In this document: piece by piece, positions 1 through 64,000 of the stretch | Numbering within the stretch: position 1 is the stretch's first letter | How the letters are laid out: each line of letters opens with the position of its first letter | Assembly (NCBI GenBank): GCA_965209035.1 | Contig: OZ242372.1 | Coordinates: 672,001-736,000 of the forward strand | DNA from: Gammaproteobacteria bacterium | Lineage (GTDB): Bacteria > Pseudomonadota > Gammaproteobacteria > CBDBNL01 > JAAOII01 | DNA length: 64,000 nucleotides | Reading direction: 5' to 3' | Position numbers and translations under genes: made by a program | The notes under the pieces: model-generated | Told to the model about the DNA's origin: nothing | What the model saw: the letters and a program-made list of their open reading frames with translations, nothing else | Database searches by the model: none

Positions 1-231
1 CCTTTGGAAACCGGGGCGTCCCTTATGCGGCGCGTTCTTATCGGGTGTTCTTCTTTTTAATTTTTGCTTGGGGCGGCTGAGTGCGCGGATAATTTTTTCC
101 TTGTCTTTGTAATCCAAAAGGCTATCAACCGTATATTTGGTTAATCCGCCTTTGTGGATTCTTGCCAACAGGGAATTCGGATCCACTCTAACGCTCTCGG
201 CAAATTCCTTGAGCGTTATCTTATCGGACAT
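1..231 (-). CDS. infB: Translation initiation factor IF-2, N-terminal part (runs off the window)
   Basis: ATG at 231 opens a frame (MSDKITLKEFAESVRVDPNSLLARIHKGGL...) with no stop to base 1; resembles the IF-2 N-domain and lies directly after nusA, matching the rimP-nusA-infB order. Confidence 0.8.
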   Translation of the reverse strand, partial: MSDKITLKEFAESVRVDPNSLLARIHKGGLTKYTVDSLLDYKDKEKIIRALSRPKQKLKRRTPDKNAPHKGRPGFQR

Positions 232-241
232 CGGCTGGCCT

Positions 242-1765
242 TCAGTCGGCATCTATTTGGCGCGCGGCGAGAATGATTTTTTCTCCCAATTCTGTTTCAA
301 AACTTTCACCGAGCATTTTGTTCAACTCATCCAATGAACATTCCGCCAATGCCTTGCGTGTGAAAACTTTGTTGTCAATCAGGCAATTGGCAATATCATT
401 ATTAATTCCTTCTATTTCTATCAATTCCTTCGTCGCCTCATAACGAAAAGCCTCGGACATCAGGTAATCGCTCGCTCTTTGGCAAAGTTCTTCCACCAAT
501 TCTTCGTCAAAATCTTTGATGCGCAGCAACTTTTCCGTGGGAGCATATGCGATCTGTTGGATACTGGTGAACCCGCTTTCTATGAGATCCATGGCAATAT
601 CGTCTTCCAAATCAAGAACCCGGATGTAAAAACTCTTGAGGGCTTCCAATGCTTGTTCGTGCTTTTCCTTGGCTTCGTCGGCACGCATCACATTAATGTC
701 CCAGCCGATCAGCCGAACGGCCAAACGGACATTTTGACCGTTACGACCGAGAATTTCACCGATGTTATCCGCATCGGCGGCAACGTCTATGTTGCGGTTG
801 GCGGTGTTAATGGTAACCGCAATAATGTTGCGGTTGGCAAGAACATTTCGCACAAGTTGTTCGGGCGAATCACTCCATTCCAGAATATCCACTTTTTCGC
901 CGCGCAGTTCTTCTTCCACCGCTTGGACGCGTTTTCCTTGCATGCCGATACACGCACTCATCGGGTCAATCCGTTTGTCTTTGGCACGCACCGCCACCTT
1001 GCATCTGAGGCCGGGAAGACGCGCAATTGCACGAATTTCAACAATTTGCTGGGCAACTTCGGGCACCTCGCGGACAAAGAGACCGCGGATCATGTTATCG
1101 CTGGTGCGGCTGAGATAGAGTTGATGCATGCTTTTTTCGGCGTCAACAAGTTCCAGTACCGCGCTAATGTCGTCATCGGGATAATACTTGTCCTGTGGCA
1201 GCATGGCATCTTGCGGCAAAATGGCTTCCACTCGCTCGTTGAGAAGAACGATGATGTCGCCCGTTCTTGTGATGCGTTTGACCACCCCGGAAAGGACCTT
1301 GCCGAGTTTGGGGCGGTAGTCTTCCACCAGTTGTTTTCTTTCGGCTTCGCGCACCTTTTGCATAATTAAATGCTTGGCGGTTTGAATGGCGATTCTGTCA
1401 AACTCTATGCCGGGAATTTCTTTGAATTCAAGGTTTGGATTTGGTGAGGTCTCAGCATTGTCAGGGTTGGGGTCAGGGTTGGGGTCAAGGTCGGGTTCCG
1501 TATCGGAAGTTTCGGTTTCCGGTGCGGGCACTTTTTCTTCCCTCGCCGGTTCCTCCGCATCCTCTTCGATCACCGCTTGCCATATGGTGTAATAGCCGTT
1601 TTCTTTGTCAATACTCACTTTTATTGTTTCGTGGGGACAATGCAGCTGTTTGCTAACGGCTCCGGCAATGGCGTACTCAAGCGCACCGGCAATAGCTTCT
1701 TTGTCCAATCCCTTTTGTTGTGAGAGGACATTAATCATTGAGATCACTTCTTTTGGATTCATCAT
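242..1765 (-). CDS. nusA: Transcription termination/antitermination factor NusA
   Basis: FDRIAIQTAKHLIMQKVREAER, S1/KH motifs (ACIGMQGKRVQAV, ILGRNGQNVRLA) and C-terminal acidic repeats. Confidence 0.97.
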   Translation of the reverse strand: MMNPKEVISMINVLSQQKGLDKEAIAGALEYAIAGAVSKQLHCPHETIKVSIDKENGYYTIWQAVIEEDAEEPAREEKVPAPETETSDTEPDLDPNPDPNPDNAETSPNPNLEFKEIPGIEFDRIAIQTAKHLIMQKVREAERKQLVEDYRPKLGKVLSGVVKRITRTGDIIVLLNERVEAILPQDAMLPQDKYYPDDDISAVLELVDAEKSMHQLYLSRTSDNMIRGLFVREVPEVAQQIVEIRAIARLPGLRCKVAVRAKDKRIDPMSACIGMQGKRVQAVEEELRGEKVDILEWSDSPEQLVRNVLANRNIIAVTINTANRNIDVAADADNIGEILGRNGQNVRLAVRLIGWDINVMRADEAKEKHEQALEALKSFYIRVLDLEDDIAMDLIESGFTSIQQIAYAPTEKLLRIKDFDEELVEELCQRASDYLMSEAFRYEATKELIEIEGINNDIANCLIDNKVFTRKALAECSLDELNKMLGESFETELGEKIILAARQIDAD

Positions 1766-1770
1766 TTTTC

Positions 1771-2283
1771 TTATTTCTTAAAAAGACCGGTGTAATCCGG
1801 TTCAAGTTGTCCTTTTTCAATATGAACATGCATTAATTGATATAGTTTTTGCTCCCGTTGAAGCGCATCGGATTCGCGCAGGCTCAGAGTATTCTCGTCA
1901 CTGGCGATCAAACAACCCAGAAAGTTGCGTTGTCCGTCAATCGGCACTCTGGTGCGAACTCGGATTTGTTTGCCGATATAGTCCGTGTATTGCTGCGGTT
2001 GAAAAAATTTACGCGCAAGGCCGGGCGAAGAGACTTCCAGCACATAATTTTCTTCTCTGAGACACAAACTCAGTTGGCGGTTAACTCGGGCACAGTCTTC
2101 AACACTGATGCCGATGTTTGACTTTTTGGCGTCCAAGATGTCTATATACACCCGGACCAGACAAGAAAATCTGCCGGGAATGACTTCCATACCCCACAGA
2201 ATATAACCCAGAGAGCGAACTTCGTCCGCCACCAAATTATTTAACTCCATATTTACTTTGTTTATCATATAAAAAAGACACAT
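1771..2283 (-). CDS. rimP: Ribosome maturation factor RimP (true start possibly ATG 2250)
   Basis: GISVEDCARVNRQLS and YVLEVSSPGLAR motifs; upstream of nusA. Confidence 0.93.
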   Translation of the reverse strand: MCLFYMINKVNMELNNLVADEVRSLGYILWGMEVIPGRFSCLVRVYIDILDAKKSNIGISVEDCARVNRQLSLCLREENYVLEVSSPGLARKFFQPQQYTDYIGKQIRVRTRVPIDGQRNFLGCLIASDENTLSLRESDALQREQKLYQLMHVHIEKGQLEPDYTGLFKK

Positions 2284-2425
2284 TTATCTAAAATATCTGT
2301 CATAGAATGACCGAGTAATAGTTTATCACAATTATGATTCCAAAATCACTTTCCGGGTTATGAATCGGAGAATATGCGAACCTCCGCGGCGATGCTCTCA
2401 ATGAATCGGGTAAGAATCGGGGGAA

Positions 2426-3073
2426 ATGACGACGAAGCGCGCGGATCCCTTTCGTAAAAAAGCGATAATTGAAGGTTATCGTTCCCGGGCTGCCTATAAA
2501 TTGATGCAAATAGACGATAAATACCATGTTCTTGCCGGGTGTCGGGGTATTGTGGAACTGGGTGCCTATCCGGGAGGATGGACACAGGTGATTTTGCGGC
2601 GCGCATCTACGGCATTGACGGTGACATGCGATAAGATTGCGACCGGACCGGAACATATGGCGGAATTGAGGCAGATGACAGACAAGACGCGCCTTGTCAC
2701 GATTTGCGGTGATTTTAGAAGAGCAGAAGTCCGAAAGGAAATTACCGGGCATATCGGCTCTGTTCCGATTGATCTTGTTTTATCCGATATGTCGCCCAAC
2801 ATCAGCGGTAACCGTTTGAGAGATCAGGCCGGAATACGCGAACTGGCAACGGATGCTCTGACATACGCAACGAGCATTCTGGCCGGCGAGCGCGGCGCGT
2901 TTTTGATCAAATTTTTTCAGGGCGAAGAGATGAATGATTTTGTCGCACAAGTGCGCGCGCATTTTCGAGTTCTGAAGATCATCAAGCCCGGCGCGTCCAA
3001 AAAAGAATCAGCGGAAGTTTATGTGCTGGGTAATCGTTTTGTTGGCGGAAATCACGGCAAGGTGAGTGAATAG
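2426..3073 (+). CDS. rlmE: 23S rRNA Um2552 methyltransferase RlmE/FtsJ
   Basis: GYRSRAAYKL, ELGAYPGGWTQ, DLVLSDMSPNISG, KFFQG, SAEVY; upstream of ftsH. Confidence 0.96.
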   Translation: MTTKRADPFRKKAIIEGYRSRAAYKLMQIDDKYHVLAGCRGIVELGAYPGGWTQVILRRASTALTVTCDKIATGPEHMAELRQMTDKTRLVTICGDFRRAEVRKEITGHIGSVPIDLVLSDMSPNISGNRLRDQAGIRELATDALTYATSILAGERGAFLIKFFQGEEMNDFVAQVRAHFRVLKIIKPGASKKESAEVYVLGNRFVGGNHGKVSE

Positions 3074-3120
3074 TCGGTGTCGAGTTGCACAGAGGAGCCG
3101 TTATGTGTTAAAATAAATGT

Positions 3121-5073
3121 ATGATGAGAAACATTCTTTTGTGGCTGATGATTGCCACTTTTTTGGCGGCGGTGTTTGGAAACGGATTGCAACTGACCCG
3201 GATGACCAATAATAATAAGGTTACATATTCCACTTTTATTAGAGAAGTCAATCAAGGGGCTGTGGCAACCGTTACAATAGACGGCTATACGATTCGCGGT
3301 GAGTATACCAACGGCGATGCTTTTATCACGACGCGGCCGGCGGCTCAGGACGGGCAGTTAATGGAAGACTTATTTCGCAATAATGTCGAAATTAAGGGAG
3401 TGGAACCGCAAAGACAAGGGTTTTTACGCCAGTTGCTATTGGCGGCATTTCCCGTTCTTCTTCTTTTTGGTATCCTGTTTTTGGCGATGCGCAGCTTGCA
3501 GGGACGCGGCGGCATGATGGGAGGGAATAACCCGACCTCTTTTGGACGAAGTCGCGCGCGGATGCTCAACAAAGAAGATGTGAAAACAACCTTTAAAGAT
3601 GTGGCGGGAATAGAAGAAGCCAAGGAAGAGGTCAGCGAATTGGTGGACTTTTTACGGGATCCGGGGAAGTTTAGTCGGTTGGGCGCGCGCATTCCGAGAG
3701 GCGTTTTGATGTGCGGGCCGCCGGGGACCGGCAAGACTTTGTTGGCACGCGCCATTGCGGGAGAGGCGGATGTTCCCTTTTTTAGTATTTCCGGTTCGGA
3801 CTTTGTGGAGATGTTCGTCGGGGTGGGGGCATCGCGCGTTCGGGATATGTTTGCTCAGGCAAAAAAACAATCTCCTTGTATTATCTTCATAGACGAAATT
3901 GATGCGGTGGGACGGCACAGGGGTGCCGGGCTAGGCGGCGGACATGACGAACGGGAGCAAACTCTCAATCAACTGTTGGTGGAGATGGACGGTTTTGAGG
4001 GTAAGGAGGGAATCATTATCATTGCCGCCACCAACCGACCGGATGTTTTGGACCCGGCACTTTTGCGTCCCGGACGGTTTGACCGACAGGTCATTGTGCC
4101 GCTGCCGGATGTGGCGGGGCGAACGGAGATCCTTAAGGTGCATCTGGAAAAAATTAAAAAAGAAACCGATTTGGATCCGGCCATGATTGCCCGCGGGACA
4201 CCCGGGTTTTCCGGGGCGGATTTGGCCAATCTGGTCAATGAGGCGGCATTGTTGTGCGCGCGCGCAAAAAAGAATAAGGTGGGAATATCCGAATTGGATC
4301 AGGCCAAGGATAAGATCATGATGGGCAGGGAGCGGCGTTCTATGGTTATGAGCGAAGATGAAAAAAAATTGACCGCTTATCACGAGGCAGGCCATGCAAT
4401 TGTCGGGCTGAGTGTGCCGGAGCATGACCCAATTTACAAGGTGACCATTATTCCGCGCGGGAGAGCCCTGGGGGTGACGATGTTCTTGCCGGAGCGAGAC
4501 AAATACAGTATGAGCAAGAACGCACTTTTAAGCCAACTGTGCAGCCTTTACGGCGGTCGGGTTGCCGAAGAATTGGTTTTTGGGAAAGAGCAAATTACGA
4601 CCGGGGCATCCAATGACATAGAGCGTGCCACAGATATGGCGCGGTCGATGGTTACAAAATGGGGACTCTCCGAGGAATTGGGACCGCAGAAATATGACGA
4701 GGATAACGATTCGGTGTTTCTGGGAAGGCGAGCCGCGGTTCAATCGCAACTGCAAATTTCGCAGGAGACTAGCAAGAAGATAGACGCCGAAATTCATAAA
4801 ATTCTTTCGCAATCCTATCAAAGGGCAAAAACAATATTGCAAGATAAAATCAATATCTTGCACTTAATGGCACGGAGTTTGATGAAATACGAGACGATCA
4901 ATCACGAACAGATTCAGGTGATCATGACGGGCAAGAACCCACCACCGCCACCAAGTTGGAATGATCGCGGGACGGGAACAGGCAAGAAAAAGACCCGCAA
5001 AAAGAAAAAAAGCGAAACCGGTCCGACTTCTTTGGCGGGAGGCTCTTCTTTGGCGACAGGAAATACGCCATGA
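3121..5073 (+). CDS. ftsH: ATP-dependent zinc metalloprotease FtsH
   Basis: Two N-terminal TM segments, Walker A GPPGTGKT, Walker [17 protein letters not shown] zinc motif. Confidence 0.99.
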
Positions 5074-5257
5074 AGGATCTCACCTACTTTTCTTACTCTT
5101 AATAAAATTTTTTAAGGTTTCACCGGGCGGGCGGCTACCCGTATGCTATCAGCTGCTCGTTTATTCCCCTTCCCGTACCGGTCGGGGGTTATTTTGTTGA
5201 CGACTTAAACAGAAGGACCTCTTGCCTTGAGAGGTTAAATCATTTATTTTTTGCGGT

Positions 5258-7219
5258 TTACTTACGGTTGCTTGCGGTTTGTTTGTGGCTTTTGATGAGA
5301 TCATCCACAACGGAGGCGTCGGCAAGAGTGGATGTGTCTCCCAGTTCTTCGTGTTCGCCCGTTGCAATTTTGCGGAGAATGCGGCGCATGATTTTACCCG
5401 AGCGGGTTTTGGGCAGTGCGGGTGTCAACAGCAGAATATCCGGTTTGGCAATCGGGCCAATTTGCTCGCGCACAGTTTGAATTAATTCTTCTCGCAGAGA
5501 ATTGGTGGGTTCCGCTCCCAATACCGGAGTAACATACGCATAAATACCCTGCCCCTTTATCTCGTGCGGAAAGCCGACCACGGCTGCTTCCGCCACCGCC
5601 GGATGGGCCACCAAGGCACTTTCTATTTCGGCTGTCCCCAGTCTGTGGCCGGAAACATTAATGACATCGTCCATACGCCCGGTAATCCAATAGTAACCGT
5701 CTTTGTCGCGTCTTGCCATATCACCGCTAAAATAGTAGTTTTCAAAAGTACTGAAATAGGTTGTCACAAAGCGTTCGTGATTGCCGTATATGGAGCGGGC
5801 CTGACCGGGCCAGGAGTCGCTGATCACCAGAGCGCCGTTCGCTTCGCCGGTCTGTTCCTCTCCTTTTTCATTCAATAATGCGGGCCGGACGCCGAAAAAC
5901 GGCAGGGTCGCCGAGCCGGGCTTTAAGGGGGTGGCTCCGGGCAAGGGTGTTATCATATGACCGCCGGTTTCGGTTTGCCACCAGGTGTCCACTATGGGAA
6001 GTGTGTTGTTGCCCAATACTTTGCGATACCAACGCCAGGCTTCCGGGTTGATTGGCTCGCCCACTGTTCCGAGGACCTTAAGACTCTTGAGAGAACATTT
6101 TTCATATATTTTGTCCCCTTCGCGCATCAAGGCGCGGATCGCCGTCGGTGCCGTATAAAACGATGCGACCTTGTGTTTGTCGATGATCTCGCCCCAGCGT
6201 GCGGAAGTCGGATAGTTGGGCAGGCCTTCATACATTAAAGTGATCGCGCCGTTGGCAAGTGGTCCGTAGACAATGTAACTGTGGCCGGTAACCCATCCCA
6301 CATCGGCACCACACCAATAGACATCGCCGTCATGATAGTCAAAAGTATATTGATGCGTGATGGAACACCATACCAGGTAGCCGCCAATGGTATGCATTAA
6401 TCCCTTGGGCTTGCCGGTAGAGCCGGATGTATAAAGAATAAAAAGAGGGTCTTCCGCATTTAGAGGCTCCGGTGGGCAGTCCGCACTTTGTTCGGCAATC
6501 AGCTCGTGATACCAAACATCATTAATAGTATGGCCCGCGCGAAAAGGAATGTCGGCGTTTGTTGCCCGGACGACCAGGGTGTGCTTCACTGTTTTGGTTT
6601 TTTCCAGAGCCCTGTCCACATTTTGTTTGAGCGGAATACGTTTGCCACCGCGCACACCTTCGTCCGCGGTAATCACCAGGTTGCTGTCGGAATCATTGAT
6701 GCGTCCGGCCAGGGCTTCGGGCGAGAACCCGCCAAAAACAACCGAATGGATGATCCCCAGTCTGGCACAGGCAAGCATGGCGACAGCGGCTTCGGGGATC
6801 ATTGGCATGTAAATGGTGGCAACATCTCCTTTTTTGTAGTTAAGCGATTTTAGACCGTTCGCCAGTTTGCATACCTCTGCGTGCAATTCTTTGTATGTGA
6901 GAGTCGCGTCTTTGTCGGGTGTGTCTCCCTCCCAAATGATGGCGACCTGATCGCCGCGTTTTGCCAGATGTCGGTCCAAACAATTATGGCATGCGTTAAG
7001 GACGCCGTCTTCAAACCATCGGATGTCTACCTTGTCGCGTTGAAACGATGTGTTCTTAACCTTGCCGTAAGGTTTAAACCAGTCCAATCGTCTGCCTTGC
7101 TCGGCCCAAAATTTTTCCGGGTCCGCCAAGGAAGCGGCGTACATCTCTTTATATTTCTTTGCGTCTATCCAGGCCTTTTTTGCCAAAAGGGCATCCGGTA
7201 AGTAAATGTTTTGACTCAT
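5258..7219 (-). CDS. acs: Acetyl-CoA synthetase
   Basis: [38 protein letters not shown]. Confidence 0.98.
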
Positions 7220-7331
7220 AAATAATCTCCTTTTTTGTTTTGTTTATTAGTATCAATTTATTTCGGTTATTTTACCAAAATTTTTTTGGTTTTGCCCTAT
7301 TTTTGAATATGGTCTTGCTGTCTCTTTTTGA

Positions 7332-8630
7332 TGCATAGTCTCATAAAGGTTCTGGACTCTGAGTTTGGTATTGTGCGTCCTCAGATCAAGCAGCCGGAGG
7401 TTCTGTCGGACGGGTCGAAAATAGATCCGGCAACGGGTCTTCGGTATGTGGAGCTAGATGAATGAAACGGGCAAGAAGGACGGATAGCTGTTTTGCTCTC
7501 ACCGCCGCAGACAGCGGAGGCTTGTTGTTGATAAAACTGTCTAGGTGTATCCGCTGGCGAGACGGTACGGTTTGTGAGGGCAGCCGGACTGCACATTGGA
7601 AATGAGAGGAACACGTTTACGCTACATTGGTTATCGCGTGCGCGGTTTCAATAAAATGGTGGTTTTAGCAAACAAATATTCAAACATGTCTAAAACCACC
7701 AAAATCAAACTGGACACCTTAGCGTTCGCGCGCAAACATGGTGTCGCGGCGGCGCTGGATCATGCCGGGATCAGTCGTGCTACATTCTACGAGTGGCAGC
7801 GGCGTTTCCGTGAAGGCGGGGTCGATGAACTGGCGAACAACTATGGGTATCAGCCCAAGCGGTCCAACACCTGGCCACCGGCACTGATTGACAAGATCCG
7901 GTCTTGGCGACAAGAGCGACCGAATATCGGTCCCAATAAACTGGTCTGCTTGTTACCCGAATGGTGCCAGCAGCAGGGGCTGCCGGCACCCAGCCGGTCA
8001 ACCATTGCCCGCATCATCGCTGATGCACCGGGTAAGATGCGGCACCAGTCATCGCTGACCGAGCAGAAGAACCCGCGGCAAGGTGCTCCTCGCGAGCGCA
8101 AGGACATCTGCTTTGTTGCGGGCCGGAGAGGTGAATGTGTTGCCTTTGATACGCTCGTCCGCATCGTCGATGGCCGGCGCTTTTATTGGCATGTCGGCAT
8201 TGACCTATTTTCCCGCTTCTCACTGGTCAGTGTCGACACCTCCGCTGCTTCGGCCAGTTCCGCCCGGCTCTTTACCGCCATGCAAAACATACTCGGCACT
8301 CGGATCGAAAAAGTCCTCACCGATAATGGCAGTGAGTTCGCCAAAGACTTTCACCGGATCGTGACCGCAAACGGCAGCACCCACTGGTATACTTATCCAA
8401 GGAAACCGCAAATGAATGCACACTGCGAACGGTTTAATCGCACTCTCTGGGAAGAGTTCGGTTGTCATATGCGGCATCTCTTGGTTAAGGATATGCCGGC
8501 ATTCAACGCCAAACTCATCGAGTGGTTGGCTTGGTATAATCTTGAACGTCCCCATTATGCTCTCAAACAACTCTCGCCGATCCAATTTTTGCAAAAACAA
8601 CAAAAGTCCAGAAATGGGTGGGACCATACA
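7332..8630 (+). mobile_element. IS481-family insertion sequence, copy 1 (1299 bp)
   Basis: Imperfect terminal IRs TGCATAGTCTCATAAAGGTTCTGGACT and AGTCCAGAAATGGGTGGGACCATACA; single rve-type DDE ORF. Confidence 0.85.
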
Positions 8631-8642
8631 ATTTGTGCATGA
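7686..8642 (+). CDS. IS481-family DDE transposase (HTH + integrase core); start could be 7656 or 7596
   Basis: GISRATFYEWQRRF HTH; catalytic AFDT, LTDNGSEF, CERFNRT; WYNLERPHYAL. Confidence 0.9.
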   Translation: MSKTTKIKLDTLAFARKHGVAAALDHAGISRATFYEWQRRFREGGVDELANNYGYQPKRSNTWPPALIDKIRSWRQERPNIGPNKLVCLLPEWCQQQGLPAPSRSTIARIIADAPGKMRHQSSLTEQKNPRQGAPRERKDICFVAGRRGECVAFDTLVRIVDGRRFYWHVGIDLFSRFSLVSVDTSAASASSARLFTAMQNILGTRIEKVLTDNGSEFAKDFHRIVTANGSTHWYTYPRKPQMNAHCERFNRTLWEEFGCHMRHLLVKDMPAFNAKLIEWLAWYNLERPHYALKQLSPIQFLQKQQKSRNGWDHTICA

Positions 8643-9934
8643 TCTCATAAAGGTTCTGGACTCTGAGTTCGGCATTGTGCGTCCTCAGATCAAGCGGCCG
8701 GAGGTTCTGTCGGACGGGTCGAAAATAGATCCGGCAACGGGCCTTCGGTATGTGGAGCTAGATGAATGAAACGGGCAAGAAGGACGGATAGCTGTTTTGC
8801 TCTCACCGCCGCAGACAGCGGAGGCTTGTTGTTGATAAAACTGTCTAGGTGTATCCGCTGGCGAGACGGTACGGTTTGTGAGGGCAGCCGGACTGCACAT
8901 TGGAAATGAGAGGGACACGTTTACGCTACATTGGTTATCGCGTGCGCGGTTTCAATAAAATGGTGGTTTTAGCAAATCAATATTTAAACATGTCTAAAAC
9001 CACCAAAATAAAACTGGACACCTTGGCGTTCGCGCGCAAACATGGTGTCGCGGCCGCGTTGGATCATACCAGGATCAGTCGTGCTACATTCTACGAGTGG
9101 CAGCGGCGTTTCCGTGAAGGCGGGGTCGATGAACTGGCGAACAACTATGGGTATCAGCCCAAGCGGTCCAACACCTGGCCACCGGCACTGATTACCAAGA
9201 TCCGATCTTGGCGACAACAGCGTCCGAACATCGGTGCCGGTAAACTGGTCTGCTTGTTACCCGAATGGTGTCAGCAGCGCGGGCTGCCGCTGCCCAGCCA
9301 ATCAACGCTCTCTCGCATCATTGCCGATGACCCGGATAAGATGCGGTGCAAACCATCGCGGTCCGTGCCGAAACGCCCGCGGCATGGTGCTCCGCGCGAG
9401 CGCAAGGACACCCGCTTTGTTGCGGGCCGGAGAGGTGAATGTGTTGCCTTTGATACGCTCGTCCGCATCGTCGATGGCCGGCGCTTTTATTGGCATGTCG
9501 GCATTGACCTATTTTCCCGCTTCTCACTGGTCAGTGTCGACACCTCCGCTGCTTCGGCCAGTTCCGCCCGGCTCTTTACCGCCATGCAAAACATACTCGG
9601 CACTCGGATCGAAAAAGTCCTCACCGATAATGGCAGTGAGTTCGCCAAAGACTTTCACCGGGTCGTGACCGCAAACGGCAGCACCCACTGGTATACCTAT
9701 CCAAGGAAACCGCAAATGAATGCACACTGCGAACGGTTTAATCGCACTCTCTGGGAAGAGTTCGGTTGTCATATGCGGCATCTCTTGGTTAAGGATATGC
9801 CGGCATTCAACGCCAAACTCATCGAGTGGTTGGCTTGGTATAATCTGGAACGTCCCCATTATGCTCTCAAACAACTCTCGCCAATCCAGTTTTTGCAAAA
9901 ACAACAAAAGTCCAGAAATGGGTGGGATCATACA
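8636..9934 (+). mobile_element. IS481-family insertion sequence, copy 2 (1299 bp), in direct tandem with copy 1
   Basis: Same ends (TGCATGATCTCATAAAGG...GGGTGGGATCATACA); separated from copy 1 by ATTTG. Confidence 0.85.
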
Positions 9935-9940
9935 ATTTGA
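8990..9940 (+). CDS. IS481-family DDE transposase, copy 2; start could be 8960 or 8900
   Basis: Near-identical to copy 1 except for a divergent central segment; DDE residues intact. Confidence 0.9.
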   Translation: MSKTTKIKLDTLAFARKHGVAAALDHTRISRATFYEWQRRFREGGVDELANNYGYQPKRSNTWPPALITKIRSWRQQRPNIGAGKLVCLLPEWCQQRGLPLPSQSTLSRIIADDPDKMRCKPSRSVPKRPRHGAPRERKDTRFVAGRRGECVAFDTLVRIVDGRRFYWHVGIDLFSRFSLVSVDTSAASASSARLFTAMQNILGTRIEKVLTDNGSEFAKDFHRVVTANGSTHWYTYPRKPQMNAHCERFNRTLWEEFGCHMRHLLVKDMPAFNAKLIEWLAWYNLERPHYALKQLSPIQFLQKQQKSRNGWDHTI

Positions 9941-10014
9941 CCTCATCCCGGTATTTTTGACTTATAATACAAGAAATATTATTATATTTAATTAACAACA
10001 AAGGAGTAATTATT

Positions 10015-11943
10015 ATGCAAGCTGCAGTTCTTTGGCTGTGGGTTTTAGTTGTCCTGTATTGGGCATATTGCATCTACTGGGGTATCCGGTGTATGCGTAT
10101 GTCCAAGACAGCGGGAGATTACATGATTGCGGGGAGAAGTCTTCCAATCTGGGTATATGTCCTGGCAGCAACTGCCACATCCTTTTCCGGCTGGACTTTT
10201 GTCGGCCACCCCGGTCTGTTATACACATCCGGGTTTCAATATGCTTACGCATCTTTTTATGCTATTACTATTCCGCTTACCGGTCTTCTGTTCCTTAAAA
10301 GGCAATGGCTGCTCGGCAAACGTTTCGGTTATGTAACACCGGGCGAAATGTTCGGTGATTATTTCCGTTCCAATGCCATTCGTGTGTTGATCGTAATAGT
10401 TGCGTTTATATTTTCCGTGCCTTATCTGGGCATTCAGTTACGTGCCTCCGGCTTTTTGTTTCATGTATTGACAAACGAGGCCGTAGGTATTAACGCAGGG
10501 ATGATCCTTCTTTCCGCGGTGGTGATACTTTATGTAGCATCCGGTGGTCTGAGGGCTGTTGCCTATGTGGATACATTGCAAGCAGTTTTGCTGGCATTCG
10601 GTATTCTACTCATTGGCTTTATCTCTCTGACTGCAATAGGCGGGATAGAAAGCTTTTCACGAGGGATTTTCCAGTTATCTCAAATTGATCAAAACCGAAC
10701 ACCGGCGGGTTATAGCCATTACATCGCCATTCCGGGAGTCATTCAGTTTGTATCCGCGGGTGCCAAGGCACAAGGCGGAGCATGGACCGGGGCAATGAAT
10801 CTGACTTATATGTTCGCTCTTATGGGTATTCAATCCTCGCCGGCATTTTCTATGTGGGCATTTGCCAATCAAACACCGCGTTCCTTCGCACCTCAACAGG
10901 TATGGGCGTCTTCTTTTGGTATTGGTTTCATTCTGATCGTCTTTACCGCGATTCAAGGTATGGGCGGACATCTGCTTGGAGCGGATACGGCTTTCAACGC
11001 CGCATACCCAAACAGTGTGAATAATATCCTGGGAGATGGCCTTGGCGGCTTGGATCTGCTTCAAGTTGCCGGCGCCCAAGGGCAGTTGGTTCCGCGCTTG
11101 ATTCAGTCTCTGGGCGATACTGCTCCGTTTCTGGTGGGTCTGCTGGCAGTCTGTGCGCTTGCCGCAATGCAATCCACAGGTGCGGCTTATATGTCCACGG
11201 CCGGTACCATGCTGACACGCGATGTCCTCTTACATTTCTTCAATCCGAAAATGTCGGACGGCACACAAAAATTTTGGGCGCGTCTCAGTGTGTTAGTTAT
11301 TGTTGGCTTGGCATTGGTTGTTGCGATCACTTCCACGGATGCTCTGGTTCTGCTCGGCGGGCTGGCAGTCGCATTTGGTTTTCAAATGTGGACAGCTCTC
11401 ATGGCGATATGCTACTTTCCTTGGCTTACCAGAACCGGTGTTGTCGTTGGCTTGGTTTTGGGACTGATTGCCGTGATGATGACGGAAAGCATCGGCGTAT
11501 CCTGGTTTGGCATAGAAGCCTGGGGTCGCTGGCCTCTGACATTGCATTCCGCTTTCTGGGGTATGCTGTTTAACCTGCCTGTGGCAATTGCCATTTCGTT
11601 CTTCACGCAGAACGCGGAAGATGCCGCACACAAAAATAAGTTCCACGACTTTTTGCGCGCCCACAGCGGCGTTCCGCAAGAGAAGAGAAGTTTGGTGCCG
11701 GTGGCATGGATCTTCGCTTTGGTGTGGTTCTTCTTTGGCGTAGGACCCGGTGCGGTCATTGGCAATACTCTGTTTGGCAATCCCAACGATATTAACACCT
11801 GGCTTTTTGGCATCCCTTCCATTTGGACATGGCAAATCATCTGGTGGGCTATCGGGGTTTGCATGATGTGGTTTCTTGCTTATAAGATGGAATTTTCCAC
11901 CTTTGGCGAGAAAGCGGACAGCATCAAGACCCTAAAAGAATAA
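10015..11943 (+). CDS. Sodium:solute symporter (SSS family), probably monocarboxylate/acetate uptake
   Basis: Polytopic; DYMIAGRSL, ATATSFSGWTFVGHPG, GGLRAVAYVDTLQ, LAAMQST; substrate inferred only from proximity to acs. Confidence 0.88.
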   Translation: MQAAVLWLWVLVVLYWAYCIYWGIRCMRMSKTAGDYMIAGRSLPIWVYVLAATATSFSGWTFVGHPGLLYTSGFQYAYASFYAITIPLTGLLFLKRQWLLGKRFGYVTPGEMFGDYFRSNAIRVLIVIVAFIFSVPYLGIQLRASGFLFHVLTNEAVGINAGMILLSAVVILYVASGGLRAVAYVDTLQAVLLAFGILLIGFISLTAIGGIESFSRGIFQLSQIDQNRTPAGYSHYIAIPGVIQFVSAGAKAQGGAWTGAMNLTYMFALMGIQSSPAFSMWAFANQTPRSFAPQQVWASSFGIGFILIVFTAIQGMGGHLLGADTAFNAAYPNSVNNILGDGLGGLDLLQVAGAQGQLVPRLIQSLGDTAPFLVGLLAVCALAAMQSTGAAYMSTAGTMLTRDVLLHFFNPKMSDGTQKFWARLSVLVIVGLALVVAITSTDALVLLGGLAVAFGFQMWTALMAICYFPWLTRTGVVVGLVLGLIAVMMTESIGVSWFGIEAWGRWPLTLHSAFWGMLFNLPVAIAISFFTQNAEDAAHKNKFHDFLRAHSGVPQEKRSLVPVAWIFALVWFFFGVGPGAVIGNTLFGNPNDINTWLFGIPSIWTWQIIWWAIGVCMMWFLAYKMEFSTFGEKADSIKTLKE

Positions 11944-11978
11944 GGGGATTGCAAACCTAATAACCATCCCGACCATTT

Positions 11979-12188
11979 ATGCTTCTCGGCGTAGTCATTT
12001 TGGCGGCACTGCTTTATTATCCGGTGTATCGGTTAATTCTTGTGTTAAGTGTCGGTCGCCTGCAGAAAAAACTCGGCAAACCTCTGTCCGAAGAGGAAAT
12101 CAACGGACAGAAACGCCGGGCACTTTTTATTTCTATTCTGCTGGTGCCCGTGTTTTCGTACATTTACAATGTGGGGATAAACGCTTGA
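11979..12188 (+). CDS. Small two-TM membrane protein
   Basis: 69-aa ORF with two hydrophobic stretches, between the symporter and the TPR gene and abutting the next ATG. Confidence 0.7.
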   Translation: MLLGVVILAALLYYPVYRLILVLSVGRLQKKLGKPLSEEEINGQKRRALFISILLVPVFSYIYNVGINA

Positions 12189-12776
12189 ATGAAGCAAGAC
12201 AGCCAATATGCGGCTCTTAAGTATGTCGCCTTTGGACTGGGAGCGGTATGGTTAATATGGATCTTTTATGACGGCGTCCTGCAGGACGCCGGAGATCCAT
12301 TAAAATCCGCTTACAATCGCGCATCGCGCGATTTTAAAGACGGTCATTACGACAAAGCACTCGCAAGTTATGATGCCGTGCTTTCCATTGAGCCAAACCA
12401 CGAGGGGGCTCTTGGCGGCAAGGCCGCTTCTTTTTCAATGCTTGGACGATACCAAGAATCTTTGGAAACTTACAATTTTTTAATTCGCGAATATCCGGGA
12501 GACGGCATTCATTATGCCAATCGCGGCATACTGCACGACAGGATGGGCTCTTATCGCCCGGCAATAGCCGACTATGACAAGGCTTATCAGCTGGATAAGG
12601 ATCTGAACAAGGGACCGGGTTGGTTGACGCGGTTTTTACGCAATCAACAAAAAACTCCCGCTACCATAGTTGCCAGATCACATTACCTGAAAGAGCAACT
12701 GAAGTTGCCACCGCAGGAAAGAGTTTTGACTAACCCGCCGGAAGACAAAAAACAAAGACCCTATATCAGAAGATAG
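12189..12776 (+). CDS. Membrane-anchored tetratricopeptide-repeat protein
   Basis: N-terminal TM, then TPR patterns (YDKALASYDAVLSIEPN, YANRGILHDRMGSYRPAIADYDKAYQLD). Confidence 0.85.
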   Translation: MKQDSQYAALKYVAFGLGAVWLIWIFYDGVLQDAGDPLKSAYNRASRDFKDGHYDKALASYDAVLSIEPNHEGALGGKAASFSMLGRYQESLETYNFLIREYPGDGIHYANRGILHDRMGSYRPAIADYDKAYQLDKDLNKGPGWLTRFLRNQQKTPATIVARSHYLKEQLKLPPQERVLTNPPEDKKQRPYIRR

Positions 12777-12819
12777 CGGGTCTATGCCATGCGGGGCTGT
12801 GCGGGGCCGTGCGGGGTTA

Positions 12820-13956
12820 TTACCGGCTGATCCTTTTTTGAGTGCGCGGAGAAAACAGATGGAATTCTTTAACACTGAGACGAATTTTTTCGCCGACGCC
12901 AAAGTTTTGCCGTCGATGAAACAGGACAATTAATGGGTCTCCGGGCGGCGACAGACAATGCAGCACAGTTTGTGAACCCGTGTGTTCCGCCAATGTAACC
13001 CGCACTTCCGTTCCTTCTCTCGTGCTCGCTTCTTTGTCTTTTTTAATGCTCTTTTTTTCCGAAGCAGATAAATGAAAATGTTCGGGGCGAACACCGAGGA
13101 TCACTTCTTTCTCCCTATTATCATTGTTATCATTACCTTTTACACTTGCGACATCCGTATTGGGTAACTCGAGTGACCAGTTGTTTTTATGAAATACAAG
13201 TGCGCCCTTCTCTCTTCGCACAGTTCCCCGGATAAAATTCATTGCCGGCGAGCCAATGAAACCCGCCACAAACAGGTTGTTCGGTTTGTCATACAACTCC
13301 ATCGGTTTTCCCTGCCGAACAATGCGACCGCGATCCAAAATGACGACTTGATCGGCAAGGGTCATGGCTTCCACCTGGTCGTGGGTTACATAAATAATGG
13401 TGTTCTTAAATTTTTGATGCAGTCTTTTGATTTCGGAACGCATGTGCATACGCAATTTGGCGTCCAAGTTAGACAGAGGTTCGTCAAACAAAAATAAATC
13501 GGGATTACGCACCAGAGCGCGACCCATCGCAACGCGTTGCCTTTGGCCGCCGGATAATTGGGCGGGGCGATAACTGAGTTGCTCGCGAAGATTGAGCGTA
13601 TCGGCGACCTCCCCCACCCTTCTTTTTATTTCTTTGGCGGATACCTTGCGAATTTTTAAGCCGTAAGAAATATTGTCGTAAACATTCATATGGGGAAAGA
13701 GCGCGTAGCTCTGAAAAACCATTGAAGTGTTTCTTTGTTGGGGAGCGAGACGGGTGTAGTCCCGGTTATTGACTAGAACCCGTCCCCGGGTGGGCTCTTC
13801 CAGACCGGCAATGATCCGCAGAAGAGTTGTTTTGCCGCAACCGGAAGGGCCGATCAGGACGACAAATTCTTTATCGGCAATTTTCATGTTGATGTTTTCA
13901 AGGACAGCTTTGTCGCCAAATGATTTGTCAATGTTTTTGATTTCAAGTTTTGCCAT
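12820..13956 (-). CDS. Sugar ABC transporter ATP-binding subunit (MalK/UgpC family)
   Basis: GPSGCGKTT, LSGGQRQRVAMGRA, FDEPLSNLDAKLR, FIGSPAMN. Confidence 0.96.
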   Translation of the reverse strand: MAKLEIKNIDKSFGDKAVLENINMKIADKEFVVLIGPSGCGKTTLLRIIAGLEEPTRGRVLVNNRDYTRLAPQQRNTSMVFQSYALFPHMNVYDNISYGLKIRKVSAKEIKRRVGEVADTLNLREQLSYRPAQLSGGQRQRVAMGRALVRNPDLFLFDEPLSNLDAKLRMHMRSEIKRLHQKFKNTIIYVTHDQVEAMTLADQVVILDRGRIVRQGKPMELYDKPNNLFVAGFIGSPAMNFIRGTVRREKGALVFHKNNWSLELPNTDVASVKGNDNNDNREKEVILGVRPEHFHLSASEKKSIKKDKEASTREGTEVRVTLAEHTGSQTVLHCLSPPGDPLIVLFHRRQNFGVGEKIRLSVKEFHLFSPRTQKRISR

Positions 13957-13986
13957 GGTGTTACTGTTTGTGTTTGTTTGTTATTG

Positions 13987-14787
13987 TTAGAAACTGTTTG
14001 TGTTGCTGTCGGTGATCTCGGCTGCCATGCCAATATTGCCGACACTCAGTCCGCAATCTACGGGTAGCAGAACGCCGCTAATGGCGGCTGCCTTGTCCGA
14101 GAGTAAGAATTCGGCCGCATCGGCAATATCCTGCGGACAGACCAAGCGGCCGAGCGGATAATATTTGCGGAGAGTTTGCATTAGTTGCGGTCGCTTGGCC
14201 AGACGCTGTTCCCAGGCGACTGTCTTGACAGAACCGGGACAGATGGCATTAATCCGCAGTCCGTGACGGCCGTATTCGGCCGCCAGGGAAAAGACCATAT
14301 TATGAAGAGCCGCTTTGGCCGCACTGTAGGCCGGATTCCCGTAATACCGGAAACCGTTGACACTACCGATGAACAACATCACTCCCGCCCTTTTTATGAA
14401 GGCCGGCATCAGCGCATGGCAACAATAATAGGCGGAATTCATATTTAAGTTCATCTCCGTTTGCCATTGGGTCGGGTCTAAGGCCGCGTATGTTTCCGCT
14501 CGGGTCTCGCCGACATTGTTGATAAACCTTGTAATGCCAGAATTCTCCGCGGGCAACCGAGAAAAAACCTTCGCCACTTCGGCGGCGGAAGTAACATCCA
14601 AGCAGACAAACCGTACTCTGCCATCGCATTCGGTGAGAGTGTTGTTAATGCGTTCGGCGGATTTTTGCCCCGCCTTCTCGTCCCGGTCTATGGCGAACAC
14701 TTGCATACCCAAGCGGGCAAAATGAGCGGTCAGTGCTTCGCCTATGCCTTTGGCAGATCCGGTAATGATGATCCCTGCGGCTTTCAT
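13987..14787 (-). CDS. Short-chain dehydrogenase/reductase
   Basis: TGSAKGIG, YSAAK catalytic motif, RINAICPG. Confidence 0.93.
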   Translation of the reverse strand: MKAAGIIITGSAKGIGEALTAHFARLGMQVFAIDRDEKAGQKSAERINNTLTECDGRVRFVCLDVTSAAEVAKVFSRLPAENSGITRFINNVGETRAETYAALDPTQWQTEMNLNMNSAYYCCHALMPAFIKRAGVMLFIGSVNGFRYYGNPAYSAAKAALHNMVFSLAAEYGRHGLRINAICPGSVKTVAWEQRLAKRPQLMQTLRKYYPLGRLVCPQDIADAAEFLLSDKAAAISGVLLPVDCGLSVGNIGMAAEITDSNTNSF

Positions 14788-15968
14788 ATGGCGTTCCGGC
14801 CTCTTTTGTGCAAAATTTGTTTAAGGGTTTTCAAATTATCGGTTGTTAGGAGACCGTAGTTATAAAAAGCAATTTGAGGAATTTCGTGCTTTGCCAATTC
14901 CGGAAGTATTTGATTGAGTTCTTCGGTCTGCATATCCGGTAAGCCGGGACGCAGAATGCAGTTGATGTCTGCCTTTGCCGCGGCCGAGCGATTGCGAACC
15001 ATTAGGAAATTGGCAAGAATTTTTGTGAAGTTGTCGCCATAAAGCGGAAGTTCCAAATAATCCGACGCTTTGGCAAGGGCGGCATAATCCGTTCCTTCGG
15101 TCCAAGCAAGGCCGAGCGGTTGTCGAACACTCGGGATACAACCCAGGGATACCGCCGAAGGAATACTTTGTTTTATCTCGCCGACCAAAGATGTCACTTG
15201 TTGGCTGCGCCAATTAATGAAATCACCGAGGCCTTCGCCTTGTTTGTCTTGCAGAAAATCATAGAGCATCCAGCTTTCGGCACTGTCGGCGAGATCCGGC
15301 GCGTAGTTTAGTTGAAAATCCAATTGCTTTTTGACTTTGTCACGGACGGAAACAAAGTCTATGCCGGCCGCCTCGGCTCGCTTTTGGCAGGCCTCGCAAA
15401 AACACAATCCCAGCAGAGTTTCAACAAAAGCATTGAGCGGAAATTGCGAAAATTCATGGTGGTAACCGTGCGCGTAAGGCATAAAGCCGGGCGTTTCAAC
15501 AACGATGCTTTGGATGGGATAATTCTCGGCCAGGTCTTTGCAGAGAGTGACGGCGTATTCTCGGACAGAATCTTGAGACAAGCATAAGTTGTACACATAT
15601 CCGTCGCCATAGACATTCTTGACTGTGAGGTGCGGGTGTTTGCCACCCAGTCGGCTGTTGTGAAAGAGCACTGTCCAAGCGCGAACATCGGCTTGAGTGG
15701 CAATCTTTTTATAAAGATCCGTATCGTTTACGATGGAACTCATTTGGGGTTTGACTTCGCCGTAAACCGCCCGCGGACGAAAGTAAACCGTGCCGTCTTC
15801 GGGAAAGTAAACGCGAGATTTTTGGTTGCGCGGCTGCAAGAACTTGCCGGCATGATAGGATGCCGCCAGAGTGATGCTGTCGCAGCCGAGGGATTTTAAG
15901 TCAGTTAATGCGTCCCGCAGTGGTCTGTCGGCCAGGTCCCATAAGTATACATAAGCGGAAAATTTCAT
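14784..15968 (-). CDS. Uncharacterised TIM-barrel, glycoside-hydrolase-like protein
   Basis: Start MKFSAYVYLWD at 15968 overlaps the permease stop (ATGA); LAASYH, WTVLFHNSRLG and CFCEAC cluster; lies inside a sugar ABC operon; fold is inferred. Confidence 0.6.
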   Translation of the reverse strand: MKFSAYVYLWDLADRPLRDALTDLKSLGCDSITLAASYHAGKFLQPRNQKSRVYFPEDGTVYFRPRAVYGEVKPQMSSIVNDTDLYKKIATQADVRAWTVLFHNSRLGGKHPHLTVKNVYGDGYVYNLCLSQDSVREYAVTLCKDLAENYPIQSIVVETPGFMPYAHGYHHEFSQFPLNAFVETLLGLCFCEACQKRAEAAGIDFVSVRDKVKKQLDFQLNYAPDLADSAESWMLYDFLQDKQGEGLGDFINWRSQQVTSLVGEIKQSIPSAVSLGCIPSVRQPLGLAWTEGTDYAALAKASDYLELPLYGDNFTKILANFLMVRNRSAAAKADINCILRPGLPDMQTEELNQILPELAKHEIPQIAFYNYGLLTTDNLKTLKQILHKRGRNAI

Positions 15969-16795
15969 TTTACCGCTCCCATGGACAGACCTTCTATGAG
16001 GTACTTTTGCAGCCAAGCAAAAGCGATCGCCACGGGAAGAATTGCAAGCAGACTGGCGCCCATCACATGATGCCATTCTATTGAGTATCGGCCGCCGACC
16101 AGAGAATGAACTTGCAAAGTGAGGGTGAACTTCTCTTGCGAACGCAGCACGGACAGGGCTATGACGAATTCATTCCATGCCATGACGAAAGTGAAAATGG
16201 CGGCTACAACCAGGGCCGGAAGTGCAAGGGGTAAAAATACGCCGATGACGCCGCGCAGCCTTCCGCAGCCTTCCAGCCAGGCCGCTTCTTCCAGATCCTT
16301 GGGGATCGTCGCAAAGTAATTTTGCAGCATCCAAACACAAAACGCAAGATTGAAAGCGGTATAACATAAAACCAGAGAATTCAGTTGGTCTATGAGACCC
16401 AGATAAGCAATGAGTTTAAACAGCCCGACGACAAGAACAATCGGCGAGAGCATTTGAGTTACCAGTAAGAAGTAACTGACAAAATTTTTGGCGCGAAATT
16501 TGTAACGTGCCAGCGCGTAAGCCATCGGGACGGCAATGAACAGAGTGCAGATGGTGCTGGCACCCGCCACATACAAACTGTTAACCAGGGCTCTGCCGAA
16601 GCCGGTCGCTTGCCACATGTCCGCATAGTTCCGCCAATTGAACATTTCGGGCAGCCAGCGAGTCGGATAGGCGAATACTTCCGCCTGGGACTTGAGCGAG
16701 GTGAGCAGCATGACAGCCATCGGGAACAAAATAAAAAATAGAACCGGAAGCATGAACGACCAGCAGATTAAAGTCTTATATAGTTTGTTTTGCAC
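15965..16795 (-). CDS. Carbohydrate ABC transporter permease (MalG-like)
   Basis: EAA motif IPKDLEEAAWLEGC; AWNEF. Confidence 0.95.
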   Translation of the reverse strand: MQNKLYKTLICWSFMLPVLFFILFPMAVMLLTSLKSQAEVFAYPTRWLPEMFNWRNYADMWQATGFGRALVNSLYVAGASTICTLFIAVPMAYALARYKFRAKNFVSYFLLVTQMLSPIVLVVGLFKLIAYLGLIDQLNSLVLCYTAFNLAFCVWMLQNYFATIPKDLEEAAWLEGCGRLRGVIGVFLPLALPALVVAAIFTFVMAWNEFVIALSVLRSQEKFTLTLQVHSLVGGRYSIEWHHVMGASLLAILPVAIAFAWLQKYLIEGLSMGAVK

Positions 16796-17696
16796 TTTTT
16801 TGTATCAGTCGGATATATAAAACAATAAAAATCATTAGGATGGCGAACATAATCAGCGAAAGAGCGGCGGCATCATCCAAACGCCCGAAACGAAATGCCA
16901 ACTTGTATAAATAAGTTACCAGAATGTCCGTGGCATTTGCGGGACCTCCCTGAGTGGTGACCCAAATGATCGGGAAAGAATTAAAGACATAAATCATGTT
17001 CAACACAATTGCCATGTTCAAAAAAGGACGCATCATTGGCAAGGTGAGGGTGTAAAATCTGCGCACATAGTCGGCGCCTTCCACTCTGGCCGCATCATAA
17101 ATCTCCGCGGAAATAGACGCCAAACCGCCAAGAAAAATTGCAACTGTGAACGGAATAGAAACAATGATGCCGATGACTATTTGCCAGGCAAATGCGGTGA
17201 TTGCCGTCCCAAACCAAAATATAGGTTCGTTGATTAACCCGGCCTGACGTAACAGATGGTTCATTAACCCGTATTCTCCGTTTAGAACCCAACGCCAAAC
17301 AATGCCCATCATGGCAAGAGAGATTGCCCAGGGTAACATGATCAAAACACGGGCGATGTTTCTGCCGTAAAAATTTTCTCGCAGAATTAATGCCAGGGGC
17401 ATAGACAAAACAATGGTCCCCGTAACCACAAGGATCATCCATATCAGGGTGCGCGCAAGAGCGCCAAAAAATAAAGGGTCGGTAAGAACAGTGCCGAAGT
17501 TTTCCAGACCGACAAAACCGCGCAGGCTGCCAAAACGACTTACATTATGCGATGCCAGAATAATGAGCTCCGTTAGCGGGTAAAGAATGACAAATCCCGC
17601 AAACAATAATCCGGGAAGGACCATCATATAAGGGAAGTATCCGCCTCTTTGGCGCAAGTTTTCCTTGGGCCTCACTTTTTCTTCTTGCCGCCGCAC
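16776..17696 (-). CDS. Carbohydrate ABC transporter permease (MalF-like)
   Basis: FVGLENF, EIYDAARVEGA, TQGGPANAT. Confidence 0.95.
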   Translation of the reverse strand: MRRQEEKVRPKENLRQRGGYFPYMMVLPGLLFAGFVILYPLTELIILASHNVSRFGSLRGFVGLENFGTVLTDPLFFGALARTLIWMILVVTGTIVLSMPLALILRENFYGRNIARVLIMLPWAISLAMMGIVWRWVLNGEYGLMNHLLRQAGLINEPIFWFGTAITAFAWQIVIGIIVSIPFTVAIFLGGLASISAEIYDAARVEGADYVRRFYTLTLPMMRPFLNMAIVLNMIYVFNSFPIIWVTTQGGPANATDILVTYLYKLAFRFGRLDDAAALSLIMFAILMIFIVLYIRLIQKSAKQTI

Positions 17697-17775
17697 TATT
17701 ATTGCACTCTTATATCACCAAAAAGATGAACGGGGTTCTCTCTTTTTGTTAAATTCAAAACCGCTGTAAACCGCC

Positions 17776-17800
17776 ATGGCACCGTATAAAACGGTGCCAT
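17776..17800. terminator. Perfect 10-bp hairpin between the binding-protein and permease genes (mRNA stabiliser or partial terminator)
   Basis: ATGGCACCGT-ATAAA-ACGGTGCCAT. Confidence 0.6.
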
Positions 17801-17821
17801 AACGAGAAATAATTGACTTAT

Positions 17822-19045
17822 TTAATTTTTAATGATGCGATTAACTTGCTTGGCCGCCCGTCTGAGGTTGGTGCGCGCGTTGCCCTTGCCTTGGTAAGTT
17901 TTTTGCAAGGCACTGCCGGTCGCATCCGCAGCTTCTTCCCAACCCTTCAGAGTCGGCGCAAAGTGCGCATAGGGTAACATGCCGGAAAATGCTTGCAGGT
18001 TTGGATCATTGGCAAAGTAAGGATCCGCCGCCACCTTCACGTGCACAGGCATAAATCCCTCTCCTTTGGTGAACTTGCTGCGCCACTTCTCTTGGAAAAT
18101 AAAGTCCAGGAATTTAAATGCCGCATCCTTGTTTTTGGAATTTTTGAAAAGAACAATGGAGTCTGTCACGCCGTATGTTGCATACCTTTTGGCCTTGGGA
18201 ATGAGAGCAATACCAAAATCAACATTTGGCGCTTCCGCTTTCATTTGACCCGTCAGCCAGGGACCGGTAAACATCATACCGAGCCTTCCCTGCTTGAACA
18301 GATTCTGAAGGTCTTCGCGCGCATAATCGGTTACACCGGGCTGTGTCAAACCTTTGTCAATCATCTTTTTATAGAAGTTTGCCGCTTGTATGGCTTCGGG
18401 AGAAGCAATGCCACTCTTACCGTCAACGACAATATCACCGCCAAAGGCCCAGAGTGCGTAATACCAATAAGCATCCGTTTCAATTTCCTTGCCCTGTAAG
18501 CCGAATCCATAGGCATCCGGTAAGGCGGAAATTTTTTCGGCAGCTGCGTAAAGTTGATCCCAAGTTTCGGGAACGGAAGTTACGCCGGCCTTTGCAAAAA
18601 GTTCTTTATTGTAATACATGGCACGGGCCGAGGCGGCTACGGGCAAGCCGTAGGTTTTGCCGTTCAGAACGGACGGTGCCAGGAAGTTACCAATGAACCT
18701 GCTTTTTAACTCGGGCGTCATATGACCGTCCAAGGGTTCAATCACATCTTGGTCGACAAAATCCAACAGCCATCTGGTGCCGATAATGGCGATGTCCGCG
18801 TTGGCATTGGCGGTAATGTCGGTAGTCAGTTTTTGTAACAGGTTATCCCAGTTAACAACTTCCACTTTGACCTTAATGTTTTTGTTCTGTCTTTCAAATG
18901 CACGGGCGGCCTCTTCAAAGATGGGGCCGGATTTGGCACTATAGTATGCCACCGTGAATCTGACTTCATCGGCTGCTTGAACATTGATGCTCAAGAACCC
19001 GAAAGATAAAAGAAAGATATAAAAAAGAGTTTTGATTTTTTTCAT
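17822..19045 (-). CDS. Sugar ABC transporter substrate-binding protein
   Basis: Signal peptide ending VQA-AD; GKTYGLP, MYYNKELFAKAG, PETWDQL. Confidence 0.95.
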   Translation of the reverse strand: MKKIKTLFYIFLLSFGFLSINVQAADEVRFTVAYYSAKSGPIFEEAARAFERQNKNIKVKVEVVNWDNLLQKLTTDITANANADIAIIGTRWLLDFVDQDVIEPLDGHMTPELKSRFIGNFLAPSVLNGKTYGLPVAASARAMYYNKELFAKAGVTSVPETWDQLYAAAEKISALPDAYGFGLQGKEIETDAYWYYALWAFGGDIVVDGKSGIASPEAIQAANFYKKMIDKGLTQPGVTDYAREDLQNLFKQGRLGMMFTGPWLTGQMKAEAPNVDFGIALIPKAKRYATYGVTDSIVLFKNSKNKDAAFKFLDFIFQEKWRSKFTKGEGFMPVHVKVAADPYFANDPNLQAFSGMLPYAHFAPTLKGWEEAADATGSALQKTYQGKGNARTNLRRAAKQVNRIIKN

Positions 19046-19328
19046 ACTAATTATGTTCTCCTTAATGAATGATTTGATTAAAAGTAATATGCCGGATGTT
19101 ATGGCAAGAGAACATCGCCCTGTTCAATCCACGGACTGAATGCGGCGACCTTCTCTTTTTGTATAACATCTGTCATTTGTTTATTATATACACAAAATTG
19201 GATTTTTGTCACTTAAAAGAAAAAACGGACTTCGGGACCGAGAGCTCGCCCCCCGGAAAATCTCCCCGGAAGAGATAATATCAACAACAAAGTTCCAAAT
19301 AATTCTCCCGTTGTTTATAATGGAAAGC

Positions 19329-20312
19329 ATGAAAGGACTTATCCTTAACCAAGATACGGAGGGAAAAACTCTCGCTCAGGTGACAGCAATTGACGAAGCA
19401 CAATTGCCCGAAGGAGATATCACTATTAATGTGGGTTATTCCGCCATTAACTATAAAGATGCACTCGCTATTACCGGTAAAGGCAAAATTGTCCGGTCGT
19501 TTCCGTTTGTGCCGGGTATTGACTTATGCGGCGAGGTTTGTGCTTCTGCAAATGCCTCCTTCCCGGTAGGGATGAAAGTCGTTGCTACCGGTTGGGGCAT
19601 AGGAGAACGCCATTGGGGCGGGCTTGCGGAAAAAGCGCGTCTAAAAGCAAAATGGGTTACCCCCCTGCCGGAGGAATTGGATGAGATTTCAGCAATGTCA
19701 CTCGGTACCGCGGGGATTACGGCAATGTTGTGTGTTGATGCATTGAGATCAACAGATCCCGGGAAAGGCCCCATGATCGTCAGCGGCGCGAGCGGCGGCG
19801 TCGGGAGTTTGGCGGTGAAGTTACTTGCCGAACTCGGTTATGAGGTGACCGCGGTCACTTCGGAGGCCGGTAAGGATTGGGTGCGAGAATTGGGCGCAAA
19901 ACAATGTGTGATGCGAGAAGAAATGGCAAAAGAATGCCGACCTTTGGAAGGAGCAAAATGGGCCGGGGGCGCGGACACGGTCGGTGGCACAGTGTTGTCC
20001 CGTATTCTGGCAGAATCTATGCCGGGTAGTTCGGTCGCAGCCTGCGGTTTGGCGGGCGGAGTTTCCTTAAAGACGACTGTGATGCCGTTTATTTTACGCG
20101 GCGTCAAACTAATCGGTATAGACAGTGTTTATATAGAACCCGCAAAACGCGTTGAATTGTGGCAGTTTTTGGCAAAAACATTGAAAAGGGATTTTCTACA
20201 CAAAATGGCAACCGTCATATCATTGGATGAGGCAGCCACATACGGCGAACAGATATTGAAAGGTGAAACTACGGGCCGTATTGTTGTTGATGTAAAAAAA
20301 AATAAAGATTGA
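19329..20312 (+). CDS. acuI: Acryloyl-CoA reductase AcuI/YhdH (MDR family)
   Basis: SAINYKDALAITGKG, PFVPGIDL, GIGERHWGGLAEKAR, TTVMPFILRGVKLIGIDSV; start placed at MKGLIL. Confidence 0.88.
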   Translation: MKGLILNQDTEGKTLAQVTAIDEAQLPEGDITINVGYSAINYKDALAITGKGKIVRSFPFVPGIDLCGEVCASANASFPVGMKVVATGWGIGERHWGGLAEKARLKAKWVTPLPEELDEISAMSLGTAGITAMLCVDALRSTDPGKGPMIVSGASGGVGSLAVKLLAELGYEVTAVTSEAGKDWVRELGAKQCVMREEMAKECRPLEGAKWAGGADTVGGTVLSRILAESMPGSSVAACGLAGGVSLKTTVMPFILRGVKLIGIDSVYIEPAKRVELWQFLAKTLKRDFLHKMATVISLDEAATYGEQILKGETTGRIVVDVKKNKD

Positions 20313-20383
20313 CCGTATATCCTTACCTAATGACTAATTTAACCCTATAATGACATTGTGGAGGTACCAAAGAAACAACTATT

Positions 20384-21604
20384 ATGAAAAACAACGAAGC
20401 GATTTATCTTGATTATTCGGCAACTACGCCGGTGGATCCCCGTGTTGCCAAAAAGATGATACATTATCTTGACCCAAACGGCGTTTACGGTAATCCGGCT
20501 TCCCGTTCGCATTCATTTGGGTGGAAAGCCGAAGAGGCGGTGGAACATGCCCGCCAACAAATTGCGGATTTACTAAACTGTGACCCGCGGGAAATTGTTT
20601 GGACTTCCGGTGCAACCGAAAGCGACAATTTGTGCATCAAGGGGGCCGCTCACTTTTACGCAAAAAAGGGGAAGCATCTCATTACTTCAAAAATAGAGCA
20701 TAAGGCTGTGCTGGATACCTGCAGACAATTGGAAAGAGAAGGCTACGAGGTGACTTATTTGGATCCGGACAGTGACGGAATGATAAGCCCACAACAGGTG
20801 GCGGATGCTATCCGAGAAGATACGACTTTAGTAAGTCTAATGCATGTTAATAATGAAATTGGCGTTATTAACGACATCAAAGCGATTGGCGAAGTTACGA
20901 GAAGTAAAGGCGTTTTGTTTCATACGGATGCGGCGCAAAGTCCGGGGAAGGTTCCCATAGATCTGCAAGAAATGAAAGTGGATTTGATGAGCCTTTCGGC
21001 ACACAAGGTATACGGGCCAAAAGGCATAGGCGCAGCCTTTGTGCGGCGCAAGCCCAGAGCACGAATAGAAGCACAAATGCACGGCGGCGGACATGAACGC
21101 GGGATGCGCTCCGGCACTTTGCCAACACATCAAATCGTCGGCATGGGAGAAGCATTTGCTATCGCCAAGCAGGATCTGCGGAAAGATTACAAAAAAATCG
21201 AGCAACTTCATCAAAGATTTTGGCGACAAATAAAGGATATGGAAGAAGTTTATGTTAACGGTTCCGTTACGCAACGCGTCCCTCATAATCTCAATGTTAG
21301 TTTTAATTACATAGAAGGTGAGTCTTTGATGATGGCACTTAAGGACTTGGCGGTTTCTTCCGGGTCTGCCTGCACTTCCGCCAGTTTGGAACCGTCTTAT
21401 GTTTTACGCGCTTTGGGAAGAAACGACGAACTCGCACACAGTTCCATTCGGTTTTCTTTTGGAAGGTTCACCACAGAAGAACAGGTGGACAGAGCCGCCG
21501 CGGGGCTCCGGCATGCCGTCACAAAATTGAGAGGACTTTCTCCGCTGTGGGATCTTTACAAAGACGGTGTCGATCTAAATACGATTGAATGGGCGACACA
21601 TTAA
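20384..21604 (+). CDS. iscS: Cysteine desulfurase IscS
   Basis: [27 protein letters not shown]. Confidence 0.98.
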
Positions 21605-21668
21605 TCATTAATTAGAATTAGGAATCCGATTTAATTTAACTATACTATATTTTTAAGAGGTAATCATA

Positions 21669-22091
21669 ATGGCATATAGCGATAAAGTAATCAATCATTA
21701 CGAGAATCCGCGTAATGTGGGCACATTGGACAGTAAGTCGTCCGAAGTAGGAACGGGTATGGTGGGTGCACCGGCTTGCGGTGATGTAATGCGTCTGCAA
21801 ATCAAGGTGAACAAAGAAGGTGTGATAGAAGACGCCAAGTTTAAGACCTATGGTTGCGGTTCTGCAATTGCTTCCAGTTCTCTTGCTACCGAATGGATGA
21901 AAGGTAAGACAATCGAAGAGGCCGGTAAAATTAAGAATACTGAGATCGTGGAAGAACTTGCTTTGCCTCCTGTCAAGATACATTGTTCGGTTTTGGCCGA
22001 AGATGCTATCAAGGCGGCAGTGGAAGACTACAAAAAGAAACAAACAAAAGATTCAGAGCCACAATCCACACAAGCAGTTGCATCCTCTTAA
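21669..22091 (+). CDS. iscU: Fe-S scaffold IscU
   Basis: GAPACGD, GCGSAIASSS, LPPVKIHC. Confidence 0.98.
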   Translation: MAYSDKVINHYENPRNVGTLDSKSSEVGTGMVGAPACGDVMRLQIKVNKEGVIEDAKFKTYGCGSAIASSSLATEWMKGKTIEEAGKIKNTEIVEELALPPVKIHCSVLAEDAIKAAVEDYKKKQTKDSEPQSTQAVASS

Positions 22092-22104
22092 GGGGAGCGA
22101 AGCA

Positions 22105-22461
22105 TTGCCGGGGAATCGTAAGAACGAAGCCGATGGTGGTTGTATTTCTTTGTCGGAAAATGCAGTCGAACACATTCGCAAGCAACTTAGTCAGCGCGGT
22201 AGCGGTTTGGGCATTCGGGTTGGTGTTCGCACAACCGGATGCTCCGGTCTTTCTTATGTACTGGAATTCGTTGATAAAAAAAACGAAAAAGATGAGGTTT
22301 TTGAAAGCGGGGGTGTGCACATCTTTATAGACCCCGAAAGTTTTCCTTTTTTACGCGGAATCACGATGGATTATACAAAAGAAGGTCTAAACGAGGGATT
22401 TTGCTTTGTTAATCCGAACTCCAAAGGAGAATGCGGCTGCGGAGAAAGCTTTCATACTTAA
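22105..22461 (+). CDS. iscA: Fe-S carrier IscA
   Basis: TTGCSGLSY and CGCGESF; TTG start at 22105 follows an AAGGGGAG RBS. Confidence 0.93.
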   Translation: MPGNRKNEADGGCISLSENAVEHIRKQLSQRGSGLGIRVGVRTTGCSGLSYVLEFVDKKNEKDEVFESGGVHIFIDPESFPFLRGITMDYTKEGLNEGFCFVNPNSKGECGCGESFHT

Positions 22462-22637
22462 TGATTTGATCCCCAAACAGCGGGATGATATGATAAACCT
22501 TTCTTTTGAAAGGTTTTTTTATGTTTGTCGGATTACTTCCTTTTTGTTCCCCCGGGGCTTAGCTTATATTGGGGTATTTGTTGTATTGCGAGAGTTAGAG
22601 TTACTTCCTCTTTACTTCCCTTCTCCCCGGTTCTTGC

Positions 22638-25600
22638 TTATAGGACCGCGTCATCGGCGGAAACCTGAGCATCATCCGATTTGGAAGCGGGTTCTTCGCC
22701 GTTTATATCTTCTGTTACTGAGTTCTCACCGGCTTCGGCTTGCTGCTGTTGAATACTCTTATAATACGAAAAACCCGTGCCCGCGGGTATCAGGCGACCC
22801 ACAATTACATTTTCTTTCAATCCTTTTAGCGTATCTTCCTTGGCATGGATAGCCGCTTCTGTGAGGACACGCGTTGTCTCTTGAAAGGATGCCGCGGAAA
22901 TAAATGACTCGGTGGACAAGGAAGCACGAGTGATACCCAGTAAGATGTGTTTATATTGTGCCGGCTTTTTCTTATCTTCTTTGAGTTGGTGATTCATCTC
23001 CAGCAAGCGATTATACCCTATTTGATCGCCTGTAATTAAGTCGGAATCACCCGGATTGGTGATGCTTACTTTACGCAACATCTGTGAGATAATCACTTCT
23101 ATGTGCTTATCGTCAATATGAACACCCTGTGATCTGTAGATGTTTTGAACCTCGCGCACCATATATTCAACCAGACTCCCTACCCCTTTGAGAGCAAGAA
23201 TGTCATGCGGATTATAGATACCTTCACAAAGCATATCTCCTACCGCAACCGGATTACCGTCAAACACGCTGATGTGACGACGCTTGGGAATCGCGATCTC
23301 ATTCAATAGTTCTTCCCGGGCTGAAAGAATCCGGACCTTTATCTTATCTTTGGTCTCCTTGCCGAACTTGACTGTTCCGGCAACGGGGGCAAGGATTGCG
23401 GCATCTTTGGGGACACGTGCTTCAAAAATATCCGCAACACGCGGTAAGCCACCGGTAATGTCGCTGGACTTTTGCTCTTCTATGGCAATTCTGGCGATAG
23501 CATCTCCTTCGCTAACTTTTGCTCCTTCCTCAAGAGAAACTACCGACCGGGCGGGAAGAACATAAACCAAGAGTCTTTCCGTGCCGGGTTCATGAATTTG
23601 TTTTTTATTTTTATCTACCAGGTAGATCGCCGGCTTTAAATCCCTGCCAGTTGTGGGTCTTTCAAGGGGATTGATCACCTCAATAGAAGTTGTCCCGGTC
23701 ATCTTGTCTGTCTGACGACGAATACTCATGTTTTCTTCAAAATCGGCAAAAAGCAAATATCCGTTCACCTCGGCAATAATGGGCATGTTGTGTGGTTCCC
23801 ATACTGCTATTGTTTGACCGCCCGTTACTTTTTCGCCATTTTTTACCGAGATAATGGCACCATAGATAATCTTGTAATTTTCACATTCGCGATCATTGAC
23901 ATCCAGAATAGACAAACTACCGGAACGGGAAGTGACGACATAACAATCGTCTTTGTTTTTCACATAGGTAATGTTATTAAAACGCACCGTACCACCTATC
24001 TTAACAGTCACATTGCTGTCGCGAGTTTGCCGACTTGCCGCACCTCCCACATGAAAGGTTCGCATGGTTAATTGGGTGCCGGGTTCGCCGATAGACTGGG
24101 CGGCGATGATACCAACCGCTTCGCCTATATTTACAAGTGCTCCGCGTGCCAAGTCAATACCATAGCATTTTTTACATATCCCGTGCTTGGTTTGACATGT
24201 AATGGAGGATCGCACATAAACTTGATTAATATGATACTCTTCAAGGACTTTCAGTTTCTCTTCATCTACATATGTCCCTTTCGGCAATATCACCTTATTA
24301 TTTGCCGCGACGATATCCTTGGCAAGTATCCGACCAAATACCCGTTCCGATAAAGAAATCGTTGTGGTTCCTCCTTCAATAACAGCACTCATACTGACAC
24401 CCCGCTCGGTTTCGCAATCTTCTTCCGTGATGATGACATCTTGTGAAATATCAACCAACCGGCGCGTCAAGTAACCGGAGTTAGCAGTCTTCAACGCCGT
24501 ATCCGCCAGCCCTTTGCGTGCTCCGTGTGTGGATATAAAGTATTGCAGAACCGAAAGGCCCTCGCGAAAGTTGGCGGTGATTGCGGTTTCAATGATAGAG
24601 CCATCGGGTTTGGCCATCAGACCGCGCATGGCCGCCAGTTGCCGAATTTGCTGTTCGGAACCTCTTGCGCCGGAATCGGCCATCATGTATACGGAGTTAA
24701 AAGATTCTTCTTCCACCGGGTCTTCCGTCTTATCCTTACTTGGCACAACCTCTTTGCTCATTCCAATCATCATTTCTTTGGAAACTCTGTCACCGGCATT
24801 TGACCAGAGATCAACGACCTTGTTATACTTCTCACCTTGCGTGATAAGACCTTCAGAAAATTGCTTTTCTATAAATACCACTTCTTTTTCCACCCCTTGC
24901 AATATGGTTTTCTTTGTCTTCGGAATCTGAAGATCTTCCACCGCGATAGATGTCCCGGAAGATGTCGCATATTGAAATCCAAGATACATTAACTGATCCG
25001 CAAAAACAACCGTATCTTTCAAACCCAAACGACGATAGCTGATATCCACCAGATTTGAGATATTCCCTTTTTTCATGGTTGTATTCACCGGATAAAAATC
25101 TATCCCGCGCGGAACAATCCCAAACAAAATGACTCTTCCCGTTGTTGTGGTGTAAATCCTTTCTTCCATAATCTCATGGCCGTTCTCGTCAATGGAATAG
25201 GACTTAATTCTGGCACGAATACGAGCATGCAGGGCAACTTCTCCGTTATGATAGGCACGCTCCACTTCGGCGGCATCGGCGAATAACATATTTTCGCCCT
25301 TGGAATTCAGTTTTTCACGCGTTAAATAATACAAGCCAAGAACAATATCCTGCGAGGGGACAATGATCGGGGCTCCGTTTGCCGGCGACAAGATGTTGTT
25401 GGTTGACATCATAAGAACACGTGCCTCTTCCTGCGCCTCGTAACTCAACGGAACATATACCCCCATCTGATCTCCGTCAAAATCGGCGTTATAGGCGGCA
25501 CATACCAAAGGATGGAGCTGAATTGCCTTGCCTTCTATGAGGACCGGTTCAAATGCTTGAATTCCCAAGCGATGCAAAGTGGGTGCCCGATTGAGCAAAA

Positions 25601-26990
25601 CAGGATGCTGCTTGATAACTTCCGCCAGTATATCCCACAGACTTGCATCTTCCCTTTCCACAATTTGCTTGGCCTCTTTGATGCTGCTCGCTTCACCGCG
25701 ATTAATTAATTTGGAAAATACAAACGGCTTAAACAATTCTATTGCCATTTTTTTTGGCAAGCCACATTCATGCAGTTTAAGATCCGGTCCCACCGCAATA
25801 ACCGAACGGCCGGAATAGTCCACTCGCTTTCCAAGCAAGTTTTGTCGAAACCGTCCCTGTTTGCCCTTGATCATGTCCACCAAGGATTTAAGCGGCCGCT
25901 TATTATGGTCCACCAGAGGTTGGTTGTCCCGACTATTGTCCAGTAACCGATCTACGGATTCTTGCAGCATGCGTTTTTCATTGTTTATGATAATTTCCGG
26001 GGCATGCAAATCCAACAGTTTCTTAAGGCGGCCGTTACGATTAATGACCCGGCGATAGCAGTCATTTAGATCGGAAGCGGCAAAGCGACCGCCCTCCAAC
26101 GGAACCAAGGGGCGTAATTCCGGCGGCAACACGGGGAGAACCTTAAATATCATCCAAGAAGGTTTGTTCTTGCCGGCATCAAACGCCTCCAACACTTTTA
26201 ACCTGGCAGAAAGTTTTCTTTCAGTGAGTTCGGAACGACGACGTGCCGCCGTCAATTGAAGACGAACCGCCTTAATTTGTTCGGGAATGTCCACTTTTTC
26301 GATCATCTCCAATATGGCTTCGGCCCCCATTCCAACTCGGAATGCGTTCGGGTCGGGATACTCCTCGCGCAGATGATGATATTCTTCCTCCGTGAGAATT
26401 TGCCCGACTTTGACTTGCTTGGTTTCCGATTCGTCTTTGTCTTTTTTATCTTTTTTACCTTTCTTATCTTTTGTCTCTTTCTTATCTTTTGTCTCTTTCT
26501 TACCCGTTTCGCTTTTATCGGTCTTTTCGGCAGCGACATCCAAAATGACATGGGATTCAAAGTAAAGAATTCGCTCCAAACTCCTCAAAGGAAGTCCCAA
26601 AAATAAAGCAAGGCGAGAAGGCAATGACTTGAGAAACCAGATATGTGCCACGGGGCTGGCAAGTTCAATATGTCCCATACGCGTTCGCCGAACTTTGGAA
26701 AGTGTGACCTCCACACCGCATTTTTCGCAAACAACACCGCGATGTCGCTGCCTTTTATACTTGCCGCAAAGACATTCGTAATCTTTGATGGGGCCGAAAA
26801 TTCTGGCACAAAAGAGCCCGTCTCTCTCGGGCTTAAAAGTGCGATAATTGATGGTCTCGGATTTCTTAACTTCTCCGTAAGACCAAGAACGAATAGTTTC
26901 CGGAGATGCCAGGCGAATAAAAACCGAGCGGATTTCTTTGCGAGCCTCTGTGCCGATCTCCTTATTATTGTTTATCATTTCATCAATCAT
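22638..26990 (-). CDS. rpoC: RNA polymerase beta' subunit
   Basis: NADFDGD, N-terminal Zn finger, [18 protein letters not shown]. Confidence 0.99.
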
Positions 26991-27020
26991 ATATTTACTC
27001 CGTGAAAAATTGAAAAAAAA

Positions 27021-27065
27021 TTAATTCTTGTAATCCTAGTTTTTGTAATCCTAATTCTTGTAATC
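27021..27065 (-). repeat. 15-bp tandem triplication of the last rpoB codons plus stop
   Basis: GATTACAAGAATTAG GATTACAAAAACTAG GATTACAAGAATTAA on the minus strand. Confidence 0.9.
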
Positions 27066-30000
27066 GATGTTTAATCCGAGTGAACGAATTTCATTAATCA
27101 ATACATGAAATGACTCGGGGATGTAGTGGACGGAATAAGAAGAACCGGCAATGATATTCTTATAAACTTCGTTTCTTCCTCTTTCGTCATCGGATTTCAC
27201 TGTCAACATTTCTTGCAGAGTGTATGCGGCACCATAAGATTCCAACGCCCATACTTCCATTTCACCAAAACGTTGTCCTCCCATTTGCGCCTTACCGCCA
27301 AGAGGCTGCCGAGTAACCAGACCATAAGAGCCGATGGAACGCGCGTGAATCTTATCTTCTACCAAATGATTTAACTTGAGCATGTATACCTGCCCGACAG
27401 TCACAGGACGATCAAATTGCTCGCCGGTACGCCCGTCAAAGAGCACCTTGCGTTCGGACGGAGAGGCACCGGCAATATTCAGCATCTCTTTTATATCCTC
27501 TTCTTTTGCGCCGTAAAAAACCGGGGTGGCAAAAGGAACGCCGTCTTTGTAATTTTGACATACTTCCAGTAATTGTTCATCGGTCAAGTCACCAAAAAAC
27601 TTTTTGGCACGCCCGTTATCCATACTTGCGTAAACTTTATCAAGTAACTTACGCAATGCGGTAAGTTTTTTTTCATTGGACATCAAGGCAGTAATTTTTC
27701 TTCCCAATTCTTTGGCAGCATCTCCAAGATGTGCTTCCAAAAGTTGACCAATATTCATACGAGAAGGTAGCCCCAAAGGACTGAGAACAATATCAAGGGC
27801 GTTTCCCTCTTCGTCATGGGGCATGTCCTCCGTTGGCATCACCGCGGACACCACACCTTTGTTACCATGGCGACCCGCCAGCTTGTCTCCCGATTGTATC
27901 GGTCTTTTGGCCGCAACATAAACCTTGACAATTTTTAGAACACCGGGGGCAAGACCTTCGGCACCGGATCTGATGCCTTTTTCTTGTTTCTTTAATTGCT
28001 TGTTAAGATTAACTTCCACTTCTTCCAAATTCTCTCTTGCCTTTTCCAAAAGATCGTTTAGGGCCGCACTGCGCATACTCAGCCCGAAAATGTCTTCGAG
28101 TTCACATTTTGCCAGATAGGCGGCGGTTATGTTTTGCCCCGCCTTCAGTCCCTTGCCTTTCGCCGCCGCTTTACCTTTTAACTTTTCTTTAAGATTGGTT
28201 TCGGTAATCTTACGAACCATCTGATAGCGGATTTTACTCTCTTTGCGGATTTCCGCAAGCTGTTCTTTGTCAATCTCTTTTGCCCGGCTGTCCTTATTTT
28301 CTTTGCCCTTGGTAAATACTTCCACATCTATGACCTTGCCCTTTACTCCCGAAGGCAACCGCAAAGAACTGTCTTTAACATCGGCCGCTTTTTCACCAAA
28401 GACCGCTCGCAGTAAACTTTCTTCGGCGGTCAGTGTGTCCTCGCTTTTGGGGGTAATCATACCAACCAAAATATCTCCGCTTTTTACCTGAGCACCGACG
28501 CGAATGATGCCGGATGTATCCAGGTTGGCAAGAGCCGCTTCGCCGATGTTTGGTATTTCTCTGGTAATCTCTTCGTCTCCCAGTTTTGTATTGCGCACGG
28601 TACAGACAAACTCCATAATATGAATACTGGTTAAAACATCGTCGGCTACCAGACGCTCGGAAATCAAAATAGAGTCTTCAAAATTGTAGCCCTTCCAACA
28701 CATGAAGCCCACACGCAGATTTGTGCCGAGCGCAAGTTCCCCCATATCGGTTGCCGCCCCGTCCGCGAGAACATCCATTGGTTCCACTTTGTCTCCCAAC
28801 TTGACAACAGGCCTCTGACTAATCACAGTGTTTTGATTGGAGCGACGAAATCTTGCCAAAGAATAGATGTCCACGGGTAGCTCATCATCATCTTCGGTAA
28901 CACGCACAACAATTCGCTTGGCATCTATTTCTTCAACAATACCCTTGCGGCGAGCAAGGATACAACTGCCGGCATCCCTGGCAACATAGCTTTCCATTCC
29001 GGTCCCAACCAACGGCTTTTGTTTTTTTAGCAACGGGACCGCCTGTCTTTGCATGTTGGAACCCATTAAGGCCCTGTTCGCATCATCATGCTCCAAAAAA
29101 GGAATCAGGGACGCGGCAACGGATATTAATTGTTTGGCATCCACATCCATCAGGGTAATCTCTTCGCGCGGCATAAAAATCACATCGCCTTTATGTCTGA
29201 CCATGAGCATTTTCTCAACAAACTTGTTTTGGGAGTCCAGCAAATTGTTGCCGGATGCAATTGTATGTTCTTTTTCGTCCATAGCCGAAAGCCAGACTAC
29301 TGCATCGGTTGCCTTGCCGTTGCTAACCTTACGATAAGGAGTTTCCAGAAAACCAAACTCATTAATTTTGGTGTGAATTGCCATAGAATTAATGAGGCCG
29401 ATGTTTGCTCCTTCAGGGGTTTCTATGGGACATAAGCGGCCATAATGGGTGGGATGTACATCACGAACCTCAAATCCTGCCCGGTCACGCGACAGACCAC
29501 CGGGTCCCAAAGCCGATATACGCCTTTTATGCGTAATTTCAGCCAACGGGTTAATTTGATCCGTTAATTGAGACAACTGGCTGCTTGTAAAAAAATCACG
29601 TATTGCCCCGGAAACCGCTTTTGCACTCACCAAATCCTTTGGGGTGTAAGTATCTATATCCGGCAAACTGAGTCTTTCGCGTACCGCGCGTTCTATACGC
29701 AAAAGGCCCAAACGAAGTTGGTTGAACATCATTTCACCGACTTGACGGACGCGGCGATTGCTGAGGCTGTCTATATCATCTACCTCGCTAACACCCTTAC
29801 GAATATCCAAAAGAATTTTGACCGTATCAATAATATCTTTCCTTTGTAAGACCATCACATCTTCACCATCTTTACTGTCCCTACCCAGCCGCTTATTTAA
29901 TTTCATACGACCGACATGCGATAAACTATACCGGTCATCGCTAAAGAACAGATTATTGAAAAATTGAACGGCTACATCAAGATTTTCCATTTCACCCGGG

Positions 30001-31106
30001 CGCATAATTCGATAAAGTTCGAGAACCGCCTCATTCTTATCCGGCACAGGATAATCGCGAACCGTGTCAGCAATAAATGCGCCTTTGGTTAGTTCGTTTG
30101 TATAGATTGTATGAAACTCGGCAACACTTTCTTCGCGAAACTTGTCCAGCATTTCTTTGGTAATATGCATGTTGGATGTAAAAGTCGCATCCCGAAGAGA
30201 AAAATCTCCCGACAAGGGCTTGCCGATCAAGTATTCATCGGGGACTTCTATTTCTTCTACTCCCGCTTCTTCCAGTAATCGGATATGCTCGGGCGTGATC
30301 CGCTGATCTTTGGCAATCAAGACCTTGCCGGCACCGGTTTCTATGCTTTGCATTGCGGTTTCGCCTCTCAAATGTTCGGGAATGACCCTGAGCATCCATT
30401 TGTCACCCAGAAGCCGAACAGTATCCTTGTCATAAAACTCTTCCAAAATTTGATCCACACTCATACCAAGAGCGGTCAATAAAACATTGATCGGAACTCT
30501 GTAACGGCGGTCAATTCTTGCGAACAGTCTGTCGCGCGAATCAAATTCAAAATCCAGCCAGGAGCCGTGATAAGGAATGATACGCGCACTGTAGGATTTG
30601 CCCGATATATAAGCACTTGTCTTTTCTTGGCTGAAAAAAACACCCGGCGAGCGATGTAATTGAGAAACAACCACGCGCTCGGTACCATTGACAATAAACG
30701 AACCTTCCGGGGTCATCAAATTAATATCGCCAATGTAAACTTCTTTCTGCTCAATGCGCTTTTTGATGCTTTTATACTTGTCCGCTCTGTCTCTTACAAT
30801 CAAACACAATGTCGCATATAAAGGAACGGCATAGTTGGCACCGTGCATCCTGCTCTCCCTTTCATTGTAATGAGGGGGACCAAGATGGCATGAGAGAAAT
30901 TCTATACTCGCCCGATTGTTGCGTCCTTTTATCGGAAAAACAGACTCCATTGCTTTTTGAATGCCCGACTCTTTGCCGTCCAATCCGTGTAAAAAGTCGT
31001 TATAGGAATCTTTCTGACTTTGCAGTAAAGAACGAATGTCTATTAGATCCTCAGATTTTCCAAATTTTTTGCGCAATCGTTTGCGCGCCATTAAATTATA
31101 GCTCAT
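27051..31106 (-). CDS. rpoB: RNA polymerase beta subunit
   Basis: [39 protein letters not shown]. Confidence 0.99.
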   Translation of the reverse strand: [1351 protein letters not shown]

Positions 31107-31136
31107 AAAAATCGAACAAGTATTACCCTAAGAAAG

Positions 31137-31523
31137 CTACTTAATTTCTACCGTTGCGCCTGCTTCTTCCAATTGTTTCTTGATTTTTTCCGAATCTTCT
31201 TTTGAAACATCCGTCTTAACAGAAACAGGAGCACTTTCGACCAAATCTTTGGCTTCCTTAAGTCCCAGTTCGGTAACGGCTCGAACGGCCTTGATTACAT
31301 TTATTTTGTTTGCGCCAAACTCTTTGAGAACCACCTCAAACTCGGTTTGCTCTTCCGCGGTTTCTTCCGGACCGCCGCCCGCAGGGGTCGCAGCCGCCGG
31401 TGCCGCAACTGCGGCAGCCGAAACGCCAAACTCTTCCTCTATTGCCTTAATAAGTTCTACCAATTCCATGACGCTCATTTCGCCAATAGATTTCAGAATA
31501 TCTTCTTTTGATACTTTTGCCAT
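31137..31523 (-). CDS. rplL: 50S ribosomal protein L7/L12
   Basis: [29 protein letters not shown]. Confidence 0.98.
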
Positions 31524-31560
31524 AATGTCTTTTTTATATTATTTATTGATATATAGTTTT

Positions 31561-32082
31561 CTAAGAAGACTTGCTCTGTTGGACTTCCCGCAGAACGCGA
31601 GCAAGTCCGGTGGGTACTTGATTAAGTAGGACAGCAAAGTTACCAAGCGGTGCCTGAAGGATCCCTGCCAGCATTGACAATGCCTGTTCTCGCGTCGGCA
31701 AACTTGCCAAAGTATCTATCTCGTCTGCGGGCAAAAAACGCCCGTTGACAGCCAAACACTTTACGCGAAAAGAAGGATTCTTTTTTGCAAAATCCTTAAA
31801 CAGGCGCGCGACGGAACCGGCTTCCTCAAGTGAGAACCCAAGCAAAGTGGGGCCTTCCAGTTCGGATTCCATACAGGAAAATTGCGTTCCGGTAAGCCCT
31901 CTTTTAATCAGGGTGTTTCGGGTAATCTTTAAGAACACCCGATTTTCACGCGCCAGATTTCTGAGTTCTGTCATATTGGTAACATCTGTTCCGGTATAGT
32001 CCGCAACCGCACCATCATGAGCACGACTTGCCTGATCATTTACCAAAGCAATTATCTTCTCTTTGTCTTTTTTAGTTAACAT
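31561..32082 (-). CDS. rplJ: 50S ribosomal protein L10
   Basis: ADYTG...LR...RNTL, LASLPTREQ; lies between rplA and rplL. Confidence 0.95.
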   Translation of the reverse strand: MLTKKDKEKIIALVNDQASRAHDGAVADYTGTDVTNMTELRNLARENRVFLKITRNTLIKRGLTGTQFSCMESELEGPTLLGFSLEEAGSVARLFKDFAKKNPSFRVKCLAVNGRFLPADEIDTLASLPTREQALSMLAGILQAPLGNFAVLLNQVPTGLARVLREVQQSKSS

Positions 32083-32094
32083 TGCATGTAGATT

Positions 32095-32185
32095 GTGTAA
32101 ACGGGAAACACCAAAAGAGATGGTCCCGGATTAACCGTCTGCGCGGGGTATTAAGCAAAATGCTCCCGCGGTCTTCAACAATGAA
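32095..32185 (-). promoter_or_regulatory. Ribosomal protein L10 leader (autoregulatory RNA)
   Basis: Minus strand AAGACCGCGGGAG...TTAATACCCCGCGCAGACGG upstream of rplJ resembles the L10 leader core; boundaries approximate. Confidence 0.7.
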
Positions 32186-32213
32186 ATTAAAAATCGTACG
32201 CATCTTCTTCGGG

Positions 32214-32915
32214 CTAGGACCTGTCTTCCGGGAGAATTTCCAAAGACGGTCCCATAGTGGATGATAAAAAAATACGCTTCAAATAGACTCCCTTACTTGT
32301 TTTGGGCTTTAATTTGCGAATTTCGTTTAAAACAGCATAAAAATTCTTTGTCAAATCTTCGGTGTTTGCGTTTAATTTTCCTATGCCACAATGCACTATA
32401 CCGCCCTTTTCATTGCGAAATCTTACCTGTCCCGATTTTGCAGCCTTAACAGTTGCCGCAACTTCGTTTGTAACCGTTCCGTCTTTCGGATTTGGCATGA
32501 GCCCTTTGGGACCTAACACTCTCCCCAAACGACTTGCAATCTTCATTGTGGCGGGAGTAGCAATCACCACATCATAATCCATCCGCCCCTTTTGCATGGA
32601 TTCGGCCAAATCGTCCATACCCACGGCATCCGCGCCGGCGTCTTTGGCTTCCTTCGCGGTGTCCCCTTCCGCAAACACAGCTATGCGCACCTTTTTGCCG
32701 GAACCACCCGGCAAGGAGGCAAGACCGCGTACCATTTGATCTCCCTTGCGAGCATCAATTCCCAGTTTAACCGCCAGATCCAAGCCTTGGTCAAACTTAC
32801 AGGGAGGAAGATTCTTAAGAAAGTTAATGGCATCCAAAGGCGAGTAGGCTGAGGCTCCTTTTTTATCGTTCAGCCCGGCTTGAATCTGTTTTGCCCGTTT
32901 TGTTGTTTTATTCAT
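32214..32915 (-). CDS. rplA: 50S ribosomal protein L1
   Basis: LGRVLGPKGLMPNPKDGTV, SSTMGPS. Confidence 0.98.
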   Translation of the reverse strand: MNKTTKRAKQIQAGLNDKKGASAYSPLDAINFLKNLPPCKFDQGLDLAVKLGIDARKGDQMVRGLASLPGGSGKKVRIAVFAEGDTAKEAKDAGADAVGMDDLAESMQKGRMDYDVVIATPATMKIASRLGRVLGPKGLMPNPKDGTVTNEVAATVKAAKSGQVRFRNEKGGIVHCGIGKLNANTEDLTKNFYAVLNEIRKLKPKTSKGVYLKRIFLSSTMGPSLEILPEDRS

Positions 32916-32921
32916 CGCTAT

Positions 32922-33377
32922 TTATCCTTCCACCTCCAATCCCATGCTACGCGCCGTTCCTTCTATAATGCGCGCAGCGGCATCCATATTCGCCGCATTA
33001 AGATCCGGCTTTTTCTTTTCCGCAATCTCTTTTAACTGATCTCTCGTGACCTTGCCCACTTTATTTTTGTTTGGCTCACCGCTTCCTTTTTGAATATTTG
33101 CCGCTTTGCGTAACAAAAATGAGGCCGGCGGGGTCTTAACAATAAAAGTAAAACTGCGATCCTTGTAGACTGTCACAATGACAGGTAACGGCATCCCCTG
33201 CTCTTCTTTGGAGGTCTTATCATTAAATGACTTACAGAATTCCTGGATGTTCGCCCCGTGTTGACCCAACGCGGGCCCAACCGCAGTACCGGGGTTAGCT
33301 TGCCCGGCGGGAAGTTGTAACTTAATGATCGCCGCAATCTTATCCTTGGAAATGCCTTGTTTTGCTTTCTTGTTCAT
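32922..33377 (-). CDS. rplK: 50S ribosomal protein L11
   Basis: [22 protein letters not shown]. Confidence 0.98.
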
Positions 33378-33916
33378 CCTTTTTCTACCTTTTTAAATTC
33401 TATCTCTACGGGGGCCGTTCTGCCAAATATGGAAACCAGAACATTTAACCTTTGTTTTGCACTATCTACCTTCTCCACTGTTCCGCTAAATCCGGAAAAA
33501 GGACCGTCTGTAATACGCACAATTTCGCCCACACTAAATAATTGTGTTTCCACCTTTCCTTCCAATCTGCGCTGAATTGCATCTATTTCTTTTTTCCGTA
33601 TAGGGGCGGGATTTTTTGCTGTCCCGCCAATGAAACCCATGACCCAGGGAGTGGAACGCACCAGATGCCAACTCTTGTCGTTCATATCCATTCTAACCAG
33701 CAAACATCCCGGGAAAAACTTTTTTTCGGTAGAACGCCGCTGATTACCGTGAAGTTCGACAATTTTTTCCGACGGCACTAAAATATCCGGCTCATCACCG
33801 AAATCTTTCGCCGCGGCACCTTCTTCTTCTTGCTCTTCTCTTATACGCTCTTCCAAAAACCGTTTAACTTGGTTTTCATATCCGGAATATGCTTGAACCA
33901 CATACCAATCCATCAT
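33374..33916 (-). CDS. nusG: Transcription elongation factor NusG
   Basis: [20 protein letters not shown] motif [19 protein letters not shown]. Confidence 0.97.
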
Positions 33917-33919
33917 TTC

Positions 33920-34294
33920 CTAACCCAATATAGCGGCAGCCGCCCAAGCAAATATCGAATCCAATCCCCACAAAAGGAGCATCACCAAGATAACCATCAA
34001 AATAACGGAAATAAAGGTTTGCATCATTTCCGACCTGGTCGGCCAAATCACTCTTCCTATTTCCAATCTCGCTTGCAACATTAACGCAACTGTTTTCTTT
34101 CCTCGCTCGGTCGTGTAAAATATTCCGCCAGCCACTGCCAACAATATCAACCCCAGTACTACTCTGTAAAAAACAGAGTAATTGGCATAGTAATAATTTC
34201 CGGCGACTATCGCAACCATTATGATACAAATAGCAACCCACTTAACAGAGGCGGAAAAAGAGCTACCGAGAATTACCTTGTTCGCGTCACTCAT
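33920..34294 (-). CDS. secE: Preprotein translocase SecE (3-TM type)
   Basis: EIGRVIWPTRSE; upstream of nusG. Confidence 0.94.
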   Translation of the reverse strand: MSDANKVILGSSFSASVKWVAICIIMVAIVAGNYYYANYSVFYRVVLGLILLAVAGGIFYTTERGKKTVALMLQARLEIGRVIWPTRSEMMQTFISVILMVILVMLLLWGLDSIFAWAAAAILG

Positions 34295-34331
34295 TTTATT
34301 TCTCTTTTTAAGTTCAATTTGACTAACACAA

Positions 34332-34404
<73 letters not shown>

Positions 34405-34427
34405 AAAAAAATAGACTGTGAACTCTA

Positions 34428-35618
34428 TTATTTTATGACTTTGGCCACCACGCCCGCACCAACAGTCCGACCGCCTTCCCGTATGGCAAAGCGCAACCCT
34501 TCTTCCATGGCAATAGGAGCGATCAATTTAACCAACATCTTGATGTTATCTCCCGGCATGACCATTTCTACCTTGTCCGGTAACTCGACCTCGCCGGTAA
34601 CATCAGTGGTCCGAAAATAAAACTGCGGCTTATAACCCTTTATAAACGGCGTATGTCTTCCGCCTTCGTCTTTGGTCAGAATGTAAACCTCGGCTTCAAA
34701 CTCAGTATGCGGAGTGATACTGCCGGGTTTGGCAAGCACCTGTCCGCGCTCCACGTCTTCGCGCTTTGTCCCTCTCAACAAGACGCCCACATTCTCGCCG
34801 GCTCTGCCTTCATCCAAAAGTTTTCTAAACATTTCAACGCCGGTGCAGGTCGTCTTTGTTGTATCCTTGATACCGATAATTGCCACTTCCTCATGAACCT
34901 TAACGATCCCGCGCTCAATTCGCCCGGTGACCACGGTCCCACGGCCTGAGATGCTGAAGATATCTTCTATGGGCATCAAAAACGGCTTGTCTATGTCTCT
35001 CTTAGGTTCCGGAAAATACTCGTCAAGCGTTTCCACCAGTTTAATGACAGAACCCGCCCCCATCTCACTCGTATCTCCCTCCAGAGACTTGAGTGCGGAG
35101 CCCACAATAATCGGAGTATCGTCACCGGGGAACTCGTATTTTGTCAGAAGTTCTCTGATTTCTACTTCCACCAGTTCCAATAGTTCTTTGTCGTCGACCT
35201 GATCGGCTTTGTTAAGATAAACCACAATTCGGGGGACCCCTACCTGGCGTGCCAGAAGGATGTGCTCCCGAGTCTGCGGCATAGGACCGTCGGCGGCGGA
35301 AACCACCAAAATAGCGCCGTCCATTTGGGCCGCACCGGTAATCATGTTTTTGATGTAGTCCGCGTGTCCCGGACAATCCACATGCGCATAATGTCTCTTG
35401 TCACTTTGGTATTCCACATGCGAGGTTGCTATGGTAATACCGCGTTCTTTTTCTTCCGGAGCATTGTCAATACCCGCAAAAGTCAGAGCATCTCCGCCCC
35501 ATTTGTCGGCACAAACTTTTGTAAGAGCGGCCGTCAAAGTAGTTTTCCCATGATCCACATGACCGATGGTTCCCACATTAATATGGGGTTTTGTTCTTTC
35601 GTATTTTTCTTTTGCCAT
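34428..35618 (-). CDS. tuf: Elongation factor Tu
   Basis: [21 protein letters not shown]. Confidence 0.99.
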
Positions 35619-35673
35619 TTTTTATCTTCTAAAATAAAATTTAATTTTTATAAAATCCAATCGTCAAACTCAA

Positions 35674-35746
<73 letters not shown>

Positions 35747-35779
35747 AACCTCATTCTTATTTGCCGTTACTTTAACTTA

Positions 35780-35850
35780 AGCGGGTAGCGGGGATCGAAC
35801 CCGCATTCTCAGCTTGGAAGGCTGATGTGCTACCATTATACCATACCCGC
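35780..35850 (-). tRNA. tRNA-Gly(TCC)
   Basis: GCGGGTATGGTATAATGG...TCAGCCT-TCC-AAGCTGA...GGTTCGATCCCCGCTACCCGCT. Confidence 0.95.
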
Positions 35851-36014
35851 AAGAATTGCATAAAACATAAGACTCGCACAGCACATGATACAAAAGCATT
35901 AATAAAATAATACCCGACAGAGAATGACTCGCACCAACGCAACACAAGAATTATAACAAAAAAAACTAAAAAAACACGCTTTTTAATGATTTTTTATCAA
36001 ATCTTTGTTAAAAA

Positions 36015-36096
36015 TGGAGAGGGCAGGATTCGAACCTACGAAGCACGAGGCGGCAGGTTTACAGCCTGCTGGGTTTGACCGCTCCCCAACCTCTCC
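36015..36096 (-). tRNA. tRNA-Tyr(GTA)
   Basis: GGAGAGG acceptor stem, GCAGGCT-GTA-AACCTGC anticodon arm, long variable arm, GGTTCGAATCC. Confidence 0.95.
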
Positions 36097-36105
36097 CCAA
36101 TAATA

Positions 36106-36178
<73 letters not shown>

Positions 36179-36328
36179 CAGAGATGTTATTTTAACCTTC
36201 AATGATTGAATGTGTAACAGATTTTTCCAAATTTTTGCCCCATAAAACAGATTTGCACTCTTAATTAAGATAATCAATGTTACTATTCATTAATCAATAA
36301 TCTCACACAAACACCGTGAACAGAATTC

Positions 36329-37834
36329 TTAATAATATGTGGATTCCAGTTCGGTGAATATCTCTATCTGGGTTTTTCGTTCGTCTCTTCTGGTTCGGTC
36401 CAGTTCAAGCAAATAATCCGGCGTGATCCCGCCTGTAACATATTTGCCGTCAAACATAGAACAATCAAAGTTTTTAATTTTTGTAGTGTCTCCGCCAACC
36501 GCTTCCACCAAAGAAGGCAGATCTTGGTAAACCAAACCGTCTGCACCGATGGAAGCACAAATATCTTCCGCATCGCAGCCATGTGCAATGAACTCGCTCT
36601 GAGAAGGCATGTCTATGCCGTAAACATTGGGGTAGCGCACAGGAGGCGCGGCAGATGCATAATAAACATGTTTTGCCCCGGCCTGACGTGCCATAGCGAT
36701 AATCTGTCGGCAGGTTGTTCCGCGCACAATCGAATCATCCACCAATAGGACATTCTTATTACGAAATTCAAAATCTATGATGCTCAGTTTACGACGAACC
36801 GAAGCATCTCTTAGGTGTTGATGTGGCATGATAAAAGTTCGACCGATGTAACGATTTTTGACGAGTCCCTCTCTGTAGTTGATGCCAAGATTCAATGCCA
36901 CTTCAACCGCGGATACGCGACTACTGTCCGGAACAGGAATGACCACATCTATGCGGTCTTTGGGGATCTTTTGGCGAATTCGCTTGCTGAGAGAAACACC
37001 CATTCGCTGCCTCGCCTGATGAACGGAGATCCCGTCAAGAACAGAATCCGGACGCGCAAAGTAAACATACTCAAAAATACAGGGCGATTTTTTGCCGCCA
37101 TAAACATGACGAAACAAGTCACCTGTCTCGGTGATTAACAACGCCTCACCGGCTTCCAGATCACGCACAACGGAAAAGCCTTGAGACTGCAAAGCAACCG
37201 ATTCGGAAGCAACCATGTATTCTGTTTTTGCCAAGCGGCGCCCTCGGCGTTCTCCCAAAATCAGAGGACGAATGCCATGTTTGTCGCGAAATGCCAATAC
37301 GCCTATCCCCAGCAGCAAGCAAACAGCCGCATAACCGCCTTCGCAGTTTTGGTACAACTGTTCAAGTGCCTTAAAAATTTGTGACGGCTCCGAAATATTG
37401 GAAGCAACGGGTTCCAAACAATATGCCAAATAATTGAGCATTAGTTCCGAATCGGAATTTGTATTGATATGCCGACGAGCATTAAGACGTAATTCTTCGC
37501 GAAGTTCGTGCGTATTGTTAATTGTCCCGTTATGGGCCAAGGAAATTCCATAGGGGCTGTTAACATAAAAAGGTTGACACTCGTTCGGATGCTCACCGCC
37601 GGCTGTCGGGTAACGCACATGTCCGATGCCCATATTGCCTCGCAATTGCAAAAGATGTTTCGATTCGTCAAATACTTCACTAACCAACCCCTTCTGACGA
37701 CGCAGATAAATAGAGTTTTTTTGGGCAGTTGCAATCCCGGCACCGTCTTGCCCGCGGTGTTGAAGCATAGTCAAGGCATCAAAAATACTCTGATTGACAT
37801 CAGTTTGGGCATATATACCCACCAGCCCGCACAT
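36329..37834 (-). CDS. purF: Amidophosphoribosyltransferase
   Basis: N-terminal MCG, LQHRGQD, GHVRYPTAG, VDDSIVRGTT. Confidence 0.98.
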   Translation of the reverse strand: MCGLVGIYAQTDVNQSIFDALTMLQHRGQDGAGIATAQKNSIYLRRQKGLVSEVFDESKHLLQLRGNMGIGHVRYPTAGGEHPNECQPFYVNSPYGISLAHNGTINNTHELREELRLNARRHINTNSDSELMLNYLAYCLEPVASNISEPSQIFKALEQLYQNCEGGYAAVCLLLGIGVLAFRDKHGIRPLILGERRGRRLAKTEYMVASESVALQSQGFSVVRDLEAGEALLITETGDLFRHVYGGKKSPCIFEYVYFARPDSVLDGISVHQARQRMGVSLSKRIRQKIPKDRIDVVIPVPDSSRVSAVEVALNLGINYREGLVKNRYIGRTFIMPHQHLRDASVRRKLSIIDFEFRNKNVLLVDDSIVRGTTCRQIIAMARQAGAKHVYYASAAPPVRYPNVYGIDMPSQSEFIAHGCDAEDICASIGADGLVYQDLPSLVEAVGGDTTKIKNFDCSMFDGKYVTGGITPDYLLELDRTRRDERKTQIEIFTELESTYY

Positions 37835-37932
37835 TTTTATTTACTCGTGTTTTTTGAAAAAGAAGTCGTCAAGATTTCCCAACCCGACATGCCCGACGAG
37901 AAGACCGGGCATCCTTTGGCAGATTTACAAGT

Positions 37933-38460
37933 TTACAAAACACATAGCCCGCCCCAAAGAACATCACATATTTTTTGTAAAACAGAGTTTGCCCAATACA
38001 ACTCCCATTGTTCCAAATAGGGAGTCAGACGAGAATTTTGCCAATAAGCACTTTCGTCCAAAGTTAAAAGGCGAACGATCTGGACAATAAAAATGCTTTG
38101 AACGGCCAACAAAGGCAAACTCAGAATCCCGCCAATCGCCCTTGTCAGAGGGACGGTGGTAACATTTGGATAACTTAACATCACAAAAGATACGATGATC
38201 CTAAGAAAAACGAACAGAAAGAAAAATATCAGGGCAAAGGGTAATAACAGCAAAAGTTCCGGGTCGGTAACATAGCGGCCCAATGGCTTTTGCAAAATAC
38301 CCGCAATCACTTGCGAAGAAGTCAAAACAGCTAACCAGAGAATGAGTGCAATCAAAGCCTTCACAAAGCCGCGAGATATGCCCACGCCGATTAAAATAAC
38401 CGCCAAGGCGACAAGTATCCAGTCCGTCTCATTAAATGAGGTAATGTTTATTAGTTCCAC
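37933..38460 (-). CDS. cvpA: CvpA family membrane protein
   Basis: DWIL...GISRGFVK; WQNSRLTPY; lies between dedD and purF. Confidence 0.85.
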   Translation of the reverse strand: MELINITSFNETDWILVALAVILIGVGISRGFVKALIALILWLAVLTSSQVIAGILQKPLGRYVTDPELLLLLPFALIFFFLFVFLRIIVSFVMLSYPNVTTVPLTRAIGGILSLPLLAVQSIFIVQIVRLLTLDESAYWQNSRLTPYLEQWELYWANSVLQKICDVLWGGLCVL

Positions 38461-39008
38461 TTTCTTATTATGCTATCCATTTGAAATAATCTGTCAACTT
38501 CTCCTTTATTATGAAGGGCTTTATCTTTTTGTAGGGTTGGTCCCACATAAACCGCGTATATTATATCATTTTCGGATTGTTTATGACTATGTGTAAAAGA
38601 AATAAATCCTTTGTCCGCCAATTCTTGCTTCAATTTTTGTGCGGATTCTTTGCTTTTTAATGAAGCCACCTGAACTACCCAGCGCACCGGAATTCCATTA
38701 TCATCAAAAGAAAAAGCATCCAGGCCGGCCTCACCGGCTTTGGGTTTGACGGTTTTCTTGGCATCTTTGCCGGAATTTTTTGCTTGAGTTTGAACATTTT
38801 CTTTGATTTCGGATAATTTTTCTTTGATCTCCAAAGAGTCAGAGACGGGCGGCGGCGGTTTTAACTCAAGCTCAACAAATCCCGGCGGCACTTCAATATC
38901 CCGATAGGAATGCGGCGGGATGTTGCGTAAAAGTTGTAAAAAAACAATCACCGCAATCACCAAAACAATGACCCCGCCTAAGATGCGAGAGCGAATCTTG
39001 TCATCCAT
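38451..39008 (-). CDS. dedD: SPOR-domain cell division protein, DedD-like
   Basis: RILGGVIVLVIAVI N-terminal TM, C-terminal SPOR domain (WVVQVASL, VYVGP); dedD-cvpA-purF order. Confidence 0.82.
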   Translation of the reverse strand: MDDKIRSRILGGVIVLVIAVIVFLQLLRNIPPHSYRDIEVPPGFVELELKPPPPVSDSLEIKEKLSEIKENVQTQAKNSGKDAKKTVKPKAGEAGLDAFSFDDNGIPVRWVVQVASLKSKESAQKLKQELADKGFISFTHSHKQSENDIIYAVYVGPTLQKDKALHNKGEVDRLFQMDSIIRKWN

Positions 39009-39029
39009 TTTGTTAATTCAATTTCAACA

Positions 39030-40634
39030 TCAATCAAAAACAACCCGAATGCCTATGACGGAAGATTTGTGATGCAAAGGGGCCTTTGCATAATAACTAT
39101 AATACGCGCTTAATGGACCGGGAAGGCGATAGTTTCCTCCTTTAACTATGGCCTTAAGAGTCGCACCTTCCGGGGTAAAAGAACTTGTCCATTCCGAAAT
39201 ATTACCCGCCATTGACACCACCCCTGTGTTTGTTTTATCCGCTAACTCTTTGCGAACAGGAATCGGCACATCCGGCGTATATTGATTTTCAAGATCTCGC
39301 ACATGCGCCGCTTCTTTTTGATACGCATTTCCCCAGGGGTAAGGCTTACGAGAGTCACCGCCGAAAGCATAAAGCCATTCGCGTTCGGTAGGCAGCCTGC
39401 CCCCGGCCCATTTCGCAAATGCATAAGCACTCCACCAATCAATACCAACCACAGGCAGATCCAATTGACCGGTCTGTTCTTGCCAATTCGTTGGTCGATA
39501 AGAATGTTTACGCGGTTGGTTTTTGTTCGCATAAAAGCCGAGACCGGCAAAAGGGTCACGCAAAAAACTTCGATATTGTGCCCGACTCACTTCATACTTA
39601 CCAAACCTAATGTCCCCGTTCTGCGGAGAAACTGCCGAGAGAAAGTTTCTAAAAGAAGACGGTTTGATTTCTTCGGATCGCGACAGTAACTTGGGCGCAT
39701 AATGCCGAGCAGCAATGCCGATAAAATAAGAACCACCCGAAACACGAACGACCTTACTTTTTGCATTCCACGGTATTTCTCGCACGGAGTTTTTCAAGTC
39801 TTTGTCCCGGTTGTTCGGCGGGTAAACACAACGAAACCCGGTGTACTTGGAACGAAAAGAAAAAGGTGCCGGCCGTGCAATAAAATTGAGAGCATGGATC
39901 TGATGCGGGCGATTATAACTGTTACCGCCGCGTAGCACAGATCTTTTGTCTTCCGTGATCTCCAAAGTCCATTCCGAAAGACCGCTCCCCAAATCATAAA
40001 CACCTTCGGGACTGGCATTTGGCTGACGCTGTTTATCCGAGGCCGCCAAATTCAACAGAGGATCACTATAACGCCATGCCGAGGCAACAAACTTCTCTCC
40101 CCAAGGATAGGATCTGTTTTCTTTGCCGCCGGCAGCGGCAATCCATTGTTCTCGATTTGGGAGAGAGCCACCGACTGCGGAACAATAAGCATAGGCCTCG
40201 TAAAAGCTCACCCCGGCTGCCGGAAGTGCCAGTTTTCCTAAAATAGGATGTCGGGCATGCGGGTTTTGAAAACGATAGTCCGCTGGCTGAGAAACATGCA
40301 CATGCCGTTGCCCGGATGCTCCTTGTAAAACATACCAGTTCAGAAATTGGCGGTAATCACTTTGACGAACTTCGTATTTATCAATATAAAAAGCGTCGAT
40401 CCGCAACATCTCACCCGAAGCCATGATTTGATCCCTTAGTTCCCCGTTACCCAAAACATAACCGGCGTGTTCGGCAATTGCCCGGTCCAAACCGCTCAGC
40501 GGAGTTTCTTGAGCGGGAACATCCAACGCGACGCGTTCTATGAAACGTGCCTGTACTCGTAAAAAAATAAGATAAACCGCCAGTGCGAAAACCGGCAATA
40601 TCCATAAAACAAGGTAAGTGAATCGTCTCAGCAT
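39030..40634 (-). CDS. Membrane-anchored protein with two FGE-sulfatase/SUMF1 (C-type-lectin-like fold) domains
   Basis: Two copies of KYEV..., LP.E.W, YPWG, G(N/L).SEWT, (R/K)GG and GFRCV/GIRVV; no catalytic Cys pair seen. Confidence 0.85.
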   Translation of the reverse strand: MLRRFTYLVLWILPVFALAVYLIFLRVQARFIERVALDVPAQETPLSGLDRAIAEHAGYVLGNGELRDQIMASGEMLRIDAFYIDKYEVRQSDYRQFLNWYVLQGASGQRHVHVSQPADYRFQNPHARHPILGKLALPAAGVSFYEAYAYCSAVGGSLPNREQWIAAAGGKENRSYPWGEKFVASAWRYSDPLLNLAASDKQRQPNASPEGVYDLGSGLSEWTLEITEDKRSVLRGGNSYNRPHQIHALNFIARPAPFSFRSKYTGFRCVYPPNNRDKDLKNSVREIPWNAKSKVVRVSGGSYFIGIAARHYAPKLLSRSEEIKPSSFRNFLSAVSPQNGDIRFGKYEVSRAQYRSFLRDPFAGLGFYANKNQPRKHSYRPTNWQEQTGQLDLPVVGIDWWSAYAFAKWAGGRLPTEREWLYAFGGDSRKPYPWGNAYQKEAAHVRDLENQYTPDVPIPVRKELADKTNTGVVSMAGNISEWTSSFTPEGATLKAIVKGGNYRLPGPLSAYYSYYAKAPLHHKSSVIGIRVVFD

Positions 40635-40676
40635 TTTATTATCATATGATTATAATGCAACACCTATCTGCGGAAC

Positions 40677-42479
40677 TTACGAAGTCAGGCGAGTACGGGT
40701 AATGCCGCTACCAAGTGCCCAAAGAACCATCACAATTAAAATAAAGGTCCCGCCGTAAACCAGACTCAACACGATCTCACGCCGAGAAGAAAAAACCGGT
40801 AACTTGGTAAAAATGGACTGACTTCCCAAGTAAACTTTGTTCAGTTCCCCCAAAACTCCAAAATCAAACCCTTCAATAATTTCACCTCCGTAAACATATC
40901 CGATGACCACATCGGAGATGTTCGGATCCAAAACAGCGACGGGATACCACCGCTCAAAATCCAAAATATCACTCGGTATCAGAAGCGTATCTCCGCGAAA
41001 AATCTCGGTTGTCTTGCCCGTATCCGGATAAGGAAAAAGGCGCATGTCAGCATTGACCCATTCCGCCAGGCGAGGTGTACTTTGAAATAAATTCATTGAA
41101 AAAAGGTGTATGCTATCCAAGGGACCATTAATCGGCATCAATAAACGACTTAAACAAAAAGAACAAAGGCGATATTCAACTTCCAAGGGACCCTCTTTTG
41201 TTTCAAAAGCAGTCCGCATGTTTTCCCGTAAACTCTCCGCCAATTGCATCTCTTCCGTGCTGACACCGGAAAAGCCGCTTGTCAAAAACTCCGTAAAAAA
41301 TTGATCCGGGTTTATGCTGTCAATTCCGTTTTTATCCGCACGACGCAAATATTCGTTCAAGAACAGAATCATAAAAGTATGATAATCCACCGGCTCACCC
41401 TCTTGTCCCGGCGGAAAGGCGTTTTCAAAAAGTTGTTGAAACAACAAGGTTCCTTCTTCGCCCTCTCCTCCGAAAGGAACGCGAATCTTCACAGAAGAAG
41501 GCCTGCCAAAAGAATCACCCTCGGTGCCGCGTTCCTCCGTTATGGCTCTTGCCAATTCTTCGGCCAGAGTATCTCCGTAGCCGCCGTCATTATTTGCCTC
41601 AAACTCCGACAAACTTTCGGCTCGCTCTCGCCTTTCCAGACCGCCGCGCGCCAGTCCCACTGTCTCACTCGGTGGCAATAATTCTTCAATCAACTCGGCA
41701 TCCCTCAAAGATCCCCCTTCAGGAATATCCTCCGGAATGATGGCAGCCGCATCTTCCGTATCCGTATTACCGCCTTGCTCTCGCACTTCGGGAGATTCCG
41801 GATCTTCTTCCAAACCCTCTCCGTTACCTTCGTCTTCTTCACCGTCCGATGCGGAACCATTTGACGATGTCTCGTCACTCTCACTCAGAGTATCTCCTTC
41901 GCCACCAGGAGGCAGGGGCACAGATTCACCGACAAAATGCCAATGGCTCGGCTCCACTCCGTTCTCGCGCAAAATAGAAAGTCCGAGATAGTAAAGATCC
42001 GCGGAATAAATGTCCAATCTGGCCCGTTGTTTTTCCACCGGGTTTAAAAGACTTAAATACACATCCAAGGCGTTATTTTCACGCAGCAGTTCCCCCCGAT
42101 TAAAGATGCGTCCCGAGTTGCGCTCGCGTATATAACCCGCATGCAGTTCAAAAATTGGATAAAGCCATAACAAGCAATCATGCCGTTCGTATTCGTTTCT
42201 CCAAGGGCCACGCGGCGAAGCACAATGATAGTTATGCAAAACGGCCGGCGGGCTGCTCGGTAAATCGTTGAATACCAAACTGCCGGCAATATCGCGAGCA
42301 AGAATGGCATCAATTTCAACACTTTGTTCTGTCTCCTGTTCCGCTTGAATCTTTCTTTGATTAATCGTAATGATAATCACTACCAACAGAACAACCACGC
42401 CGTTGGCCAAAATATCCGCCAAAGCAACACCGCCAAAACTGCCAATAATCTTTTTCTTCTTGCCCGCGAAACGATGCAT
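40677..42479 (-). CDS. Uncharacterised membrane protein: N-terminal TM with Asp, acidic linker, C-terminal TM
   Basis: ALADILANGVVVLLVVIII; Glu/Asp-rich middle; hydrophobic C-terminal helix. Confidence 0.75.
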   Translation of the reverse strand: MHRFAGKKKKIIGSFGGVALADILANGVVVLLVVIIITINQRKIQAEQETEQSVEIDAILARDIAGSLVFNDLPSSPPAVLHNYHCASPRGPWRNEYERHDCLLWLYPIFELHAGYIRERNSGRIFNRGELLRENNALDVYLSLLNPVEKQRARLDIYSADLYYLGLSILRENGVEPSHWHFVGESVPLPPGGEGDTLSESDETSSNGSASDGEEDEGNGEGLEEDPESPEVREQGGNTDTEDAAAIIPEDIPEGGSLRDAELIEELLPPSETVGLARGGLERRERAESLSEFEANNDGGYGDTLAEELARAITEERGTEGDSFGRPSSVKIRVPFGGEGEEGTLLFQQLFENAFPPGQEGEPVDYHTFMILFLNEYLRRADKNGIDSINPDQFFTEFLTSGFSGVSTEEMQLAESLRENMRTAFETKEGPLEVEYRLCSFCLSRLLMPINGPLDSIHLFSMNLFQSTPRLAEWVNADMRLFPYPDTGKTTEIFRGDTLLIPSDILDFERWYPVAVLDPNISDVVIGYVYGGEIIEGFDFGVLGELNKVYLGSQSIFTKLPVFSSRREIVLSLVYGGTFILIVMVLWALGSGITRTRLTS

Positions 42480-42484
42480 TTTGT

Positions 42485-43006
42485 TTATCTGCTTTTTTCC
42501 AGACTGCGGCGGATACGCGGTGGCAGATCTTCCAAGCGCACCGCTTGCAGAAAATCGTCATTTGCAATAATCCAACCGATGGAAATTCTTCGGTTTGGCC
42601 ACATGTTCTTTAAACAATCGCGCGCCAACCGCATAGTGGAAACACTGCCTGTGGTGATTGCAAAAATTAATTGGGTATTTTTTTTATCGTATACTTCGCG
42701 CGCATAGTTGGCAAAGTTTGTTTGCGCGCAGTCTTTGCGTAAGTCCGCTCTGTTCGTTGCTTCCTTTTTTTCTATGACATGCACTCTGTCCGGAAAAGTG
42801 AGCACAATATAGCCTTCGGCACCCTGTTCCCAATTAATCTTGTAAATGCTGTCTTCCAGAGAGTTTTCCACCTGAGCCCGCAATTCCGATTCGGCAAAGA
42901 TATTGATCAGCAGGAACAAAATTAATAGCAAGGCAAATGCCGCGCCAAAGATTTCTACCATAGGGGTATTGCCGCCGGCCAGATCCTGGCGCGTTCTACG
43001 GGGCAC
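42485..43006 (-). CDS. Uncharacterised single-pass membrane protein (ExbD/TolR/MotB-like position)
   Basis: TPMVEIFGAAFALLLILFLLINI resembles the ExbD/TolR TP..D TM start; follows the MotA/TolQ gene. Confidence 0.7.
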   Translation of the reverse strand: MPRRTRQDLAGGNTPMVEIFGAAFALLLILFLLINIFAESELRAQVENSLEDSIYKINWEQGAEGYIVLTFPDRVHVIEKKEATNRADLRKDCAQTNFANYAREVYDKKNTQLIFAITTGSVSTMRLARDCLKNMWPNRRISIGWIIANDDFLQAVRLEDLPPRIRRSLEKSR

Positions 43007-43009
43007 GGG

Positions 43010-44116
43010 CTATACTTTTTGTGCTAGTTGGTTTTCAAGAAACAAAAATTTCTGCTCTTCCCACTTTTGCAAGGCAGTGTACAGAAAAACCAAAAATACA
43101 CTCAATGACAGAGCGATCAAGGTGGTATCAAATGCAATACTTAAAGGTTCCATTGCCCGGTTAATTCCTTCTCCCACATTAACACTTGTTGTGCCAACAA
43201 TGTTTCCTATTTCACCGGCCGCCAACGAAATTCCAAGAACTGTGCCAATAAACCCCAAAATGGGAATCGCCCAATTAATGTAACGCGGCACAAAGTAAAA
43301 GTTTTCGTTGATCTGCCAAACTGTTTCCAAAAAATCTCCGGACACAGACTTGGCAAGTTTGTCTTTTTTCCTGTTGTCCGAATACTCCCGCCATAATGAG
43401 GATATGGCAGAATCGGCCGAGGCAACCCTTAGATGACGAAAACTTAAATAATATTTACCCGCCAAAAGAACCAATTCCCAGTAAAAGAGTGTCAAACACA
43501 AGGGAGGAATGAGACCGCGTTGCAAGAATTTTTCTCTTAAGAAAACAAGCCCGCCGTCGCCAAACAAGTAAAACAAAACCATCGTCAAAGAGGTTAATAT
43601 TGCGGCAACACAAAAACTGACATACAAAGAAGGTCCGCCAAGCAAGCCGTGCAGCCGCTGTTGCAATGAAATTGTTGGCATCATCTCCGAATAAAGAAAA
43701 CGGAGCAAAATTCCGACACAACCGAGGCCCAAAAGGAAAAACAACATCACAGTATGTCCGGCAATATCCGGCGGTTTTTCTCGAAGCAAACCATCCCACA
43801 AAAAGTAACTGCTTAGCAACACCGTAATTAACAACACGATTGCATTAACGGCAATCGCCACACGCATCGCCATCCGAATACCCGCACCTTGTGTGTCTTT
43901 GACATAGATAAACCGAACCGCATAAAGCAAAACATCCGCCAACAACCCGATCACCAATCCGACAACAAGTGTCAATCCCATCAAAGAGGTGAGTGCGCTC
44001 AAAGAAACGGGTAAAAATAACAGGTTGAGCCACCAAACAATTCTGCCAAACTTGCCGGCAAGTTTATTTTTTTTATTTTGGCCCTTTTTGCCAAGGTCTG
44101 CCGTTCTCTTTTTCAT
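43010..44116 (-). CDS. MotA/TolQ/ExbB proton-channel family protein with extra N-terminal TM helices
   Basis: WAIPILGFIGTVLGI and LSIAFDTTLIAL channel helices. Confidence 0.85.
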   Translation of the reverse strand: MKKRTADLGKKGQNKKNKLAGKFGRIVWWLNLLFLPVSLSALTSLMGLTLVVGLVIGLLADVLLYAVRFIYVKDTQGAGIRMAMRVAIAVNAIVLLITVLLSSYFLWDGLLREKPPDIAGHTVMLFFLLGLGCVGILLRFLYSEMMPTISLQQRLHGLLGGPSLYVSFCVAAILTSLTMVLFYLFGDGGLVFLREKFLQRGLIPPLCLTLFYWELVLLAGKYYLSFRHLRVASADSAISSLWREYSDNRKKDKLAKSVSGDFLETVWQINENFYFVPRYINWAIPILGFIGTVLGISLAAGEIGNIVGTTSVNVGEGINRAMEPLSIAFDTTLIALSLSVFLVFLYTALQKWEEQKFLFLENQLAQKV

Positions 44117-44679
44117 TTTTTATTTGTTCGTTGTTTTTTATCTTGCCCATCCCGGTTATCTTTTATCTCCTTGTAAAACGAGCCGTCGTGCGGCTTGTTT
44201 TCAACGGATCCTTCCTCTTTGTTCTGTGTCCCGTTACCCGCGGAGTTGCCCACTGACGTACCCGATGCGTGTGCATCGTCTCTTTTTGTATGCTTCCCGG
44301 GTGGCTTTCCTTTTGTATGGTGAAAGCGACCACTCATGGATACGCCGTGGCGCATGTCTATATCCCGGTAATAAATATCGCCGCGCACACTTGCCCCGGG
44401 CATCAAACTGATCACGCCTTTGGAGTAGATACTGCCGGTTACTTTTCCAAAAATAATGACTCTGTCCGCACGAATATCACCAATGATTTGGGCATTTTTA
44501 CCAAGTATTAACTTGTTTTTCCCTTCTTCTTCGGCAACCAAATCGCCGCGCACGGAACCGTCAAAATAGAAACTACCGCTAAATAACAGGTCCCCGCGAA
44601 TCTTAACAACCGCATTAACATAGGTATCCGATCCCTTAACATCTATACCCGATTCCGGTCTGTTTTTCCCAAACATCAA
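44113..44679 (-). CDS. Bactofilin with charged C-terminal tail
   Basis: IRGDLLFSGSFYFDGSVRGDL, IIGDIRAD, VRGDIYY beta-helix pattern. Confidence 0.88.
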   Translation of the reverse strand: MMFGKNRPESGIDVKGSDTYVNAVVKIRGDLLFSGSFYFDGSVRGDLVAEEEGKNKLILGKNAQIIGDIRADRVIIFGKVTGSIYSKGVISLMPGASVRGDIYYRDIDMRHGVSMSGRFHHTKGKPPGKHTKRDDAHASGTSVGNSAGNGTQNKEEGSVENKPHDGSFYKEIKDNRDGQDKKQRTNKK

Positions 44680-44692
44680 AGAAAGATCCGAA

Positions 44693-45052
44693 TTACCCGC
44701 CGGTGTTTATAAAAGTATTTGCATTCACGCTGGATGACACTTCCAAGGACAAACTTTCACTTTTAATCTCACCTGTGATGCGACCTCCTGCCAGTACACT
44801 GCAACTTTGGGCAATAACTCCGCCCTCCACAAGACCCTTGACATAAACATTGACCGCATGGATTTTCCCTTTAACAGAACCATTTTTCCCTATGGACACA
44901 TCATCGGTACTTACAAGACTTCCTTCCAAATGACCATCCAAATGCAGAGTCCCTGCCAAATTGATGTCGCCGGTCAAAGTAGTCCCTGAAGTGATAACCG
45001 TAGTCCCTCTTTGTCCTGTTGTTGTAATATTGCCGCTATTATCGGTTCCCAC
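44693..45052 (-). CDS. Bactofilin (CcmA-like)
   Basis: TVITSGTTLTGDINLAGTLHLDGHLEG, SIGKNGSVKGKI. Confidence 0.9.
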   Translation of the reverse strand: MGTDNSGNITTTGQRGTTVITSGTTLTGDINLAGTLHLDGHLEGSLVSTDDVSIGKNGSVKGKIHAVNVYVKGLVEGGVIAQSCSVLAGGRITGEIKSESLSLEVSSSVNANTFINTGG

Positions 45053-45954
45053 TTAACTGATTTTATGGTTAAAAAAATCTTATTATAATTTACAAGATTC
45101 CAATTATAAAACAAATACGGATTAATTGGCTTGTCCAGATAGCGGACCTCATAATGCACATGCGGACCGGTTGATATCCCGGTGTTGCCACCCAAAGCAA
45201 TTTGTTCTCCCTTTTGCACCACATCTCCTTTGCTCACCAAGTATTCATCCAAATGTCCGTATACGGTGGAAAATCCGTATGCGTGTTCCAATATCACAAC
45301 CTTGCCATAACCTCCTTTATAGCCGGTAAAAGTTACAGTGCCGGGAGAGGTTGCCACCACACTGTCTCTCATTCGTATGGGAAGATCTATGCCGTGGTGA
45401 AACTGACGGTAATTACGCAAGGGATGAATGCGGACACCATAACTGCTACTAATGTAAGTATCTTTTGCCAAAGGAGTACCGCTGGGAAGAGCATATAGCA
45501 CGCGGGCACGACGATGAATCTCATTATCTAACACACCAAATACCTCTTTATATTCATACGATGACGCGGAATTAAAACCTACAAATTGCGGCGATGCAAA
45601 AATATCGTTCGTTTTTTTCTGCTCCAATACATTCGCAAGAACATTCAATCTTGTCATAATAGCGGATTGAATATTTTCGTTGTGTAACAGTTCTTCCGAC
45701 AGCGTATTGCTGTATACCCGCTGATTATTATATTTGGTTGTCATGCTCTTATATTTAATGTGCATGTCAGCATACTGTCTTTGAATATAATCCTTTTGTT
45801 CTTGCAAGTAATCCACCAAAAATGTGCCTCCAATCAAGCCGACCATCATAGAAAATAACAGGCCCACACCGAGAAATACAACGAACCGATGCGTCCGGAT
45901 CACCCGAGTTCCGTGAATACTACTGATTGTAATTGTTGATCTTTTATGAAGCAT
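44974..45954 (-). CDS. M23/LytM peptidoglycan endopeptidase with TM and coiled coil (Csd1-like)
   Basis: HHGID, YGHL, STGPHVHYEVR; its 3' end overlaps the bactofilin gene. Confidence 0.92.
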   Translation of the reverse strand: MLHKRSTITISSIHGTRVIRTHRFVVFLGVGLLFSMMVGLIGGTFLVDYLQEQKDYIQRQYADMHIKYKSMTTKYNNQRVYSNTLSEELLHNENIQSAIMTRLNVLANVLEQKKTNDIFASPQFVGFNSASSYEYKEVFGVLDNEIHRRARVLYALPSGTPLAKDTYISSSYGVRIHPLRNYRQFHHGIDLPIRMRDSVVATSPGTVTFTGYKGGYGKVVILEHAYGFSTVYGHLDEYLVSKGDVVQKGEQIALGGNTGISTGPHVHYEVRYLDKPINPYLFYNWNLVNYNKIFLTIKSVKWEPIIAAILQQQDKEGLRLSLQGLL

Positions 45955-46061
45955 TCTATTTATATCATTATCCGGTAGTTACCTTTATCTATAGCATAAG
46001 TCATTCATTCCATATATACTATCAATATTATACATCTTACAGGCAAAAACTATGCATACCT

Positions 46062-46345
46062 TGTATGATCCCACCCATTTCCGGACTTTTTTTGTTTTTG
46101 TAAAAATTGGATCGGCGAGAGTTGTTGAGGGAAAAACGCGTATCAGCCGGCATAAAAGACCCGGGTGCTTGCCAATAGATTTCGAATAACAGATGAAAGG
46201 CAGAGACTAAGAATAAGTTAGAAGTTGGAAGTTGAACGAGCAGTCGTCTTATTTGTCGTGCTCTGTCCTGCCTCGTCCTGTCCCGCCCCGATCTGCCGGT
46301 CCGTTCCGGGGCTTCCCTCTTGCCGAACTCTCTTGCCGGCCTCTC
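46062..46345 (-). repeat. Cassette 3' module 1: IS481 right end (about 70 bp) plus conserved non-coding block
   Basis: TGTATGATCCCACCCATTTCCGGACTTTT...GATCGGCGAGAGTTGTTGAG is the reverse complement of the IS end at about 9865-9934. Confidence 0.88.
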
Positions 46346-48274
46346 TTACCGGCCTTGTGTCGAGAGGCCGCCCGGCAGGCAATTCAGGGCCGGGTATTGG
46401 CTGCTCGTGCCGAGATCCCAGACGCGGATGAAGGAGGCACCTGGCCCGTCATCGGTGGCATCTTCCATTTCCTCGCCGGTGTCCGGATCACACCAGAAGC
46501 TGCCCCAGACCTCATAGATGCTCCCGGCAAACTCGGTCGGCGATTGCAAGGCTGTCGTGCTATGACCATCGCCCAAATTACCGGCACTCATAGACTGCAT
46601 GGTGGTTTGATTGTCCCAGTAGGAAGCAATGACATCGGTGTCACTATTGTTGCTGCCGATCAATCCGCCGACATCACTGAGACCTGAAACAAGCCCGGGG
46701 GCGGCATAAGAATAATTAATTTGAGCTCCTGCCCCCGTCCCAACTAGGCCGCCAACACGCGGTCCGGTTGTTCCCTTAACACTTCCGCCGGACACATAAA
46801 CATGGCGAATATTCGCGCTATCCCCTTCCCCTATCAGGCCGCCAACAGCATTACTCCCGGCAACATTCACACCGGACACGGGCGCATAGCGAATATCCGC
46901 ATCCTGACCAAACCCAACCAGGCCGCCAACAGCATTACTCCCGGCAACATTCACACCGGACACGGGCGCATAGCGAATATCCGCATCCTGACCAAACCCA
47001 ACCAGGCCGCCAACATTGCTCCTCCCGGAAATATTCACACCGAACACGGACGCATAGCGAATATCCGCATTAAACCCCTGCCCAACCAGGCCGCCAACAT
47101 TATTAATCCCGGAAATATTCACACCGGACACGGACGCATAGCGAATATCCGCATTCTCGCCCTTCCCAACCAGGCCGCCAGCAAAAGAATCCGCCCCGGA
47201 AACAACTCCGCCGGATACGACGGCATAGCGAATATCCGCATCCTCGCCATTCCCAACTAGGCCGCCAACATTACTACTCCCGAAAACATTCACACCGGAT
47301 ACGGACGCATTGCGAATATCCGCATTCCTACCATACCCAACCAGGCCGCCAACATTAGTGGCACCGCTACTGACATTTGCATTCCGGAGATGCAGATTTT
47401 GGATATCGCCGGTTAAGGCACCAAACAACCCCACTCCATTGGCAGTATTGTTCGCAGAGATGAACAGATCTGCAATACGATAACCCCCGCCGTCAAAGAT
47501 TCCGGTATAAGACGTGCAAACAGTCGATGATGAACAAGAGCCGATCGGCTGCCAACCGCTGCCGGTCGTCCAGACAGACCGGTTGCCACTGCCCGCGGCA
47601 TAGGAATCCGCATCGCTAAAATTCAACGAGCGAGTTAATTCGTAGCCATTACAGCCGGAACTCGGGCAACCCACAGAACCCATAGCGGTAATATTGGGAA
47701 ACATCCCATCATCCGTTCCATTGCCATTGAGATTATCGCGCAGCCGTGCCAAGTCATCCAAAGTGCTGATTTCTATGAGGCTGTTATTATTGTCGTCCAC
47801 ATCTGTCTCATCCAAGATCTCGTCATTGTCATCGTCCGGGTCCTCCCTCAGGGTTGTTTGACATCCGGTAACCAAACTATCCGGCAGCTCATCGCTATCC
47901 GTGTCCACACTCGCACAGGCATCTGTCCGGAACGCATCGTTCGTATCCGCCACGCCATCATTGTCATCGTCCAAATCCTCGCCCGCATCGCGACAGCCGT
48001 CACGGTCATTGTCCGTAGATGCATTGGAAGTCCAGTCGGTATCGCCGCTCGGACAGGCGTCCGCAGTATCCGCAATGCCGTCCCCATCCAAGTCTGTGTT
48101 CGTTCCCCCGCCGGAACCGCCGCCACCGGAACCGCCACCGCCACAGGCGGCGAGTAGGACAACCGATAGAGTGATTGTCAATAATAAAATGATGCCGCTG
48201 CGTGCCGTTTGCCCGGCCGCGGCAATACATGCAATGCAGTTGCTACTGATAGTTTGTATATTAAATATGTTCAT
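46346..48274 (-). CDS. Surface lipoprotein 1: TSP3-like Asp-rich repeats plus GLUG-repeat domain
   Basis: Lipobox LLAAC-GGGG; DxDxDG repeats; 9 GGL(V/I)G units; C-terminus WDLGTSSQYPALNC. Confidence 0.85.
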   Translation of the reverse strand: MNIFNIQTISSNCIACIAAAGQTARSGIILLLTITLSVVLLAACGGGGSGGGGSGGGTNTDLDGDGIADTADACPSGDTDWTSNASTDNDRDGCRDAGEDLDDDNDGVADTNDAFRTDACASVDTDSDELPDSLVTGCQTTLREDPDDDNDEILDETDVDDNNNSLIEISTLDDLARLRDNLNGNGTDDGMFPNITAMGSVGCPSSGCNGYELTRSLNFSDADSYAAGSGNRSVWTTGSGWQPIGSCSSSTVCTSYTGIFDGGGYRIADLFISANNTANGVGLFGALTGDIQNLHLRNANVSSGATNVGGLVGYGRNADIRNASVSGVNVFGSSNVGGLVGNGEDADIRYAVVSGGVVSGADSFAGGLVGKGENADIRYASVSGVNISGINNVGGLVGQGFNADIRYASVFGVNISGRSNVGGLVGFGQDADIRYAPVSGVNVAGSNAVGGLVGFGQDADIRYAPVSGVNVAGSNAVGGLIGEGDSANIRHVYVSGGSVKGTTGPRVGGLVGTGAGAQINYSYAAPGLVSGLSDVGGLIGSNNSDTDVIASYWDNQTTMQSMSAGNLGDGHSTTALQSPTEFAGSIYEVWGSFWCDPDTGEEMEDATDDGPGASFIRVWDLGTSSQYPALNCLPGGLSTQGR

Positions 48275-48362
48275 AATTTATTTTTGTAATTGTGAATTAA
48301 TAAAGTTCCCTAAATAAGGAATAGTAATAATATACCATATTTCGCCGGATCTTCCTTTGAAT

Positions 48363-48661
48363 TGTATGATCCCACCCATTTCCGGACTTTTGTTGTTTTT
48401 GCAAAAACCGGATCGGCGAGAGTTGTTGAGGGAAAACGCGTATCAGCCGGCATAAAAGACCCGGGTGTTTGCCAATAGATTTCGAATAACAGATGAGAGG
48501 CAGAGGCTAAGAAGTGGGAAGTTGAACGAGCAGTCGTCTTATTTGTCGTGCTCTGCCTTGCCTCGCCCTGTCCCGCCCCGATCTGCCGGTCCGTTCCGGG
48601 GCTTCCCTCTTGCCGGCCTCTCTTGCCGGACTCTCTTGCCGGACTCTCTTGCCGGCCCCTC
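48363..48661 (-). repeat. Cassette 3' module 2: IS481 right end plus conserved block
   Basis: Closely similar to 46062-46345. Confidence 0.88.
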
Positions 48662-51259
48662 TTACCGGTCTTGTGCCGAGAGGCCGCCCGGCAGGCAATT
48701 CAGAGCCGGGTATTGGCTGCTCGTGCCGAGATCCCAGACGCGGATGAAGGGGGCGGGCAACTCGGTGGTGCTTTCCGCACCAGTGTTCGGGTTGCACCAA
48801 GCATTGCCCCAGTCGGCATAAATATTGTCCATCCCCGTGAAGTCGGTCGGCGATTGTAATTCCAGCGTGGTCTTACCTCCACCGGGATGACCGGCATCGA
48901 TTGGCTGTTCGGTGGTTACAGTATCCCAGTAGGAAGCAGTGACGACGGTGTCACTATTGTTGCCGATCAATCCACCGACAGCATTCTCACCTGAAACAAG
49001 CCCGGGGGCGGCATAAGAATAATTAATTTGAGCTTCTTCCCCATTCCCAACCAGGCCGCCGGCAACACCCCCGGAAACACTTCCGCCGAGCACATAGGCA
49101 TAGCGAATATCCGCATCCTCACCATACCCAACCAGGCCGCCAACAGCAACACTCACCCCGGAAACATTCACACCGGACACGGACGCATAGCCAATACCCG
49201 CATTCTCACCATCCCCAATCAGGCCGCCAACAGAAATACCTCCGAAAACACTTCCGCCGGACACGGACGCATAGCGAATATCCGCATCCTCACCATCCCC
49301 AACCAGGCCGCCAACAGAAAAAGGCCCGGAAACATCCACACCGGACACGGACGCATAGCCAATATCCGCATTAAGCCCCTGCCCAACCAGGCCGCCAGCA
49401 GCAGTATTCCCGATAACATTTCCGCCGGACACGGACGCATTGCGAATATCCGCATTCTCACCATTCCCAACCAGGCCACCGGCAACCCTTCCGATAACAC
49501 TTCCACCGGACACGGACGCATTGCGAATATCCGCATTCCCACCATTCCCAACCAGGCCACCGGCAACACTCCCGAAAACATCCACACCGGACACGGACGC
49601 ATTGCGAATATTCGCATTCCTACCATCCCCAACCAGGCCACCGGCAACCTTCCCGGCAACACTTCCGCCGGACACGGGCGCATTGCGAATATCCGCATTC
49701 CTACCATACCCAACCAGGCCGCCAGCAACAGTGGTGGCACCGCCACTGACATTTGCATTCAAGAGATGCAAATTTTGGATACCGCCGGTTAAGGCACCAA
49801 ACAACCCCACTCCATAGGCAGTATTGCTCGCAGAGATGAACAGATCTGCAATACGATAACCGCCGCCGTCAAAGATTCCGGTATAAGAGGTGCAATCATT
49901 CACAGCGGAACAAGAGCCGATCGGCTGCCAACCGCTGCCGGTCGTCCAGACAGTCGGGTTGCCACTGCCCGCGGCATAGGAATCCGCATCACCAAAATTC
50001 AACGAGCGAGTCAGCTCATAACCCACACAGCCGCCGTCATCGTCATCCGGGCAGCCCATAGAACCCACAGAGGTGATCTCGGGGATACGGTCATCATCCG
50101 CCCCATCGCCGTTCAGATCATCGCGCAGCCGTGCCAAGTCATCCAAAGTGTGGATCTCGATCAAGCCATTATTATTGTCATCCACATCCTCTGTCAAGGT
50201 AGTATTCACACCGGTCGTGCAACCGGCAGCGAGTTTGTCCGGTGCTCCGTCTCCATCCGTGTCGATGCTCGCACAGGCATCCGTCACAAACGCATCGTCC
50301 GGATCCGCCACGCCATCATTGTCATCGTCCGAATCTTCATCTGTGTCGCGACAGCCGTCACCGTCATGGTCCGCGGACGCATTGGAAGTCCAGCCAGTAA
50401 CACCGGTCGGACAAGTATCGGCCGTATCCGCCACGCCATCATTGTCATCGTCCGAATCTTCATCTGTGTCGCGACAGCCGTCACCGTCATGATCCGCGGA
50501 CGCATTGGAAGTCCAGCCGGTAACACCGATCGGACAAGTATCGGCCGTATCCGCCACGCCATCATTGTCATCGTCATCATCACAGGCATCACCGCCGTCA
50601 TCCGCATTGTCCGTGTTGGCTTGGTCCGCATTGGCAACCAACGGACAATTATCGTTATCATCATCCTCACCGTCACCGTCAATATCTGTGCCTACACCCG
50701 CTCCCGTTGTGCTTGACACAGGAGGTGAGGTCACGATAATGCCGTTCTTATAACGCACCGCAACTGTGATGCTGTAGGTGATGTTATTGGTTAAATCCGT
50801 AATATTGTAGCTGACCCAAGCACGCGGCGAAACATCCGCCACGGTAGAACTAAATTCTTTTGTTGTGCCACCATCGCTCGCATCGTCACGGCGTGTGGTA
50901 ATAACGAACCCGTCGATATTATCCAAGGCCGGATTAGTCCAATCCACGAGAATATAATCCTCACCGGCCAGAGCCTGCATATTGAAAACAGCCAGGAAAT
51001 TCTGAGAAGCAGGATCGCCGCCGCCACCGATGCCATCGCTGCCGCCACAACCTGTCAGGACCAAACCGAACATACCCGCCAGCAGTACACCGTAAAAACG
51101 AGCCAGTATGCACATCCGTCGTGCCCTATTGGGTTCGGGAAAAGCCTTAAAGGCATTAAAAGCATTAAAAATATTAAGGAGACGCACAGATACCGTGCCT
51201 CTTTGTTCGCGGCGCATTGCTTTCGCCGACCGCACAGGAAAAAAGTGTAACTGATTCAT
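48662..51259 (-). CDS. Surface lipoprotein 2: FN3-like domain, TSP3-like repeats, GLUG domain
   Basis: Lipobox LVLTGC; WTNP...YNITDLTNNITYSITV; two 41-aa repeats; 10 GGL(V/I)G units. Confidence 0.85.
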   Translation of the reverse strand: MNQLHFFPVRSAKAMRREQRGTVSVRLLNIFNAFNAFKAFPEPNRARRMCILARFYGVLLAGMFGLVLTGCGGSDGIGGGGDPASQNFLAVFNMQALAGEDYILVDWTNPALDNIDGFVITTRRDDASDGGTTKEFSSTVADVSPRAWVSYNITDLTNNITYSITVAVRYKNGIIVTSPPVSSTTGAGVGTDIDGDGEDDDNDNCPLVANADQANTDNADDGGDACDDDDDNDGVADTADTCPIGVTGWTSNASADHDGDGCRDTDEDSDDDNDGVADTADTCPTGVTGWTSNASADHDGDGCRDTDEDSDDDNDGVADPDDAFVTDACASIDTDGDGAPDKLAAGCTTGVNTTLTEDVDDNNNGLIEIHTLDDLARLRDDLNGDGADDDRIPEITSVGSMGCPDDDDGGCVGYELTRSLNFGDADSYAAGSGNPTVWTTGSGWQPIGSCSAVNDCTSYTGIFDGGGYRIADLFISASNTAYGVGLFGALTGGIQNLHLLNANVSGGATTVAGGLVGYGRNADIRNAPVSGGSVAGKVAGGLVGDGRNANIRNASVSGVDVFGSVAGGLVGNGGNADIRNASVSGGSVIGRVAGGLVGNGENADIRNASVSGGNVIGNTAAGGLVGQGLNADIGYASVSGVDVSGPFSVGGLVGDGEDADIRYASVSGGSVFGGISVGGLIGDGENAGIGYASVSGVNVSGVSVAVGGLVGYGEDADIRYAYVLGGSVSGGVAGGLVGNGEEAQINYSYAAPGLVSGENAVGGLIGNNSDTVVTASYWDTVTTEQPIDAGHPGGGKTTLELQSPTDFTGMDNIYADWGNAWCNPNTGAESTTELPAPFIRVWDLGTSSQYPALNCLPGGLSAQDR

Positions 51260-51434
51260 TATTTTCTATTGTTTATTATTGTTTTCTATTATGATTAATA
51301 TTAATATTTTTTTATAGTTCATATTTTTTGTGTGAAATGTTTCCTTGAATTTTACAAAATTCAAAGAAACATCTCACGATGCTGCACTAGTTACTTGAAT
51401 TTAAGCATTATTATAACTTTAATTTTCAAAATCA

Positions 51435-51638
51435 TGTGTATTCCCGCCTATTTTCGGACTTTTTTTATTTTTGTAAAAACCGGATCGGCGAGAGTTGTTT
51501 GAGAGCATAATGGGGACGTTCGCGATGAGCTTGGCGTTGAATGCCGGCATATCCTTGTAAAAACGAACCGGTATGCACATCCGTCGTGCCCCTTTGTTCG
51601 CGCACCCACCGCACAGGAAAAAAGTGTAACTGATTCAT
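51435..51638 (-). pseudogene. Collapsed cassette: lipoprotein 5' end fused to an IS481 transposase 3' end and degenerate right IR
   Basis: ORF 51638-51465 reads MNQLHFFPVR...ERPHYALKQLSPIRFLQK*; 51435-51556 matches the IS 3' end. Confidence 0.8.
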
Positions 51639-51744
51639 TATTTTCTATTGTTTATTATTGTTTTCTGTCATTATTAATATTAATTTTTGAGAATTATATG
51701 CTTTGTGACCCATAAAAAAGTAAGTGTCATTATTATTCCATTAA

Positions 51745-51925
51745 ATGAGAGTTGAGGAGTAAAATATGAGCATAAATACTGGTAAATACAAGAAAAAAGA
51801 GGGTTATTTTCTGTTCGAGACATTCAGAATGGAAGTTTTGGCAGATCCCCGGGCTGTTTGCAATGGATCTTGAGGCAAATGGCAAATTTTTTGAAGTGCA
51901 TAGGTTGTCAAGTGTATAATTCCCC
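51745..51925 (+). mobile_element. Degenerate remnant of the IS1595/IS1016-like element
   Basis: GTAAAATATGAGCATAAATACTGGTAAATACAAG...TTTTGGCAGAT...GGATCTTGAGGC matches the 5' part of the element at 61340-61460 in the opposite orientation. Confidence 0.7.
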
Positions 51926-51982
51926 TTTTTTGAGACATCACTCAACCATTATTATAACTTTAATTTTCAAAATCATGCTGTA

Positions 51983-52561
51983 TGTATGATCCCACCCATT
52001 TCCGGACTTTTTTTGTTTTTGCAAAAACCGGATTGGCGAGAGTTGTTTGTGGGCATCGCGGGGATCTGCTAAATGATATCAACGCATCCCTCTCATTTCA
52101 AATCCGCAGGGCAGCCGCACCCGCACCCGCACCCGTATAGCGCACTGTGTCGCAAGCGAGAGTGCCGCGACAGGTTTTGAACAACACGCCGCCGCTCGCA
52201 CCGCGGAGACCGGAGTAGTTGGCAGTCCGGCTTACACGCCTTATATTTTTATTCTTGCGGCACTTGAACCCGGCACCCTCCTGTTTGCGGGTTCCTTAAT
52301 AGACGGACTTATTTTTGCAAAAACCGGATCGGCGAGAGCTGTTGAGGGAAAAACGTGTATCAGCCGGCATAAAAGACCCGGGTGCCTGCCAATAGATTTC
52401 GAATAACAGAGATGAGAGGCAGAGGCTAAGAAGTTGGAAGTTGGAAGTTGAACGAGCAGTCGTCTTATTTGTCGTGCTCTGCCTTGCCTCGTCCTGTCCC
52501 ACCCCGAACTGCCGGTCCGTTCCGGAGCTTCCCGCTTGCCGGCCTCTCTTACCGGCCCCTC
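51983..52561 (-). repeat. Cassette 3' module 3: IS481 right end, diverged IS481 leader homolog, second partial IS end, conserved block
   Basis: IR starts at 51983; 52085-52200 resembles the IS leader; CGGACTTATTTTTGCAAAAACCGGATCGGCGAGAG at about 52304. Confidence 0.82.
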
Positions 52562-55500
52562 TTACCGGTCTTGTGCCGAAAGGCCACCCGGCAGGCAGTT
52601 CAGAGCCGGGTATTGGCTGCTCGTGCCGAGATCCCAGACGCGGATGAAACCGAGCGGTTGGGAAGAACTTTCCCTTTCCTCGCCGGTGTTCGGGTTGCAC
52701 CAGAAGTTGCCCCAGTCGGCATAAATATTGTCCGTCCCCGTGAAGTCGGTCGGCGATTGTAATTCCAGCATGGTCTTACCTCCACCGGGATGACCGGCAC
52801 CGATTGGCTGTCCGGTGGTTTCAGTATCCCAGTAGGAAGCAATGACATCGGTGCCACTATTGGTACGGCCGATCAATCCACCGACAGCATTTTCACCTGA
52901 AACAAGCCCGGGGGCGGCATAAGAATAATTAATTTGAGCTCCTATCCCACTCCCAACCAGGCCGCCAATCCCAACCAGGTCGCGAGCAGAAAGACTCCCC
53001 GCGCCCCCGGAAACACTTCCGCCGAGCACATAGGCATGGCGAATATCCGCATCCTCACCATACCCAACCAGGCCGCCAACATAATTATTTCCGGCAACAT
53101 AATTACTTCCGGAAACATCTCCGCCGGACACGGACGCATAGCCAATATCCGCATTCTCACCATCCCCAACCAGGCCGCCAACAGCAGTACTCCCGATAAC
53201 ACTCACACCGGACACGGACGCATAGCCAATATCCGCATTCTCACCATCCCCAACCAGGCCGCCAGCAGCAGTACTCCCGGAAACACTTCCGCCGGACACG
53301 GACGCATTGTGAATATCCGCATTAAGCCCCTGCCCAACCAGGCCGCCAGCAGCAATAGTCCCGATAACATTTCCGCCGGACACGGACGCATTGCGAATAT
53401 CCGCATTAAGCCCCTGCCCAACCAGGCCGCCAGCAACATTCCCGAAAACACTTCCGCCGGACATGAACGCATTGCGAATATCCGCATTAAGCCCCTGCCC
53501 AACCAGGCCGCCGGCAATATTCCCGGAAACACTTCCGCCGGACATGGACGCATTGCGAATATCCGCATTCCTACCATACCCAACCAGGCCGCCGGCAATA
53601 TTCCCGAAAAGACTTCCGCCGGACACGGACGCATTGCGAATATCCGCATGCTCACCATACCCAACCAGGCCGCCCACAGCGCCGCCCACAGCAGTGGCAC
53701 CGCCAATGACATCCGCATTCAAGAGATGCAAATTTTGGATCTCACCGGTTAAGGCACCAAACAACCCCACTCCATAGGCAGTATTGCTCGCAGAGATGAA
53801 CAGATCGACAATACGATAACCGCCGCCGTCAAAGATTCCGGTATAAGAGGTGCAATCATTCACAGAGGAACAAGAGCCGATCGGCTGCCAGCCGCTGCCG
53901 GTCGTCCAGACAGTCGGGTTGCCACTGCCCGCGGCATAGGAATCCGCATCACCAAAATTCAACGAGCGAGTCAGCTCATAACCCACACAGCCGCCGTCAT
54001 CGTCATCCGGGCAACCCATAGAACCCACAGAGGTGATCTCGGGGATACGGTCATCATCCGCCCCATCGCCGTTCAGATCATCGCGCAGCCGTGCCAAGTC
54101 ATCCAAAGTGTGGATCTCTATCAAGCCATTATTATCGTCATCCACATCCTCTGTCAAGATAGTATTCACACCGGTCGTGCAACCGGCAGATAATCTATCC
54201 GGCATGCCGTCCTCATCCGTATCGGTGCTCGCACAGGCATCCGTCACAAACGCATCGCCCGTATCCGCCACGCCATCATTGTCATCGTCCGAATCTTCAT
54301 CTGTGTCGCGACAGCCGTCACCGTCATGGTCCGCGGACGCATTGGAAGTCCAGCCGATAACACCGGTCGGACAAGTATCGTCCGTATCCGCCACGCCATC
54401 ATTGTCATCGTCCGAATCTTCATCTGTGTCGCGACAGCCGTCACCGTCATGGTCCGCGGACGCATTGGAAGTCCAGCCGGTAACACCGGTCGGGCAAGTA
54501 TCGGCCGTATCCGCCACGCCATCATTGTCATCGTCCGAATCTTCATCTGTGTCGCGACAGCCGTCACCGTCATGGTCCGCGGACGCATTGGAAGTCCAGC
54601 CGGTAACACCGGCCGGGCAAGTATCCGCAAGATCCGCCACATCGTCATTGTCATCGTCCGGATCTTCATCTGTGTCGCGACAGCCGTCACCGTCATGGTC
54701 CGCGGACGCATTGGAAGTCCAGCCGATAACACCGATCGGACAAGTATCGGCCGTATCCGCCACGCCATCATTGTCATCGTCCGGATCTTCTGTTAAGGTA
54801 GTATTCACACCGGTCGTGCAACCGGCAGATAATCTGTCCGGATTGCCGTCCTCATCCGTGTCGATGCTCGCACAGGCATCCGTCACAAACGCATCGTCCG
54901 GATCCGCCACGCCATCATTATCATCGTCCGAATCTTCATCTGTATCGCGACAGCCGTCACCGTCATGGTCCGCGGACGCATTGGAAGTCCAGCCGGTAAC
55001 ACCGGCCGGGCAAGTATCCGCAAGATCCGCCACATCGTCATTGTCATCGTCCGAATCTTCATCTGTGTCGCGACAGCCGTCACCGTCATGGTCCGCGGAC
55101 GCATTGGAAGTCCAGCCGGTAACACCAATCGGACAAGTATCCGCAAGATCCTCCACATCGTCATTGTCATCGTCCGAATCTTCATCTGTGTCGCGACAGC
55201 CGTCACCGTCATGGTCCGCGGACGCATTGGAAGTCCAGCCGGTAACACCGGTCGGACAAGTATCCGCAAGATCCTCCACATCGTCATTGTCATCGTCCGA
55301 ATCTTCATCTGTGTCGCGACAACCGTCACCGTCATGGTCCGCGGACGCATTGGAAGTCCAGCCGGTAACACCGGCCGGACAAGTATCATCCGTATCCGCC
55401 ACGCCATCATTGTCATCGTCCGAATCTTCATCTGTGTCGCGACAGCCGTCACCGTCATGGTCCGCGGACGCATTGGAAGTCCAGCCGGTAACACCAATCG

Positions 55501-58500
55501 GACAAGTATCCGCAAGATCCTCCACATCGTCATTGTCATCGTCCGAATCTTCATCTGTGTCGCGACAGCCGTCACCGTCATGGTCCGCGGACGCATTGGA
55601 AGCCCAGCCGGTAACACCGGCCGGGCAAGTATCCGCAAGATCCGCCACATCGTCATTGTCATCGTCCGAATCTTCATCTGTGTCGCGACAGCCGTCACCG
55701 TCATGGTCCGCGGACACATTGGAAGTCCAGCCGGTAACACCGATCGGGCAAGTATCGGCCGTATCCGCCACGCCATCATTGTCATCGTCCGAATCTTCAT
55801 CTGTGTCGCGACAGCCGTCACCATCATGGTCCGCGGACACATTGGAAGTCCAGCCGGTAACACCGATCGGGCAAGTATCGGCCGTATCCGCCACGCCATC
55901 ATTGTCATCGTCCGAATCTTCATCTGTGTCGCGACAGCCGTCACCATCATGGTCCGCGGACGCATTGGAAGTCCAGCCAGTAACACCGGTCGGACAAGTA
56001 TCCGCAAGATCATCCACATCGTCATTGTCATCGTCCGAATCTTCATCTGTGTCGCGACAGCCGTCACCGTCATGGTCCGCGGACGCATTGGAAGTCCAGC
56101 CAGTAACACCGGTCGGACAAGTATCCGCAAGATCCTTCACATCGTCATTATCATCGTCCGAATCTTCATCTGTGTCGCGACAGCCGTCACCGTCATGGTC
56201 CGCGGACGCATTGGAAGTCCAGCCGGTAACACCGGCCGGGCAAGTATCCGCAAGATCCTCCACATCGTCATTGTCATCGTCCGAATCTTCATCTGTGTCG
56301 CGACAGCCGTCACCATCATGGTCCGCGGACACATTGGAAGTCCAGCCGATAACACCGGTCGGACAAGTATCCGCAAGATCCTCCACACCGTCATTGTCAT
56401 CGTCCGAATCTTCATCTGTGTCGCGACAGCCGTCACCGTCATGGTCCGCGGACGCATTGGAAGTCCAGCCGGTAACACCGGCCGGACAAGTATCCGCAAG
56501 ATCCTCCACATCGTCATTGTCATCGTCCGAATCTTCATCTGTGTCGCGACAGCCGTCACCGTCATGGTCCGCGGACGCATTGGAAGTCCAGCCGGTAACA
56601 CCGGTCGGGCAAGTATCCGCAAGATCCTCCACATCGTCATTGTCATCGTCCGGATCTTCATCTGTGTCGCGACAGCCGTCACCGTCATGGTCCGCGGACA
56701 CATTGGAAGTCCAGCCAATCACACCGGTCGGGCAAGTATCCGCAAGATCCTCCACATCGTCATTGTCATCGTCCGAATCTTCATCTGTGTCGCGACAGCC
56801 GTCACCATCATGGTCCGCGGACGCATTGGAAGTCCAGCCGGTAACACCGGCCGGACAAGTATCCGTACTGTCTCCCAGACCATCATTGTCATCGTCCGGA
56901 TCTTCATCTGTGTCGCGACAGCCGTCCCCGTCATGGTCCGCGGACACATTGGAAGTCCAGCCGGTAACACCGGTCGGGCAAGTATCCGCAAGATCCTCCA
57001 CATCGTCATTGTCATCGTCCGGATCTTCATCTGTGTCGCGACAGCCGTCACCGTCATGGTCCGCGGACGCATTGGAAGTCCAGCCAATCACACCGGTCGG
57101 GCAAGTATCGGCCGTATCCGCCACGCCATCATTGTCATCGTCCGAATCTTCATCTGTGTCGCGACAGCCGTCACCATCATGGTCCGCGGACACATTGGAA
57201 GTCCAGCCGGTAACACCGGTCGGACAAGTATCGGCCGTATCCGCCACGCCATCATTGTCATCGTCCGGATCTTCATCTGTGTCGCGACAGCCATCACCGT
57301 CATGGTCCGCGGACGCATTGGAAGTCCAGCCGGTAACACCGGTCGGGCAAGTATCGGCCGTATCCGCCACGCCATCATTGTCATCGTCCGAATCTTCATC
57401 TGTGTCGCGACAGCCGTCACCGTCATGGTCCGCGGACGCATTGGAAGTCCAGCCGGTAACACCAGTCGGGCAAGTATCGGCCGTATCCGCCACATCGTCA
57501 TTGTCATCGTCCGGATCTTCATCTGTGTCGCGACAGCCGTCACCGTCATGATCCGCGGACACATTGGAAGTCCAGCCGGTAACACCGGTCGGACAAGTAT
57601 CGGCCGTATCCGCCACGCCATCATTGTCATCGTCCGAATCTTCATCTGTGTCGCGACAGCCGTCACCGTCATGGTCCGCGGACGCATTGGAAGTCCAGCC
57701 GGTAACACCGGTCGGACAAGTATCCGTACTGTCTCCCAGACCATCATTGTCATCGTCCGAATCTTCATCTGTGTCGCGACAACCGTCACCGTCATGGTCC
57801 GCGGACGCATTGGAAGTCCAGCCGGTAACACCGGTTGGGCAAGTATCCGCAAGATCATCCACATCGTCATTGTCATCGTCCGAATCTTCATCTGTGTCGC
57901 GACAGCCGTCACCGTCATGGTCCGCGGACGCATTGGAAGTCCAGCCAATCACACCGGTCGGGCAAGTATCCGCAAGATCATCCACATCGTCATTGTCATC
58001 GTCCGAATCTTCATCTGTGTCGCGACAGCCGTCACCATCATGGTCCGCGGACACATTGGAAGTCCAGCCGGTAACACCGGTCGGGCAAGTATCCGCAAGA
58101 TCATCCACATCGTCATTGTCATCGTCCGGATCTTCATCTGTGTCGCGACAGCCGTCACCATCATGGTCCGCGGACGCATTGGAAGTCCAGCCGGTAACAC
58201 CGGTCGGACAAGTATCCGCAAGATCATCCACGCCATCATTGTCATCGTCCGGATCTTCATCTGTGTCGCGACAGCCGTCACCATCATGGTCCGCGGACGC
58301 ATTGGAAGTCCAGCCGGTAACACCGGTCGGACAAGTATCCGCAAGATCCTCCACATCGTCATTGTCATCGTCCGGATCTTCATCTGTGTCGCGACAGCCA
58401 TCACTGTCATGGTCCGCGGACGCATTGGAAGTCCAGCCAATCACACCGGTCGGGCAAGTATCCGTACTGTCTCCCAGACCATCATTGTCATCGTCCGAAT

Positions 58501-60754
58501 CTTCATCTGTGTCGCGACAGCCGTCACCGTCATGGTCCGCGGACGCATTGGAAGTCCAGCCGGTAACACCGATCGGGCAAGTATCCGCAAGATCATCCAC
58601 ATCGTCATTGTCATCGTCCGAATCTTCATCTGTGTCGCGACAGCCGTCACCGTCATGGTCCGCGGACGCATTGGAAGTCCAGCCGGTAACACCGGCCGGG
58701 CAAGTATCCGCAAGATCCTCCACATCGTCATTGTCATCGTCCGAATCTTCATCTGTGTCGCGACAGCCGTCACCGTCATGGTCCGCGGACGCATTGGAAG
58801 TCCAGCCGGTAACACCGGCCGGGCAAGTATCCGCAAGATCCTCCACATCGTCATTGTCATCGTCCGAATCTTCATCTGTGTCGCGACAGCCGTCACCGTC
58901 ATGGTCCGCGGACGCATTGGAAGTCCAGCCGGTAACACCGGCCGGGCAAGTATCCGCAAGATCCTCCACATCGTCATTGTCATCGTCCGAATCTTCATCT
59001 GTGTCGCGACAGCCGTCACCGTCATGGTCCGCGGACGCATTGGAAGTCCAGCCGGTAACACCGGTCGGGCAAGTATCCGCAAGATCCTCCACACCGTCAT
59101 TGTCATCGTCCGGATCTTCATCTGTGTCGCGACAGCCGTCACCGTCATGGTCCGCGGACACATTGGAAGTCCAGCCAATCACACCGGTCGGGCAAGTATC
59201 CGCAAGATCCTCCACATCGTCATTGTCATCGTCCGAATCTTCATCTGTGTCGCGACAGCCGTCACCGTCATGGTCCGCGGACACATTGGAAGTCCAGCCG
59301 GTAACACCGGCCGGGCAAGTATCCGCAAGATCCTCCACATCGTCATTGTCATCGTCCAAGTCTTCTATTAAGGTAGTATTTGTGCAACCGACAATCAAAC
59401 TATCCGGCATGCCATCCTGATCCGTATCAAGGCTCGCACAGGCATCCGTCACAAACGCATCGTCCGCATCCGCCACGCCATCATTGTCATCGTCCGGATC
59501 TTCATCTGTGTCGCGACAGCCGTCACCGTCATGGTCCGCGGACACATTGGAAGTCCAGCCGGTAACACCGGCCGGACAAGTATCGACCGTATCCGCCACG
59601 CCATCATTGTCATCGTCCAAGTCTTCTATTAAAGTAGTATTTGTGCAACCGACAATCAAACTATCCGGCATACCATCCTGATCCGTATCGGTACTCGCAC
59701 AGACATCCGTCACAAACGCATCGTCCGGATCCGCCACGCCATCATCGTCATCGCCCGAATCTTCACCTGTGTCGCGACAGCCATCACCGTCATGGTCCGC
59801 GGACGCATTGGAAGTCCAGCCGGTAACACCGGCCGGACAAGTATCGTCCGTATCCGGCACGCCATCATTGTCATCGTCCGGATCTTCTGTTAAGGTAGTA
59901 TTCACACCGGTCGTGCAGCCGGCAGATAATCTGTCCGGATTGCCGTCCTCATCCGTATCGGTGCTCGCACAGGCATCCGTCACAAACGCATCGCCCGTAT
60001 CCGGCACGCCATCATTGTCATCATCCGGATCTTTCGTCAAGTCTGTTTGACAACCCGCAACCACACTATCCGGCTTGCCGTCATTATCCGTGTCGGTACT
60101 CGCACATGCATCCGTCGGAAACGCATCTACGTCATTCAAGGTATCATCATCGTCAATATCTGTGCCTACACCCGCATCCGCTCCCGTTGTACTTGACACA
60201 GGAGGTGAGGTCACGATAGTGCCGCTCTCATAACGCACCGCAATCGTGATGTTGTAGGCGATGTTATTGGTTAAGCTCGTAATGTTGTAGATGACCCGAG
60301 CAAGCGGCGAAACATCCGCCATGGTAGAATTAAGTTCTTTTCTGCCGCCATCGCTCGCATCGTCACTGCGTGTGGTAATAACGAACCTGTCGATATTATC
60401 CGGAGCCGGATTAGTCCAACCCACAAGAATATAATCCGCACCGGCCAGAGTCTGGATATTGGAAACAGCCGGGGAATTCTGCGGAGCGGGATCGCCACCG
60501 CCACCGATGCTGCCGCCGCCACCGATGCTGCCGCTGCCGCCGCTGCCACAACCTGTCAGGACCAAACTGAACATACCCGCCAGCAGCACACCGTAAAAAC
60601 TAGCCGGTATGCACATCCGTCGTGCCCTATTGGGTTCGGGGAAAGCCTTTTTAAAGGCATTAAGAGTATTAAGGAGACGCACAGATACCGCCCCTCTTTG
60701 TTCGCGGCGCATTGCTTTCGCCGACCGCACAGGAAAAAAGTGTAACTGATTCAT
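52562..60754 (-). CDS. Giant surface lipoprotein 3 (2730 aa): FN3-like domain, about 42 x 41-aa TSP3-like repeats, GLUG domain
   Basis: Lipobox LVLTGC; repeat DTCPTGVTGWTSNASADHDGDGCRDTDEDSDDDNDDVEDLA; 10 GGL(V/I)G units. Confidence 0.9.
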   Translation of the reverse strand: MNQLHFFPVRSAKAMRREQRGAVSVRLLNTLNAFKKAFPEPNRARRMCIPASFYGVLLAGMFSLVLTGCGSGGSGSIGGGGSIGGGGDPAPQNSPAVSNIQTLAGADYILVGWTNPAPDNIDRFVITTRSDDASDGGRKELNSTMADVSPLARVIYNITSLTNNIAYNITIAVRYESGTIVTSPPVSSTTGADAGVGTDIDDDDTLNDVDAFPTDACASTDTDNDGKPDSVVAGCQTDLTKDPDDDNDGVPDTGDAFVTDACASTDTDEDGNPDRLSAGCTTGVNTTLTEDPDDDNDGVPDTDDTCPAGVTGWTSNASADHDGDGCRDTGEDSGDDDDGVADPDDAFVTDVCASTDTDQDGMPDSLIVGCTNTTLIEDLDDDNDGVADTVDTCPAGVTGWTSNVSADHDGDGCRDTDEDPDDDNDGVADADDAFVTDACASLDTDQDGMPDSLIVGCTNTTLIEDLDDDNDDVEDLADTCPAGVTGWTSNVSADHDGDGCRDTDEDSDDDNDDVEDLADTCPTGVIGWTSNVSADHDGDGCRDTDEDPDDDNDGVEDLADTCPTGVTGWTSNASADHDGDGCRDTDEDSDDDNDDVEDLADTCPAGVTGWTSNASADHDGDGCRDTDEDSDDDNDDVEDLADTCPAGVTGWTSNASADHDGDGCRDTDEDSDDDNDDVEDLADTCPAGVTGWTSNASADHDGDGCRDTDEDSDDDNDDVDDLADTCPIGVTGWTSNASADHDGDGCRDTDEDSDDDNDGLGDSTDTCPTGVIGWTSNASADHDSDGCRDTDEDPDDDNDDVEDLADTCPTGVTGWTSNASADHDGDGCRDTDEDPDDDNDGVDDLADTCPTGVTGWTSNASADHDGDGCRDTDEDPDDDNDDVDDLADTCPTGVTGWTSNVSADHDGDGCRDTDEDSDDDNDDVDDLADTCPTGVIGWTSNASADHDGDGCRDTDEDSDDDNDDVDDLADTCPTGVTGWTSNASADHDGDGCRDTDEDSDDDNDGLGDSTDTCPTGVTGWTSNASADHDGDGCRDTDEDSDDDNDGVADTADTCPTGVTGWTSNVSADHDGDGCRDTDEDPDDDNDDVADTADTCPTGVTGWTSNASADHDGDGCRDTDEDSDDDNDGVADTADTCPTGVTGWTSNASADHDGDGCRDTDEDPDDDNDGVADTADTCPTGVTGWTSNVSADHDGDGCRDTDEDSDDDNDGVADTADTCPTGVIGWTSNASADHDGDGCRDTDEDPDDDNDDVEDLADTCPTGVTGWTSNVSADHDGDGCRDTDEDPDDDNDGLGDSTDTCPAGVTGWTSNASADHDGDGCRDTDEDSDDDNDDVEDLADTCPTGVIGWTSNVSADHDGDGCRDTDEDPDDDNDDVEDLADTCPTGVTGWTSNASADHDGDGCRDTDEDSDDDNDDVEDLADTCPAGVTGWTSNASADHDGDGCRDTDEDSDDDNDGVEDLADTCPTGVIGWTSNVSADHDGDGCRDTDEDSDDDNDDVEDLADTCPAGVTGWTSNASADHDGDGCRDTDEDSDDDNDDVKDLADTCPTGVTGWTSNASADHDGDGCRDTDEDSDDDNDDVDDLADTCPTGVTGWTSNASADHDGDGCRDTDEDSDDDNDGVADTADTCPIGVTGWTSNVSADHDGDGCRDTDEDSDDDNDGVADTADTCPIGVTGWTSNVSADHDGDGCRDTDEDSDDDNDDVADLADTCPAGVTGWASNASADHDGDGCRDTDEDSDDDNDDVEDLADTCPIGVTGWTSNASADHDGDGCRDTDEDSDDDNDGVADTDDTCPAGVTGWTSNASADHDGDGCRDTDEDSDDDNDDVEDLADTCPTGVTGWTSNASADHDGDGCRDTDEDSDDDNDDVEDLADTCPIGVTGWTSNASADHDGDGCRDTDEDSDDDNDDVADLADTCPAGVTGWTSNASADHDGDGCRDTDEDSDDDNDGVADPDDAFVTDACASIDTDEDGNPDRLSAGCTTGVNTTLTEDPDDDNDGVADTADTCPIGVIGWTSNASADHDGDGCRDTDEDPDDDNDDVADLADTCPAGVTGWTSNASADHDGDGCRDTDEDSDDDNDGVADTADTCPTGVTGWTSNASADHDGDGCRDTDEDSDDDNDGVADTDDTCPTGVIGWTSNASADHDGDGCRDTDEDSDDDNDGVADTGDAFVTDACASTDTDEDGMPDRLSAGCTTGVNTILTEDVDDDNNGLIEIHTLDDLARLRDDLNGDGADDDRIPEITSVGSMGCPDDDDGGCVGYELTRSLNFGDADSYAAGSGNPTVWTTGSGWQPIGSCSSVNDCTSYTGIFDGGGYRIVDLFISASNTAYGVGLFGALTGEIQNLHLLNADVIGGATAVGGAVGGLVGYGEHADIRNASVSGGSLFGNIAGGLVGYGRNADIRNASMSGGSVSGNIAGGLVGQGLNADIRNAFMSGGSVFGNVAGGLVGQGLNADIRNASVSGGNVIGTIAAGGLVGQGLNADIHNASVSGGSVSGSTAAGGLVGDGENADIGYASVSGVSVIGSTAVGGLVGDGENADIGYASVSGGDVSGSNYVAGNNYVGGLVGYGEDADIRHAYVLGGSVSGGAGSLSARDLVGIGGLVGSGIGAQINYSYAAPGLVSGENAVGGLIGRTNSGTDVIASYWDTETTGQPIGAGHPGGGKTMLELQSPTDFTGTDNIYADWGNFWCNPNTGEERESSSQPLGFIRVWDLGTSSQYPALNCLPGGLSAQDR
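54278..59345 (-). repeat. 123-bp coding tandem repeat (36 contiguous units plus a 4-unit block; 2 more units nearer the 5' end)
   Basis: 54917-59345 spans 36 x 123 bp and 54278-54770 spans 4 x 123 bp. Confidence 0.93.
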
Positions 60755-60770
60755 TACTTTCTATTGTTTA

Positions 60771-61475
60771 GGGGCTAGACTAATTGAGGGGTCTTTTTCT
60801 TAACAATTTTAACATGACTTGATAGAAGTTTTCGTTCCGGTGATTGAAACGGAACTCGCATTCTTTCAAGTGCAACAAACCAGACACGTCTTGGTATAAC
60901 TCCAAAAGATTTCTATCCCATTGATGTAATTCGTTCCCACAGCAAACTCCTTGTCTCCATGACGAACCAGATAATGTTTCTTATAAACCATATCGATCAA
61001 TCCATTATAACCCTTCCGGCTATCCGTGCGGATGATACTATCCTCACCGACACGACCACGAATCACGCGTAATAACCGGCTTTTTGAGCAGTCCGGCACA
61101 ATCTCCGCAGACACTTTGCCACCGCGTTTGAGCACACCAACGACAATGGTCTTGCTGCCGGCACCGCGACCACGAGGAGCGGGAATACGTTTTCGTCCAA
61201 AATAACTCTCATCCACTTCAAATTCACCACAGGATGTTTTTTGACAGCGACAGGCCCCCGCCAGCCGTTGCCGGAACATCATCAAATATTTGTTCACCGC
61301 ATTACGATTCAATCCGGTCAGTATTGCTATCTTATTGGCCTCAAGATCCGGGGCAAATAGCTTGATCATCTGCCAAAATTTCCGCTCCAAGATTCTGAAA
61401 CGGAAAACATACCGGTTTTTCCTTGTATTTACTGGCATTTATGCTCATATTTTACCTCTCAATTAGTCTAGCCCC
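60771..61475 (-). mobile_element. IS1595-family (IS1016-like) insertion sequence, 705 bp
   Basis: Perfect 18-bp IRs GGGGCTAGACTAATTGAG and CTCAATTAGTCTAGCCCC. Confidence 0.9.
60779..61438 (-). pseudogene. IS1595/IS1016-type transposase, frameshifted near the C-terminus
   Basis: FEVDESYFG, RGRGAGSK, RTDS, INGIEIFWS; ORF stops at 60866 while LHLKECEFRFNHR continues in another frame. Confidence 0.8.
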
Positions 61476-61536
61476 TTATTTTTTGAGCATCACTCAACCA
61501 TTATTATAACTTTAATTTCCAAAATCATGTGTATCA

Positions 61537-62057
61537 TGCATATCATTCCACCCATTTCCGGACTTTTGTTGTTTTTGTAAAAATTGGATCGGCGAGAGTT
61601 GTTTGTGAGCATCGCGGGGATCTGCTAAATGATATCAACGCATCCCTCTCATTTCAAATCCGCAGGGCAGCCGCACCCGCACCCGTATAGCGCACTGTGT
61701 CGCAAGCGAGAGTGCCGCGACAGATTTTGAACAACAGGCCGCCGCCCGCACCGCGGAGACCGGAGTAGTTGGCAGTCCGGCTTACTCGCCTTATATTTTT
61801 ATTCTTGCGGCACTTGAACCCGGCACCCTCCTGTTTGCGGGTTCCTTAATAAGTTGAGGGAAAAACGCGTATCAGCCAGCATAAAAGACCCGGGTGCCCG
61901 CCAATAGATTTCGAATAATAGATGATGAGAGGCAGAGGCTAAGAAGAAGTTGGAAGTTGGGCGAGCAGTCGTCTTATTTGTCGTGCTCTGCCCTGCCTCG
62001 TCCTGTCCCGCCCCGATCTGCCGGTCCGTTCCGGGGCTTCCCTCTTGCCGGCCTCTC
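61537..62057 (-). repeat. Cassette 3' module 4: degenerate IS481 right end, diverged leader homolog, conserved block
   Basis: CCACCCATTTCCGGACTTTTGTTGTTTTTGTAAAAATTGGATCGGCGAGAG, then sequence closely similar to 52050-52300. Confidence 0.82.
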
Positions 62058-63886
62058 TTACCGGTCTTGTGCCGAGAGGCCGCCCGGCAGGCAATTCAGA
62101 GCCGGGTATTGGCTGCTCATGCCGAGATCCCAGACGCGGATGAAACCGGGCGGTTGGGAAGAACTTGTCATTTCCTCGCCGGTGTCCGGATCACACCAGA
62201 AGTTACCCCAGTCGGCATAGATGCTCCCGGCAAAATCGGTCGGCGATTGCAAGTCTGTCGTGTTATGACCCTCGCCAAAATTACCGGCACTCATAGGCCG
62301 CTTGGTGGTTTGATTGTCCCAATAGGTGGCAGTGACGACGGTGTCACCATCGGTGCTGCCGATCAATCCACCGACAGTACCGGAACCTGAAACAGGCCCG
62401 GGGGCGGCATAAGAATAATTAATTTGAGCTCTTGCCCCCTTCCCAACCAGGCCGCCAGCAGCAGCACGATTCCCGCTGCCCCCGGAAACAATTCCGCCGC
62501 GCACATAGGCATGGCGAATATCCGCATCCTCACCATTCCCAACCAGGCCACCAACAGAAGAACCAAAGGAAACATCCACACCGAACACGAACGCATAGCG
62601 AATATCCACATCCTCACCATTCCCAACCAGGCCGCCGGCAACATTCCCGGAAACACTTCCACCGGACACGGACGCATAGCGAATATCCGCATTCCCACCA
62701 TCCCCAACCAGGCCGCCGGCAACATTCCCGGAAACACTTCCGCCGGACACGGACGCATTGCGAATATCCGCATCCTCACCATTCCCAACCAGGCCACCGG
62801 CAACATCCCCGATAACACTTCCGCCGGACACGGACGCATGGCGAATATCCGCATCCTCACCATACCCAACCAGGCCACCGGCAACATTCCCGAAAACACT
62901 TCCGCCGGACACGGACGCATTGCGAATATCCGCATTCCTACCATCCCCAACCAGGCCGCCCACAGCGCCGCCCACAACAGCGGTATCGCCACTGACATCC
63001 GCATTCAAGAGATGCAGATTTTGGATCTCACCGGTTAAGGCACCAAACAACCCCACTCCATAGGCAGTATTGTTCGCAGAGATGAACAGATCGGCAATAC
63101 GATAACCGACGCCGTCAAAGATTCCGGTATAAGAGGTGCAAACATCCACAGCGGAACAAGAGCCGATCGGCTGCCAGCCGCTGCCACTGAGATTCGTCCA
63201 AACAACTTGGTTGCCACTGCCCTCGGCATAGAAATCCGCATCACCAAAATTCAACGAGCGAGTCAGCTCATAACCCACACAGCCGCCGTCATCGTCATCC
63301 GGATCCGGGCAGCCCATAGAGCCCACAGAGGTGATCTCGGGGATACGGTCATCATCCTCACCATCGCCGTTCAGATCATCGCGCAGCCGCGCCAAGTCAT
63401 CCAAAGTGTGGATCTCTATCAAGCCATTATTATTGTCATCCACATCCTCATCGTCATCCCGACAACCGTCACGATCATCGTCCGTCCCCGCCGAAGAAGT
63501 CCAGCCAATCACACCGCGCGGACAAGTATCCGCAAGATCCTCCACACCGTCATTGTCATCATCTTCATCACAGGCATCACCGTCGTCATCCGCATTGTCC
63601 GTGTTGGCTTGGTCCGCATTGGCAACCAACGGGCAATTATCGTTATCATCATCCTCACCGTCACCGTCATCGTCCATATCTTCCGTCAAGGGCGATGTCG
63701 TGCAACCCGGAACAAGGCTATCCGGATTGCCGTCATTATCCGTGTCGGTACTGGCACAGGCATCTGTCCGGAACGCATCTGCGCCATTCACAGTATCATC
63801 ATCGTCAATATCTGTGCCTACACCCGCTCCCGCTCCCGTTGTGCTTGACACAGGAGGTGAGGTCCCGATAGTGCGGCTCTTATAAC
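62058..63886 (-). pseudogene. Surface lipoprotein paralog 4, 5'-truncated (no lipobox, FN3 part lost); GTG at 63851 could start a 597-aa product
   Basis: Homology to paralogs 2 and 3 stops at about 63886; in-frame TAA at about 63972; TSP3-like repeats and 8 GGL(V/I)G units intact. Confidence 0.7.
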
Positions 63887-64000
63887 TTGACTTCGGAAAC
63901 TTCTTAAAAAACCTTGATTTTATAAGGGTTTGCGGGCCGTTTTTATACCCTGCCAGCCTTTGCCTTGCCCCTTAGTGCCGGTTATTGAACAAAGCGGGTT

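What the first reader, a model, noticed from the sequence alone, without database searches (positions are those of the whole stretch)
39030..45954. Candidate undescribed ion-driven envelope machine: MotA/TolQ-like channel, two B-type subunits and a tandem FGE-domain protein linked to bactofilins and an M23 peptidase
Seen: seven co-oriented genes overlapping or at most 42 bp apart, continuing into dedD-cvpA-purF. The channel gene has PILGFIGTVLG and AFDTT helices plus extra TMs. The next two genes each carry an acidic residue at the start of a TM (PMVEIF, LADILA), one with a large acidic domain and a C-terminal TM. The last gene has two FGE/SUMF1 domains with no catalytic Cys pair. No TonB, TolA/TolB/Pal, OmpA-type domain or flagellar gene is visible. 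Known: MotAB, ExbBD, TolQR, ZorAB and GldLM are 5:2 motors; Myxococcus AglRQS uses two B subunits; Bacteroidota GldK/GldJ carry SUMF1 domains. Inference: a PMF-powered complex for envelope remodelling, surface motility or export, possibly positioned by bactofilin filaments.
Basis: partly seen in the sequence, partly recalled or inferred. Interest (0 to 1): 0.8.

Follow-up and report, generated by a model that had tools for sequence, protein, structure and literature searches.

The report
Undescribed four-gene envelope motor module
Four neighbouring genes that stay together in many, mostly marine symbiotic, bacteria appear to encode an unstudied proton-driven membrane motor coupled to a non-enzymatic relative of the sulfatase-maturing enzyme; the cytoskeletal and cell-wall genes next to it here are neighbours only in this lineage.

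Summary
All seven genes sit at the stated coordinates with the stated domains, motifs and spacing.

The conserved unit is four genes, not seven:
- a MotA/ExbB-family channel (43010-44116)
- a small single-TM protein, B1 (42485-43006)
- a two-TM protein, B2 (40677-42479)
- a membrane-anchored tandem FGE-fold protein without the catalytic Cys pair (39030-40634)

These four lie in this order in 70 of 80 fetched loci, whose record titles name several phyla. B2 and the FGE protein are fused in three diverged sequences.

The B2 TM Asp is invariant (70/70). The B1 Glu is not (29 of 75). The best fold match of both B1 and B2 is TolR, with middling Z scores. Neither matches Pfam ExbD.

M23, the bactofilins and dedD-cvpA-purF flank the module only in the window's own family. 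Carriers hold bactofilin at about the background rate.

Four literature searches pairing these families returned no papers.

Verdict: a new variant of the MotA/ExbB/TolQ-type ion-driven motors, function untested. The bactofilin link is lineage-specific.

The parts
43010..44116 (-). A subunit. A 368-aa MotA/ExbB/TolQ-family channel with five extra N-terminal hydrophobic segments, then the family's three-TM core. The last two TMs carry PILGFIGTVLG and AFDTT.
   Evidence: Pfam PF01618 E 9e-07, 29.1 bits against cut-off 22.9. 8 hydrophobic segments. In 37 homologues P285-S297 and I327-L333 are mostly invariant, including T292, D330, T331 and T332. 537 relatives among the 8000 candidates scored.
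42485..43006 (-). B1. A 173-aa protein with one N-terminal TM (PMVEIFG...) and a domain after the TM (inferred periplasmic) whose best fold match is TolR.
   Evidence: No Pfam or NCBIfam hit. 0 of 42 family members hit Pfam ExbD at E<=1. AF2 mean pLDDT 82.5. VIA-align top of 48,161 chains is TolR 5by4_A, Z 7.1, rmsd 2.5 A over 80 residues; 2jwk Z 5.7; ExbD 2pfu Z 4.5. At E18 the count is Glu 29, Ala 45, Ser 1 of 75. Follows the A gene in 74 of 80 loci.
40677..42479 (-). B2. A 600-aa protein: N-terminal TM with invariant Asp22 (LADILAN), long helix, TolR-like domain (about 103-187), acidic disordered linker (186-301), helical plus beta-rich C-domain, C-terminal TM (566-599).
   Evidence: No Pfam or NCBIfam hit. 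0 of 40 members hit ExbD. L20, D22, L24, A25 and N26 are 70/70. AF2 mean pLDDT 70.6. VIA-align top hit is TolR 5by4_A, Z 6.4, rmsd 4.6 A over 88 residues; 2jwk Z 5.4, rmsd 2.3 A over 65. A profile search of 1.84 billion representatives gave 168 proteins at E<=0.001 and 135 at E<=1e-30.
39030..40634 (-). Tandem FGE-fold protein, 534 aa. N-terminal signal-anchor TM and two FGE/SUMF1-like domains, without the catalytic Cys pair and without a lipobox Cys.
   Evidence: Pfam PF03781 E 5.2e-50, two stretches. GldK TIGR03525 scores only 65.6 bits against cut-off 350. No Cys pair after GGN in 38 sequences. It is the only FGE-domain gene found in the genome, and no Sulfatase PF00884 was found. Fused to B2 in L046/P0155, L061 and P0242.
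44974..45954 (-). Neighbour, not core. An M23/LytM peptidase with an N-terminal TM (LmdC-like architecture). HHGID and HVH motifs are present.
   Evidence: Pfam PF01551 9.3e-31. TM 24-42. All NCBIfam equivalogs score below cut-off. Adjacent to the module only in the window's family.
44693..45052 (-). Neighbour, not core. Bactofilin, 119 aa.
   Evidence: Pfam PF04519 4.7e-20. One of only two bactofilin genes in the genome.
44113..44679 (-). Neighbour, not core. Bactofilin, 188 aa. Its stop overlaps the start of the A gene by 4 nt.
   Evidence: Pfam PF04519 6.4e-20. Coordinates.
36329..39008 (-). Neighbours, not core. dedD-like SPOR protein (38451-39008), cvpA (37933-38460) and purF (36329-37834).
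   Evidence: Pfam SPOR 4.8e-11 and Colicin_V 6e-11. purF is named from 61-66% identity to the same-order gene in G001-G003 and its sequence. These genes follow the module only in the window's family.

Best explanation
The region holds a self-contained four-gene module that most likely builds an inner-membrane, ion-driven motor of the MotA/ExbB/TolQ type. The A subunit forms the channel ring. B2 supplies the proton-carrying Asp helix inside it, alone or paired with B1. Each of B1 and B2 places a TolR-like domain beyond its TM helix, inferred to be periplasmic. B2 returns to the membrane through a C-terminal helix that lies beside the N-terminal anchor of the tandem FGE-fold protein. That FGE protein is not an enzyme of the FGE kind. 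It would act as the periplasmic output or binding platform on which the motor works, in the way TolA, TonB or the FGE-fold GldK/PorK ring serve their motors. Shown here: family membership of A, co-conservation and order of the four genes, B2-FGE fusions, the invariant B2 Asp, loss of the FGE Cys pair, and independence from bactofilin. Inferred: 5:2 assembly, ion use, force transmission, and what the FGE domains bind. In the window's own family the module has come to lie between an LmdC-like M23-bactofilin pair and dedD. It is probably co-transcribed with them, which may or may not reflect a local link to cell-wall work.
For: A subunit: Pfam MotA_ExbB above the cut-off. The GTVxG and D-T-T helices are invariant in 37 homologues.

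Gene order: A-B1-B2-FGE occurs on one strand in 70 of 80 loci. Three more loci are cut by contig ends after B1 and one after A. One locus lacks FGE nearby. In three loci A stands alone. Two loci are distant MotA_ExbB proteins of other architecture.

Split loci: for the three lone-A genomes, B2 was found elsewhere in each. In two of them it lies in a B1-B2-FGE trio.

Taxa: the carrier records' titles name Gamma-, Alpha- and Deltaproteobacteria, Thermodesulfobacteriota and Nitrospirales.

Flanks: the largest conserved flanking cluster occurs in 11 of 80 loci and on the opposite strand.

B2: Asp22 is 70/70. It forms a discrete family of 168 representatives in 1.84 billion.

Folds: TolR is the top-ranked fold of 48,161 chains for both B1 (Z 7.1) and B2 residues 59-184 (Z 6.4).

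Fusion: B2 and FGE form one ORF in L046 (=P0155), L061 and P0242. These are 59-68% identical to each other. At the L046 and L061 junctions the B2 C-terminal TM, a short Arg-rich loop and the FGE anchor TM follow one another; the shorter P0242 junction excerpt reads the same way.

Complex prediction of FGE with B2 residues 300-600: weak support, score 0.56, best of 3 controls 0.00. The mark was reached by 58 of 80 solved complexes and 2 of 110 mismatched pairs. At 0.60 or under it was reached by only 7 of the 80 and by both mismatches that passed. The runs agree in at least 9% of contacts and partner pLDDT is at least 63. My own alignments were used, so these counts hold only roughly.

FGE: no Cys pair. 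No sulfatase gene was found in the 92.7%-complete genome.

Other motors: canonical tolQRA and exbBD are present elsewhere in the genome and FliG was not found, so this is a third, separate motor.
Against: B1 and B2 do not match Pfam ExbD: 0 of 42 and 0 of 40 members at E<=1. They match no solved chain by sequence.

hhalign of B1 or B2 against the genome's TolR, and of B1 against B2, gives probabilities of 0.3-3%.

The fold matches have Z 6-7, a range the tool says is common for unrelated folds. Foldseek found nothing at E<=0.001.

The A profile finds no solved chain at E<=1, and its Pfam match is modest.

The B1 acid is absent in 46 of 75 members, so a heterodimeric proton axle would hold a single Asp.

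The complex prediction is only weak support, and one of its three runs scored 0.00.

No experiment, expression data or stoichiometry is available. The fold of the B2 C-domain was not tested.
Confidence: 0.6

Rival explanations
1. One reading: the motor, the two bactofilins and the M23 peptidase work as one apparatus, with bactofilin filaments positioning the motor for local cell-wall remodelling.
For: In the window and in G001, G002, G003 and L019 the genes are contiguous and co-oriented, with overlapping or near-touching ends. This holds although the proteins are only 43-71% identical. No terminator-like site falls in the intergenic gaps. dedD, a SPOR-domain gene, follows.
Against: Only 2 of the 80 fetched loci (L018, L019) show bactofilin or M23 genes co-oriented next to the module; L050 has only a weak M23-like hit on the opposite strand. 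6 of 15 carriers in the class sample have no bactofilin match (G005, G057, G209, G222, G258, G321; all at least 95% complete). The carrier rate of 9/15 equals the background of 223/400. M23 plus bactofilin is a described pair that works without such a motor (passages of PMC10945521 and of bioRxiv 10.64898/2026.10.09.758143).
Confidence: 0.12
2. A specialised Ton-type system: the motor energises an outer-membrane TonB-dependent transporter, with a separate TonB-like protein as the arm and the FGE protein as an accessory.
For: In 8 of 80 loci a TPR protein with a TonB_C-like end lies directly downstream on the same strand (23.2 bits, just under the 24.6 cut-off). In 7 loci a TonB-dependent receptor follows it. 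Two ExbD-like genes per ExbB are known in some Ton clusters (recalled, not tested here).
Against: 72 of 80 loci, the window included, have no such neighbours. The window genome's two TonB_C matches lie far away. The FGE protein, not a TonB, is the invariant fourth gene, and it is the one fused to B2.
Confidence: 0.13
3. A surface-motility or secretion motor analogous to Bacteroidota GldLM/PorLM with GldK/PorK.
For: The FGE protein shares its fold family with GldK (TIGR03525 E 4.9e-18) and weakly with GldJ. The pairing of an ion-driven motor with an FGE-fold periplasmic partner is the same idea.
Against: The GldK score of 65.6 bits is far below the cut-off of 350. The protein has no lipoprotein Cys. 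GldM and GldN models found nothing in the genome, but the control genomes were silent too, so that test is inconclusive. The carriers' titles name other phyla.
Confidence: 0.06
4. An anti-phage or conflict system of the Zorya kind, with the FGE domains as sensor.
For: Weak ZorA match (PADLOC E 0.016, 12 bits). A CHAT-tandem-FGE protein sits next to a different MotA_ExbB protein in L097.
Against: No other PADLOC hit among the seven proteins. No nuclease or other effector gene is in the conserved set. Within the family the module sits in the same chromosomal place.
Confidence: 0.03

Closest known systems
TolQ-TolR(-TolA) and ExbB-ExbD(-TonB) inner-membrane motors
   Same: The A subunit is a Pfam MotA_ExbB member with the GTVxG helix and an acidic or Thr-rich last helix. 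B2 has an invariant Asp near the cytoplasmic end of its single N-terminal TM. The best fold match of the post-TM domains of both B1 and B2 is TolR. A third, membrane-anchored periplasmic protein is always encoded alongside.
   Different: B1 and B2 are not detectable ExbD/TolR family members by sequence. A has five extra N-terminal TM segments. B2 has a long acidic linker, a second domain and a C-terminal TM. The third partner is a tandem FGE-fold protein with a non-conserved anchor helix, not TolA or TonB. No TolB, Pal or TBDR is encoded in the window. The genome has its own tolQRA and exbBD elsewhere.
Myxococcus AglR-AglQ-AglS gliding motor (recalled; AglRS is named among non-flagellar homologues in a passage of PMC12505986)
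   Same: One TolQ-like A gene followed by two different TolR-like B genes.
   Different: No sequence comparison with AglRQS was made here. No Glt-type partners were looked for. Here one of the two B proteins lacks a conserved acid and the other is 600 aa with two TMs.
Bacteroidota T9SS/gliding GldL-GldM (PorL-PorM) motor with the FGE-fold lipoprotein GldK/PorK
   Same: An ion-driven motor encoded with an FGE-fold, non-catalytic periplasmic partner. Domain-level hit to GldK at E 4.9e-18.
   Different: Scores far below the GldK cut-off (65.6 against 350 bits). The protein is an inner-membrane signal-anchor type rather than an outer-membrane lipoprotein, and is tandem rather than single. A is a true MotA_ExbB member, unlike GldL (recalled). 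No GldN or GldM was found, with the control silent.
Zorya ZorA-ZorB
   Same: A MotA/ExbB-type protein with additions.
   Different: ZorA match of only 12 bits. No ZorC/D/E-like genes. The chromosomal position is stable.
LmdC (M23)-bactofilin morphogenetic pair (PMC10945521, passages read)
   Same: The three upstream genes: a bitopic M23 peptidase next to bactofilin genes.
   Different: This concerns only the neighbours. Membership of the LmdC clade was not tested. Adjacency to a MotA-type module did not turn up in the passages I read of PMC10945521 (searched only for adjacency and co-occurrence terms), and MotA and ExbB each occur 0 times in the 2026 bioRxiv preprint.

Membership tests
MotA/ExbB/TolQ proton channel family (PF01618) | Profile match above Pfam's gathering score over the last two TM helices | tested here: met
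   29.1 bits against 22.9, residues 247-355. Confirmed on the genome scan at 30.5 bits.
MotA/ExbB/TolQ proton channel family (PF01618) | Pentameric ring around two B helices (5:2) | not testable with these tools
   Complex prediction allows at most 6 chains and 1000 residues. No multimer was run.
ExbD/TolR (PF02472) | Profile match to the family | tested here: not met
   0 of 42 B1 and 0 of 40 B2 family members hit at E<=1, whereas the genome's own TolR and ExbD score 88-89 bits.
ExbD/TolR (PF02472) | Conserved Asp in the single N-terminal TM | tested here: met
   B2 Asp22 is 70/70. For B1 the feature is not met: Glu 29, Ala 45, Ser 1 of 75.
ExbD/TolR (PF02472) | TolR/ExbD periplasmic alpha/beta fold | tested here: inconclusive
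   TolR 5by4_A ranks first for both models, but at Z 7.1 and 6.4. Foldseek E>=0.1.
Ton system | TonB (TonB_C domain, Pro-rich arm) encoded with or used by the motor | tested here: not met
   No TonB_C in the window. A TonB_C-like gene is downstream in only 8 of 80 loci. Use of a distant TonB cannot be excluded.
Tol-Pal system | tolA, tolB and pal with tolQR | tested here: not met
   The ybgC-tolQ-tolR-tolA cluster is a separate locus at C1:760-762k. None of these genes is next to the module. tolB and pal themselves were not searched for.
Flagellar stator MotAB | MotB with an OmpA-type peptidoglycan-binding domain, and a FliG rotor partner | tested here: not met
   No OmpA or MotB Pfam hit in B1 or B2 (one B1 relative hits MotB_plug at E 0.047). 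FliG_C was not found in the 92.7%-complete genome.
Formylglycine-generating enzyme (SUMF1/FGE) | Catalytic Cys pair after the GGS/GGN motif | tested here: not met
   No Cys in that stretch of either domain in 38 sequences. The position of the pair is recalled from the human and actinobacterial enzymes.
Formylglycine-generating enzyme (SUMF1/FGE) | FGE-sulfatase fold domain (PF03781) | tested here: met
   E 5.2e-50, two stretches.
T9SS ring lipoprotein GldK/PorK (TIGR03525) | Equivalog score and lipoprotein signal | tested here: not met
   65.6 bits against cut-off 350. No Cys in the N-terminal anchor.
T9SS/gliding GldLMN | GldM and GldN present in the genome | tested here: inconclusive
   No match, but the control genomes gave no match either. 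GldL was not tested.
Zorya (ZorAB) | ZorA and ZorB models plus ZorC/D or E | tested here: not met
   Only ZorA at E 0.016, 12 bits. No other PADLOC hit in the seven proteins.
LmdC-bactofilin pair (neighbours only) | Bitopic M23 peptidase gene adjacent to a bactofilin gene | tested here: met
   Pfam M23 and Bactofilin. TM 24-42 in the M23 protein.
LmdC-bactofilin pair (neighbours only) | Membership of the LmdC clade; cytoplasmic beta-hairpin that binds bactofilin | not tested
   No LmdC reference sequence was fetched.

The most novel reading that the evidence does not exclude
This is a further class of 5:2 ion-driven motor. Its B subunit is tethered through paired TM helices to a lectin-like tandem FGE-fold platform in the periplasm. 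It would be a proteobacterial counterpart of the GldLM-GldK arrangement, suggesting that coupling of such motors to FGE-fold partners is old or arose more than once. The module has spread horizontally among marine host-associated bacteria, especially sponge symbionts, where it would serve envelope or host-matrix interaction.
Probability: 0.25. Interest if true: 0.85.

Novelty: new variant of a known kind. Interest (0 to 1): 0.66.

Why it matters
Ion-driven MotA/ExbB-type motors power flagella, Ton uptake, Tol-Pal constriction, gliding/T9SS and Zorya defence, and each new output has taught new mechanics. This module adds several things:
- a discrete, conserved family with two unannotated B-type proteins
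- a B subunit with two TM helices
- an obligatory FGE-fold partner, fused to the B subunit in three diverged sequences that are each other's closest relatives

The module is carried by small-genome marine symbionts, and 17 of 80 record titles carry sponge-associated names. At least one cultured strain, Vibrio thalassae CECT8203 (L073), also carries it, which makes the function testable. The result also warns that the eye-catching bactofilin/M23 neighbourhood is a lineage-specific juxtaposition.

Tried and rejected
- The search for related loci with the single A protein confirmed none of 88 pattern stretches. The alignment-based scan worked.
- Profile searches of PDB sequences found nothing below E 0.2 for B1 and B2, and nothing at E<=1 for A.
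- Foldseek against PDB found nothing at E<=0.001 for B1 or B2.
- The ESM Atlas gave no usable hit for B2.
- hhalign probabilities were 2.1% for B1 vs B2, 2.7% for B1 vs own TolR, 0.3% for B2 vs own TolR and 4.2% for A vs own TolQ. The B1-TolR and A-TolQ alignments do line up PMVEI with the TolR Asp motif and PILGFIGTVLGI with the TolQ GTVWGI helix, but this is not significant.
- The 'longer' word-index search for fused B2 forms found none. The exhaustive profile search did find them.
- The promoter/terminator scan was uninformative. Promoter-like sites are at the shuffle expectation, and all terminator-like sites lie inside coding sequence.
- GldM and GldN genome searches found no match, but the controls were silent.
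- The fold of the B2 C-domain (about 303-560) could not be judged.
- I did not look for FGE or B1 elsewhere in G005 or G406, did not search for OmpA-type domains, tolB or pal, and did not use sequencing runs for expression.
- Rejected: a flagellar stator (no FliG), a catalytic FGE (no Cys pair, no sulfatase gene), and a defence island.


Full report
**What is there.** On the minus strand of 36329-45954 one search finds ten co-oriented ORFs.
- Pfam names them as follows: M23 peptidase (44974-45954), two bactofilins (44693-45052, 44113-44679), a MotA_ExbB-family protein (43010-44116; E 9e-07, 29.1 bits against a cut-off of 22.9), two proteins with no family (B1 42485-43006; B2 40677-42479), a protein with two FGE-sulfatase stretches (39030-40634; E 5.2e-50), a SPOR protein (dedD-like) and a Colicin_V protein (cvpA). 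purF comes next.
- Junctions among the first seven genes range from a 79-nt overlap to a 42-nt gap.
- NCBIfam gives no name to the bactofilins, the channel, B1 or B2. It hits the FGE protein only at domain level: GldK 65.6 bits against 350, with SenA and EgtB likewise below cut-off.
- PADLOC gives only a 12-bit ZorA match.
- A hydropathy scan shows eight hydrophobic segments in the channel, one in B1, two in B2 (N- and C-terminal) and one at the N-terminus of the FGE protein.

**The conserved unit is four genes.**
- In the three most complete genomes of the window's family (G001-G003) all ten genes keep their order, at 35-71% protein identity. In G034, from another family, only channel-B1-B2-FGE is kept.
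Of these 577 encode a relative of the channel, and the best 80 were fetched.
- My HMM scan of those 80 loci gave the following:
  - 70 with channel, B1, B2 and FGE on one strand in that order
  - 3 cut by the contig end after B1 (L045, L058, L080) and 1 after the channel (L088)
  - 1 with channel-B1-B2 and no FGE nearby (L031)
  - 3 with the channel alone (L032, L070, L082)
  - 2 distant MotA_ExbB proteins of other architecture (L096 with a zinc ribbon; L097 beside a CHAT-FGE protein)
- In all three lone-channel genomes B2 is encoded elsewhere. In two of them it lies in a B1-B2-FGE trio.
- Beyond the four genes nothing is widely conserved. The largest flanking cluster, a Ser/Thr kinase on the opposite strand, occurs in 11 loci.
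- Bactofilin, M23, dedD, cvpA and purF flank the module only in L018 (=G001) and L019 among the 80.

**Distribution.**
- The record titles of the carriers name mostly Gammaproteobacteria. They also name an Alphaproteobacteria, a Deltaproteobacteria, a Thermodesulfobacteriota and a Nitrospirales MAG, the cultured Vibrio thalassae CECT8203, and Thioalkalivibrio sp. HK1.
- 17 of 80 titles carry sponge-associated names: Porisulfidus 4, Poriferihabitaceae 6, Spongiihabitans 5, and symbionts of Iophon and Hymedesmia 2.
- In an even sample of the window's class the channel family was found in 15 of 400 genomes at E<=1e-20, mostly genomes of 1.5-2.7 Mb.
- A profile of B2 finds 168 representatives at E<=0.001 and 135 at E<=1e-30 among 1.84 billion. 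B2 is therefore a small, sharply bounded family that does not run into the large ExbD/TolR family.

**The subunits.**
- *Channel.* 37 homologues keep P285-S297 (PILGFIGTVLGIS) and I327-L333 (IAFDTTL) mostly invariant. These resemble the TolQ/ExbB helices that line the proton path. Five further N-terminal hydrophobic segments are a family feature.
- *B2 transmembrane helix.* L20, D22, L24, A25 and N26 are invariant in 70 of 70 sequences. The Asp lies near the cytoplasmic end of the helix, as in ExbD, TolR and MotB (that comparison is recalled).
- *B1 transmembrane helix.* The Glu of PMVEIF is Glu in 29, Ala in 45 and Ser in 1 of 75 sequences. It is not a conserved proton carrier.
- *Sequence searches.* Neither protein matches Pfam ExbD in any of 42 or 40 members. 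Neither matches any solved chain by sequence.
- *B1 model.* AlphaFold2 mean pLDDT is 82.5. The domain after the TM has TolR as the first of 48,161 chains: 5by4_A at Z 7.1, rmsd 2.5 A over 80 residues; 2jwk at Z 5.7; ExbD 2pfu at Z 4.5.
- *B2 model.* Mean pLDDT is 70.6, with residues 186-301 disordered. TolR is again first: 5by4_A at Z 6.4, rmsd 4.6 A over 88 residues; 2jwk at Z 5.4, rmsd 2.3 A over 65.
- *Caveat.* These Z values are in the range the tool calls common, and Foldseek found nothing significant. I treat 'TolR-like' as likely, not shown.
- *B2 C-terminal helix.* It is kept as a hydrophobic helix, with Tyr575 in 50 of 60 sequences.

**The FGE protein.**
- It has a variable hydrophobic N-terminal anchor without Cys.
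- Both domains keep the fold's RLP..EW..YPWG and GFRC/GFRV motifs, but no Cys pair follows GGN in any of 38 sequences.
- It is the only FGE-domain gene in the genome, and no sulfatase gene was found at 92.7% completeness.

It is therefore most likely a non-catalytic binding or structural protein.

**Link between B2 and FGE.**
- Three sequences have B2 and FGE in one reading frame: L046 (identical to the called protein P0155, 1118 aa), L061 and P0242. P0242 is 824 aa and holds only the C-terminal half of B2, so it is probably incomplete at its N-terminus.
- They are only 59-68% identical, and L046 and L061 share no detectable DNA similarity. An assembly error is therefore unlikely, and a retained ancestral fusion is likely.
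- At the L046 and L061 junctions the B2 C-terminal TM is followed by about ten residues rich in Arg and then the FGE anchor TM. The shorter P0242 excerpt reads the same way. This fits a topology of B2 N-in, periplasmic body, return helix, then FGE going out again.
- A complex prediction of FGE with B2 residues 300-600 gave weak support:
  - Score 0.56 (runs 0.56, 0.56 and 0.00), best of three controls 0.00.
  - The mark was reached by 58 of 80 solved complexes and 2 of 110 mismatched pairs.
  - At 0.60 or under it was reached by only 7 of the 80 and by both mismatches that passed.
  - The runs agree in at least 9% of contacts, and partner pLDDT is at least 63.
  - My own alignments were used, so these counts hold only roughly.

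**Relation to other motors and to the neighbours.**
- The genome has ybgC-tolQ-tolR-tolA and exbB-exbD elsewhere, and FliG was not found. This is a third, separate MotA/ExbB-type system.
- Bactofilin occurs in 223 of 400 genomes of the class sample. That tally includes two genomes flagged unpublished, G044 and G300.
- Bactofilin occurs in 9 of the 15 carriers. It was not found in G005, G057, G209, G222, G258 or G321. The module does not depend on bactofilin.
- M23 next to bactofilin is a described pairing. Passages of PMC10945521 report it 'in a broad range of species', and passages of bioRxiv 10.64898/2026.10.09.758143 describe LmdC with Baf and Api in Pseudomonas.
- In the window's family the two modules abut, with a 4-nt overlap of bacB and the channel gene, and are probably co-transcribed. 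A local functional link remains possible but is not general.
- In 8 loci a TPR protein with a near-threshold TonB_C end follows the module, and in 7 loci a TonB-dependent receptor comes next. That keeps a Ton-like use alive for that subclade.

**Literature.**
- Four full-text searches found no paper:
  - exbb + formylglycine + mota
  - 'sulfatase-modifying factor' + exbb + exbd
  - fge-sulfatase + tolq
  - 'exbb proton channel' + 'formylglycine-generating'
- A search for sponge, symbiont, exbb, exbd and sumf1 listed 13 papers, none containing SUMF1 (listing only).
- The 2025 survey of MotAB and its non-flagellar homologues (PMC12505986) has no occurrence of sulfatase, FGE or bactofilin. It notes homologues of unknown function (passages only).

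**Verdict.** The region holds a conserved, unannotated four-gene module. It is best read as a new variant of the MotA/ExbB/TolQ-type ion-driven motors. B2 is the Asp-bearing subunit, B1 is a second TolR-like protein of uncertain role, and a non-catalytic tandem FGE-fold protein tethered to B2 is the periplasmic partner. Stoichiometry, ion use and biological role are inferred, not shown.

Noticed in passing
window 46346-48274 and 48662-51259 (minus strand): Two large paralogous repeat proteins (642 and 865 aa) with GLUG motifs, thrombospondin type 3 repeats and, in the larger, an fn3 domain. They sit in stretches of 53-55% G+C, against 43-48% for the module. They may be surface or adhesin proteins.
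   Followed up: partly
L018-L097 (record titles): 17 of 80 carrier records have sponge-associated names (Porisulfidus, Poriferihabitaceae, Spongiihabitans, symbionts of Iophon and Hymedesmia). Titles of four carriers of the full four-gene set name taxa outside Gammaproteobacteria (Alpha- and Deltaproteobacteria, Thermodesulfobacteriota, Nitrospirales), which suggests horizontal spread among host-associated marine bacteria.
   Followed up: partly
L079:13824-15122 and L077:15061-18360, with their homologues in 8 and 7 loci: Directly downstream of the FGE gene on the same strand lies a TPR protein with a near-threshold TonB_C end. A TonB-dependent receptor follows it.
   Followed up: partly
L086:7293-8294 and homologues in 11 loci: A Ser/Thr protein kinase gene on the opposite strand, one to three genes upstream of the channel gene. 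It is the most frequent flanking gene.
   Followed up: no
L097:2309-7540: In a Planctomycetaceae MAG a 1088-aa CHAT plus tandem-FGE protein lies divergently next to a 570-aa MotA_ExbB protein. This is another, different pairing of these two domain families.
   Followed up: no
L096:8896-12119: In an Akkermansiaceae MAG a zinc-ribbon-MotA_ExbB fusion (431 aa) is followed by two ORFs without Pfam family and a radical SAM gene.
   Followed up: no
L016:7265-9446 (G005): A PD-(D/E)XK family transposase gene directly follows the channel gene. B2 lies 1.6 Mb away with no B1 or FGE within 5 kb. The module looks scattered in this genome.
   Followed up: partly
P0067: A 474-aa channel homologue has a C-terminal extension containing the B1 motif PMVEIFGG. 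This looks like a frameshifted read-through into the B1 gene.
   Followed up: no
window 34331-36178: EF-Tu (34428-35618) is flanked by tRNA-Trp on one side and, on the other, by tRNA-Thr, -Gly, -Tyr and -Thr, just downstream of purF.
   Followed up: no
L102 (G000:C1:650393-653776): The genome's exbB-exbD pair is followed by an ABC_membrane protein rather than by tonB.
   Followed up: no

What the first reader, a model, noticed from the sequence alone, without database searches (positions are those of the whole stretch)
46062..63886. Array of surface-lipoprotein cassettes, each ending in an IS481 right end: possible transposase-driven adhesin cassette system
Seen: five units (three full genes, one 5'-truncated gene, one relic) share the minus-strand layout AT-rich leader, lipoprotein gene, conserved block of about 210 bp (absent in the relic), then the last ~70 bp of the IS481 element ending GGAAATGGGTGGGATCATACA. 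Ends are at 46062, 48363, 51435, 51983 and about 61537, with a partial end at about 52304. Three ends closely match the intact IS at 7-10 kb, yet I saw no intact IS481 transposase or left IR in the array. Units 3 and 4 also keep a diverged IS leader between gene and end. Inference: the genes are cargo of a non-autonomous IS481 derivative, amplified, excised or reordered using transposase in trans, somewhat like integron cassettes, to vary a host-interaction surface. Simple tandem duplication of an IS-scarred unit is the null model.
Basis: partly seen in the sequence, partly recalled or inferred. Interest (0 to 1): 0.85.

Follow-up and report, generated by a model that had tools for sequence, protein, structure and literature searches.

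The report
IS-scarred mosaic lipoprotein gene array
A cluster of surface-lipoprotein genes is separated by leftover ends of a jumping gene that habitually lands just in front of promoters; the leftovers look like inherited scars shuffled by recombination between gene copies, not like a working cassette system.

Summary
Four paralogous GLUG/TSP3/fn3 lipoprotein genes plus one 5' relic lie on the minus strand. Each is followed by a roughly 190-220 bp block and the last 66-100 bp of an IS481-like element.

The same block-plus-IS-end tail tags 14 genes at 6 unlinked loci of this 2.24 Mb genome, and all share one junction at IS position about 1240. The array has no left inverted repeat. I found no target duplications around units and no nearby recombinase.

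Genome-wide, the IS right tip sits 27-29 nt before a TATAAT-like hexamer in 35 of 72 distinct flanks, against a 4.5% random expectation for a wider window. So each IS end in the array marks the next gene's promoter.

The units are mosaics. Nearest relatives switch along the unit and between loci, and the tails are better conserved than the coding DNA.

Best reading: scars of a promoter-targeting IS, spread by duplication and gene conversion. One true IRL-gene-IRR element does exist elsewhere, in two copies.

The transposase-driven cassette idea is only partly supported.

The parts
7332..8630 (+). Intact IS481-like element, copy A (reference for the scars). It starts TGCAT and ends CATACA. The 348-aa transposase ORF at 7596-8642 runs through the right IR.
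8636..9934 (+). Intact IS481-like element, copy B. It sits head-to-tail behind copy A with a 5-nt spacer. Its tip lies 28 nt before TATAAT of the next gene.
44974..45954 (-). Peptidase_M23 gene, the unrelated gene downstream of the array.
   Evidence: synteny with the next gene is kept in 3 of 3 relatives looked at
46027..46061 (-). Flank after the last IS tip. It holds a 5-nt spacer, an 8-nt match to the IS left tip (TGCATAGT), and a TATAAT starting at offset 29 (46027-46032), in front of the M23 gene.
46062..46126 (-). IS right end (IS about 1240-1305) of the unit 1 tail, type A.
46127..46345 (-). Conserved block of unit 1. It begins with 13-nt CCGGYAAGAGRGG repeats that overlap the stop codon. 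It has no similarity to the IS.
46346..48274 (-). Gene w1, 642 aa. It has a lipobox (LLAAC) and TSP3 and GLUG repeats, with the L1-type head.
48275..48362 (-). L1 leader of w1, with TGGTATATT. The hexamer starts at offset 28 after the IS tip (48329-48334).
48363..48427 (-). IS right end of the unit 2 tail, type A.
48428..48661 (-). Conserved block of unit 2, with five 13-nt repeats.
48662..51259 (-). Gene w2, 865 aa. It has a lipobox (LTGC) and fn3, TSP3 and GLUG modules, with the L2-type head.
51260..51436 (-). L2 promoter and leader of w2.
51437..51556 (-). Older IS right-end piece (IS 1161-1304, 76% identity) with no block. It is fused to the first roughly 90 nt of a family gene.
51557..51982 (-). 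Relic. It holds an L2 promoter, an inserted short repeat element, the rest of the leader, and the ATG plus about 30 codons of a family gene.
51983..52343 (-). Distal part of the type B tail of unit 3. Reading along the minus strand it holds IS 1240 to about 1284 (52309-52343), then a diverged IS-leader-like insert (52083-52308), then IS 1205-1305 (51983-52082).
52344..52561 (-). Conserved block of unit 3.
52562..60754 (-). Gene w3, 2730 aa, with about 45 tandem copies of a 123-nt (41-aa) repeat at roughly 54130-59700.
60771..61475 (-). Short IS1595-family element (a 190-aa transposase piece with inverted ends), inserted between the L2 promoter and the w3 start codon.
61476..61540 (-). L2 promoter in front of w3, upstream of the IS1595-like insertion.
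61541..61852 (-). Distal part of the type B tail of unit 4. It holds the diverged IS-leader-like insert and IS 1205-1295 with a decayed tip. The short IS 1240-1284 piece is missing.
61853..62057 (-). Conserved block of unit 4.
62058..63886 (-). Gene w4, 3' part. An IS4-like element interrupts it at about 63877-63886. The 5' part lies beyond the window.

Best explanation
The array is a local cluster of a very large paralogous family of predicted surface lipoproteins: 77 ORFs, about 10% of the genome. The IS pieces between the genes are inherited scars, not working cassette ends.

The IS481-like element of this genome inserts in one orientation, with a 5-bp duplication, so that its right tip lies 27-29 nt before a -10-like hexamer. 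It therefore accumulates directly in front of promoters, including those of the lipoprotein genes.

Inferred history:
1. One such insertion lay between two family genes.
2. It lost everything up to IS position about 1240 in a single deletion, which joined it to the 3' flank (the 'block') of the upstream gene.
3. That one junction was then copied with the gene 3' ends, by tandem duplication and by gene conversion between paralogs within and between loci.

In this reading the conserved head (leader plus signal peptide) and the conserved tail (C-terminus, block, IS end) act as homology arms around a variable middle. The 66-bp IS end is passive portable homology. It can also let the tail be copied onto any family gene that has an IS of this kind downstream.

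Shown: the anatomy, the single junction, the promoter-proximal habit of the IS, the mosaic similarity, and the lack of a left end, target duplications or a recombinase.

Inferred: the order of events, and homologous recombination as the spreading agent.
For: - Single origin: all 14 tails at 6 loci share the same block/IS junction at IS position about 1240. The block has no similarity to the IS (score 19, against 19.8 +/- 2.1 in shuffles).
- No left IR in the array. At the two loci where an IRL lies upstream of a tail-bearing unit, the 5 bases outside the IRL (ATGCA, CTGCA) do not match those after the right tips.
- 0 of 14 tail IS ends carry the CCAGAAA variant seen in 20 of 20 full-length copies.
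- Promoter habit of the IS: in 35 of 72 distinct right-tip flanks a TATAAT-like hexamer starts at offset 27-29, and in 38 of 72 at offset 22-34. The corresponding figures are 4.5% of 20,000 random positions and 6 of 37 left-tip flanks read outward.
- After 8 flanks that are themselves IS sequence are dropped, 35 of 64 have the hexamer at offset 26-31. Of those 35, 30 are followed by an ORF of at least 80 aa on the same strand within 250 nt.
- At least 12 of 20 full-length copies have intact 5-bp duplications, and all 20 have open transposase frames.
- 23 of 77 family genes have an IS right end in the same orientation 20-260 nt upstream. Seventeen of these have no block, and their truncation points differ.
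- Decay in the array: one gene is reduced to about 90 nt and fused to IS 1161, one is split by an IS4-like element, and one has an IS1595-like element in its leader.
- Mosaicism: nearest neighbours change from segment to segment and between loci. The last 150 nt of w1 are 98% identical to c1198, about 480 kb away, while its block halves are closest to w4 and e1878. The c1198 block (tail B) is 99-100% identical to the c1202 block (tail A).
- The tail was not found in the 30 other genomes searched.
Against: - Units occur at unlinked loci, and terminal units end at the IS tip next to unrelated flanks: the M23 gene, another gene at 1128 kb, and other IS ends.
- Two terminal tips, and the IS piece that directly follows a third terminal tip, lie at the IS's usual distance from a -10-like hexamer (offset 29 for w1 and b1128). 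That means a transposase once made those junctions.
- The tails are better conserved than the coding DNA. The block averages 92.6% pairwise identity and the IS 35-mer 93.0%. The last 300 coding nt average 82.8%, and 4-fold degenerate sites diverge by 23%.
- A genuine IRL-gene-IRR unit exists in two copies.
- The hexamers have no consensus -35 partner. A two-hexamer promoter scan found nothing at the leaders (positions 6-11 carry no signal). So their promoter status is inferred from position only.
- No read evidence could be obtained either way.
Confidence: 0.6

Rival explanations
1. Transposase-mediated mobilisation. The units were dispersed as composite or cassette-like transposons. Each was bounded on the left by the IRL of an IS (or IS remnant) sitting in front of the gene's promoter, and on the right by the 66-bp IS end of the tail, with the transposase of intact copies acting in trans. 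Arrays grew by repeated targeted insertion in front of the promoter of a resident unit.
For: - There are 14 tagged units at 6 unlinked loci.
- At 5 of the 6 loci, the first or only unit has a longer IS remnant in the same orientation in front of its promoter: IS 5-1297 in pieces, 5-332+1141-1304, 983-1306, 1160-1303 and 1161-1304.
- Terminal tips lie at the canonical offset from -10-like hexamers of unrelated genes.
- A 3.3-kb unit of IRL(6-78), promoter, gene and IS(918-1305) is bounded exactly by both IS tips in two different contexts, at 89.5% identity.
- 20 copies with open transposase frames are available in trans.
Against: - No IRL lies anywhere in the window's array.
- No matching 5-bp duplications were found at the 2 loci that still have an IRL upstream, or at either copy of the IRL-gene-IRR unit.
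- IS remnants stand in front of 23 of 77 family genes whether or not a tail is present, so the upstream remnant is not specific to tagged units.
- Direct repeats of right ends are not a known substrate for rve-type DDE transposases (recalled knowledge of the IS3/IS481 type, not tested here).
- Mosaic similarity shows that recombination alone moves the segments.
Confidence: 0.2
2. Exapted regulatory tail. The block plus IS end is kept by selection because it works as a 3' UTR or terminator for the upstream gene, or as the upstream promoter region (insulator or UP-like element) for the downstream gene. Its spread simply follows the genes that benefit from it.
For: - The tail is about three times less diverged than 4-fold degenerate sites of the adjoining coding DNA.
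- Genome-wide there are more partial right ends than partial left ends, 70 against 41. That would fit retention of the piece next to promoters.
- In Bordetella, IS481 transcription reads into flanking genes and forms hybrid promoters (PMC6161684, passages read).
Against: - No Rfam family matches the region.
- The consensus fold gave no clear terminator and was not tested for covariation. The terminator scan found none in the tails.
- The tail stands in front of unrelated promoters and of other IS ends as well as family genes.
- The coding divergence is inflated by mosaic exchange with more distant paralogs, so the contrast in rates does not prove constraint.
- No RNA data could be found.
Confidence: 0.1
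3. Integron-like site-specific cassette system. A dedicated recombinase excises and reinserts the units at the IS tip.
For: Only the regular layout of gene, conserved block and conserved end.
Against: - The whole genome has a single tyrosine-recombinase match, at 2.117 Mb, far from all six loci.
- Each unit has its own leader, start codon and lipobox rather than sharing one expression site.
- The conserved end is part of a DDE-transposase IS, not an attC-like site.
Confidence: 0.03

Closest known systems
Mobile insertion cassettes (MICs) and transporter IS: IS ends flanking passenger genes. The term appears in PMC3129680 and PMC4337579 (search listing and start of abstracts only). MIC231 of Bacillus cereus is recalled, not seen.
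   Same: Passenger genes lie next to IS ends with no transposase of their own, while intact copies elsewhere could act in trans. The two-copy IRL-gene-IRR unit at G000:C1:575.7-579.0 kb and 1361.7-1365.0 kb has exactly this layout.
   Different: The array units have only a right end, in direct repeat from unit to unit, with no left IR and no target duplication. Even the two-copy unit shows no duplication.
TnGBS, ISLre2 and ISKra4 elements: Mutator-like DDE transposases that insert 15-17 bp upstream of the -35 of sigma-A promoters in a fixed orientation (PMC3942029, abstract and passages read).
   Same: [quoted passage not shown] The right end faces the promoter, and there is no sequence consensus at the duplicated site.
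   Different: The transposase here is of the rve (IS481/IS3) type, not Mutator-like. The tip lies 27-29 nt before the -10 hexamer, which is only about 5 nt before where a -35 would be. No -35 consensus is visible.
IS481 of Bordetella pertussis (PMC6161684, passages read).
   Same: A many-copy IS of the same broad transposase type, whose transcription reads into neighbouring genes. IS-mediated rearrangements shape the genome.
   Different: Those passages describe an outward promoter at the left end and -35 boxes in the IR forming hybrid promoters. They do not describe a fixed 28-nt spacing to a resident -10. IS481's NCTAGN target and 6-bp duplication are recalled. Here the duplication is 5 bp with no consensus. 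The transposase scores below the NCBIfam IS481 cut-off (178 bits against 224).
Multigene surface-protein families diversified by gene conversion, such as pilE/pilS, vlsE and msp2 (recalled, no paper read).
   Same: Conserved ends surround a variable middle, with mosaic similarity among copies at different loci.
   Different: Every copy here has its own leader, start codon and lipobox. There is no single expression site fed by silent cassettes.
Integron gene cassettes (recalled).
   Same: Serial units, each ending in a conserved element.
   Different: No integrase is near, no attC-like site was looked for or seen, and the genes carry their own leaders.

Membership tests
IS481 family (the element that left the scars) | DDE transposase with an rve-type catalytic core and an N-terminal helix-turn-helix | tested here: met
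   Pfam matches rve_3 (9.8e-14), rve and HTH_32/HTH_28
IS481 family (the element that left the scars) | Scores over the curated family model | tested here: inconclusive
   NCBIfam transpos_IS481 is the best hit (178.3 bits, E 2.3e-52) but falls below its cut-off of 224. IS3 comes second at 106 bits. The closest full-length relatives outside this genome are at most 46% identical.
IS481 family (the element that left the scars) | Single transposase ORF without a programmed frameshift, short terminal IRs, and a short target duplication (features as recalled) | tested here: met
   One ORF of 346-348 aa, open in 20 of 20 full copies. The ends are TGCATRRTCTCA and GGGAYCATACA. A 5-bp duplication is seen in at least 12 of 20 copies.
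Mobile insertion cassette (array units) | Left and right IS inverted repeats flanking the passenger gene | tested here: not met
   Right ends only. The IRL pattern with up to 3 mismatches is absent from 46000-64000, and BLAST finds no left-end piece in the array.
Mobile insertion cassette (array units) | Target-site duplication around the unit | tested here: not met
   Flanks at the two loci that retain an IRL do not match the flanks after the right tips.
Mobile insertion cassette (the two-copy unit outside the window) | IRL and IRR bound the unit exactly in different contexts, with no transposase | tested here: met
   Homology between the two copies (89.5% over 3378 columns) starts at TGCATAGTC and ends at the right tip. 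The transposase remnant (IS 918-1305) carries stop codons.
Mobile insertion cassette (the two-copy unit outside the window) | Target-site duplication | tested here: not met
   No matching 5-mers. Both copies abut older IS right-end remnants.
Integron cassette array | Adjacent tyrosine-recombinase integrase | tested here: not met
   One PF00589 match in the whole genome, at C1:2117491-2118009
Integron cassette array | attC-type recombination site at the end of each cassette | not tested
   No attC model was run. The conserved end is IS sequence.
Composite transposon | Two complete IS copies flanking the cargo | tested here: not met
   No full IS copy lies in or beside the array. The nearest are at window 7332-9934.
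Promoter-targeting transposable elements (TnGBS/ISLre2/ISKra4 kind) | [quoted passage not shown] | tested here: met
   35 of 72 tips lie 27-29 nt before a TATAAT-like hexamer. Random positions give 4.5% (for the wider offset 22-34 window) and left tips 6 of 37. 30 of 35 are followed by an ORF.
Promoter-targeting transposable elements (TnGBS/ISLre2/ISKra4 kind) | Mutator-like transposase with the signature motif described for that group | tested here: not met
   The transposase is rve-type. It works like that group but is not a member.
Silent-cassette gene-conversion systems | One expression site plus promoterless donor cassettes | tested here: not met
   Each unit has a leader with a -10-like hexamer, an ATG and a lipobox. 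Mosaicism itself is present.

The most novel reading that the evidence does not exclude
An IS481-like element has evolved promoter-directed, oriented integration, with its tip 28 nt before the -10 hexamer. This parallels the unrelated TnGBS/ISLre2 transposases. Because of this habit it brackets promoter-led lipoprotein genes with directly repeated IS ends. That creates IRL-gene-IRR cassettes and IS-end-tagged units, which the transposase or recombination at the IS ends then spreads. On this reading the IS is an engine for expanding and reshuffling a host-interaction lipoprotein family that now fills a tenth of a symbiont-like genome.
Probability: 0.25. Interest if true: 0.75.

Novelty: new variant of a known kind. 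Interest (0 to 1): 0.5.

Why it matters
The array itself turns out to be largely ordinary genome erosion and paralog recombination in an IS-rich genome. That reading guards against seeing IS scars as a cassette machine.

Two things behind it are worth more attention.

First, the IS shows a sharp, oriented preference for a site 27-29 nt before -10-like hexamers. In the papers I found, such promoter targeting is described only for Mutator-like elements (TnGBS, ISLre2, ISKra4; PMC3942029). My searches found no report of it for an IS481-type transposase. If real, it is an independent origin of promoter-directed transposition and a handle on how a DDE transposase can read a promoter.

Second, a lipoprotein family with eukaryote-like adhesion modules makes up about 10% of the genome. 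The family's nearest relatives are MAGs labelled Gammaproteobacteria, Candidatus Porisulfidus and Oxydemutatoraceae. The family is mosaic between loci, and at least once it has been caught between IS ends. That makes it a tractable case of how mobile DNA and recombination build surface variation in an uncultured bacterium.

Tried and rejected
- Read-level test for circles, deletions or reordering. Three runs from one sample hold about half of the sampled words, but only as short Logan contigs (most pieces 145-450 nt within the array). The listed joints have sides of 20-46 nt and link paralogous repeats. The many different loose ends at 48361-48363 simply reflect the many IS copies. A fourth run, of raw reads from another sample, gave 170 reads, mostly 90-95% alike. 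Nothing can be concluded. No RNA holder was listed.
- Relatives. The tail was not found in the 30 other genomes searched. The transposase matched only 2 of 40 other genomes, at 34-40% identity. A metagenome scan gave a single locus at 41% identity. So the promoter-distance rule could not be replicated in an independent host.
- Synteny. The M23 gene and its downstream neighbour are kept in 3 of 3 relatives. A family-like gene lies within the 11-12 kb upstream in 1 of 3. This shows only that the adjacency is lineage-specific.
- Rfam scan of 45800-64000 at E up to 1: 0 matches.
- Consensus fold of the 14 tails: no clear terminator. It was not pursued, and covariation was not counted.
- Two-hexamer promoter scan: 12 sites against 8.1 +/- 2.5 expected, none at the leaders after the IS tips. 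The -10-like hexamers lack a -35 partner.
- The block as a decayed IS part: rejected.
- The shared flank of the units at 563 kb and 1878 kb looked like evidence for a common insertion site. It is the terminal repeat of another (IS4-like) element.
Supplementary tables of PMC3942029 and PMC6161684 were not seen. They may list IS481-type elements or spacings that bear on the novelty claim.

Full report
**What is there.** The window is G000:C1:672001-736000 of a 2.24-Mb genome in two contigs.

On the plus strand at 7332-8630 and 8636-9934 lie two head-to-tail copies of a 1.3-kb insertion sequence, 95% identical to each other. Its 346-348-aa ORF has an rve-type DDE core and an N-terminal helix-turn-helix. 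The best NCBIfam hit is the IS481 model, but below that model's cut-off (178 bits against 224). The ends read TGCATRRTCTCA and GGGAYCATACA. At least 12 of 20 full-length copies in the genome are flanked by a 5-bp duplication with no consensus. All 20 have an open transposase frame.

It holds. The 21-nt tip motif occurs without mismatch at 46062, 48363 and 51983 on the minus strand (5 matches in the window, 0.00 expected). BLAST adds older or partial right-end pieces at 51437-51556, 61541-61638 and 52309-52343.

The ORFs at 46346-48274, 48662-51259, 52562-60754 and 62058-63886 are paralogs, 80-88% identical over their shared parts. They carry GLUG, TSP3 and fn3 modules and lipoboxes.

Read along the minus strand, the layout is as follows:
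- Gene w4 is split by an IS4-like element. Its 5' part lies beyond the window.
- A type B tail follows w4.
- Next come a promoter and a 705-bp IS1595-like insertion.
- Gene w3 carries about 45 copies of a 123-nt repeat.
- A type B tail follows w3.
- The relic consists of a promoter, an inserted short repeat and about 90 nt of a gene start, fused to IS position 1161.
- The w2 promoter and gene come next, followed by a type A tail.
- An 88-nt leader and gene w1 come next, followed by a type A tail.
- The array ends at the promoter and gene of an M23 peptidase.

**The tails.** Type A is the block plus IS 1240-1305. Type B is the block, IS 1240 to about 1284, a roughly 225-nt insert, and then IS 1205-1305.

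The insert is a diverged IS leader. Its local alignment score to IS positions 181-278 is 33, against 18.0 +/- 2.4 in shuffles. The block is unrelated to the IS.

**Beyond the window.** The family has 77 ORFs sharing the C-terminal 119 residues. Together they span 225 kb, about 10% of the genome.

The block plus IS end follows 14 of these genes at six loci: 563 kb; 718-736 kb (this array); 1128-1133 kb; 1198-1210 kb (five in a row); 1365 kb; and 1878 kb. All 14 share the same junction between block and IS position about 1240, so the junction arose once.

The tail was not found in the 30 other genomes searched.

**Why the IS ends stand where they do.** I listed what follows every right tip in the genome. 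The flanks are unrelated, but very often a TATAAT-like hexamer starts about 28 nt after the tip.

| Measure | Result |
|---|---|
| Distinct tip flanks with the hexamer at offset 27-29 | 35 of 72 (9, 19 and 7 at the three offsets; every other single offset has at most 4) |
| Distinct tip flanks with the hexamer at offset 22-34 | 38 of 72 |
| Random genome positions (20,000), offset 22-34 | 4.5% |
| Left-tip flanks read outward, offset 22-34 | 6 of 37 |
| Flanks left after dropping 8 that are IS sequence, hexamer at offset 26-31 | 35 of 64, with the information peak at positions 28-35 |
| Of those 35, followed within 250 nt by an ORF of at least 80 aa on the same strand | 30 |

By my reading, 11 of the 20 full-length copies are among the 35. 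About 30 of the 35 flanks are unrelated to the lipoprotein leaders.

So this IS inserts, in one orientation, just in front of promoters. Its 5-bp duplication lies where the upstream edge of a -35 element would be.

One caveat applies. There is no -35 consensus, and a two-hexamer scan finds nothing at these leaders. Promoter status is therefore inferred from position.

In the array, each tip obeys the same rule or is close to it:

| Tip followed by | Offset of the hexamer |
|---|---|
| M23 gene | 29 |
| w1 | 28 |
| relic promoter | 26 |
| w2 (older fragment) | 21 |

Genome-wide, 23 of 77 family genes have a right end in the same orientation 20-260 nt upstream. Four of these are full-length IS copies. 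Seventeen have no block, and their truncation points differ. The general association is therefore IS end in front of a promoter, not IS end behind a gene.

**Tests of the mobile-cassette idea.**
- The array has no left IR.
- At the two loci where a decayed IS with a left IR stands in front of a tagged unit, the five bases outside the left IR do not match those after any right tip.
- None of the 14 tail ends has the CCAGAAA variant found in all 20 active copies.
- The genome has one tyrosine-recombinase match, far from all six loci.

On the other side, terminal units do end exactly at the tip against unrelated DNA. One family gene does sit between IS ends. A 3.3-kb unit made of IS 6-78, a promoter, the gene and IS 918-1305 occurs at 575.7-579.0 kb and at 1361.7-1365.0 kb. 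The two copies are 89.5% identical, and the homology starts and stops exactly at the two IS tips, in different contexts. Neither copy shows a target duplication.

**Recombination.** The tails are better conserved than the genes:

| Segment | Mean pairwise figure |
|---|---|
| Block | 92.6% identity |
| First 35 nt of the IS end | 93.0% identity |
| Last 300 coding nt | 82.8% identity |
| 4-fold degenerate sites | 23% divergence |
| First and second codon positions | 24% divergence |

The IS end is no better conserved than the non-IS block, so there is no sign of selection on the IR itself.

Nearest neighbours change along the unit and across loci. The last 150 coding nt of w1 are 98% identical to a unit 480 kb away. 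The w1 block halves are closest to two other units. A type B unit and a type A unit at 1198-1204 kb have 99-100% identical blocks. Three C-terminal sequence types are distributed independently of tail type.

This is the signature of gene conversion between paralogs. It also explains why coding divergence looks inflated relative to the tails.

**Conclusion.** The most economical account has four steps:
1. A promoter-targeting IS inserted between two family genes.
2. It was cut down to its last 66 bp by one deletion.
3. The resulting tail was copied with the gene ends by tandem duplication and by conversion.
4. The IS end served only as extra homology, notably where another copy of the IS already sat downstream of a family gene.

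I put this at about 0.6. Transposase-mediated movement of IRL-to-66-bp-end composites remains possible (about 0.2). An exapted regulatory role for the tail gets about 0.1. An integron-like system is very unlikely.

**Comparison with what is known.** Elements made of IS ends around passenger genes without a transposase are called mobile insertion cassettes (PMC3129680 and PMC4337579, listing and start of abstracts only). The two-copy unit fits that layout. The array units do not.

[quoted passage not shown] The present IS works alike, but it has an rve-type transposase and a different spacing.

For IS481 of Bordetella, the passages I read (PMC6161684) describe read-through and hybrid promoters, not a fixed spacing to a resident -10. 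My three literature searches on the point found no report of promoter targeting by an IS481-type element. The supplements were not available.

**Limits.**
- The read data were uninformative.
- The promoter rule rests on one genome.
- No expression data exist.

Noticed in passing
genome-wide; in the window at 9934 and following, 46062, 48363 and 51983: The IS right tip lies 27-29 nt before a TATAAT-like hexamer in 35 of 72 distinct flanks, in one orientation, with unrelated 5-bp duplications. This looks like promoter-directed integration by an rve/IS481-type transposase. It is comparable to TnGBS/ISLre2 but in an unrelated transposase family.
   Followed up: partly
G000:C1:575690-578979 and 1361667-1365029 (outside the window): A 3.3-kb unit made of IS 6-78, a promoter, an intact family lipoprotein gene and IS 918-1305. 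It is present twice at 89.5% identity and is bounded exactly by the two IS tips, with no target duplication. It has the layout of a mobile insertion cassette.
   Followed up: partly
window 7332-9934; also G000:C1:1176729-1179331, 884784-886128, 2060239-2061655 and 1365030: IS copies sit directly behind another right tip or right-tip remnant. There are tandem dimers with a spacer of 0-5 nt, and one copy inserted inside an old tip with the duplication GGATT. This suggests repeated hits at the same promoter-proximal site, or targeting of the element's own end.
   Followed up: partly
window 7596-8642 and 8900-9940: The transposase ORF has no stop codon inside the element. It reads through the right IR and ends in the flank, so every copy has a different C-terminal tail.
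   Followed up: no
window about 54130-59700 (inside 52562-60754): About 45 tandem copies of a 123-nt (41-aa) repeat, 88-97% identical, in the 2730-aa lipoprotein. Three related copies lie in w2 at 50185-50730.
   Followed up: no
window 46310-46345, 48600-48661, 52520-52561 and 62030-62057, plus the 10 other tails: A 13-nt repeat, CCGGYAAGAGRGG, overlaps the stop codon and varies from 2 to 5 copies between units.
   Followed up: no
window 60771-61475: A 705-bp IS1595-family mini-element with inverted ends and a 190-aa transposase piece sits between the promoter and the start codon of the largest gene.
   Followed up: partly
window 51700-51925; also near G000:C1:123708 and 566380: A short repeat of about 230-260 nt (it starts GGGGAATTATACACTTGACAACC) is inserted in an L2 leader. 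It recurs after other IS tips and is probably a miniature element of another family.
   Followed up: no
whole genome: The lipoprotein family has 77 ORFs covering about 10% of the genome. Its nearest relatives by protein are MAGs labelled Gammaproteobacteria, Candidatus Porisulfidus and Oxydemutatoraceae, at 30-38% identity. Partial IS right ends (70) outnumber partial left ends (41).
   Followed up: partly
window 46049-46056 (minus strand, 5 nt after the last tip): An 8-nt exact match to the IS left tip (TGCATAGT) follows the w1 tail tip after a 5-nt spacer, as in the IS dimers. It may be the footprint of a lost second IS copy. It remains unexplained.
   Followed up: no
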